Assembly: GCF_963921235.1 (NCBI RefSeq)
Contig: NC_086097.1
Span: 6,200,001 to 6,264,000 of the forward strand
Direction of reading: 5' to 3'
Source: Mobula hypostoma
Taxonomy: Eukaryota
Length of the DNA: 64,000 nucleotides
The notes beneath the pieces are model-generated. The model was not told the origin of the DNA and made no database searches. It saw only the letters and a program-made list of their open reading frames with translations. The first letter of the stretch is position 1, and the number at the start of each line of letters is the position of its first letter. Below, piece by piece: positions 1-64,000 of this stretch. Position numbers and translations under genes: made by a program.

Positions 1-575
1 AGTCATAGTCATAGTCATACTTTATTGATCCCAGGGGAAATTGGTTTTCGTTACAGTTGCACCATAAATAATAAATAGTAATAGAACCATAAGTAGTTAA
101 ATAATAATATGTAAATTATGCTAGTAAATTATGAAATAAGTCCAGGACCAGCCTATTGGCTCAGGGTGTCTGACCCTCCAAGGGAGGAGTTGTAAAGTTT
201 GATGGCCACAGGCAGGAATGACTTCCTATGATGTTCTGTGTTGCATCTGGGTGGAATGAGTCTCTGGCTGAATGTACTCCTGTGCCCACCCAGTACATTA
301 TGTAGTGGATGGGAGACATTGACCAAGATGGCATGCAACTTAGACAGCATCCTCTTTTCAGACACCACCATGAGAGAGTCCAGTTCCATCCCCACAACAT
401 CACTGGCCTTACGAATGAGTTTGTTGATTCTGTTGGTGTCTGCTACCCTCAGCCTGCTGCCCCAGCACACAACAGCAAACATGATAGCACTGGCCACCAC
501 AGACTCGTAGAACATCCTCAGCATCGTCCTCAGATCCTCAGATGTTAAAGGACCCCAGTCTCCTCAGGAAATAGG
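1..575 (-). mobile_element. Rex1/Babar-type non-LTR retrotransposon, 3' fragment
   Basis: ORF 153..524 (MLRMFYESVVASAIMFAVVCWG...SFLPVAIKLYN) is a typical Rex1/Babar C-terminus; (CTATGA)n tail at 1-18; close sister copy at 34123-35873. Confidence 0.85.
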
Positions 576-734
576 CATAGGTTTAAAGATTTAATAGGAT
601 TTAATAGGAGCTTGAAGGGCAGCTTTTTTTCCTGGGGAGTTGTCAGTATATATAGTGATTTGCCAAAGTAAGTGGCTGAGGATTGTACAGTAACAACTCT
701 TAAACGACATTTTTTATTTAGAGATACAGCACAG

Positions 735-3582
735 AGATGGAAACATACAACTGGCACCTCCTCGGGCTCTGTGAAGCCAGATGGAAGAACGCTGGAGAAG
801 TGCATACTGAGGAAGGACATTTACTCTATTGTAGCAGAGAAGAGAACAGACATGAAAATGGCGTAGGGTTCCTAGTCAACAAATCCATCAAGAACACTGT
901 TCTAGGATGCCAACCAGTGTCAATCAGGCTCATGACCATTCGCCTGTGAGTGAAGCCATTCAACATCACGGTGGCACGAGCCTACGCCCCAACAATAGAC
1001 TACAACGATGAACACATTGCAGAATTCTATAAGAAACTACAAGATGTCATTGACAAGGTGGACAAAAAAGATATTTCAATCATTCAGGGTGACTGGAATG
1101 CCAAGGTGGGCAGAGCCGCACAAGATGAGTTGGGGAGATCTCATCGGCCCCTCATGCAATGACACCTCCAATGAGAGGGGACTACGCCTGCTGGAATTTG
1201 CCATTTGTAACAACATGGTGCTGACGAACACACTTGGAGAGAACAAAGCATCCCAAAGATGGACCAGGCATGCCCCCAGTGGTCAACATCACCAGATTGA
1301 CTACATCCTGGGGCAAAGACGGCACAAATCTGGTGTGAACAGACCGAAGACCAGAACTTTCCCAGGTGCAGACGTGGGCAGTGACCATGACCTTGTCATG
1401 ATGAACATCAGAGTGCGCTTGAGGAGAATCAACAAGCCAAAAAACAGTCGGCTGAGATTCGACCTTGAAGAACTGAAAGACCCCGCCATCTCTGAAGAAT
1501 TTCAGGCAGCAGTTGGGGGGAAGTTTGCACCAATACTCCTCCTTGATGAAGACCTGGAGACCACCACAAATGATTTTAACACAGTGATGACAGAAACAAC
1601 AAGCAAGATTCTGGGGAAAAGCCACCGCAAGTCGAAACCATGGGTCACTAACAAGATACTGGATATGTGTGACACAAGAAGGAAATTAAAGAAAGATAAA
1701 AACACAGCAGAGGGAAGAACAGAATACAGGAAAATCAACAAGGAAATCAGGAGGTAAATGAAGGAAGCAAAGCAAAGATGGATAGCCGAACAATGTGTGG
1801 ACATTGAAGACAGCCTCTCCAACAACAACACAAAGAAGGCATTCCAACTGGTGAAGGATCTTACCAAAGAAAAACAAGCCAAAGTGAACATCATCCAAGA
1901 CAAAAATGACAGAAGTCTCATAGAAGAAAAGGAAATAATGGAAAGCTGGACAGAGTACTGTGTTCAGAACTGTACAATTACCAGAGCAAAGGGGATCCAA
2001 GCGTGCTGAATGTGCAGGAGTCTTCCAATGAGGAAGACTATCCTATCATGCATGAAGAAGTTGAAGCTGCAATACGATCACTCAAGTGAGGGAAGTCAGC
2101 CGGAGTTGACAACATCCCTGCTGAACTGCTGAAGCAAGGAGGAGAAGCCACGATAGACATGCTTACCACCATCTGCAATGACATCTGGCAGACAGGTGAA
2201 TGGCCAACACCTTGGACTCAGTCGCAGATCACTGTGCTTCCCAAGAAAGGCAATCTCCAACTTTGCCAGAATTACTGTACCATCAGTTTGATCAGCCATG
2301 TAAGCAAGGTAATGCTCAGAATCATCTTGAACAGACTGAGACCTCAGGCAGAAGACATCATTGCCGAGGAACAAGTAGGGTTCTGTAAGGGCAGAAGCAC
2401 CACTGAGCAGATTTTCAACCTCTGCACCCTCTGTGAGAAACACCTTCAGCACCAGAGAGAGTTCTACCACATCTTCATAGACTTCAAGAAGGCGTTTGAC
2501 AGAGTCTGGCATGATGCCTTATGGGCCACCATGAAGAAATTCAACATGGGGCAGAAGCTGATTCATACAATCCATCAGCTTTACGCCAAGACAACCAGTG
2601 CAGTGCTCGCTCAGGGCACCATCGGGGAGTGGTTCCATACCACTGTAGGAGTTCGTCAGGGCTGCCTCCTCTCCCCCACTCTCTTCAAAGTCTTCCTGGA
2701 ATGAATCATGAGTGTTGCCTTCGAAGATCATGTGGGCACAGTCAGCATCGGAGGGAGGAACATCTCAAACCTAAGATTTGCTGACGACATTGATGGACTT
2801 GCAGGAAAAGAGGACTAATTGGCCAACCTAGTCAGCCATCTTGATGGAGCCTCCACAAAGTTTGGAGTGGAAATAAGTGCCGAGAAAACCAAGCTCATAG
2901 TAAATGCCAACAGAGCCATCACATCTCAGTCCATGGTCAGAAACTTGAGACAGTGCAGCAGTTTAAATACCTGGGGGCAATCATTAGTGATGAAGGATCA
3001 AGACCAGAAGTCCTGGCAAGAACCGCACAGACAATGACTGCACTATCCAAACTCAAGACAATATGGAGGGACAGCAACCATCACCATGAAGTACAAGATC
3101 AGACTCCTGCGTGCACTGGTATTCTCCATCTTCCTGTACGCATGTGAGACATGGACCCTCACAGCAGAGCTACAGAGGAAGATACAGGCATTGGGAATGA
3201 GATGCTATCGCAACATCCTGGGCATCCATACTTGGACCACATCACAAACGAGCAGGTCCGCAAGACCATCCAGCACCACATTGGCCCCCATGAAGACCTT
3301 CTCACAATGGTGAAGAAAAGTAAGCTGAGATGGTACGGCCACGTAACAAGATCCAGTGGCCTTGCAAAGACCGTTCTACAGGGAACTGTGGAGGGGAAAA
3401 GAAGGAGAGACAGACAGAGGGAAAGATAGATGGACAACATTAAAGAATAGACAGGGAAAACATTTGCAGTGACCCAGGCTCTGGCACACAACCACGAGAG
3501 ATGGAACAGACTGGTGCAAAGCTTGTCATGACGGTGCCCCGACGACTTCACCAGGAGTTAAAAGCGCAAGGCAAGGCAAGGC
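735..3582 (+). mobile_element. RTE-clade LINE (APE endonuclease + RT), slightly 5'-truncated, with stops and frameshifts
   Basis: APE motifs LGLCEARW, YAPT, QGDWNAKVG, QIDYIL, GSDHDLV; RT motifs FIDFKKAFDRV, GVRQGCLLSPTLF, LRFADD (~2770); RTE C-terminus LRWYGHV; (CAAGG)n tail; 9-bp TSD ACAGCACAG at 726-734 and 3583-3591. Confidence 0.92.
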
Positions 3583-3810
3583 ACAGCACAGTAACAGGCC
3601 TCTCCTGGTCCAATGAGCCTGTATTGCCCAATTACACCCATGTGACCAATGAACCTACATGTCTTTGGAATGTGGGAGGAAACTGGAGCACCCAATGGAA
3701 ACCCACGCAGTCAAGGGGAGAACGTACAAACGCTTTACAGACAGTGGTGGGAATAGAGCCTGAGTTGGTGGTGCTGTAATAGTGTTACACTAACCACTAC
3801 GCTACTCTGC
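3583..3810 (-). mobile_element. tRNA-derived V-domain SINE (HE1-like); its 3' tail lies at ~711-734, separated by the RTE insertion
   Basis: Minus strand has a tRNA-like head followed by the V-core GGGTTTCC..GGGTGCTCCAGTTTCCTCCCACATTCCAAAGAC. Confidence 0.75.
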
Positions 3811-4199
3811 TACCCTTGGACAACTACATGGATAGGAAAGGTTTACCAGGAAATGGGCCAAATGCAGACAACTGGGACTAATGTAGATGGGCATCTTGGA
3901 GTCAGCGTGGAGCAGTGGGGCCAAAGAGCCTGTTTCCATGCTGTATGACACCAAGACTCTGACCTTAAATGCCTGCCTTTTGAGGAAGTCTGAGGTGATT
4001 GCAAACACCCACTATTTGTCTGCCTACTTCTGTGGGTAGATGGGAATCTGATGAAGCAGCAAACAGTCTGCTGGAGTAACTCAGTGGATCAGGCAGGAGC
4101 GTCCTAATGAAGGGTTTCAACCTGAAATGTTGACAGTGCTTTTCCTCCCACAGACCCCAGCTCCACCCGCAGAGTACCTCCAGCAGTTTCTGTTGATTT

Positions 4200-4635
4200 A
4201 TCAACTTCCTATCTGTTCTCCCCATCACTATTTTTCCATTCCCCATTCTGGCTCACCTCTTACTCCTTCCCTTCTCCTCATCTGCCTATGAGCTCCCACT
4301 GGTCTACCCCTCCCATGGTCCTTTCACCCATGGTCCACTCTCCTTTCGTAGCAGATTCTTTCTCCTCCAGCCCTTTACCTCTTCTACCTATCACCTTCCA
4401 GCTTTTTACTTCATACTCCCCTCCCCAACCTCTTGCTTTGCCCCCCACCCACCTGACTTCACCAATTACCTTCCAGCTTGTTCTTCTTACCCTCCCTCAA
4501 CATTGTCATTCTGTTGTCTTCCCTCTTTGTTCCAGTCCTGAAGAAGGGTTTAGGCCCAAAGCGCCGACTGTTTATTCATTTCCTTACATGCTACCGGATC
4601 TGCTGAGATCCTCCAGTATTTTGTGTGTGTTGTTC
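4200..4635 (+). mobile_element. Penelope-like element 3' terminus (pLTR) with degenerate hammerhead
   Basis: Pyrimidine-rich tract, then CAGTC-CTGAAGA-AGGGTTTAGGCCC..GACTG and the family tail CTGCTGAG..CTCCAG.ATTTTGTGTGTGTTG; same terminus as the RT/GIY-YIG copy at 39610-41545. Confidence 0.75.
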
Positions 4636-4821
4636 TAACAGGCTGTTTGTTGTTCCTGATTCAAGATCTGCAGTCGTTGTGTCTCCTCAGGAAGGCAATG
4701 AAACCTGACCTTGTGGAATGGAGGTCATTAGTGTCCGCCTGAATGCAGCACACATCTGCAAACTGCGCCAGATGATATCCAGCAACAGTTTTCTTTCTTT
4801 TGTACTGTATATACACAGGTT

Positions 4822-5482
4822 ATAAACACAAGAGATTCTGCAGAAGCTGGAAATCCAGAGCAACAGACACAAAATGCTGGAGGAACTCAGCAGCTCAGGC
4901 AACATCAATGGGAATGAACAACGTTTCAGGCTGAGACCCTTCTTCAGGACTGGAGAGGAAGTGTGGAAGACACCAGTATAAAAAGGTGGAGGTAGGAGAA
5001 GGAGGACAGGCTAGAAGGTGATAGGTGAATCCAGTTGGGTAGGAAAGGTAAAGGGCTGGACAGGAAGGAATCTGATAGGAGAGGGTATTGGACTATAGGA
5101 GAAAAGGAAGGAGGAGAGAGTCAGGGGGAGGTGATAGGCAGGTGCAAAGAGGTAAGAGGCCAGAATGGGGAAATGAAGAAGAGGGAGGGGGAGGGAATTT
5201 TTTTTACTGGAAGGAGAAATCGATAATCATGCCATCAGGTTGAAGGCTACCCAGGCAGAATATAAGGTATTGCTCCTCCACCCTGATGGTGACCTCACAA
5301 GAGGAGGCCATGCACTAATATGTCAGAACAGGAATGGATATTGGAATTAAAATGTTTGGCCAGTGGAAATTTCTGCTTGTGGAGGATGGAGCAGAGGTGT
5401 TCAATGAAGCGGTTCCCCAATTTATGACGAGTCTCACAAATGAAGAGGAGGCCACATCAGGAGCAGCAGACACAATATACAA
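4822..5482 (-). mobile_element. Penelope-like element 3' fragment (end of GIY-YIG region + pLTR)
   Basis: Minus strand matches the region after the GIY-YIG motifs of the 39610-41545 copy; hammerhead core CTGAAGA..GAAACGTT at ~4920-4952. Confidence 0.8.
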
Positions 5483-6125
5483 CCTTTATTGGGGTCATTA
5501 GCTTTACACACTGTTTTTTTTCCCATCTTGTTGAGTGTGGTCTTTGATTGATTTCTTTGTGTTTCCTGTATTTATTGTGATTGCCCGCAAGAAAATAAAT
5601 CTCCGGGTTGTGTATGGTGACATATAGTTTCTTTGATAGTAAATTTACTTAGAACTTTGAGCTTTCAGGTAGATTGAGAATTAGTGGGGCATTGAAGTCA
5701 ATGGAAGGGGAGCTGAAATCACATTTAATTAGCATACTTGAACAAAGGAGGTGATTTTGTCCAAAGTCTTACTGCTAAGGACTGGACAGCACTTCCCAGG
5801 TCCGTCGAATACAATTGCTTTCAGTTCCACTTATTAGGTCAAAGCTTTGGTGTCACAGTCACTGCCACTGTAATAAAGGGATAGTGGAGCAGTGTGACAA
5901 CTCTGAAATGTGAATAAGGCTTGTCTTTTTAAAAATTAAAAAATATATGCAGTCTGTTCCCTGCAGGAAATTACCAATAAACTGTTATTTGCTGAATTTT
6001 TTTATTCATTTAACAGATTAGCATGAAACTAATGGCTGGGAATCTGAATAACTCCCTCGATTTCCTCTCTGTGATTAACAGGATGTCAGATTAATGGGTT
6101 GGAACATAATATATCATAAACTCAA

Positions 6126-6225
6126 TCCTGAAGAAGGGTCTTGGTCCAAAACTTTGACTGTTTGTTCACTTCCATGGGTTCTGCTTGACCTGCTGAGTTT
6201 CTTCAGCATTTTGTGCATGTTGCTT
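6126..6225 (+). mobile_element. ~100-bp Penelope pLTR-only insertion starting at the hammerhead core
   Basis: Begins TCCTGAAGAAGGGTC; flanked by a 9/10-matching direct repeat ATAAACTCAA (6116-6125) / ATAAAATCAA (6226-6235). Confidence 0.7.
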
Positions 6226-6242
6226 ATAAAATCAAAAATATG

Positions 6243-6875
6243 TGTAATGTCCTGGTTCATAATTTTACTGTTATGCTGTATGTATTTCATTTTGTGCTGT
6301 TCTGTATTTCACTTTGGCAGTTCTGTGAGAGTCATTTGTTTTCCACTTATGTTTGAGTTATTCTTAAAGATAAGAGATGAGGAGAAATGTGTGCCATCCA
6401 ATTAGGATGGTCAAATTGAAGGGGAGGTTTCTCTGGTGAGGGATACTAAGGTTGGGCTTGGGTTATTTTTTGTTCAAGAGGAGATGAAGAGGGAAGACGC
6501 CGGAGAGAAGAGGTTGTAGGATTCGACCCAGAGCTGGACCATGATTCAACGAAGCCCAGGGTGAGATCGATTGAGGATGAGTGACCTGGGGAAACCGTGA
6601 GCTGCAACTTGTGCACGTTAGACTATTTCATTAAAATGGGACCTTTTCTTTGCTAATCCTTTAGTCAAATTAAGAATTATAAAGATAAATCTTTTAATCG
6701 TATGGGGTGTACTGTGTGTTATTTCGTGGCACTAATATGTATTAAGGTAGCGAATTACACAGCGTCTACTCAAACAAGGAGTCCGGGGTGGGTCCGCACC
6801 TCAATCTCACACGTTTGGCAGGGCCAGAGATTGTCTTCCCTAGAATTACTCAGCCGAGGAAACCAGGGTGTTTCA
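6243..6875. mobile_element. Solo LTR (633 bp)
   Basis: TG...CA termini (TGTAATG...GTTTCA) with 4-bp TSD TATG at 6239-6242 and 6876-6879; flanks rejoin into the duplicated segment seen at ~7715-7795. Confidence 0.8.
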
Positions 6876-7059
6876 TATGTTCAATTAGGCTCAGATGACA
6901 CATAATTACAATTAATGACCTCTCCAACATGGTAGACTTAGGACTCATCCTGAAATTTGGATGAGACTGGCTTTTAAACGTTTCTCATTTTTTCCTCAGA
7001 CAATATTCAGACAATTTTGCCCCTGAGAAAGACTTTCTTTTCTGATTCAGTGGGTGTGA

Positions 7060-7307
7060 CTACCAATCTGACTGCAAGGTGGAGCTGAACTGGTTACTGA
7101 CTGAGGCAGAGATTGCTCCCCGTCGAAGACAAATGGATTCACCAATAGAACTTGAGTTCAGACAGTTTCCATTTCTGTTGCTGGAGGGATTCAGCGATGT
7201 GTTTGCCAGAAGTATTTTTTTACTTTTGGCTGAGTTCATTTTGTCTCCTTCAGAAGATGTCTTAACTACTAGTTTGGTGGTGAAAGGGTTCAAATCTCTC
7301 GTCTCTA
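7060..7307 (-). CDS. Weak candidate host exon (Ser/Asn-rich)
   Basis: Non-TE-looking open frame TRDLNPFTTKLVVKTSSEGDK...FSSTLQSDW after a possible acceptor (ttttaattag); donor weak (gtagtc) or ends at TAG. No family recognised. Confidence 0.25.
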
Positions 7308-8419
7308 ATTAAAATTAGCCCTCTGGTTTAGACAATTCACAGGTAGCAGAAGACGTGTTTTGCTCCCTGCATTTTAAAAATGTGCAAGCTGGCCTCAGGT
7401 GACATGTCAATTATATAGTAATTCCAGTTATTTAAAGAGTTTTCCAAATAATTACCTTCTACTGTATTGCCATCAAAAGCAAACATTAATTCTTAATTAC
7501 TAATTGTTTTGTCCAGCGTTATCACATTAAACAGAAAAGATGAGATCTGGTCTCTGCAGAAAATGATCAGTAAACTATCATTTGATGAATTTTTAGATTT
7601 AATTAACAAGTCGTTGTGAATATTAGCGGTTGCAAGTCTGAATATCTCTCCCTGATTACCTCTCTGTGATTAGCATGATATCAGATGAAAGGTTTGAAAC
7701 ACAATATATCATTAGCTCAAAATATGTTCATTTATACTGAAGTATACATAATTACAAAATTCTCGGTGACCTACTCCAGAGCATGGTAAACTTATTTTAC
7801 CATGTGTTATTTCAGGAGAGAAACAAAAGCTATCAATTGGGGTAGAAAAATGTATTATTTAGGTAAAAGATTGAACTTGTTTAGATTTATAACTTTAAAC
7901 AACATGAAACAAGGAGCTCATCTTCTTATAATTTACTACCATGTCCATGACGTCTTGAATACTTTGATGCACCTCCTGCTCGTGGTTCAGCTCATTTCAG
8001 TTCATCCGTTGCATTCTTCACAAGCCTTCCTACTCCTTTCACTCGCCATTGCTTATACAGAAACCACACTGAGACAGACAGGAATGCTCTGCAACAAAAC
8101 TGCCCAAAGCACCAGCCGACCTGCCATCAAGAGCATATATACAGAAAGGTGCTGAGAAAGAAGCAGTAAAATCATGAAGGATCTCACCCACCTTGCTCAT
8201 TGATCGTTTGCCCCACACCCATTAGGGAGGAGGCTACATAGCATTTATGCCAAGACCACCAGACTCAAGAACAGTTACCTTCCCCAAGCAGTAACGCTGA
8301 TAAATATCTTCACCTACTACCCCACTCCTCCATACTCCTAATCCACCACTACTTTATCATTTCCTAACAGATTCACCTTATGTACAGTTACTCCTGTGTC
8401 CAGTGTCTGTTAAGTGTCT

Positions 8420-8733
8420 AATAGCAGAGGGCATGCATTAATGGTGAGGGGGGGGGGTAGGTTCAACAGGGATATGAGGGCTAAGTCTTTTATTCAGTGA
8501 GTTCTGGATGCCTGGAATGCCCTGACAGACATGTTGGTAAAGGCAATTACATTAGAGGCTTTTAGTTGTTGTTTGGATAGGCACATGGATGTAAGGAAAA
8601 TGGAGGGATATGGACCTGGTGTAGGTAGGAGGGATTAGTGTTTGGGAGTTTTTAATTTGCTTTTTAGCTGTTAGCACAACATTGTGGGCTGAATGGCCTG
8701 TTCCTGTGTTGTACTCTTCTATGTTCTATGTTC
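8420..8733 (+). mobile_element. CR1-clade LINE 3' fragment
   Basis: RGH..WNALP C-terminal remnant, GGGCTGAATGGCCTGTT 3' stem and TTCTATG tail. Confidence 0.75.
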
Positions 8734-10586
8734 TAGTGTCATGTTATAGAGATAAAATCAATATATGCATGTAAGCTATCTTATATATTTATTGTGTTTA
8801 TTTATTATTATGTCCTTTATATTATTATATTTTTTTTGTGCTGCATCAGATCTGGAGTAACAATTATTCCATTCCCCTTTATACCCGTGTACTAGAAATG
8901 ACATTAAATAATCTTCAATCTTGAATCAGGAAGTAATTATAACCCGTCCTTAATTATGCATTGGAGACAAGATCAAATAATATTAGAAGACACAGGAATC
9001 CAGGCATGTAAACAAAATGCATAGCTTACTATTACCATAAAGGAACAAAATTTAAGACGTCCACTTAAACTTTGTATTACAAATAAAAAGTATTCAAATA
9101 TTTACTTCATGTATATGTCAAATCATATAGATTTGGTCTGAGGGCCCAGAAATTGTGAATTGCTGGGAAAGGTTATCTATGTTTGCCACGCTACACCTTG
9201 TTTCTGTGGTCAAAATTGTCGCTGTAAGCTTCAGTGATACTTAAAGCTTGACTAGCCCTCGGTTTAGGGGATAAATTCATCTGAGAGCAGTGGCAGATGG
9301 GATTTAGATTGCAGTAGGATTGAGGGGAGAGGAGATGAGAACTTGGGCTTGGGAAGGAGTGTTGGATATAGATACTGAAGACTCGAGGCAGGGTGACAGT
9401 ACAAAAATTCCCTAATGATGTGCTTGTGTGTATTTCTTAACCATACAGTCATATTGCAAACACATCAACCATGTCATTGCTATTTTGTACTGTCTCACTT
9501 TCGCATCTTCCAAGGGGTATCAGAGGACCTGTTGGTCGAGTTCTGGAGCAATTGGTAGCTCATGGGAAATTTAAAATTCAAGATTCAAGATTGTTTAATG
9601 TCATTTTCAGTACACAAGTGTAAAGCAGAATGAAGTAATTGTTAGTCTGGATCCAATGCAGCACAAAAATATATAATAAGATAAAGACAACAATTATTGC
9701 CATCCATTTTCCGATTGTACATTGAACCCATGAACACTACCTCACCACCTTTTTATTTGTATTTTTGCACTATTACTTAATTTATCTGTATGTTTATGAA
9801 CTTCCTGTAATTAATGGTTTTTCTATTATTATGTATTGCATAGTACTGCTGTAGCAAAGACAAAATTTCACGACGCATGCCAGTGATATTAAAACAGATT
9901 CTGATTCTGATATGAAAACACAATAAGTACAAATACATAAAATAACTCACATATATGGATTGATATTATGTCCATAAAGTGACGTTTGGCACAGGGATGT
10001 TTGTACATAAGGTGATTCTGACAGGAAATGATAAAGTATTGGTGGTGAGGGGGTGTGGAGGGCTGGGGTAGTGGGTGCACGTGTTGATCAGCCTTACTGT
10101 TCTTGTAACTGTTTTTTGAGTCTGGTGATCCTGGTGTGGATGCTCTGTGGCCAATTCCCAAATAGGAGTGGGTCAAACAACCCATGAGCAAGGTGGGTGG
10201 AATCCTTCATGATACACTGGGGGTACTTGAAGAATAGACAGTAAGTAAAGAGCTTCGTTTGGTAGTGTTCTTTATCTTGTGCAGCACCATGAAGACAAGA
10301 TTGTCCCAGCAGCGACAGAGAATGGTCATTCCTGGGACCACATGGATGAATTTCCTTGGCAATGCCCTAAATATGCAGCAATGCCAATAGATAATGGCAT
10401 GTGATTGAGGGTGGATAACAGGATTCTGTCTGGGGAGATTATGTCTGCTGGTAGTGCAAAGGGAGATCTTCAAGTGAGTAGAGTTGCAAAGGGGTGTCAG
10501 GAGAGTGTAGACAGGAAAAGATGGGTAAAGATTGTGATGGGATCTGCAACCAAGTTCGGGGATCTCAATTAGATGAGGAGTGCCAA

Positions 10587-10836
10587 GGCAGCATAGTGGT
10601 TAGCATAGCGCCATTTCAGTGCCAGTGACCTGGGTTTACTTCTTGCCACTGTCTGTAAGGAGTTTGCATATTCTCTCTGTGGCATTGTGGGTTTCCTTCC
10701 GGTGCCCTGCTTTCCCCCAACATTCCAAAGACGTATGGGTTAGTAGGATAATTGGCCAAATGGGTACCATAGGGCAGCGCAGTCTTGTTGGGCCAGCAGG
10801 GACGATTACCTTGCTGCATCTCTAAATTAAATAAAA
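10587..10836 (+). mobile_element. V-domain SINE
   Basis: tRNA-like head GCATAGTGGTTAGC, V-core GGGTTTCCTTCCGGTGC..TTTCCCCCAACATTCCAAAGAC, TAAA tail. Confidence 0.75.
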
Positions 10837-10944
10837 TCATTCATTATATCATGAGAGACAGTGTAGCTTGATAAGGCCAGAGAAAACAGAATGGGAGACT
10901 TTGCTCAGAAGTCATGTTCTGAATAAATTGAATATCCAGAAAAT

Positions 10945-12550
10945 AGAGAATAGAAACACGGAAACATAGAAAACCTACAGCACAATACAGGCCCTTCGGC
11001 CCACGATGCTATAACGAACATGTACTTACTTTAGAAGTTACACAGGGTTTCCCATAGCCCGCTATTTTTCTGAGCTCCATGTACCTATCCAGGAGTCTCT
11101 TAAAAGGCCCTATCGTATCTGCCTCCACCACCATCACCTGCATAAAACAAAACTTACCCCTGACATCTCCTTTGTACCTACTTCCAGACACCTTAAAACT
11201 GTGCCCTCTCGTGTTAGTCATTTCAGCCCTGGGAAAATGCCTCTGATTATCCACACGATCAATGCCTCTCATCATCTTATACATCTCTATCAGGTCACCT
11301 CTAATCCTCCGCCACTCCAAGGAGAGAAGGCCAAGTTCACTCAACCTATTCTCATAAGGCATGCTCCCTAATCCAGGCAACATCCTTGCAAATCTCCTCT
11401 GCACCTTTTCTATTTTCCACATCCTTCCTCTAGTGAGGTGACCAGAAATGAGCACAGTACTCCAAGTGAGGTCTGACCAGGGTCCTATATAGCTGCAACA
11501 TTACCTCTCAGCTCTTAAACTCAATCCCACGGTTGATGAAGGCCAATGCACTGTATGCAGTCTTAACCACAGAGTCAACCTGCGCAGAAGCTTTGAGTGT
11601 CCTAAAGACTCGGACCCCAAGATCCCTCTGATCCTCCACACTGCCAAAAGTTTTACCATTTTACCAAGTCTTACAAAAAGAAGAACTTTTCTCCTTGGAA
11701 CGACCAAAGATGAGGGGTGACCTGATAGAGGTGTATAAGCTGATGAGAGGCATTGATCGTGTGGATAGTCAGAGGCTTTTTCCCAGAGCTGAAATGGTTA
11801 ACACAAGAGGACACAGGTTTAAGGTGCTGGGGAGTAGGTACAGAGGAGATGTCAGGGGTAAGTTTTTTATGCAGAGTGTGGTGAGTGCGTGGAATGGGCT
11901 GCTGGCAATGGTGGTGGAGGTGGATACGATAGAGTCTTTTAAGAGACTTTTGGATAAGTACATGGAGCTTAGAAAAATAGAAGGCTATGGGTAAGCCTAG
12001 TAATTTCTAAGGTAAGGACATGTTCAGCACAACTTTGTGGGCCGAACGGCCTGTTTTGTGCTGTAGGTTTTCGATGTTTCTATTAATACTATATTCTGCC
12101 ATCATATTTGATTGACCAAAATGAACCACCTCCATCTGCCACTTCTCAGCCCAATTTTGCATCCTATCGATGTCCCGCTGTAACCTCTGACAGCCCTTCA
12201 CACTATACGCAGCTCCCCCAGCCTTTGTGTCATCAGCAAATTTACTAATCCATCCCTCCACTTCCTCATCCAGAGCATTTATAAAAATCCTGAAGAGAAG
12301 GGGTCCCAGAACAGATCCCTGAGGCACACCACTGGTCACCGACCTCCGTGCAGAATATGACCCGTCTACAACCACTCTTTGCCTTCTGTGGGCAAGCCAG
12401 TTCTGGATCCACAAAGCAATGTCCCCTTGGATCCCATGCCTCCTTACTTTCTCAATAAGCCTTGCATGGGGTTCCTTATCAAATGCCTTGCTGAAATCCA
12501 TATACACTTCATCTACTGCTCTACCTTCATCAATGTGTTTAGACACATTG
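10945..12550 (-). mobile_element. CR1 LINE ORF2 3' part, interrupted by an oppositely oriented CR1 3' end (~11685-12082, + strand)
   Basis: ORF 12007..12585 (YMDFSKAFD, GVPQGSVLGP, KFADDTK) and 11009..11455 on minus; ORF 11695..11994 on plus encodes the same C-terminus; host rejoins as TTACCATT/AATACTATATTC. Confidence 0.88.
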
Positions 12551-13161
12551 ATGAAGGTAGATGTACAATATAATAACAAAGACAAAATGTGGATGATAAA
12601 AGATGGAATTTACAATGGTTGTGCTTCTTTTAAAAATTCAGCACATCTCAAAGTCCCTTGTAGCCAATTAAATGCTTTTTGCATGTAGATGCTATTATAT
12701 TGTAGTAAATTCAGCAGCCATTTTGTGCACTACAAGGATCTGTGATGTATTTGACCAGGGAAGTATTTCTCATGAAGTTGTTTTCAGTATAAGTGAGGGC
12801 CAAGATCTAGAAAAAAACATTTGTTATTTGTTTTCTAATTTTTGTTTGGAGATACCGTGCAGAGCAGTCCTTTCTGGCCCACTGAGCTGTGTCGCCCAGC
12901 AAACCACCTATTTAACCCTCTCCTAATCACAGGACAATTTACAATGACCAATTAACTGACTAACCCATATGTCTTTGGAATGTGAGAGGAAATTGAAAGA
13001 CTGGAGGAAACCCATGCTTGTTCAGAATCAGAATCAGAATCAGGTTTTAATACCTCTGGCATATGTTGTGAAATTTGTTGTTGTGCGGCAACAGTACATT
13101 GCAATACATAAAAGTTAAAACTATAGATTACGGTAAAAAGTATATACAGGTATATATTTTA

Positions 13162-13462
13162 TAGGCATCCGTTAGTCTCGTGAGACCATGGGTTTGCACC
13201 TTGGAAGGTTTCCAGGGCGTAGGCCTGGGCAAGGTTGTATGGAAGACCAGCAGTTGCCCATGCTGCAAGTCTCCCCTCTCCATGCCACCGATGTTGTCCA
13301 AGGGAAGGGCATTAGGACCCACACAGCTTGGCACCGGTATCGTCGCAGAGCAATGTGTGGTTAAGTGCCTTGTTCAAGGACACAACACACTGCCTCAGCC
13401 AAGGCTCGAACTAGTGACCTTCAGATCACTAGATGAATGCCTTAACCACTTGACCATGCACC
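13162..13462 (-). mobile_element. tRNA-headed SINE with CORE-like central motif
   Basis: Minus strand: A-box-like TGGTCAAGTGG, B-box-like AGTTCGAGCC, then TGTGTCCTTGAACAAGGCACTTAACC; second copy at 16997-17301 (+). Confidence 0.75.
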
Positions 13463-15577
13463 AACACACAGGTATATATATAGTTGAATTAAATAAGCAG
13501 TGCAAAAAAGAGAAAACAAGTTAGAGAGGTAGTCTTCACGGGTTCAAAGCCCTTTCAGAAATTGGTTGGCAGAGAGGAAGAAGCTGTTCCTGAATCACTG
13601 AGTGTGTGCCTTCAGGCTTCCGAACCTCCTCCCAGATGGTACCAATGAGAAGAGGACAAGCCCTGGGTGATGGGATCATTACTGACGGATGCCACCTTTC
13701 TGGAGCATTGCTCCTTGAAGATGCCCTGGATGCTGGGGAGGCGAGTGTCTATGATGAAGCTGACTGAGTTTGCAACTTCCTGCAGCTTATTTTAATCCTG
13801 TGCAGTGCCTCGCCACACCAGACAGTGATGCAACCAGTTAGAATGCTCTCCACAGTGCATCTGCAGAAATGTGTGAGTTTTTATGATGACAGACCAAATC
13901 TCCTCAGACTCTCAATGAAATATAGCAACTATTGGGTCCTCTTTGCAACAGCATTGATACTATATGTCAGGCCCAGGACAGACCCCGGGAGATGTTCAGG
14001 TAGTATAATAATTCTGTTCCATTCTCCAGAGAAGGATGACGGGGTGATGAAAATATATTTTAAAAATCACTGCAGATGTTGGAAGTCTAAAACAAAAACT
14101 AAAATAGCCGGAAATTTTCAAAAGGTCAGGCTGCAAGAGACATTTCAGGTCAGAAATCCTTCATCAAAACTGAAAATGGGATGAAAGAAGCATGCAGGGA
14201 GGAGAAGGTCTCTGACATGTTAAAGCCAGGGTGGCCATTGGGAAAAGATATAAATGACTTCCCCTGGCCAATAAGTAAATGGGAGAAGTTATTTCAAAGG
14301 CAGCAAATCCAGCACCTAAACGCTACAGTATTTATTGGACTATATGCCTGCTGTAAATACTTCTGTTTTTAATTCAAGCTTCTCTCCCCCCGATATGCCT
14401 TTTAATCAGGAATGACATATATAATTAAGGGATTCTTCAGCGGTGGGAAGGAGAAATGAGATGGCAATATTTCAGAAGTAAGGAATTTCATACTTGGCAC
14501 TCAGCCCCAAAGGAGAAAGAGAGCCTTGAGTCTTGGCCACAGTTGTTCACTAAATCCGAATGAACAGATAAACCACACAAGTTAGAGGAGAAAAGAGGCT
14601 GATGAGTCCTGAAGAAGGGTCACGGCTCAAAACATCGACTGTTTGTTCATTCCCACAGATGCTGTCTGACCTGCTGAGTTCCTCCAGCACATTGTGTGTG
14701 TTGCTAGGAGATAAAGAAACTGCCTTTAGTTTCCATGATAGAAGTTGAAAGATATTTCACTTCATCAACTGAAATTTACACTCTATTCTTTTAATATGAA
14801 TTGTAATTTCAATCATATAACTACACCCCCCCCCCAACATTAACAAAGATAAAAACTATGAACTGAACAAATGCTGATAGAAAATATTTCACTACTGACA
14901 TGATCAAGCCATTTCTGTAATACGCCTGGCATCCCATTTGTTAACAGAATCTGACATGCGGAGGTTACAGACATGTCTCCAAATTATCCTTCAGTCTGTG
15001 AGCTCCAGCAGACAGAAATCAAGAAAACAAGCATTCTGATTTGCAATGCGACACGTATTTTTCTTCATGGAAAACTTCATACACAGTTAAAATATGCTGA
15101 TGGGGATAATGGCCAAGAGGAACAATAACAGTGATGACAAGTAACAGCTCTATACAATAGGGAGAGTTCACCAATTCCTCTGTTTCCTGAGAAGACTGAA
15201 GAGAGCTGGACTATGCACAACTCTACTCACGACCTTCGACAAATATGCATTAGAGATCATCCTAACAAGCTACATAACAGCATGGTACAGAAACTGCACT
15301 GCGGCAGACAGGAAGGCTGTCCATGCATCACTGGCACCAGCCTACCTGCTATCAAGGACATACAGTATATATAGAAAGGTGCAAGTAAAAGGCCAGTGAA
15401 GGATCCCAGTCAACCTGCTCATGGACTGCTGGTCCTACTCCCATCAGGGAGGAGCCTACATAACCTCCACACCAGGACAACCGGAGTCAAAAACAATTAC
15501 TTTAACAGCTGTTAACGCTGTTCAACAGCTTCATGCACTAACCTACCCCACCATTCATCCCACCCACTAATTTTATC

Positions 15578-15990
15578 AACACCCACAAAATGCTGGAGGA
15601 ATTCAGCAGGCCAGGCAGCAGCTATGGAAAAAAGTACAGTCGACATTTCAGGCCGAGACCCTACGGCAGGACTGCAGAAAAAAGGATAAGGAGTAGATCT
15701 AAAAGGCGTGGGAATAGGAGAGAGAAACGCAAGGTGACGGGGGGAGGGGGAGGAATGAAGGGAAGAGCTGGGAAGTTGATTGGTGAAAGGGATACAGGGT
15801 TGGAGAACGGGGAGTCTGAAAGGAGAGAACAGAAGGCCACGGAAGAAAAGGGGGGAGGAGCACCAGAGGGAGGCGATGTGCAGGCAAGGAGATAAGGTGA
15901 GAGAGGGAAAAGGGGATAGGGAATGGTGAAGGGGATATTGGAATCAGAGTGGGAAGTGGAATTAAAATGGGTGACCACTGGGAGGTCCCG
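15578..15990 (-). mobile_element. Penelope-like element 3' fragment
   Basis: Family tail and purine-rich tract; hammerhead with mutated core (CTGCCGT) at ~15636-15675. Confidence 0.75.
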
Positions 15991-16996
15991 CTCTGGCCTC
16001 CTCTACTGCTGTGATGAGGCCACTCTCCTTTTCCCTCTCTCACCTTATCTCCTTGCCTGCCGTCACTTTATGGACGTACAATCAATCTATGTATTTAAGC
16101 TATCTTGTGTCATCATCATCATGTGTCATGCCGCATGACTTGGGCAATTATGGTCTTTGAATACGGTTGTTGTTGGTAAATTTTTCTACAGATGTAGTTT
16201 GATAGAATCGTATGTGTTTATATATATTGTGTATTTTTTATTATTGTGTTCTTTATCTTATTGTGCTTTTTTGTGCTGCATTAGGTCGAGAGTAACAATT
16301 ATTTTGTTCTCCTTTACACTTGTGTACTGGAAATGACATTGAACAATCTTGATTATATTTTATCAAATGGTTCTGTGAAGAGGTTTGATTAAGTAGCTAA
16401 TTCAAAATGCTTCATACTCTCAGTAAATTGATCAGCAGCTCCAAATCCCCACAGGAGACACACAGAATCTTTTCATTTCTAGGGATAATAATTACAATTA
16501 TTTTGTAATTATTCTTCTGGAAAAAGACCCCTGTAATTTTCTCAGAGGTACTTATTAGAAATATTGCTTAAAATATTATTACTAAATTTAAAATGAGTAC
16601 AGGTGTCATGGAGGGTGATTATTTACCGATTAGTTAACCGGTTAAGTCTAAGCAGGGATTATTCCCAGTTGTTGGGTACATGTGTGGATCAGTGAGGAGT
16701 TGGGCTACTGCAGGCTGCCAAGGACCCAGTCTGGACTGTAGTAGATTTCCTGAATGAAGCCAGGAAGTGATTCTGCATTGAGGGTGGAAAGGTCTGGAAA
16801 CTCTGTTGGAGGTGCTATCTTCTTGATAAATTCTTAAGTGGTCGGTCTTACTGGTGTCAGTGCTGCTTTCCAGTGTTCGTTCGTCAAAAGACAAACAGTT
16901 TTGTGCTCGACTGCAGACTACTGCAACATTCATGGACTCAGGGATTTTGACTTTTTTTTTGTGTGACTGGATTTTACTGATATCTTCTATATAGTA

Positions 16997-17301
16997 GTGG
17001 GCACGTGGCCAAGTGGTTACGGTATGGGACTAGCGATCTGAAGGTTGTGAGTTCGAGCCCCAGCCGAGGCAGCTTGTCCTTGAGCAAGGCACTTAATCAC
17101 ACAGTGCTCTGTGGCGACACTAGTGCCAAGCTGTATGGGTCCTAATGCCCTTCCCTTGGACAACATCGGTGTTGTGGAGAGGGGAGACTTGCAGCATGGG
17201 CAACTGCCAGTCTTCCATACAACCTTGCCCAGGCCTGCGCTCTGGAGAGTGAAGACTTTCCAGGCGCAGATCCATAGTCTCGCAAGTCTAACGGATGCCT
17301 T
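16997..17301 (+). mobile_element. tRNA-headed SINE with CORE-like motif (same family as 13162-13462)
   Basis: TGGCCAAGTGG...AGTTCGAGCC head; collinear with the reverse complement of 13162-13462. Confidence 0.75.
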
Positions 17302-17840
17302 TATATTACATACTATATGTGCCTTGTGCTGTGTATAACTGTTGGAACTATGTTTTGCACCTTGGCCCTGGAGTAACACTGTTTCATTTGGCTGGAATCT
17401 TGGGTGTACATGCAGGGTGGTCTGTCTCCCTGTGAATTATATCCTAATGAAGAGTCTCAGCCTGAAGCATCGATGGTTTATTGCTATTCATAGATGCTGC
17501 CTTACCTGCTGAGTACCTCTCGCACTTTGTGTGTGTTACTTGGGAATGGAAATGACTAGGGTACGGCAGTAGCATAGCAGAGAACAGCATTAGTAGCTCT
17601 CAAGAAACCTTTCACTCTACCTCTTCTTCTCACTTGACTATCACTTCCCCATGGCGTCCCACCCCCTTCCCCTTCTCCCATGGTCCACTCTCCTCTCCTA
17701 TTAGATTCCTTCTTCTCCAGCCTTTCCAACCTACCAGGTTTCATCTAGCATTCTCTAGCTAGTCCTCCTTCCCTCCCCACTAACTTTTTATTCTGGCATC
17801 TTCCTCCTTCTTTTCCAGTCCTGAAGAAGAGTTTCGTCCT

Positions 17841-20800
17841 TGGCTGTTGACTGGAATACTGTGCAGTCGCAATGGAAGCATTCCTGTGCAAGTCGGACAG
17901 AGAGGTTTAAAAAGCAGAAAGTCTTTTCAGCGGGAGTCATTGATTGGGGTACTGCGCAAATGCAGTGGAAGCGTTCCTGCGCAAGTCCGACGGAGAGCTT
18001 TAAAAAACCTGTCTCCGTAAAAGGGGGGTACTGCCTAGCAGAGCGGTCATCATGGGAATGGTCTGAGTCAGAGTGGTAAAGCTTTGGCTCAACAGGGCTT
18101 CAGAAAGAACAGGCGTAGACAAGGTAAGTGGGTAAATTCATTCCTTATTTCTTACTTCTTCTTTCTTATTTAACTCTTGAGAGAATAAGGGGTATTCTGT
18201 TCTGGGTGTCGGATATGGGATTTCCAGGAGACGATGGCCACATCTGCACTGGGTGCATCGAGATGCACCTCCTTAGAGACCGTGTTAAGGAACTGGGGTT
18301 GGAGCTCAGGGCAGGGAAGCAGTGACAGACAGGAGTGACAGGGAGGGAGCCACCTCAAGGCCTACAGGAGCCAGGTAAATGGATGACTCTCAGGAAGGGA
18401 GAATGTCTGATAGTGGAGTAAACCCTGTGGCTGTCCCCCTCGAAAATAAGTACCCCACTTTGAGTACTGTTGGTGGAGGATGACCTACTTGGGGGAAGCA
18501 ACAGCAGCCGTGCCTCTGGCACTGAGTCTGGCCCTATGGCTCAGAAGGGTAGGTTACTGAAGAGGATGGCAGCAGTAATAGGGGACTCTGTAGTTAGGCG
18601 GACAGACTGACGATTTGGTGGATGGGAATAAGGAACACGGATGGTAGTTAGCCTCCCAGGTGCCAGGGTCCACATGTTTCTGAACACATCCACACTGTCC
18701 TGAAGAGGGAGGGAGAGCTGCCAGAAGTCATGGTACCAATGGCATAGGTAGAAAAAGGAAGGAGGTCCTGAAAATAGAATCCAGGGTGATAGGAAGCTGT
18801 GAGGCAGGGCATTAAGGGTTGTAATCTGAGGATTGCTGCCTGTGACACACGACAATGAGGATAGGAATGAAATAAGGTGGAGGATAAATGCATGGCCGAA
18901 GAGTTGGAGCAGGGGGCAGGGATTCATACTTCTGGATAATTGGGACCTCTTCTGAGGCAGGTGTGACGTGTACAAAAAGGACAGTTTGCACTTGAATCCG
19001 AGGGGGACCAATATTCTTGTGGGCAGATTTACTAGAGCTGTTGGGAGTGGTTTAAATTACTATGGCAGGGGGATGGGAACAGGTATGATGGAGCTGAGGA
19101 TGAGCCAGCAGGTTTACAAGTAGATGATGGATGTAAGGAAGGACAAGCCAATTAATGGGTACAAATACAGACAGAAAAAAGAGTAACATTGTACCACAGT
19201 GGTAAAATTCAAGAAGGCAAAGAATGCAGGACTAAAGGCGCTGTATTTAAATGCACGTAGCGTTCAGAGTAAAGAAAACAAACTCGAGGAGCAGCCAGAG
19301 ATTGGTCTGTATGACATTGTGGGTATCACTGAGTCATGGCTGAAAGAAGGCCACAGTTGGTAACTTATCATTAATTTGTATCGAGTGGATAGACAGGAAG
19401 GCGTAGGCGGTGGTGTGGCTCTGTTGGTAAGAGATGGAATTACATCTTTAGAAAGTGGTGACATAGGGTCAGAGAATGTTGAATCTTTCTGGATGGAGTT
19501 AAGAAGCTGCAAGGGTAAAAAGAAAACATTATAGGAATCATATACAGGCCTCCAAATAGTATCCAGCATGTGGGGTTGAGATTGCAAAGGGAGCTAGAAA
19601 GGGCATGTAATAAGGATATGTCACAATTGTAATTGGGGACTTCAATATGCAAGGGGATTGGTAAAATTTGGTTGGCGTTTGATCACAAGAGAGGGAAGTT
19701 GTTGAATGCTCACAAGATGGCTTTTTAGATTCGGTGTTCTATAATAACCCAGATCTTATTAGAGAGCTTAACGTAAGGGAACCCTGAGGAGGCAGTGATC
19801 ATCACAGTTTGAATTCATACTGTAATTTGAGAGGGAGGAACATAAGTCACATGTATCAGTATCGCAATGCGGTAAAGGGAATTACAGAGGCATGAGAGGG
19901 GAGCTTGCCCAACTGGGCTGGAGGAGGATACTGGCAGGGATGACAACAGAACAGAGATTTCTGGGAATAGTTCACAAGTCGCAGGATAGATATGTCCTAC
20001 AGAAGAAGAGGTTCTCAAATGGCAAGGCTAGGCAACCGTAGCTGACAAGTGAAGTTAAGGACTGCATAAAAGCCAAGGAAGGGCATATAAGGTAGCAAAA
20101 GTGAGTGGGAAGTTGGATGATTGGGAACCTTTTAAAATCCAACAAAAAGCAACTAAGAAAGCTATAAGAAGAGAAAAGGTGAAATATGAGGGCAAATTAG
20201 CTAATAATATAAAGCAGGAAAGTTTATTTCAGTTATGCAGTGCAGTATAAAGCGTAAAAGGGAGGTGAGAGTTGATATTGAGCCACTGGAAAATGATACC
20301 AGTGAAGTAGTATTGGGAGACAAAGAAATGGCAGACAGACTTAAAGAGCACTTTGCATCTGTCTTCACTGTGGAAGACACTAGCACTGTGCCAGAGGTCC
20401 TTGGGTGTCAGGGTGTAGGAGTGAGTGCCATTGTTATTACAAAGGAAAAAGTGCTAGGCAAACTCAAAGGTCTTAAGGTGGATAAATCACCTGGACCAGA
20501 TGGACTACATCCCAGAGTCCAGAGAGAGATTGCTGAAGAAATAACGGATGCATTGATCATAATCTTTCAAGAGTCACTTGATACTGGCATGATCCCAGAG
20601 GACTGGAAGATTGCAAATGTCACTTTACTCTCTAGGAAGGAAGGAAGGATAAGAAAGGAAATTATAGGCCATGTAGCTTAACCTCAGCAGTTGGGAAAGT
20701 GTTGGAATCTATCACTAAAGATGAAGTTTTGGGGTACTTGCAGACTAATTATAAAATAAGTCAAAGTCAGTATGGTTTCTGTAAAGGGAAACCTTGCCTG

Positions 20801-22046
20801 ACAAATCCGTTAGAGTTTTTTGAGGGAAAAACAAACAAGATAGACAAAGCAAAGGCAGTGGACGTCACTTACTTGGATTTTCAGAAGCCCTTTTACAAGG
20901 TGCCACACATGAGGTTGCTTAACAAATAAATCCCATTGCACTACTGGAAAGATATAGCTTTTATAGAGGAATGTCTGACAGGCAGGAGGCAGCAAGTGGG
21001 AATAAAAGGGGCCTTTTCTGGTTGGCTGCCAGTGACTAGAGGTGTTCCTCAGGGGTCAGTATTGGGACTGCTACTTTTCACATTGTTTGGCGATGATTTG
21101 GATAATGGAACTTATGACTTTGTGGCAAAGTTTGTGGATGATACAAAGATAGGTGGAGGGGTTGGCAGTATTGAGGATGCATTGTGATTGCAGCTGGACT
21201 TGGAGAAATTGGAAGAATGGGTAAAAAAGTGGCAGATGGAATACAGTGTTGGGAAATGTATAATGATACACTTTGGTAAAAGGGACAATAGTGCGGACTA
21301 TCATCTAAATGGGGAGAAGGTTCAAGCATCAGAGGTGCAAAAGGATTTAGGAGTCCTTGTGCAAAACTCCCAGAAGGTCAATTTACAGGTTGAGTCTGTG
21401 GTAAAGAAGGCAAATGCAATGTTGGCATTTATTTCAAGTGGAATAGAATATAAAAGTAAGGCTTTTTAAGATACTCCTCAGGCTGAATTTGGAGTATTGT
21501 CAACGGTTTTAGACCCCGTATTTCAGAAAGGATATGTTGTCTTTGGAGAGAATCCAGAGGACGTTTACAAGGTTGATTCCAGGAATGAAAGGGTTAACAT
21601 ATGAGGAGTGTTTGGCAGCTTTGGGCCTGTCCTCATTGAAATATAGATGAATGCAGGGATATCTCAATGAAACCTACCGAATGTTGAAAGGACTAGACAG
21701 GGTGGATGTGGAGAGAATGTTTCCTATAGTGGGGGAATCCAGAACTAAAGAGCACAGCCTCAAAATAGAGGGGCGGCCTTTTTGAACAGCGGTAAGGAGA
21801 AATATTTTTAGCTAGAGAGTAGTGAATCTGTGGCATGCTCCGTCGCAGACTGAGTTGACGTCCAAGTCAGTTGGTAGATTTAAAGCAGAAGGTGATCGTT
21901 TTCTGATCGGTCAGGGCATCAAATGATATGGTGAGAAGGCAGGTGTATGGTGTTGAGTTGGATCTGGGATCAGCCATGATAGAATGGCAGAACAGACTCA
22001 ATGGGCTGAATGGCCTAAATCTGCCTCTATGTCTTGCGGTATTATG
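17841..22046 (+). mobile_element. Near full-length decayed CR1 LINE (5' UTR, zinc-finger/esterase ORF1, APE-RT ORF2)
   Basis: 5' UTR with ~93-bp-spaced repeat (17858/17951); ORF1 motifs CTGCIEMHLLRDRV, GDSVVR, LPGARV, HLNPRG; ORF2 motifs GITESW, KSPGPDGLHP, YLDFQK, GVPQGSVLG, KFVDDTK; CR1 3' stem; flanked by GTCCT at 17836-17840 and 22047-22051. Confidence 0.9.
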
Positions 22047-22764
22047 GTCCTGAAATCTTGACTCTTTATTCATTTCCATAAATGCCCTTTGATCTGCTGA
22101 GTTCCTCTAGCATTTTGTGTGTGTTGACCAGAAAAACAGCAGTGTAGTATAGGAGACACAGGAAAACTCCTGCAGTACAAAAATCCTTCTGACAAATGCC
22201 CAAGAAGTCCACTAGAGCTGCACAAAAATTATACTAGCTCTAGTGACCAACCGGAATATATTTTCTCAGTAGGCCTTCCATAGATTAAGCCTTGATGGTC
22301 TCGACCTTGAAGAGAGGGATCAGTGATTAGGTATCAGAGCAGAGCAATCCCTGAAGTCAAATATTTTAATTGGATGAATCTCATTCCAGTGAGACCACGG
22401 GAGTAAATCCAAAATGATGGGCAGCACAATTTATTTCACATGAATTTTTGGCTAGTATTGTACAGTTTGTGTTTCATTCTGTGTCTGGAAAATCCAGGTG
22501 AAACAAGGTCCAGTTTCAACCCTATAATCAGTAAAAATCACTACCAATCTAAACCAAACACGTTGAAGCTTCAACGTGGATGCTGAAGCATTTTGGTGAT
22601 TTGTTTTATTGTGAAAATATGATAGATTTCCACAAACCTTCCTTGAGATGTTGTCAGTTTATGTAAGCCACAGCGCAGGACTCTGTTGTTCATAAAAAAT
22701 GATTGTTGAGTTGTCAGAACTATGCCATTTTGTCATCTATTTGTGTCGAGTTATTTATATACAG

Positions 22765-23048
22765 TATTTATTTTGAGACACAGCGTGGAATAGGCCTTCT
22801 GGCCCACCAAACTACACTGCTCAGCAAGCCACCAATTTAATGACAAGGCAATTTACAATGACAAAATTAACCTACTAACCAGTAAGCCTTTGGACTTTTG
22901 AGAGGAAACTGGTGTACCTGCAGGAAACCCACACGGTCACTGGAAGAACACATAGACTTTCTTACAGAGGATGCTGGAATTGAACTCTGAACTCTAATGC
23001 CCCAACCTGTAATCTCATTGTGCTAACCACTATGGTACCATGGCAACC
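22765..23048 (-). mobile_element. V-domain SINE
   Basis: Reverse complement shows tRNA-like head and V-core; related copies at ~12843-13016 (-), 23883-24148 (-), 57510-57706 (+), 60283-60560 (+). Confidence 0.7.
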
Positions 23049-26000
23049 CTACATTTCACACAACTTTGACTAGAATGTAAACGGTAGGTCAGCATTGTGA
23101 TTAAGTTACTGCAATAGCACTGAAAGGCTTGGGATATTGACCTACGGGCATGAGCTGAATTCTCACCTGGTAGTAAATGACTTTTGAACTCAACTCTGGT
23201 ATAGTAGAGTCAACACTGAAAACACTTCTGCAACATCTGGTTCTCCGGTGTCATTGTGATGACTGATCCATATGACTCCTGATCTGCTTAACTCTTAATT
23301 GTTTTCTGAAATAGGCCTTGTGAACTGAGAGGCCAGTATCGAGAATAAAAATGACAGGTTCATACATTGCACTCCTTTATCATCTCAGTCTATTTTCTTT
23401 CTTACAGTAACTACTCCAGTTCTCTTGTCATTCTGTATTGATTGTGTTTCTTCTCACATCCTTGATCCTTTCTCCTCATGCTTGCCTCCTACATGTCTCC
23501 CACAGTGTCGCCCAGGGAGGAGTTGTTAGAGTCTGACACTGGAGTGCCAGAGGTGGCGTGGTGCGAGCCAATGCTGCCGTCTCATGTTCACTTGGCAGAA
23601 GACAAGATGCATTGTGTTTGACTGCAGACTGCTGCAATATTCATGGACTCAGGGACTTGGTTGATTTTTTTTTGTGTGATTGTATTTTACTGTAGTCTTG
23701 TGGCTGCTATATATGCCTTGTGCTGTGATGACTATTGGGACTGTAATTGCAGTTTGCTACTGGAGAAACTCTGTCTCGTTTGGCTGAATTCATGGGTATT
23801 CATGCATGGTTGAATGACAATTAAACTTGAACAATATATGCTTTATTTCCGCCAGTTTACTTGGGCCTACAGTTTACCATTATTTACTTAGAAATACAGT
23901 GGGGTGTAGCCCTTCTGGCCCTTCGAGCCACATCGCCCAGCAAAACCCAACACCCCTAATTTAACCCAAACGGAATAATGGAATGGTTTACAATAACCAA
24001 TTAACCTGCACAGTACCTCTTTGGATTGTGAGAGGATACTAAAGGACCAGGAGAAAATCAATGTATTCTTCAAGGAGGATGTACAAAAACTCATTGCAGA
24101 GGACAACAGGATTAATCTTCGAACTCTGATGCCCTGAGCTCTAATAGTGTTATTATTGGAGAAGAAAATTCAGATAAAAAATTTGCTCATAATTTGATCT
24201 TGCTCCTTTAAAGCTAAGAAGCAGGTGTGATGATTGTATTGAGATTAGGGTTTGGAGAACAATGTTGATGGCTGGAGAAGACTTCCCTGCCCCTTAACGC
24301 TGGGAGGGGATAAGTAGAAGAGGCAGAAGACTGAAGAAGGAATCCAGTGGGAGAGAACAGGGGAATAAAGGGAAGAAGGAGGAGAAACAGAGGTGATGAA
24401 CAGGTAAGGAGCAGAGAAAGGGTGAGAGGGTAACTAAAATAGCGAATGGAAAAAAGAGAGAATGAGGGAGGGGGATAAAATTACTGGAAGTTGGAGATTT
24501 TTAGCAATAAATTTGTTTCACGGGTATCATATAGAGACTTGATCTTGACTGCAACTTAGTTTGAATCTCCTGCTTCATAAGACATTTCATAGAGCAAAAA
24601 CAACAAAATTCACCAGACTGTTTCCTGGGAATAGTATTCTTTTTTCCATATGAGGAGGGATAGAGCAGATTTCCAGTGCATTTGATTCAATTTAGTAGGA
24701 TTAGAAACAACGCTATTCAAACATACAAAATTCTTTCAAGACTGAACAGGATGAATGCAGGGAGGAGAGTTGCCTTGGCTGAGGGGTGTCAAAGGTAGGC
24801 TTTCAAGCACTAAAGTCACAAAGCACTACAGCACAGGATGACGCCCTTCAGCCCGTCTAGACCACACTGACCTATTATTCTCCTTAGTCTCATTGAGCTG
24901 CACCTGGACTGTAGCCCTCCATACTTCTCCCAGCCATGTACGTATCCAAAATTCCCTGAAATGTTGAAATCAAGTACATATCCACCAATTCTGCTGGCAG
25001 CTGTTCCACACTCTCATTGCCCTCTAAGTGAAAAATTTCCCTTTAGACACTTCACCTTTCACACTTAATCCATGACCTCTAGGTCTAGTCTCACCCAATC
25101 TCAGTGGAAAAAGGATGTGCGGAGAAATTTCTTCACCATGAATCTTTAAAAAATGTTCTTATCTTTTACTGCTGTGGAGGTTCAGTCATTGATCGCATTT
25201 GGAACTGAGATAAGGACATTTCTAGATATTAAAGTGTGTTGGAGATAATGTAGGAAAGTGGATCTGGGATAGAAAATCAGTCATGATCCTGCTGAATGGT
25301 GGAATGGGCTTGAAATACCATGTGACCTCATTCTGCCTCTTACTATCTGTTTACTGCAGACTGGACTTCTTCAAGAGACCTCGCCTCAACAGTTGCCTGG
25401 ATGTTAAGTTTATAATTATCACATTATACAATGAAGTCACTAGTACTCACCAAGGGATCAGCAGTGGAAGGGGTGAGCAGTTTCAAGTTCAAGTTCCTGG
25501 GTGTCATCATCTCTGAAGATCTATCCTAGACCCAACATGTTGTTGCAATTGCAAAGGCGGCACGACAGTGGCTACATTTCAGCTGGAGTTTGAGAAGATT
25601 TAGCATGTCACCAAAGACTCTGGTAAATTTCTACAGATGTTCTGTGGAGAGCATTCTAACTGGTTGCATAACTCTCTTAGATGGAGGGGCCATCGCACAG
25701 GGTCAGAAAAAAAGCTGCAGAAAGTTATAAACTCAGCCAACTCCATCATGGGCACTAGCTGTTATATTTTATAACTCCAAGACAGAAAAGTAATTGCATG
25801 AAAAAAATAGGAACCCATGAGAACGTGTCCCAGTTCATTTTTACTTTAAGTGATGTGGCGGTGTAATGATGCATGCCATTTATGTACTTTTACATATAAT
25901 CCACATTGTCTCTTATGAACAACAAGGAATGCTTAATCAAATAATATACATATATACAAGATTCCTGTAATATTACTGAATATTAAAAACACGCCACTCC

Positions 26001-28904
26001 TCCGTGCTTAGCTATAATCTCTGACACAATATAGAATACATAGATATAGATTAATATAGAAATATGCATGTACAATGTACTACAGCATATAATAATCAGA
26101 ATCAGGCTTATTATCATCGACATATGACGTGAAATTTATTAACTTAGCAGCAGCAGTTCAATGTAATACATAATCTAGAAGTGAAAAAAATAATAAATAA
26201 ACAAGTAAATCAAACTTGCAAAAAACAGAAATAGTGTATATTAAAAAAAACAATTGCTATATAGGCACCCACAGCAGAGTAAACTTTAAATTGTCCCATT
26301 CAGGCTTAAAATTTAATCACTGTGGAAGATTTCTTGCTCTTGTGGATAACATCTGTCCTGACAAGGGGGGGTCACTCTGTTTGACAGGTGAAACTTGTGG
26401 CTGTGAAACAATCTCAAGTTCTGGGACCTCCTTCATAGTGGTTGTAGGAGTTGACTCTGGGCCTACAGGAATTGGTCCTGACAGCTCCAGACAGCTTTCT
26501 TCTCTAACAATTGACTCTATTTTCCTCAACTCTTCGATGTGTTGTCCCAGATGATATCAGGTGCAATCTCCAATGTGGAGGAAAATGGTCCAGTTCTGTC
26601 CTCAACTTTTTGGTGTACCCACTTTTGATCACCCCTGTAGTCCCTCACCAGGACAGCTTGGCCAAGAGCGAAATACTGAACCTCCTTGTTTGAGGAGCAT
26701 TCAAATTTGTATCGGCTGTATGTACTGCATACTTCTGAGAATGGCATTGAGGAGTTCCAGCTGTGATTGCAAGGGATGATCCAGGAACAACATTGGTGAT
26801 GAGTTGTTGGCTGTGGAGTGTGTTCCATTGCAATATGCAAGGAGGAAATTGGCAAGCTTCTAATTCAGTATCAGTGTAGTGCGTTCTGCTGACATTATTC
26901 ACAGGAGCATTCTTTGGACTCTGGACAAATCTTTCTGCTAAACTATTTATAGCTGGGCGGTACAATGCAGATGTAAAATGTCTTATTCCATTTATTTTCA
27001 GGAATATCTCAAACTGTTTGGCAATAAACTGTCGCTAGCTAAGTGTTCTGGAACACCAGAGCTTGGGATGAGGCTTCTCAATACATCAACAGAGCGTGAA
27101 GTTGCAGTGAAGGCTATTGGGAAACATTCTCACCAATTTGTAGCTGCTTCCACCACTACCAAGAAATTTATGCCGTGAATGGTCTGGCAAAATCCACATG
27201 AATCCTTTGCTAGGGCAATGAAGGCCAGTTTCCAGGGATGAAAAGGCACTGCTCTTGGTATCTTAAGAATGTGTTGGCATCCTGAACGGTTCACGCAAGT
27301 TGTTCAATCTGCTAATCTATCCCAAGGCCACCATGCAAAACTTTGAGCCAACGTTTACACTTTCACCATGCCTAGATAACTGGCATGCAGCTCCTCCAAC
27401 TCCTTAGCTCTCAGCTTGGATAGCACAGCAACTCTCAATCCCCACATAAGGCAACTTCCATCAAGGGCAAGTTCACCCCGACTTGGTAAAACTGAGGGAC
27501 TGGAGTTCATGATGCACACTTCAGTCATTTTGGATGACCATGTAGACCTGAGACAGTGTGGTGTCTTTTCTGGTTTCCCTTTGGATCACCTCTGCCATAA
27601 TGGGGAGGTTTTCAATTTGCATTGTGGAGAATATGTCAAGAGGAGCATCCCTTTTAGTAAATTTTTCAAGTATTTCTTTTTCCAGGGGTAGATGGGACAA
27701 TCCATCGGCATTCCCATGATTAGTTATCTTCTTGAATTTGATCTCATAGTTATGTCCTCCAAGAAATAAAGCCCATCTCTGCATTCGTGCTGCTGCTATT
27801 AATGGAAAATCCTTCAGTAGACTGAAAATGGAGACAAGTGGTTGATGATCAGTAACCAGAGTAAACTCTCTTCTTACAAGCACTGGTTGAAACATTTTAC
27901 ATTCCAAACCAGACTCAAGGCCAATCTGTCAATCTGTCTGTATTTTCCTCGGCAGCGGAAGCAAACGTGATACAAAGTCTATGGGTGTTCACTTGCATCA
28001 CTCATAACAGTGTGACATGACTGCACCTATCCCATCAGGCGAGACAACACAGGCAAGCTTCACTGGATGATGTGGGTCATAATGTGTGAGCACTGTGACT
28101 GATGTATCCATTTTCTTTGTCTTCTGGAAAGCCACCTCAGACTTCTTTGTCCATTTTCATTTCTTCCCGATCTGTCGTAATGAGTTCAAGGAGAGGAGCA
28201 CAGTGGCCAAGTTGAGCAGGAACCTGTTATAATAATTGACAAATCCTAAAAAGTACTGCAACTGTGACAAATCTTTTGGCCTTGTGGCATCCACCACTGC
28301 TTGAATTTTCTCAGCACACTCTTGTAATCCTATGTGTCGATGGTGTGACCACAGTAAGTGATGTCCGCATTAAAGAATATTACATTTTGGTCTGAGCCCA
28401 TAACCTTCCAAACTTTTTAACACTGTATTGAGCTTTTGGAGATGTTCCTTGTCATCCTTACCAGTAACAATTATCTCATCCATGTAAGATGGAGTGCCTG
28501 GTGATCCTTGCAGCACCTGGCCCATAGCTCTCTGACACAGTGCTGGTGCAGATGCTACTCTAACGATAAGCCTATTATATTGATATATTGATGATCACAT
28601 ATATTGATATGTGAGTGCTTATGGTGAGAAACACTTTGGACTTTTCTTCCATCTCCACCTGTAGGTGGGCCTCAACTTTGCTGAAATGTTTTCCTCCAGA
28701 GAGAGATCCTCTAAGCTGGGCAAATGGTATTGATCTACTCTCAGTACTCGGTACTCTTCTTGGCTACTGGTGACATTAAAATCACTAGAGACCAATTCTT
28801 CTTGGCTACTGGAACCACTGGTATTGCCCAGGGGCTCCACTCAACCTTGGAAAGAATTCTTTCAATCTCCATGCGATCTAGCTCACTGATTATTTATCAT
28901 GGAT

Positions 28905-30295
28905 GGAAAACCTACAGCACAATACAGGCCCTTTGGCCCACAATGCTGTACTGAACATGTACTTAATTTAGAGATTATCTAGGATTACCCTTAGCCCTCT
29001 ATTTTCCTAAGTGCCATGTACCTATCCAGGAGCCTCTTAAAAGACCTTATCACATCTGCCTCCACCACTGTCACCGGCAGCCCATTCAACGTACTCACCA
29101 CTCCCTGCGTAAAAAACTTATCCCTGATGTCCCATCTGTACCTACTTCCAAGTACCTTAAAACTGTGCCCTCTCGTGCTAGCCATTTCAGCCCTCGGAAA
29201 AAGTCTCTGACTATCCACATGATCAATGCCTTTCATCATCTTGTACATTTTTATCAGTTCACCTCTCATCCTTCGTCGCTCCAAGGAGAAAAGGCTGAGT
29301 TCATCTAACCTATTCTCATAAGGCATGCTTTCCAAACCAGGCAACATCCTTGTAAATCTCCTCTGCACCCTTTCTATAGTTTCCACATCTTTCCTGTAGT
29401 GAGATGACCAGAACTAAGCACAGTACACCAAGTGGGGTCTGACCAGGGTCAAGTCAAGTCAAGTCAAATTTATTTATATGGCACATTTAAAAACAACCCA
29501 TCTTGACCAACGTGTTGTACAGATCAGAGCAAAATACAAGACATAACCAACAAGGCAAACAGCTTATAGGCACAAAAGAAACAACACAAGAGCCTAGGCA
29601 CAAGCCAAAAATCAGCCACATCAGGGGGATTCAAACACTAGTGAATAAGAGTAAGTTTTAAGCCTGGATTTAAAAGCGTTGATAGAGGGGGGAGATCTGA
29701 TAGGGAGGGGAATGCTGTTCCACAGTCTAGGGGCTACAATAACAAAGGCGCGGTCAACCCTGAGCTTAAGTTTAGATTGTGGGACAGCCAGGAGCCCTGA
29801 GTCAGCTGACCTGAGGGACCTGGAAGTAGAATAAAGGGTTAGAAGGTCTGTGATAGAAGGGGGGGCAGCCCACTTAGGACTTTATAAACAAACAAGAGAA
29901 TCTTAAAATCAATTCTGAACCGTACTGGTAACCAGTGGAGGGAGGCCAGGATAGGGTCCTATATAGCTGTAACATTACATCTCAGCTCTTGAACTCAATC
30001 CCATGGTTGATGAAGGCCAATGCACTGTATGCCACCTTAACCACACAGTCAACCTGTGCAGTAGCTTTGCGTGTCCTATGGACACAGGTCCCAAGATCCC
30101 TCTGATCCTCCACACAGCCAAGAGTCTTACCATTAATACGATATTCTGCCATCATATTTGACCAACCAAAATGAACCACTTCACACTTATCCGGGTTGAA
30201 CTCCATCTGCCACTTCTCAGCCCAATTTTGCACCCTATTGATGTCCTGTTGTAATCTCTGACAACCCTCCACACTATCCACAAAACCCCCAAAAG
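28905..30295 (-). mobile_element. CR1 LINE 3' fragment nested in Gypsy and interrupted by L2
   Basis: ORFs 28991..29386 and 29982..30302 are consecutive CR1 ORF2 C-terminal segments. Confidence 0.88.
29451..29952 (-). mobile_element. L2-clade LINE 3' fragment
   Basis: Minus strand encodes ILASLHWLPVRFRIDFKILLFVYK...APRLWNSIP...FKSRLKT; (TTGAC)n tail; 6-bp TSD AGGGTC at 29445-29450 and 29953-29958. Confidence 0.85.
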
Positions 30296-30378
30296 AGTTC
30301 ACAATGATCCAGAAACCTGGATCCCTGCCCCCTGCTCCAATCCCTCAGCCATGCATTTATCTTCCACCTCACTGTATT

Positions 30379-32097
30379 ACATAGAAACATAGAAACATAG
30401 AAAATAGGTGCAGGAGTAGGCCATTCGGCACTTCGAACCTGCACCGCCATTTATTATGATCATGGCTGATCATCCAACTCAGAACCCTGCACCAGCCTTC
30501 CCTCCATACCCCCTGATCCCCGTAGCCACAAGGGCCATATCTAACTCCCTCTTAAATATAGCCAATGAACTGGCCTCAACTGTTTCCTGTGGCAGAGAAT
30601 TCCACAGATTCACCACTCTCTGTGTGAAGAAGATTTTCCTAATCTCGGTTCTAAAAGGCTTCCCCTTTATCCTCAAACTGTGACCCCTCATTCTGGACTT
30701 CCCCAACATCGGGAGCAATCTTCCTGCATCTAGCTTGTCCAATCCCTTTAGGATTTTATATGTTTCAATCAGATCCCCCCTCAATCTTCTAAATTCCAAC
30801 GAGTACAAGCCCAGTTCATCCAGTCTTTCTTCAGATGAAAGCCCTGCCATCTCAGGAATCAATCTGGTGAACCTTCTTTGTACTCCCTCTATGGCAAGGA
30901 TGTCTTTCCTCAGATTAGGGGACCAAAACTGCACACAATACTCCAGGTGTGGTCTCAGCAAGGCCTTGTACAACTGCAGTAGTACCTCCCTGCTCCTGTA
31001 CTCGAATCCTCTCGCTATAAGTGCCAGCATACCATTTGCCTTTTTCACCGCCTGCTGTACCTGCATGCCCACTTTCAATGACTGGTGTATAATGACACCC
31101 AGGTCTCGTTGCACCTCCCCTTTTCCTAATCGGCCACCATTCAGATAATAATCTGTTTTCCTATTTTTGCCACCAAAGTGGATAACTTCACATTTATCCA
31201 CATTAAATTGCATCTGCCATGAATTTGCCCATTCACCCAACCTATCCAAGTTACCCTGCATCCTCTTAGCATCCTCTTCACAGCTAACACTGCCGCCCAG
31301 CTTCGTGTCATCCGCAAACTTGGAGATGCTGCATTTAATTCCCTCACCTAAGTCATTAATATATATTGTAAACAACTGGGGTCCCAGCACTGAGCCTTGC
31401 GGTACCCCACTAGTCACTGCCTGCCATTCTGAAAAGGTCCCGTTTATTCCCACTCTTTGCTTCCTGTCTGCTAACCAATTCTCTATCCACATCAATACCT
31501 TACCCCCAATACCGTGTGCTTTAAGTTTGCACACTAATCTCCTGTGTGGGACCTTGTCAAAAGCCTTTTGAAAATCCAAATATACCACATCCACTGGTTC
31601 TCCCCTATCCACTCTACTAGTTACATCCTCAAAAAATTCTATCAGATTCATCAGACATGATTTTCCTTTCACAAATCCATGCTGACTTTGTCCGATGATT
31701 TCACCGCTTTCCAAATGTGCTGTTATCACATCTTTGATAACTGACTCCAGCAGCTTCCCCACCACTGACGTTAGGCTAACCGGTCTATAATTCCCTGGTT
31801 TCTCTCTCCCTCCTTTTTTAAAAAGTGGGGTTACATTAGCCACCCTCCAATCCTCAGGAACTAGTCCAGAATCTAACGAGTTTTGAAAAATTATCACTAA
31901 TGCATCCACTATTTCTTGGGCTACTTCCTTAAGCACTCTGAGATGCAGACCATCTGGCCCTGGGGATTTATCTGCCTTTAATCCCTTCAATTTACCCAAC
32001 ACCACTTCCCTACGAACATGTATTTCGCTCAGTTCCTCCATCTCACTGGACCCTCTGTCCCCTACTATTTCTGGAAGATTATTTATGTCCTCCTTAG
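30379..32097 (-). mobile_element. Young 5'-truncated CR1 LINE with uninterrupted RT domain (ORF 30479..32041, 520 aa)
   Basis: KSPGPDG, GNYRPVSLTS, YLDFQKAFD, GVPQGSVLGP, KFADDTK, no stops; (TTTCTATG)n tail at ~30379-30402. Confidence 0.95.
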
Positions 32098-33270
32098 TTT
32101 CTATATATTCCTATACTCACTGTCGTGTGGCACAATCCCAAGATCACTACCTCTGAGGTTCTGCTTTTCAACTTCCTTCCTAACTCCCTGTAGTCTGTTT
32201 TCAGTATCTCCTTCCTTTTCTAACCTATATCGTCGGTACCAATACGTACCATGACTCTGGCTGTTCACCTTCCCATATCAGGATGTTGTGAACGCAATTA
32301 GAAGCATCCCAGACCCTGCCACTTGGGATGCATTCTATCATCTGTGTTCCATTCTTGCGTCCACAGAATCGCCTGTCTGACCTTCTAACTATAGACACCA
32401 TATCACTGCCGCCATCGTCTTCCTTTCCCTGCCCTTCTGAGCCACAGGGCCAGACTCGGTGCCAGAGGCACGGGTACTGTTGCATCCCCTAGGTAGGTTG
32501 TCCCCACCAACAGTACTCAAACAGGGGCACTTATTGTTAAGGGGGACAGCCACAGGGGTACTCTCTGGTATCTGACTCTTGCCCTTCCCTCTCCTGACTG
32601 TCACCCACTCGTCTGTCTCCCGAGGCCCCGGTGTGACTACTTGCCTATAGCTCCTCTTTATCACCTCCTCACTTTCCCTGACCAGACCCAAAAGGTCATT
32701 GAGCTGCATCTCCAATTCCCTCACCCAGTCCCTGAAGAACTGCATCTCGACGTACCTGGTGCAGATGTGGCTGTCCGGGAGGCTCTCAGCCTCCTGGACA
32801 TCCCACATCCAACAACCAGTACAGAACACCGGCCTCACAGATATTCTTCCTATTCCTATTCTTCACAAGTAAATTACCTTGCCTCGACCTGTTATCGCTG
32901 AAGCCCCGTTGAGCCAAAGCCCTCCTACTCTGACTCCCTCAACTCCAACATCTGCTCCTCCAACACCCGCTCTATAAACATACATCAAAGTTGCTGGTGA
33001 ATGCAGCAGGCCAGGCAGCATCTATAGGAAGAGGCACAGTCGACGTTTCAGGCCGAGACCCACGAAGGGTCTCGGCCTGAAACGTCGACTGCGCCTCTTC
33101 CTATAGATGCTGCCTGGCCTGCTGCGTTCACCAGCAACTTTGATGTATGTTGCTTGAATTTCCAGCATCTGCAGAATTCCTGTTGTTGTACCCGCTCTAT
33201 AAAGCTGACTTCTCTTTATTCTCTTCCTGCCGATCTAACTGGCTGATGTCCATGCTTCTGCGTGGTCGTT
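32098..33270 (-). mobile_element. CR1 5' UTR and ORF1 remnant (continues at ~30300-30378)
   Basis: ORF 32389..32838 CTGCWMW...HICTRY...RVRELE...PVAVPLNNK; homologous to ORF1 at ~18200-19070 and ~62490-63400. Confidence 0.82.
32979..33189. mobile_element. Penelope pLTR hairpin insertion with 14-bp TSD
   Basis: Inverted arms 32977-33061 and 33067-33151 (83/85 complementary); TSD ACCCGCTCTATAAA at 32965-32978 and 33190-33203. Confidence 0.92.
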
Positions 33271-34122
33271 TCTCAATCAAAAATGGTATAAGGCACTGGG
33301 TGGGTGTTGCAAAATGTGGGTGTGGCATTTTCATTGAAGACTATTTTACCCTTGATATGTTCAAGTTTTCCAATGCCATCTTTGAATACTACTGTAGCAT
33401 CATCCAGTCCCTTTCTTAATTCAACTTCAGTTGAATCTGTTGCAGAGAATGTGACATGCAAATGGTGGATGGATCGCCAATCAAGTTGTAGTTGTCTCAG
33501 TGGATCACCATCTGCACAATGCTGGCCCTCCTGTTTTTACCACATACATCTGTGTTTTTACACATGGAAATTGTTATATTTCACTGCTACAAATGCCATT
33601 CTCAGAGGAGTTATTTTTTCTCCAGAATTATTTCATAGATGGATATCTGAAGTATTTCAGTATTTTTGAAATATAGTTAAAACTCGTTTTGTGTAATGAC
33701 CGAAACAGCTGAGCCAGTGTCCAATTCTACTTTAATTAATATACCGTTCACTTCTGGTGTAAGCCATTTTGCTAGTTATGAACATCGATTTCTCAAACTT
33801 CAGATAATGCCCCCCCCCGCCCCACCATTCCCCATCACCTTATCTCTCTCCCAAATTATCTCGCCTGCCCATCACCTCCCTCTGGTGATCCTTCTCCTTT
33901 TCTGTCTTTCATGGCCTTCTCTCCTCTCCAATTAGATTCTCCTCTCTCCAGCCCTCTATCTCTTCCATCGATCAACTTCCCAGCTCATTACTTCACACCT
34001 CCCACTCCTGATTTCACCTATCAGCTTGTGTTTCTCCCCCACTCCCCTTCATATTTTACCTCTGATTCCTCATCTTTTTTTCTTCAGTCCTGGCGAAGTG
34101 TCTCAGCCTGAAACGTCAACTA

Positions 34123-35873
34123 TAGTTGGACTGCCATAGTTGGATGCATCAGCAGGGGAGATGAGGTTGAGTACAGGGCTACGGTAGAAAACTTTGTCAC
34201 ATGGTGTGAGCAGAACTGTCTGCAGCCTAATGTGCAAAAGACTAAGGAGCTGGCGGTAGACCTGAGGAGAGCCAAGGTACCGGTGACCCCTGTTTCCATC
34301 CAACGGGTCAGTGTGGACATGGTGGAGGATTACAAATACCTGGGGATACGAATTGACAATAAGCTGGACTGGTCAAAGAACACTGAGGCTGTCTACAAGA
34401 AGGGTTAGAGCCGTCTCTATTTCCTGAGGAGACTGAGGTCCTTTAACATCTGCCGGACGATGCTGAGGATGTTCTACGAGTCTGTGGTGGCCAGTGCGAT
34501 CATGTTTTCTGTTGTGTGCTGGGGAAGCAGGCTGAGGGTAGTAGACACCAACAGGATCAACAAACTTATTCGTATGGCCAGTGATGATTTGGAGATGGAA
34601 CTGGACTCTCTCACGGTGGTGTCTGAAAAGAGGATGCTGTCTAAGTTGCATGCCATCTTGAACAATGTCTCCCATCCACTACATAATGTACTGGTTGAGC
34701 ACAGAAGTACATTCAGCCAGAGACTCATTCCACCGAGATGCAACACAGAGCGTCTTAGGAAGCCATTCCTGCCTGTGGCCATCAAACTTTACAACTCCTC
34801 CCTTGGAGAGTCAGACACCCTGAGCCAATAGGCTAGTTCTGGACTTATTTCCTAGCATAATTTACATATTACTATTGTGACAACAGACCAAATTATCAGA
34901 AGATTGATGCTGATAAGAGGACAATGGGGGAACATTCAAAATGCTAATAAGAGAGAGACGAGAGAGATGACCGAAAGGAGACACAGTTCCGAGTATTGTC
35001 AGAGACCGGTTGCTTTGAACCCGAACTGTTTGAAGTTTGATGGACAGGCGATACCCCAACAGGGGGATTAAAGGAACAGGTTCGCTAAGGCAAGATACAC
35101 ACGACACCACGAGGTAACGAGATCCTAGAAGCGGTGTGCCCCCACAAGTTTGTGCGAGTTTTGGAGGTCTGGTCGCGGGACCAACCATAGACGCACAGGG
35201 TGGAAAGGTGCGGTCGGGCGGGAACCCGGTGTGTGTGTCCGCCCTTGCCTGGGTGCCGGGTTCACCGCAGAAGAACGATCGTATCTGGAACGGAGGGGTC
35301 ACAGTCGGTGACCTCAGAAGACATCACAAAGGGCTCGCCCGAAAGCTAACTGCGAGGAATATCGAAGGTCTGTTTGGAATTGATCATAATAAATGGCGGT
35401 GCAGGCTCGAAGGGCCGAATGGCCTACTCCTGCACCTATTTTCTGTGTTTCTATGTTTCTATGTTTCTATGTTTCTCTCTCTCTCCCCAACGGCACGACG
35501 ATGATTACTGCGAACTGAAACTGAACTGAACTCTGTGTCACTTGTGACTGATCATTTTACCCCTAGACTGCGATAGAGCTTGATTGATCCTATTATCATA
35601 GTTCCGTGTACATCTGTGTTTATTCATTGCTAACCTGTTGCATTTATATCCTTACATTTAGAGTACGGTGTTACTTATTTCTTTAATAAAACTTTCTTAG
35701 TTCCAGTAATCCAGACTCCAACTAAGTGGTCCATTTCTGCTGGTTTGGCAACCCAGTTACGGGGTACGTAATACTATTTAATTATTTATGGTTTTATTAC
35801 CATTTAATTATTTATGGTGCAACTGTAACGAAAACCAATTTCTCCCGGGATCAATAAAGTATGACTATGACTA
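34123..35873 (+). mobile_element. Rex1/Babar LINE 3' fragment
   Basis: LQPNVQKTKEL, YKYLG, LYFLRRL, ORF 34460..34831 near-identical to ORF 153..524; (CTATGA)n tail ~35860-35873. Confidence 0.88.
34876..35773 (+). mobile_element. Solo LTR in the Rex1 3' UTR, containing a ~95-bp CR1 3' tail (~35380-35474)
   Basis: TGTGAC...GTAATA ends, 4-bp TSD CTAT (34872-34875, 35774-35777), AATAAA ~35685; absent from the sister Rex1 3' UTR at 1-150. Confidence 0.8.
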
Positions 35874-36534
35874 CTCTTTTTCACTTATGCTGCCTGGCCT
35901 GCTGAGTTCCCCCAGCATTTTCTGTGTGTTGCTTGGATTTTCAGCATCTGCAGATTTTCTCTTGTTTGTTGTTTGTTTCTTGTTAGTCTTGAAAACGTAA
36001 ATCCCAAGACTACCTAGTCCTATGTCACTCCCATCATTATCAGGTTTTTCATCCTCAGCATGATTATTATTGCTCTTTTTCAAACTGCAACTTAATTTTT
36101 TATCTTTTTTGTTTCTTTGTGTAGCTACTTAATTTGTCTGACCAACATGCTCATTGTAAGTGTCCTACTTTGTTGTATTTTCTGTAAGTTTTGCCTTTAA
36201 ATCTGCATTGGTCTAGTGTATGTGAACCCCTGCCACAACAGGAGCACAATAATTTGTTCAGACAGGATGGTTTCTATTCACACGTTACAGTCTTGTTTAT
36301 GCTCACTTTCATTCCTGACTGCAACTCAATTCAGGATCTGTCTGCTGTTTCAATTGACACAGCCATTTCAGTTGTTCTTTTAAACGTTTTGCTTCATTTA
36401 GAGCTGTTTTTGAATGCTTTCTGGTAAGATTCCACAAAATAAATGATTTCTCAGTGCATCATTAAGCCCATTATTTAACTGACAGTGCTCAGAGACAATA
36501 TCTTGAATTCAGCCACTTAAGCTGAAATAGAGTC

Positions 36535-38010
36535 CTATAAGACCATAAGACATAGGAACAGAATTAGGCCACTCAGCCCATCGAATCTGCTCCACCATAC
36601 CATCATGGCTGATCCCAGATCCCACCCAATCCCATATAACTGCCTTCTTGCCATATCCTTTGATACCCTGACTGATCAGGAAACGATAACTTCTACCTCA
36701 AGTACACCCATGGACTTGGCAAACACCGCAGACTGTGGCAGAACATTTCACAGATTAACAACTCTCTGGCTAAAATAATTCCTCTTTATCTCCATTCCAA
36801 AGGGTCACCCCTCAATTTTGAGGCTGTGCCCTTTAGTTCTGGTTATCCTCTCCATAGGAAATATCCTCTTCACATCCACCCGATCTAGTCCTTTCAACAT
36901 TCAGCAGGTTTTAATGAGATCCCCACACATTCTTCTAAGTTCCAGTGAGTACAATGCCAAAGCTGCCAAATGCTCCTCAGATGTTAACCCCTTCATTTCT
37001 GAAATCATTTTTATGAACCTCCTCTGAATTCTCTGCAATGATAATACATCCGTTCTGAGATATGGGACCTAGAACCGTTGTCAATACTGCAAGTGTGGCC
37101 TGACTAGTGTCTTATAAATGCATAGTATTATTTCCTTGCTTTAATATTCTATTCCCCTTGGAATAAATGACAACATTGTATTTGCCATTTTTGCCACAGA
37201 CTCAACCTGTAAATTAACCTTCTGGGAATCTTGCATGCAGATTCCTAAGTTCATCTGCACCTCTGATGTTTGAACCTTTTCCCCATTTAAATAATAGTCC
37301 ACTCTATTATTCCTTTTATCAAAACACATTATCATACATTTCCCAACACTGTATTCCATCTGTCACTTTTTTGTCCATTCTCTAAGTCCTCCTGAAATCG
37401 TATTGCTTCCTCAGTACTACCTATCCCTCCACCTATCTTTGTTTGTCAATAATTTAGATGATGGAATGGATGGCTTTGTGGCAAAGTTTGTGGATGGCAC
37501 AAAGATAGCTGGAGTGAAAAGTAGCAGTTCCAATACTGGCCTCTGGGAACACCACTAGTCACCGGCAGCCAACCAGAAAAGGCTCCTTTTATTCCCACTT
37601 GCTGCCTGTCAGCCATTCCTCTGTCCATGCCAGTAACTTTCCTGTAACGCCATAGGATTTTATCTTGTTAAGCAGCCTCATGTGTGGCACCTTATTAAAT
37701 GCCTTCTGAAAATCCAATTAAGTGACATCCACTGCCTCTCCTTTGTCCACTTGCTTGTTATTTCCTTGAAGAACTCTAAGAGATTTGTCAGGCAAGATCT
37801 CCCTTTACAGAAACTGTGCTGACTTTGACTTATTTTATCATTAGTCTCCAAGTACCCCAAAAACTCATCCTTAATAACAGACTCCAGCACTTTCCCAACC
37901 ACTGAGATTAAGCTAACTGGCCTATAATTTAATTTCTTTTACCGTCCTTCCTTCTTAAAGAGTGGAGTGATACTTGCAATCATTCAGTTCTCTGGGACCA
38001 TGCCAGAATC
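36535..38010 (-). mobile_element. CR1 LINE ORF2 3' part, decayed, with a small internal inversion (~37445-37510)
   Basis: ORFs 37678..37902, 37446..37628 and 37141..37359 match the CR1 subfamily at 17841-22046. Confidence 0.85.
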
Positions 38011-39609
38011 AGACGGGAGAAGGAAGAAAACTCTCCCTGCCATGCCCGACCACAGTCCGACTCTGAGTCGTCCGAAAACTTCGAGCCTCCGACCAGCCCT
38101 CTGACACCGAGCACCGAGCACCATCTCTGCCGAGCGCTTTGACCCCAGCCCCAGCCACCAGCAACAGGCAAAGCCGAGGATTTGGGGCCTTCCCTCTGGA
38201 GATTCTCGATCACACAGTAGCAGCGGCAGCGAACCAGGCATTTCAGAAGTTTTTCCAGATGTTCCTCCGTGCTTCTCATGACTGTCTCTATCAAATCAGA
38301 ATTGTACATGGCCCCTATTTAACAAATACGATATGACGTAGCAGTGTAATGATGTATGCCATTCACATACTTTTACATATAACCTGCAATGGATTATGCT
38401 AACTTCAAAGAACGTCTAATCAAACAATATATATACAATGTTACTCAAATATTAATGAAATAATAGATACACAGCACTAGCCTTTCCAGGATCGAGGTCA
38501 GTTTCAAAAGGTGAAGTCTCAGAAAGGTGGTATCTATCATTAAGGATCTCCATCACCCAGGACATACTCTCTTCTCATTGCAACCATCAAGGAGGAGGTA
38601 CATGAGCCTGAAGACACACACTCAACATTTTAGGAACAGCTTCTTCCCTTCCACTATCAGATGTCTGAATTGACAATGAACTTATGAACACTATTTCACT
38701 ATTTTCCCTCTGTTCTTGCTATACATCTTTAGTCAACATACAGTTTAAATATATTTTTATTCTAATGTGCAGCTTTTATTAATATTATGTGTTGCTGCCA
38801 GAAAACAACACATTTCGTGACAGTGATATTAAACCTGACTCTAATTCTGAAAAGCTTTAATTTGTCCACCATCCAGTCAAATCAAGCCATAAATAACTAG
38901 ATCAAGGTAGTTAGAAAAACAAAATGTGGAGAAAGTGTGGCATTGATCGGAGAGGCAGAGGTGTAACCAGGAATGGATTAGGTATCAAGAAGATCGAAGC
39001 AGAAGCTGAAATAAAGGGAGCATATCTTGGTAATGAAATTTTATCTCACTCGCAATTTGTCTTGTCAATGACTGAAGAAATTAGAAAGAGGCAGTATTGG
39101 GCTTGCAAACTGGACTAACAGTGGACAAGCACAATTTAAGCAGGAATGTACAGATAAATTGAAGCAGTGATTAACATGATCGATTTTCTTTGGGATGCAG
39201 ACATTGATATTCCAGAGTAATCAACGTCAAATTTATTTTCGTGATTAGAACCATTTCTCAAACAGTAAATGAAAGGCTTATTTAATAATGCATCACTGCG
39301 ATGGAAATGATATTGTTATTCACATTACAAATAAAAAATGCTAACCTATTTTGAAACAAAAGAATCTTCTGACGTTCCCATGATCTTCCTGTCCTCAGTT
39401 GCTGGATTCAGCTTTTGCCTTTCACACATTCATTGGTATTGAATTCACAAGGAGTGACAGTCACAGTGTTAGGCACCATGGAAGAAGGTCCTTCAGCCCA
39501 GATTATCCAGACAATCACAAAAGCCTATAAAGGCTACAATACTTGTCACTAAGGGTTGCCATGTCAGTTTGAAATCCATCATCTTCAAACCTGTTCTCTT
39601 CAAAACTGT

Positions 39610-41545
39610 ATCTCTTCCTGCAGATGCAGATTCATGCCACACTGCTTGCTTCTCTCTTCTACCCAAGATCCAGACATCTCACTGTCCAGGTAGGCCTATT
39701 GTCTCCGCCTGACCCTGTCACACTGAACTCACGTCCTCATACTTTGCCTCCATTCCGTCCTCTTTGTTTCAGTCCCTTCCCACCTACATCCGGGACGCTT
39801 CACATGATCTCGGTCTCCTCAACAACTTTCAGTTCCATGGCCCAGACTACCTCATTTTTACCATGGATGTTCAGTCCCTGTACTCTTCTATCCCCCATCA
39901 AGAAGGTTTAAATCTCCCTGCTTCTTCCTCAATAATAGAACCAAAGAGTTCCCCTCCACCACCCTCAGAATATTTCCTTCAACTCCTCCCTCTTTCTTCA
40001 GACTTGAGGGGTAGCCATGGGAACCTGCATGTGTCCTACCTATGCCTGGCTTTCTGTTGGCTATGTAGAACAGTCCATATTCCAAGACTTCCTCGGTAAT
40101 GTTCCGCAACTGTTCCTTTGCTACATTGATGACTGCATTGGTGCTGCTTCATGCATGCATGTTGGGCCTGTGAATTTCATCAACTTTGCCTCCATCTTCC
40201 ACCCTGCTCTTAAATTCACTTGGTCCATTTCTGACACCTCCCTCCGCTTTCTCAGTTTCTCTGTCTCCATCTCTGAAGACTGACAAAATTGTCGACTGAT
40301 ATCTTTTATAAATCTACTGATTCCCGCAGTTATCTTGACTACCTCCTTCCCACCCACGCTGTTTCCTGTAAAAAAAAGCTATTCCCTTTTCTCAGTTCCT
40401 TCGTCTCTGCTGCATCAGTTCCCTGTATGAGACTTTCTTTTCCAGGACATCAGAAATGTCCTTCTTCTTCAAAGAATGGGGTTTCACTTCCTCCATATTG
40501 ATGCAGCCTTCACCCACATCTCCAGCATTTCCTGAAAATCATGCTCACTCCATCTTCCCACTACCTTAACACGATAGGTTTCTTCTTGTCCTTACCAACC
40601 ACGCCACGAGCTTCTGCATCCAATATATTATTCTTCACTACGTCCCCCACCTCCAAAGGAATCCTACCACCAAGCACATCTTTGCCTCTCCCCCACTCTC
40701 CGTTTTCCACAGGGATCACTCCTTCTGCGATTTTCTTGTCCATTAGTCCCTCCCCACTAATCTCTCTCCCAGCACATATCCCTGCAAGCAGCCTAAATTC
40801 TACACCTGCCCATTCCCCAGCTTCATCACCTCCATGCAGGACCCCAAGCAGTTTTTCCAGGTGAGCCAAAGCTTCACCTGCAAATCTGCTGGGGTCACCT
40901 CCTGTGTGCAGTGTTCCTGATGCAGCATCCTTGACATTGATGAGACTGGTTGTAAATTGTGGGGCTGCTTTGTCGAGCATCTCGGCTCCATCTGCAAAAA
41001 GTAGGACTTACTGGTGGCTAAACATTTTAATTCTGATTCCCATTCCCATTGCGCCACGTCGTCCATAGCCTCCTCTTGCACCACAATGAGGCCACCCTCA
41101 GCAACACCTTATATTGCATTTGGGTAGCCTCCAACCTGATGGCATTAACATTGATTTCTCCTTACAGTAAAAAACTATTTTGCTCTCCCTTCTCTTTTCT
41201 TCTATTCCCTACTGTGGCCTCTTACCTCTTCTCACCTGCCTATCACCTCCCCCTGGTTCTCCTCCTCCTTCCCTTTCTCCTATGGTCCACTGTCCTCGCC
41301 AATCAGAATCCTTCCTCTCCTGCCCTTCACCTTTCCCACCCACCAGGCTTAATCTATCACCTTTGAGTTTGTTCTCCTTCCCCATCCCCCACCATTTTAT
41401 TCCGGCATCTTTGCCCTTCCTTTCCAATCCTGAAGAAGGATCTCAGCCCAAAATGTTGACTGCTTGTTCATTTCCCTGGATGCTTCCTGATCTGCTGAGT
41501 CTCGAGCATTTCGTGTGTGTTGCCTAGTATTGCCAGCATTTCTTG
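39610..41545 (+). mobile_element. Penelope-like element: RT + GIY-YIG endonuclease remnants + pLTR
   Basis: FTMDVQSLYSSIPHQEG, GVAMGTCMCPTYA, YIDDCIG, HPALKFT, TDIFYKSTDS; decayed GIY-YIG region (FTCKSAGVTSCVQCS..DIDETG..FVEHL, ~40870-40985); hammerhead remnant 41424-41462. Confidence 0.9.
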
Positions 41546-41807
41546 TTTTACCTTCACTCCTACTTTTGTGAAATTTACCAATGCGCTTACCATCCTTGTA
41601 CAACCATCTCCTCTGTTTCTTAAATCTTTTGCCCTCCGACCCAACAATGACTTTCTCATCGATTTTCTCTTCCAATTTTCTGCATTCAAAAACCATTTTA
41701 CTTCTAACTTTTCCAACTTCTGATGAAACACTGGGATGGATCATGACTGACACATTGCACTTGCTTTGCACGGTGTTCTTGAATTAAGCCTTCCTGGTAT
41801 CCATCAC

Positions 41808-42005
41808 AAACACAGAAAATCTGTGCAGATGTTGGAAATCCAAAGCAACACACACAGAATGCTAGAGGAACTCAGCAGGCCTGGCAGCATCTATGGAAAA
41901 GCATGAACAGTTGACGTTTCGGGCCGGGACTCTTCTTCAGTCCTGATGGAGGGTCTCTGCCTGAAATATTGACTGTTCACTCATTCCCATAGATGCTGCC
42001 TGATC
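41808..42005. mobile_element. Inverted pair of Penelope pLTRs joined at their hammerhead cores
   Basis: Minus arm CTGAAGA-AGAGTCCCGGCCC-GAAACGTC; plus arm CAGTC-CTGATGG-AGGGTCTCTGCCT-GAAATATT-GACTG. Confidence 0.8.
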
Positions 42006-42866
42006 CGATGGCATCCATCATCCTGCTAGACATGTTACTGTAACCACTATACAAGGTGAAGCAGACATTGACCGAAGACTGGGTCACAGGAACTAACCCT
42101 CCTCTCTTGGAGTGTCCTGTGACCTGTGACTTCTGATAGCTCGTGCTGCCAAAATTAAATGAATCAGGTTTATTAAAACTGACTTATATGATGTAAAGTC
42201 AGTTGCTTTGCAGCAATCACATGCAAATGTCTTAGGCACAGATATATAAAAAAGGTACCTTGGATATTTTTTCAGTACTACATTTGCCAACGTGGAGTAG
42301 AGAGTGAGTTTGTAAATCTGGAAGGAACAAAGGATTTTAGGAATGGCAAGGGGAGAGCACCTGTGGGAGGGATGTAGGACAGATGATAGAGAAGGAGTGA
42401 CAGGGGCAGGGCGTGGCACTGGTGCAGACACACCCAGCCTTGAGATACAAGGCAAGGTCATTTGATTCCAAACAATTGGTTTATTATCATTACAGAATGT
42501 CTCTCTAGTGTTTCCCCAACCATGATTTCCCTCTCCCTGCCCCCTTCCCACTCTCAGTCCACAATAGAGACCCATATCAGACTCAAATTAATCATCACGC
42601 ACATATGTCATGAAATTTGTTTTTTTGCAGCAGCAGCACCAGCAGCAGTACAGTGCAATACATACAATTACTACAGTACATCTTGCACCATCCAGGGCAT
42701 GCCCTCTTCTTGTTACTACCATTGGAGAGGAAGTCCAGGAGCCTGAAGACCTACTCTCAGTGATTTAAGACTAACTTGTTCCTTCTACCATCAGATTTCT
42801 GAATGGTCCATGAACCCATGAATATTATCTCATCATTCCTGTTTTTGCATTATTTATTTTGAGATT

Positions 42867-42867
<1 letters not shown>

Positions 42868-42957
<90 letters not shown>
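42868..42957. repeat. Compound microsatellite (TA)n(CA)n(TA)n(GA)n
   Basis: Directly visible. Confidence 0.97.
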
Positions 42958-43081
42958 CTAGGGTGCCTAAGACTTCTGCACAGTTCTGTGCATAAGCCAC
43001 AAAATAAATAAATAGTGTAAAAACAAGACTAACAACATAATATTCAAGTGAAGCTGAGCGAAGTTATCCCCTTTGGAGGGA

Positions 43082-43722
43082 GGAGAAGATGGCAGTGTGA
43101 CGCAGTGCGCGCGGCCGCTCCAAATTGATATCGTATATGTGAAGTAGGATGCCGTGTACAATCCTGATTTGATAGAGACAGACGTGAAGAAGCTCGGAGG
43201 AACATCTGGAGAAACTTCTGAAATGCCCGCTTCGCTGCCACTGCTACTGTGCGATCGAGAATCTCCGGAGGGAAGGTCCCAAATCCTCGGCTTTGCCTGT
43301 TTCCTGTTGCCGGGGCGGGGTCAAAGTGCTCGGCAGAGATGGTGCTCAATGCATCGGTGTCGGGGAGCTGGTTGGAGGCTCAGAGTTTTCGGACAGACTC
43401 GGAGTCGGACTGTGGTCGGGTGCTTCTGGGATGCTGCATCGACAAGTTTGTGGCGCTGGAGGTTTACCGTCTGCGTGAGATGATGAGACTTTCGAGAGAC
43501 TTTGAGACTTTACCATGCCCATTGTCTGTTCTTATCAAATTACGGTATTGCTTTGCACTATTGTAACTATATGTTATAGTTATGTGGTTTTTGTCAGTTT
43601 TTCAGTCAGTTTGTCATGTGTTTCTGTGATATCATTCTGGAAGAACATTGTATCATTTCTTAAAGCATGCATTATTAAATGACAATAAAAGAGGACTGCA
43701 TGTCCTCATAATCTAATCTAAT
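43082..43722 (+). mobile_element. GC/CpG-rich non-autonomous retroposon (partial second copy ~38012-38334, minus)
   Basis: Starts GGAGAAGATGGC, ends CAATAAA...(AATCT)n; ~320 bp shared in reverse orientation with 38012-38334; no tRNA head or RT motifs seen. Confidence 0.7.
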
Positions 43723-44350
43723 GTAAGACCCTGATGGTTGAGGGATAGTAACTGTTCCTGAAACTGGTGATGTGAGTCCAGAGACTCCTGTACCGACCTC
43801 CTGATGGCAGTAGTGAGAAGAGAGCATGTCCTGGCTGGTGGGGGCCCCTGATGATGGATGCTGCTTTCCTACAACAGTGCTCTATGTAGTTGTGCTCAAT
43901 GGTGGGAGGGGGGCTTTACTCGTAATGGTCTGGTCTCGATCCACTACTTTCTGGAGGATTTTCTGTTCAAGGGCATTAGTGTTCCACTGCAGGCGGTGAT
44001 GCAGCCAGCCAATATACTCTCCACCACACCTTTACAGAAGTTTGTCAAAGTATTGGATGTCATGTCGAATGAAACTTTGCAAACACCTACCCAAGTAGAA
44101 GAGCTGCCCTGGCCCCACTCATTAATATGAAATGAGGATGAGCATCCAGTAAGATACAAAGTGAGTGATGCACTTGTTCAGTTTTTGTCTTAAGGCTTGT
44201 TTGTTCATGGTCCACCTGCCGTCTTGCAAAGAACAGCATGGACCTTATCACTGATAGAACAAGCAAACTCCTGGAGGAACTCAGCCAGTCAAGTAGTATC
44301 AGTGGGGGGAGGGGGGTGGGAGACCAAATGTCGACATTTGAGTAGACACT

Positions 44351-44566
44351 CTGAGAGTGTAATGAGGAGAGGGGGGAATACTGATATGATCAGAACTGAG
44401 AATGTAATGAGGAGGGGGGAGTACTGACGTGATCAGAACTGAGTGTGTAATGAGGAAAGGGGGAGTACTGACATGATAACAACTGAGTGTGTAATGAGGA
44501 GAGGGGTTGTACTGATATGATCACAATTGAGAGTGTAATGAAGAGAGGAGGAGTACTGATATGATC
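44351..44566. repeat. Minisatellite, ~5 x 43-45 bp
   Basis: Unit CTGAGAGTGTAATGAGGAGAGGGGG.GTACTGATATGATCAGAA starting at 44351, 44396, 44439, 44483, 44527. Confidence 0.92.
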
Positions 44567-45000
44567 CAGTGGTGTGTCTTAAATAGCTAAGTCACACGTG
44601 AAGGCTAGGAACTGGACTTGGTTGTCAGAGGCTACTAAGCCCTGCAGAACCATTTCTGCTGGCAGGAGAAGGGGAAAGTTGGGTGACTGGCATCTTAAAA
44701 CAGGTCGCTTCGGGCATATGGGCTTGTCAGCCGTAGTTGGTAGCTCACCTAGCAGAAGAAAAATTCTGATTTCAAACCTCTGCTGCCTTGCAGCTATACA
44801 TACTCATGGGAAAGGCTTCAGGAGTAAACCCCAAGGAAAATTCCAGAGCTGGAGTCCCTAAGGCAGTCCTATGTTGTGTTCAATGCTGCTGACCGGCAAC
44901 TCCTGTGATGCTGCTGGTGCCAAACTGTATTGGTCTGTGCTGTTCCTTTGCTTTCATCAGCTGAGCAGAGAGGGGGAGCCTGTTGGATGGGCAACAGCTC

Positions 45001-45162
45001 GCTCTCCATATCGTACTGCCCTGGCTCGCTCTCCATATCGTACTGCCCTGGTTTGCTCTCCATATCGTACTGCCCTGGTTTGCTCTCCATATCGTACTGC
45101 CCTGGTTTTCTCTCCATATCGTACTGCCCTGGTTTGTTCTCCATATCGTACTGCCCTGGCTT
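45001..45162. repeat. Minisatellite, 6 x 27 bp, inside a SINE-like element (~44570-45225)
   Basis: Unit GCTCTCCATATCGTACTGCCCTGGTTT at 45001, 45028, 45055, 45082, 45109, 45136. Confidence 0.95.
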
Positions 45163-45553
45163 GTGTATCATGCAGACAGCTAGGACACAACACCAATAGC
45201 CAACCCTAACCAATGGACGGTCCACATTCAGGCAAATATTTCATACTCAGATAACAAGACAAATACACAGGATTTGCTCATTAATATGTTCCTGCTGTAA
45301 ACGCTATAATAGCTGTTACAGAGTGACTGTCAAAAGCTTTGGCATTACTTAAGAGTGTGAAAGTCACAATCAAATTGCAAGTGTTCATATAGACCACTAA
45401 TGCATAATTTGTAAAATAAAATCTTTTTTATACAATACAAAATGCCATAATTAATGCTTATTTCTTGATTGCCATGTATTTAAATTTACAAAATTGATTG
45501 AAGGACTTTACAAACCAAAAGTTGAAGATAACTGCGAAAGTGAATAGCATTAC

Positions 45554-45674
45554 ATTGTTGTATCTCAGCAGATCCTGTGGCTCCATACAGTCGAGCAGAC
45601 AGGAGGCTGATCTTGTTTAACCACATTTTACACCAGAACACTGAACACACAGAATGATAACCTTCAGATATCAC
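45554..45674 (-). CDS. Candidate host exon C (VISEGYHSVCSVFWCKMWLNKISLLSARLYGATGSAEIQQ)
   Basis: Acceptor ttttaatatcccag, only one open frame (phase 0), tentative donor gtaatg; lies in AT-rich non-TE sequence; phase-compatible with exon B. Confidence 0.4.
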
Positions 45675-45879
45675 CTGGGATATTAAAATGATGGAGGAAA
45701 TTAACCCAGTCTACTTCCATAGATTATTCAATATGAATATGAAAGGGAATCATATTTTCTTTAAACATAGAAAGCCATTCAACACACTGAGTCTATGCTA
45801 GTATTCAGAAAGTTCCAATCAGTCTGATTCTAAGTTCAAAGTTCAAACTAAGTTTTTTTACTTTGTCTGAATGGTGACT

Positions 45880-47135
45880 CGGTTACGCTCCAGTTTGCCT
45901 ACCGAAGCAACAGGTCTACAGCTGATGCTGTCTCGCTGGCTCTTCACACAACTCTGGAATATCTGGACAGCAAAGAAGCATACATCAGGATGCTCTTTAT
46001 TGATTACAGCTTGACATTTAACACCATCGTTCTCTCAAAACTGAACAGTAAACTCCAAGACCTGGGCCTCAAAACCCCCTTGTGCAATTGAATCCTGGAT
46101 TTCCTCACTTGTAGGCCCCAGTCAGTTCGGATTGGCAAAAACACCTCCTCCACAATCTCCATCAGCACAGGAACAATGCAGAGGTGTATGCTTCACCCCC
46201 TGCTAATTTTACACATTACACCTACGACTGTGTGGCTAAGTACAACTGCAACACCATATACAAGTTTGCTGATGACACCACTGTTGTGGGCTGTATCAAA
46301 GGGGGTATGAATCAGCATACAGGAGGGAGATTGAAAATTTGGCTGAGTGGTTTAATAACAACAACCTCTCACTCAATGTCAATAAGACCAAGGAACTGAT
46401 TGTAGACTTTAGGAGAGGGAAACCAGAGGTCCATGAGCCAGTAATCATCAGAGGATCTAAGGTGGAGAGGCTCAGTAACTTTAAATTCCTGGGTGTCACT
46501 ATCTCAGAGGACCTGTGTTGGACCAGTCATATAAATATTATTGTGAAGAAAGCATGACAGTTTTTCTACTTCCTCAGGACTGCAGAGGTTGGGCACGCCA
46601 TCAAAAACCTTGGCTAACTTCTATAGATGTGTGGTGCAAAGTGTGCTGACTGGCTGCATCATGGTCTGGTAAGGGAACACCAATGCCTTTGAGCAAAATA
46701 TCTTACCAAGATTGTGGATTCAGCCCAGTACAGCACAGGTAAAACCCTCCCAACCATTGAAACGTTGCTGCAGAAAAGCAGCATCCATCATCAAAGATCC
46801 TCACCTCCCAGGCCATGCTCTTCTCTCACTGCTGCCATCAGGTAGAAGGTACAAGTGCCTCAGGACTCGCACCACCGGGGTCAGAAACAGTTACTTCCCT
46901 CAACCATCAGGCTTTTGAACAAAAGGCCATTCATTTAAAGGCTATATTTCATGCTTGTTATTTTTGCTATTTACTTATATCTGCATTTGCGCAGTTTGTT
47001 TACAGTTTACAGTTCCTGATGTTTACAGTTTACAGTTCCTATTCTCTAGATTTGCTAAGTACACCCACAGAAAAATAATTTCAGGGTTGCATGTGGTGAC
47101 AGGTATGTACTCTGATAATAAATTTTACTTTGAAC
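45880..47135 (+). mobile_element. Rex1/Babar LINE RT and 3' end, decayed
   Basis: QFAYR..RST.DA, RMLFIDYS, YTYDCVA, YKFADDTTVVG, LNVNKTKELIVDFR, FKFLGV, LPSGRRY; (TTTGAAC) tail. Confidence 0.88.
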
Positions 47136-47149
47136 TTGGAACTTTTGAA

Positions 47150-49720
47150 CTTTGGCGTGTCACCATATACAATGCTCAGGAGACTTGGAAGAGCAAATCT
47201 GCAGAGAGATAGCAGGCAACTGCAGGAAACATAAAGTTGTGGTGGTAGGGGATTTTAATTTTCCATACATTGATTGGGACTCCCATACTGTTAGGGGTCT
47301 AGATGGTTTAGAGTTTGTAAAATGTGTTCAGGAAAGTTTTCTAAATCAGTATATAGAGGGACCAACTAGAGGGGATGCAATATTGGATCTCCTGTTAGGA
47401 AATGAATTAGGGCAAGTGACAGAAGTCTGTGTAGGGGAGCACTTTGGTTCCAGTGATCATAACACCATTAGTTTCAATTTGATCATGGACAAGGATAGAT
47501 CTGGTCCTAGGGTTGAGGTTCTGAACTGGAAGAAGGCCAAATTTGAAGAAATGAGAAAGGATCTAAAAAGCATGGATTGGGACAGGTTGTTCTCTGGCAA
47601 AGATGTGATTGGTAGGTGGGAAGCTTTCAAAGGGGAAATTTTGAGAGTGCAGAGTTTGTATGTTCCTGTCAGGATTAAAGGAAAATTGAACAGGAATAAG
47701 GAACCTTGGTTCTCAAGGGATATTGCAACTCTGATAAAGAAGAAGAGGGAGTTGTATGAAATGTATAGGAAACAGGGGTAAATCAGGTGCTTGAGGAGTA
47801 TAAGAAGTGCAAGAAAATACTTAAGAAAGAAATCAGGAGGGCAAAAAGAAGACATGAGGTTGCCTTGGCAGTCAAAGTGAAGGATAATCCAAAGAGCTTT
47901 TACAAGTATATTAAGAGCAAAAGGATTGTAAGGGATAAAATTGGTCCTCTTGAAGATCAGAGTGGTCGGCTTTGTGCGGAACCAAAGGAAATGGGGGAGA
48001 TCTTAAATAGGTTTTTTGCGTCTGTATTTGCTAAGGAAGCTGGCATGAAATCTAGGGAATTGAGGAAATCAAGTAGTGAGACCATGGAAACTGTACAGAT
48101 TGAAAAGGAGGAGGTGCTTGCTGTCTTGAGGAAAATTAAAGTGGATAAATCCCCAGGACCTGACAGAGTGTTTCCTTGGACCTTGAAGGAGACTAGTATT
48201 GAAATTGCGGGGGCCCTGGCAGAAATATTTAAAATGTCGCTGTCAGCGGGTGAAGTGCCGGAGGATTGGAGAGTGGCTCATGTTGTTCCGTTGTTTAAAA
48301 AAGGATCGAAAAGTAATCCGGGAAATTATAGGCCGGTGAGTTTAACGTCAGTAGTAGGTAAGTTATTGGAGGGAGTACTAAGAGACAGAATCTATAAGCA
48401 TTTGGATAGACAGGGGCTTATTAGGGAGAGTCAACATGGCTTTGTGCATGGTAGGTCATGTTTGACCAATCTGTTGGAGTTTTTCGAGGAGGTTACCAGG
48501 AAAGTGGATGAAGGGAAGGCAGTGGATATTGTCTACATGGACTTCAGTAAGGCCTTTGACAAGGTCCCTTATGGGAGGTTAGTTAGGAAAATTCAGTCGC
48601 TAGGTATACATGGAAAGGTGGTAAATTGGATTAGACATTGGCTCGATGGAAGAAGCCAGAGAGTGGTGGTAGAGAATTGCTTCTCTGAATGGAGGCCTAT
48701 GACTAGTGGTGTGCCACAGGGATCAGTGCTGGGTCCATTGTTATTTGTCATCTATATCAATGATCTGGATGATAATGTGGTAAATTGGATCAGCAAGTTT
48801 GCTGATGATACAAAGATTGGAGGTGTAGTAGACAGTGAGGAAGGTTTTCAGAGCCTGCAGAGGGACTTGGACCAGCTGGAAAAATGGGCTGAAAAATGGC
48901 AGATGGAGTTTAATACTGACAAGTGTGAGGTATTGCACGTTGGAAGGACAAACCAACGTAGAACATACAGGGTTAATGGTAAGGCACTGAGGAGTGCAGT
49001 GGAACAGAGGGATCTGGGAATACAGATACAAAATTCCCTAAAAGTGTCGTCACAGTTAGATAGGGTCGTAAAGAGAGCTTTTGGTACATTGGCCTTTATT
49101 AATCGAAGTATTGAGTATAAGAGCTGGAATGTTATGATGAAGTTGTATAAGGCATTGGTGAGGCCGAATCTGGAGTATTGTGTTCAGTTTTGGTCACCAA
49201 ATTACAGGATGGATATAAATAAGGTTGAAAGAGTGCAGAGAAGGTTTACAAGGATGTTGCCGGGACTTGAGAAACTCAGTTACAGAGAAAGGTTGAATAG
49301 GTTAGGACTTTATTCCCTGGAGCGTAGAAGAATGAGGGGAGATTTGATAGAGGTATATAAAATTATCATGGGTATAGATAGAGTGAATGCAAGCAGGCTT
49401 TTTCCACTGAGGCAAGGGGAGAAAAAAAACCAGAGGACATGGGTTAAGGGTGGGGGGGGGGGAGTTTAAAGGGAACATTAGGGGGGGCTTCTTCACACAG
49501 AGAGTGGTGGGAGTATGGAATGAGCTGCCAGACGAGGTGGTAAATGTGGGCTCATTTTTAACATTTAAGAATAAATTGGACAGATACATGGATGGGAGGT
49601 GTATGGAGGGATATGTTCCGTGTGCAGGTCAGTGGGACTAGGCAGGAAATGGTTCGGCACAGCCAAGAAGGGCCAAAGGACCTGCTTTTGTGCTGTAGTT
49701 TCTATGGTTCTATGGTTCTA
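47150..49720 (+). mobile_element. Young CR1 LINE ORF2 (part of APE + RT), 5'-truncated; one stop (~47779) and a frameshift near 49430
   Basis: ORFs 47152..47781 (VGDFNFP, ILDLLL, GSSDHN) and 47787..49469 (YMDFSKAFD, GVPQGSVLGP, KFADDTK); (TTCTATGG)n tail. Confidence 0.95.
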
Positions 49721-50690
49721 TGATCATTTTCTTGTGGGCAATCACGGTAGATGCAAAGAAGCACAATGGAATCCATGAAAAACCATGCACAACAAAGATG
49801 GAGAAACACCCAATGTGCAAAACAAACTGTGCATATAAAAGAAAAATTGAGAAATAAACACCAAGAGCATGAGTTGTAGAGTCCTTGAAAGTGAGAATGT
49901 GGAATCAATTCAAATTTTATAATTCAAAGTAAAATTTATTTTCAGCGTATATACATGTCACCACATAAACCTTGAAATTCTTTTTCTGTGGTCATACTTA
50001 GCAAATCTATAGAATAGTTACTGTAAACAGGATCAATGGACAACACACCGGGCAAATACAGATGTAATAAATAACAAGCATGAAATAATAAGATAAAGAG
50101 TCCTTAAAATGAGATCGTCGGTTGAGAGAACACCAGAAGTAGAATGAGTGAAGTTATCCCCTTTTGTTCAAGAGCTGATGGTTGAGAGGTAGTAACCGTT
50201 CTTGAACTTGCTGGTGTGAGTCCTGACGGCAGCAACGTGAAAAAGAGCATGGACTGGGAGTGGTGAGAATCTTTGATGGTTGATGCTGCTTCTCTACGGC
50301 AATGTTTCATGTAGATGTGCTCAATAGTTGGGAGGGTTATACCCATGATGTTCCGGACCGAATCCATCACCTTTTGTAGGATTTCCCACTGAAAGGCATT
50401 GGTGTTCCGAAACCAGGCCATAAAGGTGCCTGTCAGTACATGTTCCTCCACACATCCGTAGAAGTTTGCCAAGGTTTTTGCGACATGCTGATTCAATGTT
50501 GAGGTGAGTAGAGTTGAGTGAAATTATCCACTCTGCTTCAAGACCCTTATGGTTGAGAGGTAATAAATGTCCTTGAAGCTGGTGATGCAGATCCTCGGGC
50601 TCCTGTACTTCCTTCCTGATGGCAGCAGTGAGGAAAGACCATAGCCTGAGTGCTGGGGTTCCTTGGTGATGGATGCTGCTTTCCTGTGAC
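49720..50690 (-). mobile_element. Several stacked Rex1/Babar 3' fragments
   Basis: ORF 50104..50496 (KTLANFYGCVEEHVLTG..AASTIKD) and repeated LPSGR/NSYYP-type segments. Confidence 0.7.
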
Positions 50691-50728
50691 AAATGCATTT
50701 TCAAAAAGCTACTTCCTGAAGCTCCTAC

Positions 50729-50831
50729 CAAACTGTCCAACGGTAGGAACATGGTGCAGTTCTTCAAAAGATGTTGAATATTTGGAATAAATGAGGAGCA
50801 AGAAGATTTCTTGACTAATGTAATGTTCTTT
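50729..50831 (-). CDS. Candidate host exon B (KNITLVKKSSCSSFIPNIQHLLKNCTMFLPLDSL)
   Basis: Good acceptor ttccttttctcag, donor TTG|gtagga; 103 nt, phase 2 to phase 0 bridges exons A and C; a second frame is also open, so the reading is ambiguous. Confidence 0.4.
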
Positions 50832-51744
50832 CTGAGAAAAGGAATTTTCTAGAACTTTGCTAAAATAACATTATTCTTTTTTCTGGTTTAGGCGATTAAA
50901 ATACTGCTCTGCTGATGGGGAGGAAGAGTGTGAGACTTTGTCAAAACACTTTCATGTCAAATTCATATTAAAAATACATCCATGAATTGAACCTACAGCT
51001 TCAAAACAGGCAAGAATGGACCAACATGTCACAAGGCAAACAGTTGTCTTTCCATTGTCGAACAGTGCATGAAGATTATGTGAGTCTGTTACTAACTGCA
51101 TCCAAACATAAAAAAGTGACGTGAAAACTTTGCATTGAGATGCACTCATTGAAATACATAAAACTCACAAGGGGCTTGAGAATCTGTATGAGAGCACAAT
51201 GTCCTCCTCCGGATGTGTCTACAGCCAGGAATCATGGTGCCCTCTGAGCGAGGAATCAGAATGTCTACAGCTCCAGAACCTACCATTCTGCATAAACACC
51301 TTGCCTCTCATGTCCCCTTTATACTCTCCCCCCATCTTAAAACATGTCCTCTGGAATTTGATATTTCTACCCTGGGGAGGGTGAAAAGTTGGAAGTACAT
51401 CTCTACCAAAGAAGTGTAAGGTGCTCCTTCCCTCTGCTAGTCTACAGGTCATCCTTGGGCAAGGTGTAGCAGCTGGATCAGGGTTAGATGAAACCATGGG
51501 AGCAGCTGGTGGATCTTCATATGAGCAGCTGGTGCATATCATATCCTGGTTATGTGACCACTGACACCAGGCAGACAATCGCTGAAGCATATTGATAATG
51601 GCTGGGATCACCCATCCTGTAAAAGAACTGCCCAGAAGAAGGCAACGGCAAACCACTTGTATAGAAAAAATTACCAAGAACAGTCATAGTTGCAAGACCA
51701 TGATCTCCCATGTCATACAACATGGCACATGATGATGATGATGA

Positions 51745-52250
51745 CCCTGGGGAAAGAACCTGACTGTCTACACTATCTATGCATTCCATAATTTAAAAAA
51801 AATTCTATCATATCTCCCTTCCGCCTCCAATGCTCTGGGGAGAACAACCCAAGTTTGCCGATTCTTTCCTTATAGTTCACATTCTCTTATCCAAGCAGCA
51901 TTCTGGTAAACTTCTTCTGTACCATTTCCACAGTCTCTCATCTTTCCTATAAAAGGGTGACCAGAAATGCACACAACACTCCACGTGTGGTCTGCCTAAT
52001 GTTAAATATAACTGCAACATATCTTCCTTACTCTAATACTCAACACTCAAACATTCTAAACGCCTTCCTTACCACCATATCAGTTTCATCATCATTTTCA
52101 GTGGGCTAAGATCACTCCGAACCCACGTAGCTATTAACTGTCTACTTCCTGTTTCCATTTGACCTCCCAAAGTACAATACCTCATAATAGCCTGGATTAA
52201 ACTCCATCTGATAATTTTCTGCCCATGACTATAACTAACCTGTGTCCCAC
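51745..52250 (-). mobile_element. Old CR1 3' fragment
   Basis: Decayed MEFNP, RPHVECCVHFWSP, QKKFTRMLLG segments on the minus strand. Confidence 0.7.
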
Positions 52251-52940
52251 GGTATTTTTTTGGTAGTCATAACTTTGCAGTTAGGTGCCCTCTGATGAAG
52301 CGTTGGCGTACTATAATCACCCTGTCTATTAATAACCAAAAAAGGGCAAACATCGTTATCAATCTAAACCGAGCCATTTTCCCAGGCAACTCTCTAAGTT
52401 TACTATGGTTCTATTTAGCTTTAAACTTAGTCTCTAATTTACCGAATTGGATGAAAGTTGGGTATCAAATCAGAACAACTAAATGAGCTATACCTGAACA
52501 CATTTTCTATACAAGGATGACGTGGAATTATATGTTCATTCATCAGTTAATAGAACTATTTTCTAAAGATATAATTATGAACTTTGGACTGGATAAATGC
52601 AGAACATGAAACATAAAGGAAGATGCAATAGAGTTAATAGAATACAAAACAGAGCAGCAGGATACAATACAACCGATGGAACAAATAGTTATCTATGATA
52701 TCGGCAAACAAAGAAAATAAATCATAGTGCAATAAAGGAAAAACTTTTGACTGAATTTACTTCAAGGCTTAAGAAAATCTGCCAAGCAGAGCTCAACAGT
52801 AAACGTATAACAAAGGCAATAAACACTATTTCCATACCTATATCAGCATACTCTTTTGGCATAATACGAGCGATGATTGATAAGTTTGTGGCCTGAGGTA
52901 GAAAGAGTCAATTTCAGAAAACCCAGCACATTTATTTTTC

Positions 52941-53726
52941 GCAAACAACAGGAATTCTGCAGATGCTGGAAATTCAAGCAACACACATAAAAGTTGCTGG
53001 TGAACGCAGCAGGCCAGGCAGCATCTCTAGGAAGAGGTGCAGTCGAAGTTTCAGGCCGAGACCCTTCGTCAGGACTAACTGAAGGAAGAGTGAGTAAGGG
53101 ATTTGAAAGTTGGGGGGGGAGGGGGAGATCCAAAATGATAGGAGAAGACAGGAGGGGGAGGGATGGAGCCAAGAGCTGGACAGGTGATAGGCAAAAGGGA
53201 TACGAGAGGATCATGGGACAGGAGGTCCGGGAAGAAAGACAAGTGGGGGGGGGGAAACCCAGAGGATGGGCAAGGGGTATATTCAGAGGGACAGAGGGAG
53301 AAAAAGGAGAGTGAGAGAAAGAATGTGTGTATATAAATAAATAACAGATGGGGTACGAGGGGGAGGTGGGGCATTAGCGGAAGTTAGAGAAGTCGATGTT
53401 CATGCCATCAGGTTGGAGGCTACCCAGACGGAATATAAGGTATTGTTCCTCCAACCTGAATGTGGCTTCATCTTTACAGTAGAGGAGGCCGTAGATAGAC
53501 ATGTCAGAGTGGGAATGGGATGTGGAATTAAACTGTGTGGCCACCGGGAGATCCTGCTTTCTCTGGAGGACAGAGCGTAGGTGTTCCGAAAAGCGGTCTC
53601 CCAGTCTGCGTCGGGTCTCGCCAATATATAAAAGGCCACATCGGGACGCAGTATATCACCCCAGCCGACTCACAGGTGAAGTGTTACCTCACCTGAAAGG
53701 ACTGTTTGGGGCCCTGAGTGGTGGGC
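52941..53726 (-). mobile_element. Young Penelope 3' fragment (GIY-YIG end + pLTR) inside the MITE
   Basis: Minus strand GVIYC..GLLYIGETRRRLGDRFSEHLRSV; TSD-like CATTTATTTTTC (52929-52940) / CATTTATTTTC (53727-53737). Confidence 0.9.
53040..53077 (-). ncRNA. Minimal type I hammerhead ribozyme motif (best-preserved complete copy)
   Basis: Minus strand TAGTC-CTGACGA-AGGGTCTCGGCCT-GAAA-CT-TC^GACTG: helix I, CUGANGA core, helix II, GAAA, 1-bp helix III, UH site. Activity not shown. Confidence 0.75.
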
Positions 53727-55875
53727 CATTTATTTTCCCTACATTTACACACTTAGTCCAGCGGTTGTGGAGCATACGGATCCCTTCTTTGTAGAAGTTG
53801 GTGTCCTGGACCTCCAGAGTGGTCCTCAGCAGGGGTGATTGATAAGTTTGTGGCCTAAGGTAGAAAGAGATGAGTTATTAACTTCAAACTTTCTCCATTT
53901 TCCCCTCAAAGAGTTGAACTACATGTGCATTTAACAAGAGCTGTATAACTCATCTCCTTCTACCTTAGGCCACAAACTTATCAATCACTTCCTGCTGTGG
54001 CCCACTTCTACAAAGAAGGGATCCGTATGCTCCACGACCGCTGGACTCAGTGTGTACATGTAGGAGGGGACTATGTTGAAAAATAAATGTCCTAGGTTTT
54101 CTAAAATTGACTCTTTCTACCTTAGGCCACAAACTTATCAATCACTCTTCATATCTTGGCCCAAAACTGATCAGGAAAATTTACAAAGAAAAATTAGAAC
54201 TGAAATGACAAATTTCAGAAAACATTATGTACATTTGAATGCACTTAGATTAACCCTACCTAGGACAGAAAGGTGAAAAGGAATAACAGACATACAAAAT
54301 CTACACAACAGATAGCTCAAACTTCTAAGAATATACTTTCAAGGAAAACAGGAATCAGCACTCCTCGCGAGCATATTCATTTCTGATAAGAAATACACAT
54401 AACTAAACTTAACAGAGAGCATAACTCAGAAAAATAAAGACATTATCACTATTGAAGAAAAAGTTAACCAATGGAAGATTATGACCCTCTATGGAACACA
54501 TTCTAATGATTTGAGCAGACTAGATGTTGACAAGGAAGCATTGAACGCCTGGCTCAAGGTTGGAGACCTGTCCCCAGAAACAGGAGGGCTGTTTGTGGCA
54601 ACACAGGACCAGGTGGTTAACACAAAAAAAGATCAAAAATACAAAATAAAAGACCAACAAAGTCAAAATGATAAATGTAGAAAAATAGCGAGAAAAAAAC
54701 AAAAAAAATTCTAACATTACAAGATTCTGTAGCAGTTTAACACAATCTGATTACTTACATAGGCACAATCAAGTGGAAAACATCATGTATCAAAATCTTG
54801 TTTTGAAATTCAAACTCATAAAATAAAGCATACCTTACTATAAACACAAGTCTGAACCAGTTTTAAAGTCAGAAATCAACAAATTATATTATGACAGATC
54901 AGTCATTACAGATAGGACAATCTATAGCACTGGCCAGATATAATAGTACAGATAAACAAGCAAGAACAATTTACTGAAAAGATATAGCCATAGCAAACAC
55001 ATATCAATAACTGAAAAATACCAGAAATATGCTGAATTAAAATAGGAAATTGAAAGACTTCATAACATGAACATGGTGTACATTGCCCCAATAGTAATAG
55101 CTACAACTGGTATCACCCCAAAGGCACTAAAATGCCCCAATAGCATTAAACAATTAGGGCTACACAATAATATCTATGCAAATCTTCAGAAAGCTACAAT
55201 ACTAAACACCACTAGAATAGTTCGAAAGTTCCGAGCAATTGAGTACAATCAGATATACCCTTACCTCAGGTATTACCAACTTGAGCTGTGAAAAATTAAA
55301 TAAAAATAATAATAACTTTACTTATTTATATATTTTATTTATTTATATTTCATACATTAAGGTATATGCTCAAAGTGCTTTACACAGATTGTAAAATCAA
55401 TATAGTTATAAAAATATGAGACAATTAAAAATCATTAAGTCCAACATTATGTAGAATAAAATATAATTGAATACACCTAAATATATAAATATAATCAACA
55501 CCAGGAAGCATTAAGTAATCCTATAAGTAGGCCAAATTAAAAAAGTTAGTTTTTAGAACTGTTTTCAAAACATTCCACAGTACTATCTTCATCAGTAGAG
55601 TATTCCAGATTTTTGGTGCATGAGAGCAAACTAATAATTTAGGGAAAATGAGTTTAATAAGAGTAAGTTCCATCTGTTACTTTTCTGCCCCTATCTGTAA
55701 CTGATCTAAATCCCATGCTAATTTTTGAAGGTTATTTACATTTCTATTTGGCCATGTATGGATGCAAGGCTGGGGTGGAGTAATATCAATAAAACTATAC
55801 CTGTGAGAATCTCTACAGAACCTGGTGACCCTGTGCTTTCTTTTTGCATTACCTATTTTATATATACGCTGAGAT

Positions 55876-55877
<2 letters not shown>

Positions 55878-55951
<74 letters not shown>
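55878..55951. repeat. Microsatellite (CA)n(CGCA)n(CA)n
   Basis: Directly visible. Confidence 0.97.
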
Positions 55952-56779
55952 TTTAAATATGCTTCTTATGGTAATTTATCGTTTTTAAGGATTGCAATGC
56001 ACTGCTGCTATAAAACAACATGATATATGTCAGTGATATTAAACCTGGTTCTGATTTTGTATCATTTATTCCATTGCCAGAAATGAACATTACATGCAAT
56101 ACTAGGGTTTATAGTTCATCCTTCCTTACCCCTGAAGTAAGTAGACAGTTACGTGTTAACCACATTGATGGGGACACAGGCAAAGATAGCAGATTTCTTT
56201 ACTAAAAGTAGAAAACGCTGGAAACCCCCAGCACCAGTATCAGTGGAAAACAGAGTCAATGTTTCTGAGCAAGGACCACTCGTCAGATTTCTCCCCTGAA
56301 GGACATACATTAATGGAATAGTTCTTTGTCAAATATCCAGTGGTTTGTTCATTCATATATATTTAGTTACTTGGATTAAGATTTCCTCAGAGTTTGTCAT
56401 AGTTGGATTTGAAATTATATCTTTTTATTTAGGTGTTGGAATAATAACCAAACCGCTCTACCATCACACCTTTGAGTGGCCAATTTCGATTTCTTCCACA
56501 AATAAGAATTTCTTTCTCAATAAAAAGGCAAATTCATTTTTTTCTCTTATCTCTTTTGCTTCCATTGTAAGGGGTAGAATATATTGATTTTCATTTCAGA
56601 TGTAAACTTTATAAGGTATATACAAAAGGAAAAAAAACGTGTAAAACCTTTTACATTCTTAATATAATTCGGTCAATATTTTCAGGAGGAAAAACACATT
56701 TTTATGAAATAGTACCATTGCCACTCATGTGGTCTCAGGTGAGGCGCATTTTGTGTTTGAGGGGCTTTCCCACTGGATT

Positions 56780-57190
56780 ATAGAACATAGAATAGTACAA
56801 CACAGTACAGGCCCTTCAGCCCACAATGTTGTGCCGACCCTCAAACTCTGCCTTCCATAAACCCCCCCCAACTTAAATTCCTCCATATACCTGTCTAGTA
56901 GTCTCTTAAACTTTACGAGTGTATCTGCCTCCACCACTGATTCAGGCAGTGCATTCCACACACCAATCACTCTCTGAGTAAAAAACCTTCCTCTAATATC
57001 CCCTTTGAACTTCTCACCCCTTAACTTAAAGCCATGTCCTCTTGTATTGAGCAGTGGTACCCTGGGGAAGAGGCGCTGGCTATCCACTCTATCTATTCCT
57101 CTTAATACCTTGTATACCTCTATCATGTCTCCTCTCATCCTCCTTCTCTCCAAAGAGTAAAGCCCTAGGTCCGTTAATCTCTGATCATAA
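56780..57190 (-). mobile_element. Young CR1 3' fragment
   Basis: ORF 56725..57195 LGLYSLERRRMRGD..TRGHGFK..FFTQRVIGVWNALP; CR1 tail. Confidence 0.9.
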
Positions 57191-57195
57191 TCCAT

Positions 57196-57345
57196 ACAGC
57201 CCCACTAGGCCCCAGATTGCTGTCCTTCTTCACAGAGCTTTAGCATTGGATTCACCTAGCTTCAGTGCATTCTTCAGGCTGTTCTCCTGCAACCTGGAAT
57301 TCGCCAACTGGCAGCATTCCCACATGGACAGCATTCCTCACTCTG
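57196..57345 (-). mobile_element. Probable Tx1/L1-clade C-terminal remnant
   Basis: Minus strand WECCQLANSRLQENSLKNALKLGESNAKAL resembles Tx1-type ORF2 C-termini as I recall them. Confidence 0.5.
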
Positions 57346-58851
57346 CTCAGAGGCTATGATCTGTGAATGCTACCTGGAAATCGCTTTAACTTGCAATGGT
57401 TTATTGGGGTGTTCAGGCTTCCTTATAGGCTGGTACAGATAGGACAGTGTCACTTGTTTGAGTGACTATGAACATTCACTTGGTAAATACATTACACAAT
57501 GTGGCACTACTGTATTGTAGCAGTTTGTGCATTGCTATTACAGCTCAGGCCATCGGAGTTCAGAGTTCAGTCCTGACGCCGTCTGTGAGGAGTTTGTTTG
57601 TCCTCACCATGAGCACGTGGGTTTCCTCAGGGTGCTTCAGTTTCCTCCTGCAGTCCAAAGATGTACCAGTTTATAAGTTCAGTGGTTATTGTAAAATTTT
57701 CCTGTGATTCATTCATTCATTATGTGCCGCGTCGTATGACGTGAGCGATCATGGTCTATCCATGATCATAATTGTTCTTGGCAAATTTTTCTGCAGAAGT
57801 GGTTTTCAATTGCCTTCTGTTGGGCAGTCTCTTTCCAACACTAGTGACTCCAGCCATTATCAATACTCTTCAGAGATTGTCTGCTTGGCATCAGGGATTG
57901 CAAAACCAGGACTTGTGATATGCACCAGCTGCTCGTACGGCCATCCACCACCTGCTTCCATGGCTTCCTGTGACCCTGATCGAGGGCTAAGTAGGTGCTA
58001 CACCTTGCCCAAGGATTACCTTGGAGAGAAGGAATGCTTTACACCTCCTGTGATAGGGTTCAATAGGTAAGTTGCTGGACAGAATGGCTTGTTGGGCCAA
58101 AGGGCCGGTTCTGCACTGTATCTGTAAATAAGTAAAATTTACCTGTAAACTAATGATTCCAGCAGTCTGTATTCTCACCTTCAATCAAGACTTGAATAAG
58201 CAGACACGGTGCAAGAGTCTCCACAGAGGAGCATATCATGTTCAGGTGTTTAACATTACTTAGACATCTTTCTTAATGTTTAAAAAAATGTTTCCTAAAT
58301 GTCTCCTAAATGAGCTTAAATGGAGGCATGTATTTCCAGAAATGCTGGGGCAAACTCTTTATCTTCTGCTTGATAATTTATTAAGAAATGACAGTGCCGT
58401 GGAAGGCAATTGATTGCGGCTCATGATTATTCAGTCATTTTAAAGTAGAACCATTGCACCTCCTAATTAAAGTCAGATCATTTTTCATAGGTTGTGAAAG
58501 AAAACAAGAGGCTTGGCAGATTCTTTTTCTTCCTACTAAAAATCTATAATCATCCATTTAGAATTCAATTATTTGAACCCCAGCCATTTAAAACTGTGGT
58601 GACAGTTAATGTGACCTTCGTCAATCAAACTGTTTTGAAATCTGCTCATTAGCAGCATTATGCTAATTAAAATATAATGCTCACTCTTAGATCAAAGGAA
58701 ATACAAACTTAGTCCTAATTTTGGATACATTGAGAGCTCATCCATCATTGTGTTTGGGTTTGTTTTGTGCCTGTCTGTCAAACACCAGCAGCACTGATTC
58801 CTGCAGTAACTACCGTTTGATATTATATGATGCAAAAGGTGAGTGTCTCAC

Positions 58852-59017
58852 CTCGCCATCATTGAAATATCCTTATGGAATACTCCAGCTGCTAAATAAC
58901 TGAGCGGAGTGTCTGGGGGCATCTGGGATAGAAGCCATTGAATCCTGGGGTTACCATGGTGATAGTGGATCCAATTCCATCTTTCGGCATTGAACCCCTC
59001 GATATTTCCATGTGCAT
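58852..59017 (-). CDS. Candidate host exon A (AHGNIEGFNAERWNWIHYHHGNPRIQWLLSQMPPDTPLSYLAAGVFHKDISMMA)
   Basis: Acceptor ctaatttttatgcattctag, donor GAG|gtgaga, 166 nt, exactly one stop-free frame (phase 1 to phase 2), non-repetitive sequence. Confidence 0.65.
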
Positions 59018-59069
59018 CTAGAATGCATAAAAATTAGCAAAGGTAGAGGTAAGAATTTGTTATTGCTGA

Positions 59070-60145
59070 CTCTGGATGAGGCCCTCCGTTGGTTGGGTCA
59101 ACATTGGTTATTACATCCTTGCTGTCTATACAAGCCAGTCTGCAAGCCAAGGCAGTATATGGAGAGCAAGCTGTTGCCCATGTAGCAGGCACCCTTCTCC
59201 ACACAGCTGATGAACCCAAAGGAACGGCAGAGACCGATACAGTTTGGCACCAGTGGCACCTCAGGGATTCCAGCTCCAGATTTTTCCCTCAGGGTTTACT
59301 CCTGAAGCCTTCCCCATGATTGGGTATAGCCGTAAGACAGCTGAGGTTTCCTTCTCCTCGGTGGGCTGACAACCATGACTGATGAACCCTATCTGCCCGA
59401 AGCAATCGGCTTTAAGGTGGCAGTAACCTGCCTTTGCCCCTTCTCCTGTCAGGAGAATAGTTCCGTCAGACTTAGTAGCTAAGCCACACGTGAAGGCCAG
59501 GAGCTGGACTTGGTCGTCAGAGGCTATTTGAGGTGTACACCATTGGGAGCATTTAATGGGTACCACTACTACTACATCGACTCAGGCCTAGGGGGCCGGC
59601 GTCGGGCATGATGACGGACTCTCCATTTCTCCCTCTCCCTCATCAGTGTGTTCAGTTCATCTACATTAGCCGTGCCGCTGTCTTCTAGGAGTGTGTTGAC
59701 CATAGTTTTGGAAGGGCACCCAGGGTTCATCCTCCCGCGCTTGGGCTCCCATATGATGACTAGGCTGGCAGGTATCTCGGAGTGGCGCAGACAGTGCCCC
59801 ACTAGTTGCAGTCTTCTCACCTCGATTTTAGTGGTGAGCATCAGTAGGTCGTTATAGAGCTTGACATTCGTCATGTGTTGTTGCCAACACACGTCAAGAG
59901 CCATGCAGAGCATTCGTGTATAGCAACCATCTAGAGACTTTCACATAGTCTTGGTGAGTGTTCACGTCTCACATCTGTATGTGAGAATAGACTATGACTG
60001 CTATGTAAAATCCTCTTTTTAAGCCCTCTGTTCAGGTTCGACTTCCAGATTTCCTTCATGTCATTCATAGCCCTCCACGCCAGTGCCTTCCGTACCTTTA
60101 TGTCCTTCTCCAAACTCATCACTCTTGACTCAAGGTACTTGTACT
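59070..60145 (-). mobile_element. RTE-type LINE 3' fragment (~59568-60145) next to a SINE-like element (~59070-59565)
   Basis: ORFs 59931..60122 and 59572..59913 (RRLQLVGHCLRH..IIWEP) with (AGT)n tail; adjacent element is the same family as ~44570-45225. Confidence 0.72.
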
Positions 60146-61069
60146 TAATGGGCAGTGGATCTTAACCCCGCTATCCCCACTACCCTCCCCTCCCATTCTC
60201 ACCGGCTCGGACAATCTCAAGAAACATGTTGCTGTCACCAAGGCAAAAGAACGTTGAAGCACTTGAGGGAAGATTATAATCATGCCACAGTAGTGCAGCC
60301 ACTAGCCAGATGCTGTTACATCTCGAGACGTCAGATTTCAGAGTTCAATTCCAGCATCCTCTGTAAGAAAGTTTGTACGTTCTTCCTGTGGCTCATGAGC
60401 TTCCTCTGGGTTCTCTTGTTTCCTCCCACAGTCCAAAGACATTCTGGTTAGTAGGTAAATTGTCTTGTGATTAGGCGAGGGTTAAATGGATGGGTTGCCT
60501 GGCAGGGCGGCTTGTTGGGCCTGAGGGGTAGTTTTGTGTGGTTTCTCTAAATAAATAAAATAAACACATAAACCACAGTAAGGAGAAAGGAATGTAAAAT
60601 GCAGAATTCACTACAGCGTGACCCAGGAGTGTAGAGTTGCTAGTACAATTGCTTTTCAATGTCCAAGATCACCAATCAAGTTTCAATCCCGGCTGCTTTC
60701 TGTAAGGAGTTTGTACATTCTCCCTATGACCCCTCAGGTCTCCTCTGGGTGCTCCAGTTTCCTCCCATGTTACAGAACAGGGTTTGTAAGTTGAGAACAT
60801 ACAATATTCATGCAGGAAGAGAGGTAACACTTACAGGGCTGCCCCCAGCACAATCACCGATGCAAAAGATTGATGCATTTCACTGTGTGTTTCAATGTTT
60901 CAATGTACATGCAACAAATAAAGCTAACCTCTTTAAAGGAAGAACGTAGGAGGATGCATGTTGGAAACAGGGTCATTGTGCAAGGAGGCTTTCTTGATTG
61001 GAGGTCTGCAACTAGGGGTGTGCTACAGGAATCTGTGCCGAAAACTTTGCTGTTATGTGATGTATATTG

Positions 61070-61585
61070 AAAGTGCTAAAAGCTTGTTTGAATGTTTGGA
61101 CAAGATACTAAAGAATACCATAATTTCAATGGGTACAAAGTTCAGTGTGTTGCAGTACTACGTTCATTCCACACTATCACATGGAAGCCAATTTTGGACG
61201 ACATCAAAGCAAATTGAGGGAAGACCCGAAGCTGCAGAAATGTGGTTTTTGAGAAGAATGATGAAAACATCATGGAAGGACAGAGTAACAAATGAGGAAG
61301 TGTTGCAGAAAGCCAGAATAAGAAGAGAGCTGGTATCATCAATCAGGAAAGGGCAGCTGGAATCTCTGGGGCATGTACCGAGTAAAGAGAAGCTCAAACA
61401 TCTCGCGGTGACGGCAAAACTGATGGAAGTATAAGTCGCAATCGACAATGTATGATATTCATGAGTTACATCAAGGGGTTGATAGGCAAAAGTTTTGCAG
61501 TTTATTAGAACTTCTCAAAGGCAGTTGGAAGACCGTGATCACCCACATCATTCAACACGGCACATAATGGTGATGATGATGATTG
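61070..61585 (+). mobile_element. RTE-clade 3' fragment
   Basis: EAAEMWFLRRMMKTSWKDRVTNEEVL..LGHV; (GAT)n tail. Confidence 0.82.
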
Positions 61586-62174
61586 ATTCCCTAGAGTGAT
61601 AGAGTGATAGAGTACAGAAGTGGGTCCTTCAGCTCAACTCATCCATACCAATCAGGATTTCCATCTAAGCTAATCGTACCAGCCTGTGTTTGACCCATAT
61701 CCACTTATGCTTTTTCTATCCTTGCACACCTCTAAGTACCTTTTAAATGATGCTTGTGTACCTGCCCCAACTCACACACACAAAAATGTGGAGGGAACTC
61801 AGTAGGTCAGCCAGCAACTGAGGAGAAAAACAAACTAGCAATGTTTCCAGCCAAGTCCCTTCATCAGGATATGCCTCAACCACTTTCTCTGGAAGTTCAC
61901 TCTATATATTGGTCACCTTCTGAGTGAAATTGTTGCCCCTCAGATTCTGGTTAACTCTCGCCCTCTCACCTGAAACCTCTGCCCTCCAGTTTGTGATTCC
62001 CCAGACACGGAGGAACAGACTTGGCTGCAACGAATACTAAGTTTGCAGGTGACAAGCAAAATGTATTGTGGATATCAAGTAAGATTGTCTAAGGCTACAG
62101 CAAGTTATAGAGCAAATGAAAAGTTGGGTGGAGCATTGACAGATAAATTTAATCCCAATAAGTGCAAGGTGTTT

Positions 62175-63845
62175 TAAAAAGTGAGTGGGGTCTGTTGGGA
62201 ATTATCTGAGGAGCGGGAGATCACAAAGTGAGCTGGAGACAGTTCCTTGTGGACTTTAGTGCCAGTTGAAAAAGTGCGTGGGGTCTGCTGGGACTTGACT
62301 GTGGAGCAGGAGATTGATTGGGTTATTAGTCACTAAGAAAGAACCAGTAAAAAGAAGTGAGGTTTACGTAAAGTGGCCATTGTGGGAGTGGCCATTGTTG
62401 GAGAGGTCTGGCTTTGGTTCAACAGCCTTAGGTGAGAACAAGTGAGGGCTAGAACTTAAGACAGAGAAGGTTGTTACTTAAAAGTGTAAGCAGGATGGTA
62501 GTTCAGGTGGTGGGATGCTCCTCCTGTGAGATGTATGATTCAGGGTACCTAACAGTCTCCCTGATAACTACGTCTGAGGGAAGTGCACTCAACATCAGCT
62601 CCTGACTGACAAGGTCAAGGAACTGAAGGTTGAGCTGGATGCATTCAAGACCAACCGGGAGGCTGAAAACTTCATAGATGGGACTTTAACAGAGGTGGCC
62701 ACACCAGAGTGCAGGCTTCAGACAGTAGTCAGGTGACCATCAGGCAAAGTAAGGGGAGAAAGCAGTCAATGTAGGGCTCTACTCTTCGTATTCCCCTCAG
62801 CAACAAGTATACACCCTTGGATACCACTGGGAGGAAGACCTATCAGGGCACATCAACTGCAGCCAGCACAGTGACTCTGAGGCCGGCTCTATGGCTCAGC
62901 AGAGAAGGGTAACATTAGGCAGTAAGGTAGTGATAGGAGACTCGATGATTATGCGGATGGACAAGAAATTCTGTGGCCATGAAAGAAAAGCCAGGATGGT
63001 GTGTAGTTTCCCAGTTGCTAGGGTCCAGAGTGTCTCAGAGCAGCTGCAGAAGATTCTCTAGAGGAAGGGTGAGTGGCCAGAGGTCATGGTGCAGATTGGC
63101 ACCAATGGTTAGGTGGGTAGAAAGGGGGAAGAGGTCCTGTGTATCAGTATAGGCAGTTAGGGAAAAGGATGAAGAGCAGGACCTTCAAGGTAGATTACTC
63201 CCAGTGCCATGTGCTATTCAGGGCAGGACTAGGATGATAGTACAGATGAATGAGAGGCTGGGGGGAACACGGTTTCAGATTTCTGGAGCAATGGGATTGC
63301 TACTGGGGAAGGTATGACCTGAACAAAAAGGACAAGTTACTCCTGAACCCGAGGGGACCAATATCCTTATGGGCAGTTTTGACAGAGATGTTGGGGAAGA
63401 CTTAAACTAAGTTGGCAGCAAGTTGGGCACTGAGTGATAGGCACGACGATGGGGCAGTTGTGATGTAAATTTATGCAGTTGTGGCAGAAAGAAGATCAAA
63501 GTTGGGAGCTTAACATCCAAGGATACACATTGTATTGAAAGGACAGGCAGTAAGGTAGAGGGGGTGGTGTGGGACTGTTGGTGAAAAAAGAAATCAAATC
63601 CTTAGAAAGAGATGATGTAGGATCAGAAGATTTAGAATCCTTATGGGTAGAGTTAAGAAACTGCAAGGGTAAGAAGACCCTGATGGGAGATATACAGTAC
63701 AGGTCTATGAACAGTAGTCAGGATGTGGGACATAAATTTTAATGGGAGATAGAAAAAGCATATAATAAGGACAAAGTTACAATAGTATGTGGGATTTCAA
63801 TATGCAGGTAGATTGGGAAAATTAGCTTGGTGCTGGCTCACAAGA
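62175..63845 (+). mobile_element. CR1 5' UTR, ORF1 and start of ORF2, decayed
   Basis: CSSCEM, IPLSNKY, VIGDS, FPVARV, IGTN, LNPRGT; then ESLWVELRNCKGKKTL, DFNM; parallels 17841-19700. Confidence 0.82.
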
Positions 63846-64000
63846 GACCTATCTTATGTATTTTATGTATTATACTTGTGATTTTTTATTATTATGCTCT
63901 TTGTTTCATTATGGTATTTTTGCACTGCGTCAGATCCAGAGTAACAATTATTTTTATCTCCTTTACACTTGTGTCCTGGAAAAGACATTAAACAATTTTA

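What the first reader, a model, noticed from the sequence alone, without database searches (positions are those of the whole stretch)
4101..61872. About 15 minimal hammerhead ribozyme motifs carried by Penelope termini
Seen: consensus CAGTC-CTGANGA-AGGGTCTCGGCC(T/C)-GAAA-CG-TC^GACTG at about 4101+, 4533+, 4920-, 6126+, 14147-, 14605+, 15636-, 17443+, 17816+ (split), 33037-33091 (both strands), 34085+, 41424+, 41908-41976 (both strands), 53040-, 56252-, 61835-. CAGTC/GACTG forms helix I; helix III is one A-U pair within palindromic ACGT. Established: Penelope-like elements carry such minimal hammerheads, proposed to cleave as dimers. Inference: roughly one copy per 4 kb, on both strands of a probable host intron, could give co-transcriptional cleavage. 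Most copies carry core mutations.
Basis: partly seen in the sequence, partly recalled or inferred. Interest (0 to 1): 0.78.

Follow-up and report, generated by a model that had tools for sequence, protein, structure and literature searches.

The report
Decayed hammerhead motifs in Penelope retroelement tails
The window holds about 17 worn-out copies of a small self-cleaving-RNA motif that ride on the tail ends of a hugely amplified Penelope-like jumping gene; this is a known association, and these copies look inactive.

Summary

The motif is the minimal type-I hammerhead (HHR) described for Penelope-like elements (PLEs) in PMC4209133. Genome copies of the same repeat encode a reverse transcriptase and a GIY-YIG endonuclease. 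They carry one HHR in each pseudo-LTR, about 95-135 nt from the insertion's 3' end. Four window copies still have endonuclease-coding remnants 260-300 nt upstream.

Genome-wide, 89,725 intact-core motifs occur against 209 for the reversed control, and 29,805 are identical 38-mers.

In the window, 13 of 17 copies have core mutations, many at CpG sites. None keeps the core, both helices and the ACGU palindrome together. Cleavage of a host transcript is therefore unlikely, and no host exon was found.

Extra findings:
- The HHR is the best-conserved block between two subfamilies (35/38).
- Insertion 5' ends cluster at the HHR's 5' edge (14 of 36), not at the cleavage site (2 of 80).

This is a known kind of element, at unusually high copy number.

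The parts
4097..4138 (+). Minimal HHR copy with G5A. Short copy that starts at the HHR 5' edge. A 20-nt inverted tail piece lies at 4068-4087.
   Evidence: CM 47.3 bits; core table; inverted repeat
4417..4632 (+). PLE 3' fragment: CT-rich UTR, HHR at 4533-4570 (G12A, A15.1G, U16.1C) and tail.
4824..5459 (-). PLE 3' fragment: GIY-YIG coding remnant at 5213-5459, UTR, and HHR at 4921-4952 with the cleavage site and helix I 3' strand deleted, then tail.
   Evidence: tblastn; CM 38.2 bits
6121..6254 (+). Short HHR+tail copy that starts at the HHR 5' edge. G12A (CpG to CpA).
14132..14174 (-). Heavily decayed HHR copy (C3T, helix I 3/5).
   Evidence: CM 21.1 bits, E=4.4e-4
14602..14723 (+). Short HHR+tail copy that starts at the HHR 5' edge. 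G12A.
15569..16002 (-). PLE 3' fragment: endonuclease remnant at 15934-16002, UTR, HHR at 15637-15674 (A6C, A9T) and tail.
17437..17542 (+). Short HHR+tail copy (G5A, A15.1G).
17669..17848 (+). UTR plus the 5' half of an HHR (17814-17848). The 3' core is unrecognisable and there is no tail.
32977..33151 (.). Head-to-head inverted pair of two copies, both truncated inside the HHR (at about A6 and G10.1). Arms are 85 nt, 98% complementary, with a 5-nt spacer. The plus copy runs on to about 33187.
33957..34124 (+). UTR plus HHR at 34085-34122 (A6G), cut off just after helix I.
35864..35968 (+). Tail-only copy without the ribozyme core. By my reading it starts at the GACTA word, the position of the helix I 3' strand just after the HHR cleavage site.
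39638..41550 (+). Longest old PLE fragment: RT and endonuclease coding remnants at 39638-41161, UTR, HHR at 41425-41462 (G12A) and tail.
41804..42002 (.). Head-to-head pair joined at the HHR 5' edges. HHR at 41908-41945(-) is the only strict pattern match in the window, but its helix I is 3/5 and helix II 3/4. HHR at 41938-41975(+) has A9G.
52877..53743 (-). Young PLE 3' fragment (95% identical over about 590 nt to a genome copy; its central 351 nt has genome copies at 96-99%): endonuclease C-terminus at 53377-53743, CT-rich UTR, HHR at 53040-53077 and tail. The core is intact, but G16.2 is T, so the ACGU palindrome is lost.
56251..56293 (-). Doubtful, very decayed HHR-like copy.
   Evidence: CM 8.9 bits, E=3.9; aligns with the family tail
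61774..61874 (-). Short HHR+tail copy. Core boxes are intact, but helix I is 3/5, helix II 2/4, and there is no palindrome.

Best explanation
[quoted passage not shown] The family has amplified enormously in this 3.48-Gb genome. In full-length copies the order is: HHR, about 85 nt, the RT and endonuclease reading frames, about 300 nt of CT-rich UTR, a second HHR, then a 95-135-nt tail. The unit between the two HHRs is 3,512 bp. Insertions are 5'-truncated and end at one of two points about 36-40 nt apart downstream of the HHR. Any copy longer than about 100-140 nt therefore carries one HHR near its 3' end, and many have an inverted partner at their 5' end. That explains both the density and the 'both strands' sites. 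Shown here: the layout, the copy numbers, the conservation pattern, and the decay of the window copies. Inferred from published work on other PLEs: reverse transcription starts internally at the two tail sites. The HHR lacks helix III and would have to pair its ACGU with a second copy or be helped by the element's protein in order to cleave after GUC. Its role in the element's cycle is unsettled. The window copies are dead passengers with no likely effect on host RNA.
For: Motif and significance.

PLE identity: L024 has an RVT_1 frame (E=1.9e-5) and a GIY-YIG frame (23.2 bits against a cut-off of 22.6) directly upstream of the repeat. Three full-length copies show the order HHR, ORF, HHR with a 3,512-bp spacing. 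In the window, coding remnants lie 260-300 nt upstream of 4 HHRs in the correct orientation.

PLE hallmarks listed in PMC8557442 are all seen:
- Variable 5' truncation.
- Adjacent inverted 5'-truncated copies: 11 head-to-head pairs against 1 convergent and 1 tandem among 13 neighbouring pairs within 2.5 kb, taken from the first 100 exact 38-mers.
- Two 3'-end classes, at +84 to +96 (11 copies) and +122 to +140 (8 copies), with 2 more at +112, among the 21 copies where the end was readable. This matches the 30-40-bp 'tail' explained by two RT start sites in PMC11167929.

Scale: 89,725 intact-core motifs, 89,638 CpG-tolerant 33-mers, 29,805 identical 38-mers and 68,217 tail 27-mers, against 209, 0, 0 and 0 for the reversed controls.

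Selection on the element's lineage: between the majority sequences of an old window subfamily (11 copies) and the young one (14 copies), the HHR is 35/38 identical. The upstream block is 30/65, the linker 5/15 and the tail 40/50. The three HHR differences fall at N7 and at two positions where C became U opposite G.

Decay in the window: 13 of 17 copies have core changes. Four of these are G12 to A at a CpG. None of the 17 is fully intact.
Against: No Rfam hammerhead family matches any copy even at E up to 10, in the window or in an intact genome copy. The hammerhead call therefore rests on the published minimal descriptor, not on a curated model.

Covariation within this genome is weak. Two of 9 pairs change on both sides, and 287 of 500 shuffles do as well. 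All subfamilies share the same helices.

The young master has U at 11.1, so the G10.1-C11.1 pair that PMC4209133 calls highly conserved is a G-U wobble. Helix II is only 4 bp.

The tail block is also conserved (80%), so conservation is not specific to the catalytic core.

No cleavage or RNA data exist for this family. Only 2 of 80 tail-anchored copies begin at the cleavage site, no more than chance. This gives no sign that cleaved RNA serves as a template.
Confidence: 0.9

Rival explanations
1. One reading: the dense copies on both strands cleave a host pre-mRNA (intron) co-transcriptionally, alone or as dimers.
For: Density is one copy per 3.8 kb. Four of 17 copies keep all invariant core positions. 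Intronic hammerheads exist in amniotes (figure legend seen in PMC6155905).
Against: None of the 17 copies has core, helix I, helix II and the ACGU palindrome all intact. Head-to-head partners lie on opposite strands, so one transcript carries only one in the sense orientation. Minimal PLE hammerheads cleave weakly even as dimers or trimers in vitro (PMC4209133). The Anolis PLE hammerhead needs its protein (PMC11167929). None of the Pfam hits among 98 scanned reading frames identified a host exon, so even the intron premise is unshown.
Confidence: 0.03
2. The hammerhead-shaped block is kept mainly as a structural or protein-binding part of the element's terminal module, or as the very start of its transcript, rather than for self-cleavage. 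The HHR plus tail would then form the cis-signal that the PLE protein recognises.
For: The HHR (92%) and tail (80%) are conserved while the 15-nt linker (33%) and the upstream UTR (46%) are not. In the tail-anchored sample, 14 of 36 insertion 5' ends fall in the 12 nt just before C3 (P=1.9e-4). One of 3 full-length copies also begins there, with what I read from the printout as a 9-bp target duplication. Only 2 of 80 copies start at the cleavage site. In PMC11167929, HHR mutants did not affect insertion in vitro and cleavage needed the protein. PMC8557442 notes that PLE clades without HHRs proliferate well.
Against: The three substitutions between subfamilies are exactly those a working hammerhead tolerates. 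All invariant catalytic positions are kept in 29,805 identical copies. A pure binding site would not need to preserve them. No binding or transcript-start data exist here.
Confidence: 0.25
3. The head-to-head pairs act as long hairpin precursors of small RNAs (microRNA-like or siRNA).
For: The segment 33007-33117 folds as a near-perfect hairpin of -108.5 kcal/mol (z=-19.3). It scores 53.2 and 51.2 bits against Rfam mir-3926.
Against: Both scores are far below the gathering score of 82, and the match is to a generic perfect hairpin. The structure is fully explained by the known PLE habit of inserting an inverted 5'-truncated copy. No small-RNA data are available.
Confidence: 0.05

Closest known systems
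Minimal hammerheads (min-HHR) of metazoan Penelope-like elements (Cervera and de la Pena 2014, PMC4209133; parts 1-2 of the text read)
   Same: Type-I layout with CUGANGA and GAAA boxes. Helix I is 5 bp. [quoted passage not shown] There is no helix III, with a palindromic 15.2/16.2 (ACGU). The motif sits in both pseudo-LTRs of an RT and GIY-YIG element. Most copies are single motifs from truncated elements, and some are pairs on opposite strands.
   Different: Copy number is about ten times the 'remarkable' cases in that paper (about 4,000 in coelacanth and 9,000 in Xenopus, against 89,725 here). Helix II is 4 bp, not 7-8 bp. The young master has a G-U at 10.1/11.1. Sequence heterogeneity is low: 29,805 identical 38-mers, which recalls the D. 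virilis case.
Poseidon element of Anolis carolinensis (PAc; Frangieh et al. 2024, PMC11167929; passages read)
   Same: The HHR lies a short distance upstream of two internal reverse-transcription start sites. The spacing between those sites gives the optional 30-40-bp 'tail'. Here, 3' ends fall in two classes about 36-40 nt apart. There is no sign that cleaved RNA is the template.
   Different: In PAc the ORF starts inside the HHR. Here the long reading frame opens about 85 nt after the HHR. The clade probably differs as well: a C-x4-C-x2-C linker before the endonuclease, as in Neptune/Nematis types. No biochemistry exists for this family.
Animal non-LTR retrozymes (PMC7229834, abstract only in the listing; Li et al. 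2026 preprint 10.64898/2026.07.22.740005, abstract and Results part 1 read)
   Same: Non-autonomous HHR-bearing sequences related to PLE pseudo-LTRs. The short HHR+tail copies here are likewise non-coding derivatives.
   Different: Retrozymes are tandem arrays thought to give circular RNAs. Here tandem same-strand neighbours are rare (1 of 13 close pairs), and the short copies are dispersed singles or head-to-head pairs.
Dimeric type-I hammerheads of newt satellite DNA (PMC6155905, passages read); the Schistosoma SM-alpha comparison is recalled, not read
   Same: An unstable or absent helix III. Activity is expected only when two copies pair.
   Different: The newt motif sits in tandem repeats, so dimers form within one transcript. 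Canonical type-I motifs have loop-loop tertiary contacts. The copies here have neither.
Intronic hammerheads of amniotes (RECK and CTCL introns; figure legend in PMC6155905)
   Different: Those are single, canonical, conserved ribozymes with helix III. The window copies are decayed minimal motifs in repeat debris.

Membership tests
PLE minimal hammerhead (descriptor of PMC4209133) | Conserved core boxes C3-U4-G5-A6-N7-G8-A9 and G12-A13-A14, A15.1, U16.1, H17 | tested here: met
   Met in the family master: 29,805 identical 38-mers and 89,725 pattern matches. In the window only 4 of 17 copies keep all of these positions.
PLE minimal hammerhead (descriptor of PMC4209133) | Helix I of 4-5 bp flanking the core and cleavage site | tested here: met
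   CAGUC or UAGUC pairs with GACUG. 82.9% of cells are paired in A1. The MFE fold of the intact copy forms it.
PLE minimal hammerhead (descriptor of PMC4209133) | Helix II closed by G10.1-C11.1, with an unpaired nucleotide between 9 and 10.1 | tested here: inconclusive
   The unpaired A is present in 15 of 17 copies. G-C is found in the older subfamily, but G-U in the young master. Helix II is 4 bp with a 4-nt loop.
PLE minimal hammerhead (descriptor of PMC4209133) | No helix III; palindromic 15.2/16.2 allowing a dimeric helix III | tested here: met
   ACGU is present in the master. It is retained in 7 of 17 window copies.
PLE minimal hammerhead (descriptor of PMC4209133) | Located in the pseudo-LTRs of a Penelope-like element | tested here: met
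   Three full-length copies each have one HHR on either side of the ORF. Window remnants agree.
PLE minimal hammerhead (descriptor of PMC4209133) | Self-cleavage after H17 | not testable with these tools
   No RNA run on record as RNA. Only 2 of 80 insertions start at the site.
Rfam hammerhead families (curated covariance models) | Score at or above the gathering threshold | tested here: not met
   No hammerhead hit at gathering or at E up to 10, in the window or on an intact genome copy. This is expected for a motif without helix III.
Penelope-like elements (EN+) | Reverse transcriptase plus C-terminal GIY-YIG endonuclease | tested here: met
   GIY-YIG scores 23.2 bits against a cut-off of 22.6. 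RVT_1 has E=1.9e-5 but 24.9 bits, below its 29.6 cut-off. Single open frames of up to 1,054 codons reach through the endonuclease.
Penelope-like elements (EN+) | Pseudo-LTRs, strong 5' truncation, adjacent inverted 5'-truncated copy, optional 30-40-bp tail (PMC8557442) | tested here: met
Neptune/Nematis-type PLE clades | CX2-5CxxC zinc-finger-like linker between RT and EN | tested here: inconclusive
   A C-x4-C-x2-C stretch precedes the GIY-YIG domain in the L024 frame. No phylogeny was made.

The most novel reading that the evidence does not exclude
The HHR's 5' edge marks the 5' end of the element's template RNA. This end is probably the transcription start: an initiator-like word sits there, a consensus I recall rather than tested. 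The roughly 100-175-nt HHR+tail block would then be a self-sufficient retrotransposition module. Because reverse transcription starts at an internal tail site that is also present near the RNA's 5' end, priming there would copy only the leader. That would yield the many 'solo' HHR+tail insertions: roughly a quarter to a third of copies (11 of 30 HHR-anchored; 21 of 80 tail-anchored with ends at -11 to +7). On such RNAs the 5' HHR would lack most of its helix I strand and be protected from self-cleavage. Only read-through or tandem transcripts would carry a complete ribozyme.
Probability: 0.3. Interest if true: 0.45.

Novelty: new member of a known kind. Interest (0 to 1): 0.27.

Why it matters
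The association of minimal hammerheads with Penelope-like elements has been in print since 2014, so the finding itself adds little. What this genome offers is scale and youth. It holds tens of thousands of near-identical insertions, with endonuclease frames 100% identical in most of the 150 copies scored. Insertion end points can therefore be read like an experiment. Here they argue that uncleaved RNA is the usual template and that the HHR's 5' edge is a preferred element start. Both bear on the open question of what the PLE hammerhead is for.

Tried and rejected
1. Rfam: no hammerhead family at gathering or at E up to 10. The only notable hits were generic hairpin matches (mir-3926, MIR1858), all below threshold.

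2. A fuzzy-regex scan timed out. It was replaced by BLAST and a covariance model.

Pattern counts were used instead.

4. RNA evidence: no RNA holder was listed. Contigs of four runs laid on a full-length copy behaved like low-coverage DNA of repeat-rich relatives. They showed no consistent joints and no read ends, so nothing can be said about expression, splicing or cleavage.

5. Covariation within the genome is uninformative, because all subfamilies share the same helices.

6. I suspected a family-wide -1 frame offset between the RT and endonuclease frames, seen in 3 of 3 full-length copies. This was rejected: other copies have single frames of 990-1,054 codons.

7. A 3' splice-acceptor reading of the CT-rich tract followed by CAG before the HHR is not supported. 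Copies that start at the HHR edge share no upstream exon-like sequence.

That question rests on 3 copies only, of which 1 starts at the HHR edge.

9. Host-gene context: only 98 of 205 reading frames of 75 codons or more were scanned. No host exon was seen, which proves little.

10. Earlier notes of this scan: nothing for this place.

Full report
**The observation**

The window contains a repeated block. It consists of a 38-nt motif (CAGUC, CUGANGA, A, GGGUCUCGGCCY, GAAA, CGUC, GACUG) followed by a conserved tail of about 95-135 nt.

I built a covariance model from 12 window copies and 2 genome copies, with helix I (5 bp) and helix II (4 bp) imposed. Run unfiltered over both strands, it finds 17 matches at E<1e-3. 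Five of these were not in the training set. The next-best hit is 13.4 bits.

Genome-wide, the strict pattern CTGANGA-N10-16-GAAACGTC occurs 89,725 times, against 209 for the reversed control. Chance is therefore excluded. The window holds just one strict match, at 41913-41940(-). That is close to the genome average of one per 39 kb.

**What carries the motif**

The youngest window copy's central 351 nt (52900-53250, minus strand) has genome copies at 96-99% identity (40 scored of 4,315 first-look candidates).

Comparing loci shows a constant 3' end and variable 5' truncation. Longer copies run into reading frames with RVT_1 similarity (E=1.9e-5, below Pfam's cut-off) and a GIY-YIG domain (23.2 bits, above the cut-off).

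Three full-length copies show the complete layout:
- an HHR;
- about 85 nt;
- a 935-codon RT frame and the endonuclease frame;
- about 300 nt of CT-rich UTR;
- a second HHR, 3,512 bp after the first;
- the tail.

This is the pseudo-LTR organisation of Penelope-like elements. In the window, tblastn with those frames finds coding remnants 260-300 nt upstream of four HHRs, in the correct orientation: 5213-5459(-), 15934-16002(-), 39638-41161(+) and 53377-53743(-).

The protein searches returned 137,107 and 229,526 first-look candidates. Some copies have single open frames of 990-1,054 codons.

**Agreement with published PLE anatomy**

PMC8557442 (passages) lists four PLE traits: strong 5' truncation, partial tandems forming pseudo-LTRs, an inverted 5'-truncated copy adjacent to the 5' end, and an optional 30-40-bp tail. 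All are seen here.

Among the first 100 places of the exact 38-mer, 13 neighbouring pairs lie within 2.5 kb. Eleven are head-to-head, one is convergent and one is tandem.

- arms 32977-33061 and 33067-33151 (85 nt, 98% complementary);
- arms 41883-41940 and 41943-42000.

In one search the 3' end was readable in 21 copies. Eleven end at +84 to +96, eight at +122 to +140, and two at +112, counted from C3. PMC11167929 (passages) explains exactly such a tail by two internal reverse-transcription start sites.

**Is it a hammerhead?**

The motif meets the minimal-hammerhead descriptor of PMC4209133:
- both core boxes;
- a 5-bp helix I;
- an unpaired A after A9;
- no helix III;
- a palindromic ACGU that could form a 4-bp helix III between two copies.

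Three points count against, or at least qualify, the call:
- Helix II is only 4 bp, and in the young master position 11.1 is U, giving a G-U wobble.
- No Rfam hammerhead model matches, even on an intact copy.
- Covariation inside this genome is uninformative.

Support for selection comes from comparing the majority sequences of an old subfamily (11 window copies) and the young one (14 genome copies):
- HHR: 35/38 identical;
- upstream UTR: 30/65;
- linker after helix I: 5/15;
- tail: 40/50.

The caveat is that the tail is conserved too.

**State of the window copies**

Thirteen of 17 copies have changes at invariant positions. The ancestral motif has CpGs at C11.1/G12, C15.2/G16.2 and C17/G1.1, and the young master also has one at N7/G8. 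Much of the damage is CpG decay. Four copies, for example, have G12 changed to A.

The four copies with intact cores each fail elsewhere:
- 41908-41945: helix I 3/5 and helix II 3/4;
- 53040-53077: G16.2 is U, so there is no palindrome;
- 61835-61872 and 56251-56291: weak helices and no palindrome.

None of the 29,805 exact master 38-mers lies in the window.

Published minimal PLE hammerheads cleave poorly even as dimers, and the Anolis one needs its protein. Co-transcriptional cutting of a host transcript by these relics is therefore very unlikely.

Whether the window is intronic could not be determined. The Pfam hits among 98 of 205 reading frames were LINE, LTR-element and PLE-type reverse-transcriptase or nuclease domains plus a few weak or repeat-type hits, and none identified a host exon.

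**Where insertions begin**

In the window, about 10 of 17 copies start within a few nucleotides of the HHR's 5' edge.

I tested this on 80 genome copies chosen only by an exact tail 27-mer, the first 80 places. The 5' ends, counted from C3, fell as follows:
- 44 copies extend 40 nt or more upstream of C3;
- 5 start at -39 to -12;
- 14 start at -11 to 0;
- 12 start at +1 to +26;
- 4 start at +27 to +33;
- 1 starts at +34.

For the 36 ends between -39 and +46, 14 in a 12-nt window is unexpected (5.0 expected; P=1.9e-4).

Caveats apply. Several head-to-head pairs contribute both arms, two rows look like duplicates of one locus, and boundaries are good only to a few nucleotides.

One of three full-length copies also begins at the HHR edge, with what I read from the printout as a 9-bp target duplication. 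Only 2 of 80 copies begin at the cleavage site (P=0.20). One window copy (35864-35968) may also begin there.

These counts fit uncleaved RNA as the usual template, as PMC11167929 found in vitro. They also suggest that the template's 5' end lies at the HHR edge. That interpretation is inference. No RNA data could be obtained.

**Verdict**

This is a real and correctly recognised motif of a known kind. It belongs to a very large and apparently recently active PLE family. The window copies are inert relics. The host-cleavage idea is not supported.

Noticed in passing
window 32977-33151: Near-perfect 175-nt palindrome made of two head-to-head PLE tails joined inside the HHR. The central 111 nt (33007-33117) folds at -108.5 kcal/mol. 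It scores 53.2 and 51.2 bits against Rfam mir-3926, below the gathering score of 82.
   Followed up: partly
window 35864-35968; loci L098 and L121: A few copies begin exactly at the nucleotide after the HHR cleavage site, as expected for cDNA of self-cleaved RNA. They are rare (2 of 80 in the genome sample), no more than chance.
   Followed up: partly
loci L044, L045, L046 (reverse-complemented): In 3 of 3 full-length copies examined, the 935-codon RT frame and the GIY-YIG frame are offset by -1 and overlap by about 290 nt; by my reading of the L030 frames the shift lies at a run of C. Other genome copies have single frames of 990-1,054 codons, so the offset is not family-wide.
   Followed up: partly
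window 52900-52940 and 54078-54118; loci L002-L009: The young PLE copy is flanked by 41-76-nt inverted repeats. The whole 3.3-kb neighbourhood recurs at 96-99.8% identity at seven other genome places (L003-L005 and L007-L009 against L002), so it is part of a larger duplicated or composite unit.
   Followed up: no
window 15861-16074: Long inverted repeat next to the PLE fragment at 15569-16002. It gives sub-threshold matches to plant microRNA hairpin models on both strands (39 and 35 bits against a gathering score of 137).
   Followed up: no
locus L045 6467-6520(-), the tail between the two 3'-end classes: The tail holds a small stem-loop that weakly resembles the UnaL2 LINE 3' element (16 bits against a gathering score of 55, E=2.3). 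This recalls the stem-loop at which the Anolis PLE starts reverse transcription.
   Followed up: no
locus L045 6559-6598(-): In the young master N7 is C. This makes GACG in the core complementary to CGUC at the cleavage site. The predicted monomer fold pairs them, which could hold a single copy in an inactive shape (z-score not significant).
   Followed up: no
window 2090-2701(+), 12010-12609(-), 20636-20926(+), 27524-27928(-), 30482-32110(-), 47149-49466(+): Other retroelement debris: LINE-type RT frames (one with an AP-endonuclease domain at 47149-47778) and an LTR-type RNase H fragment.
   Followed up: no
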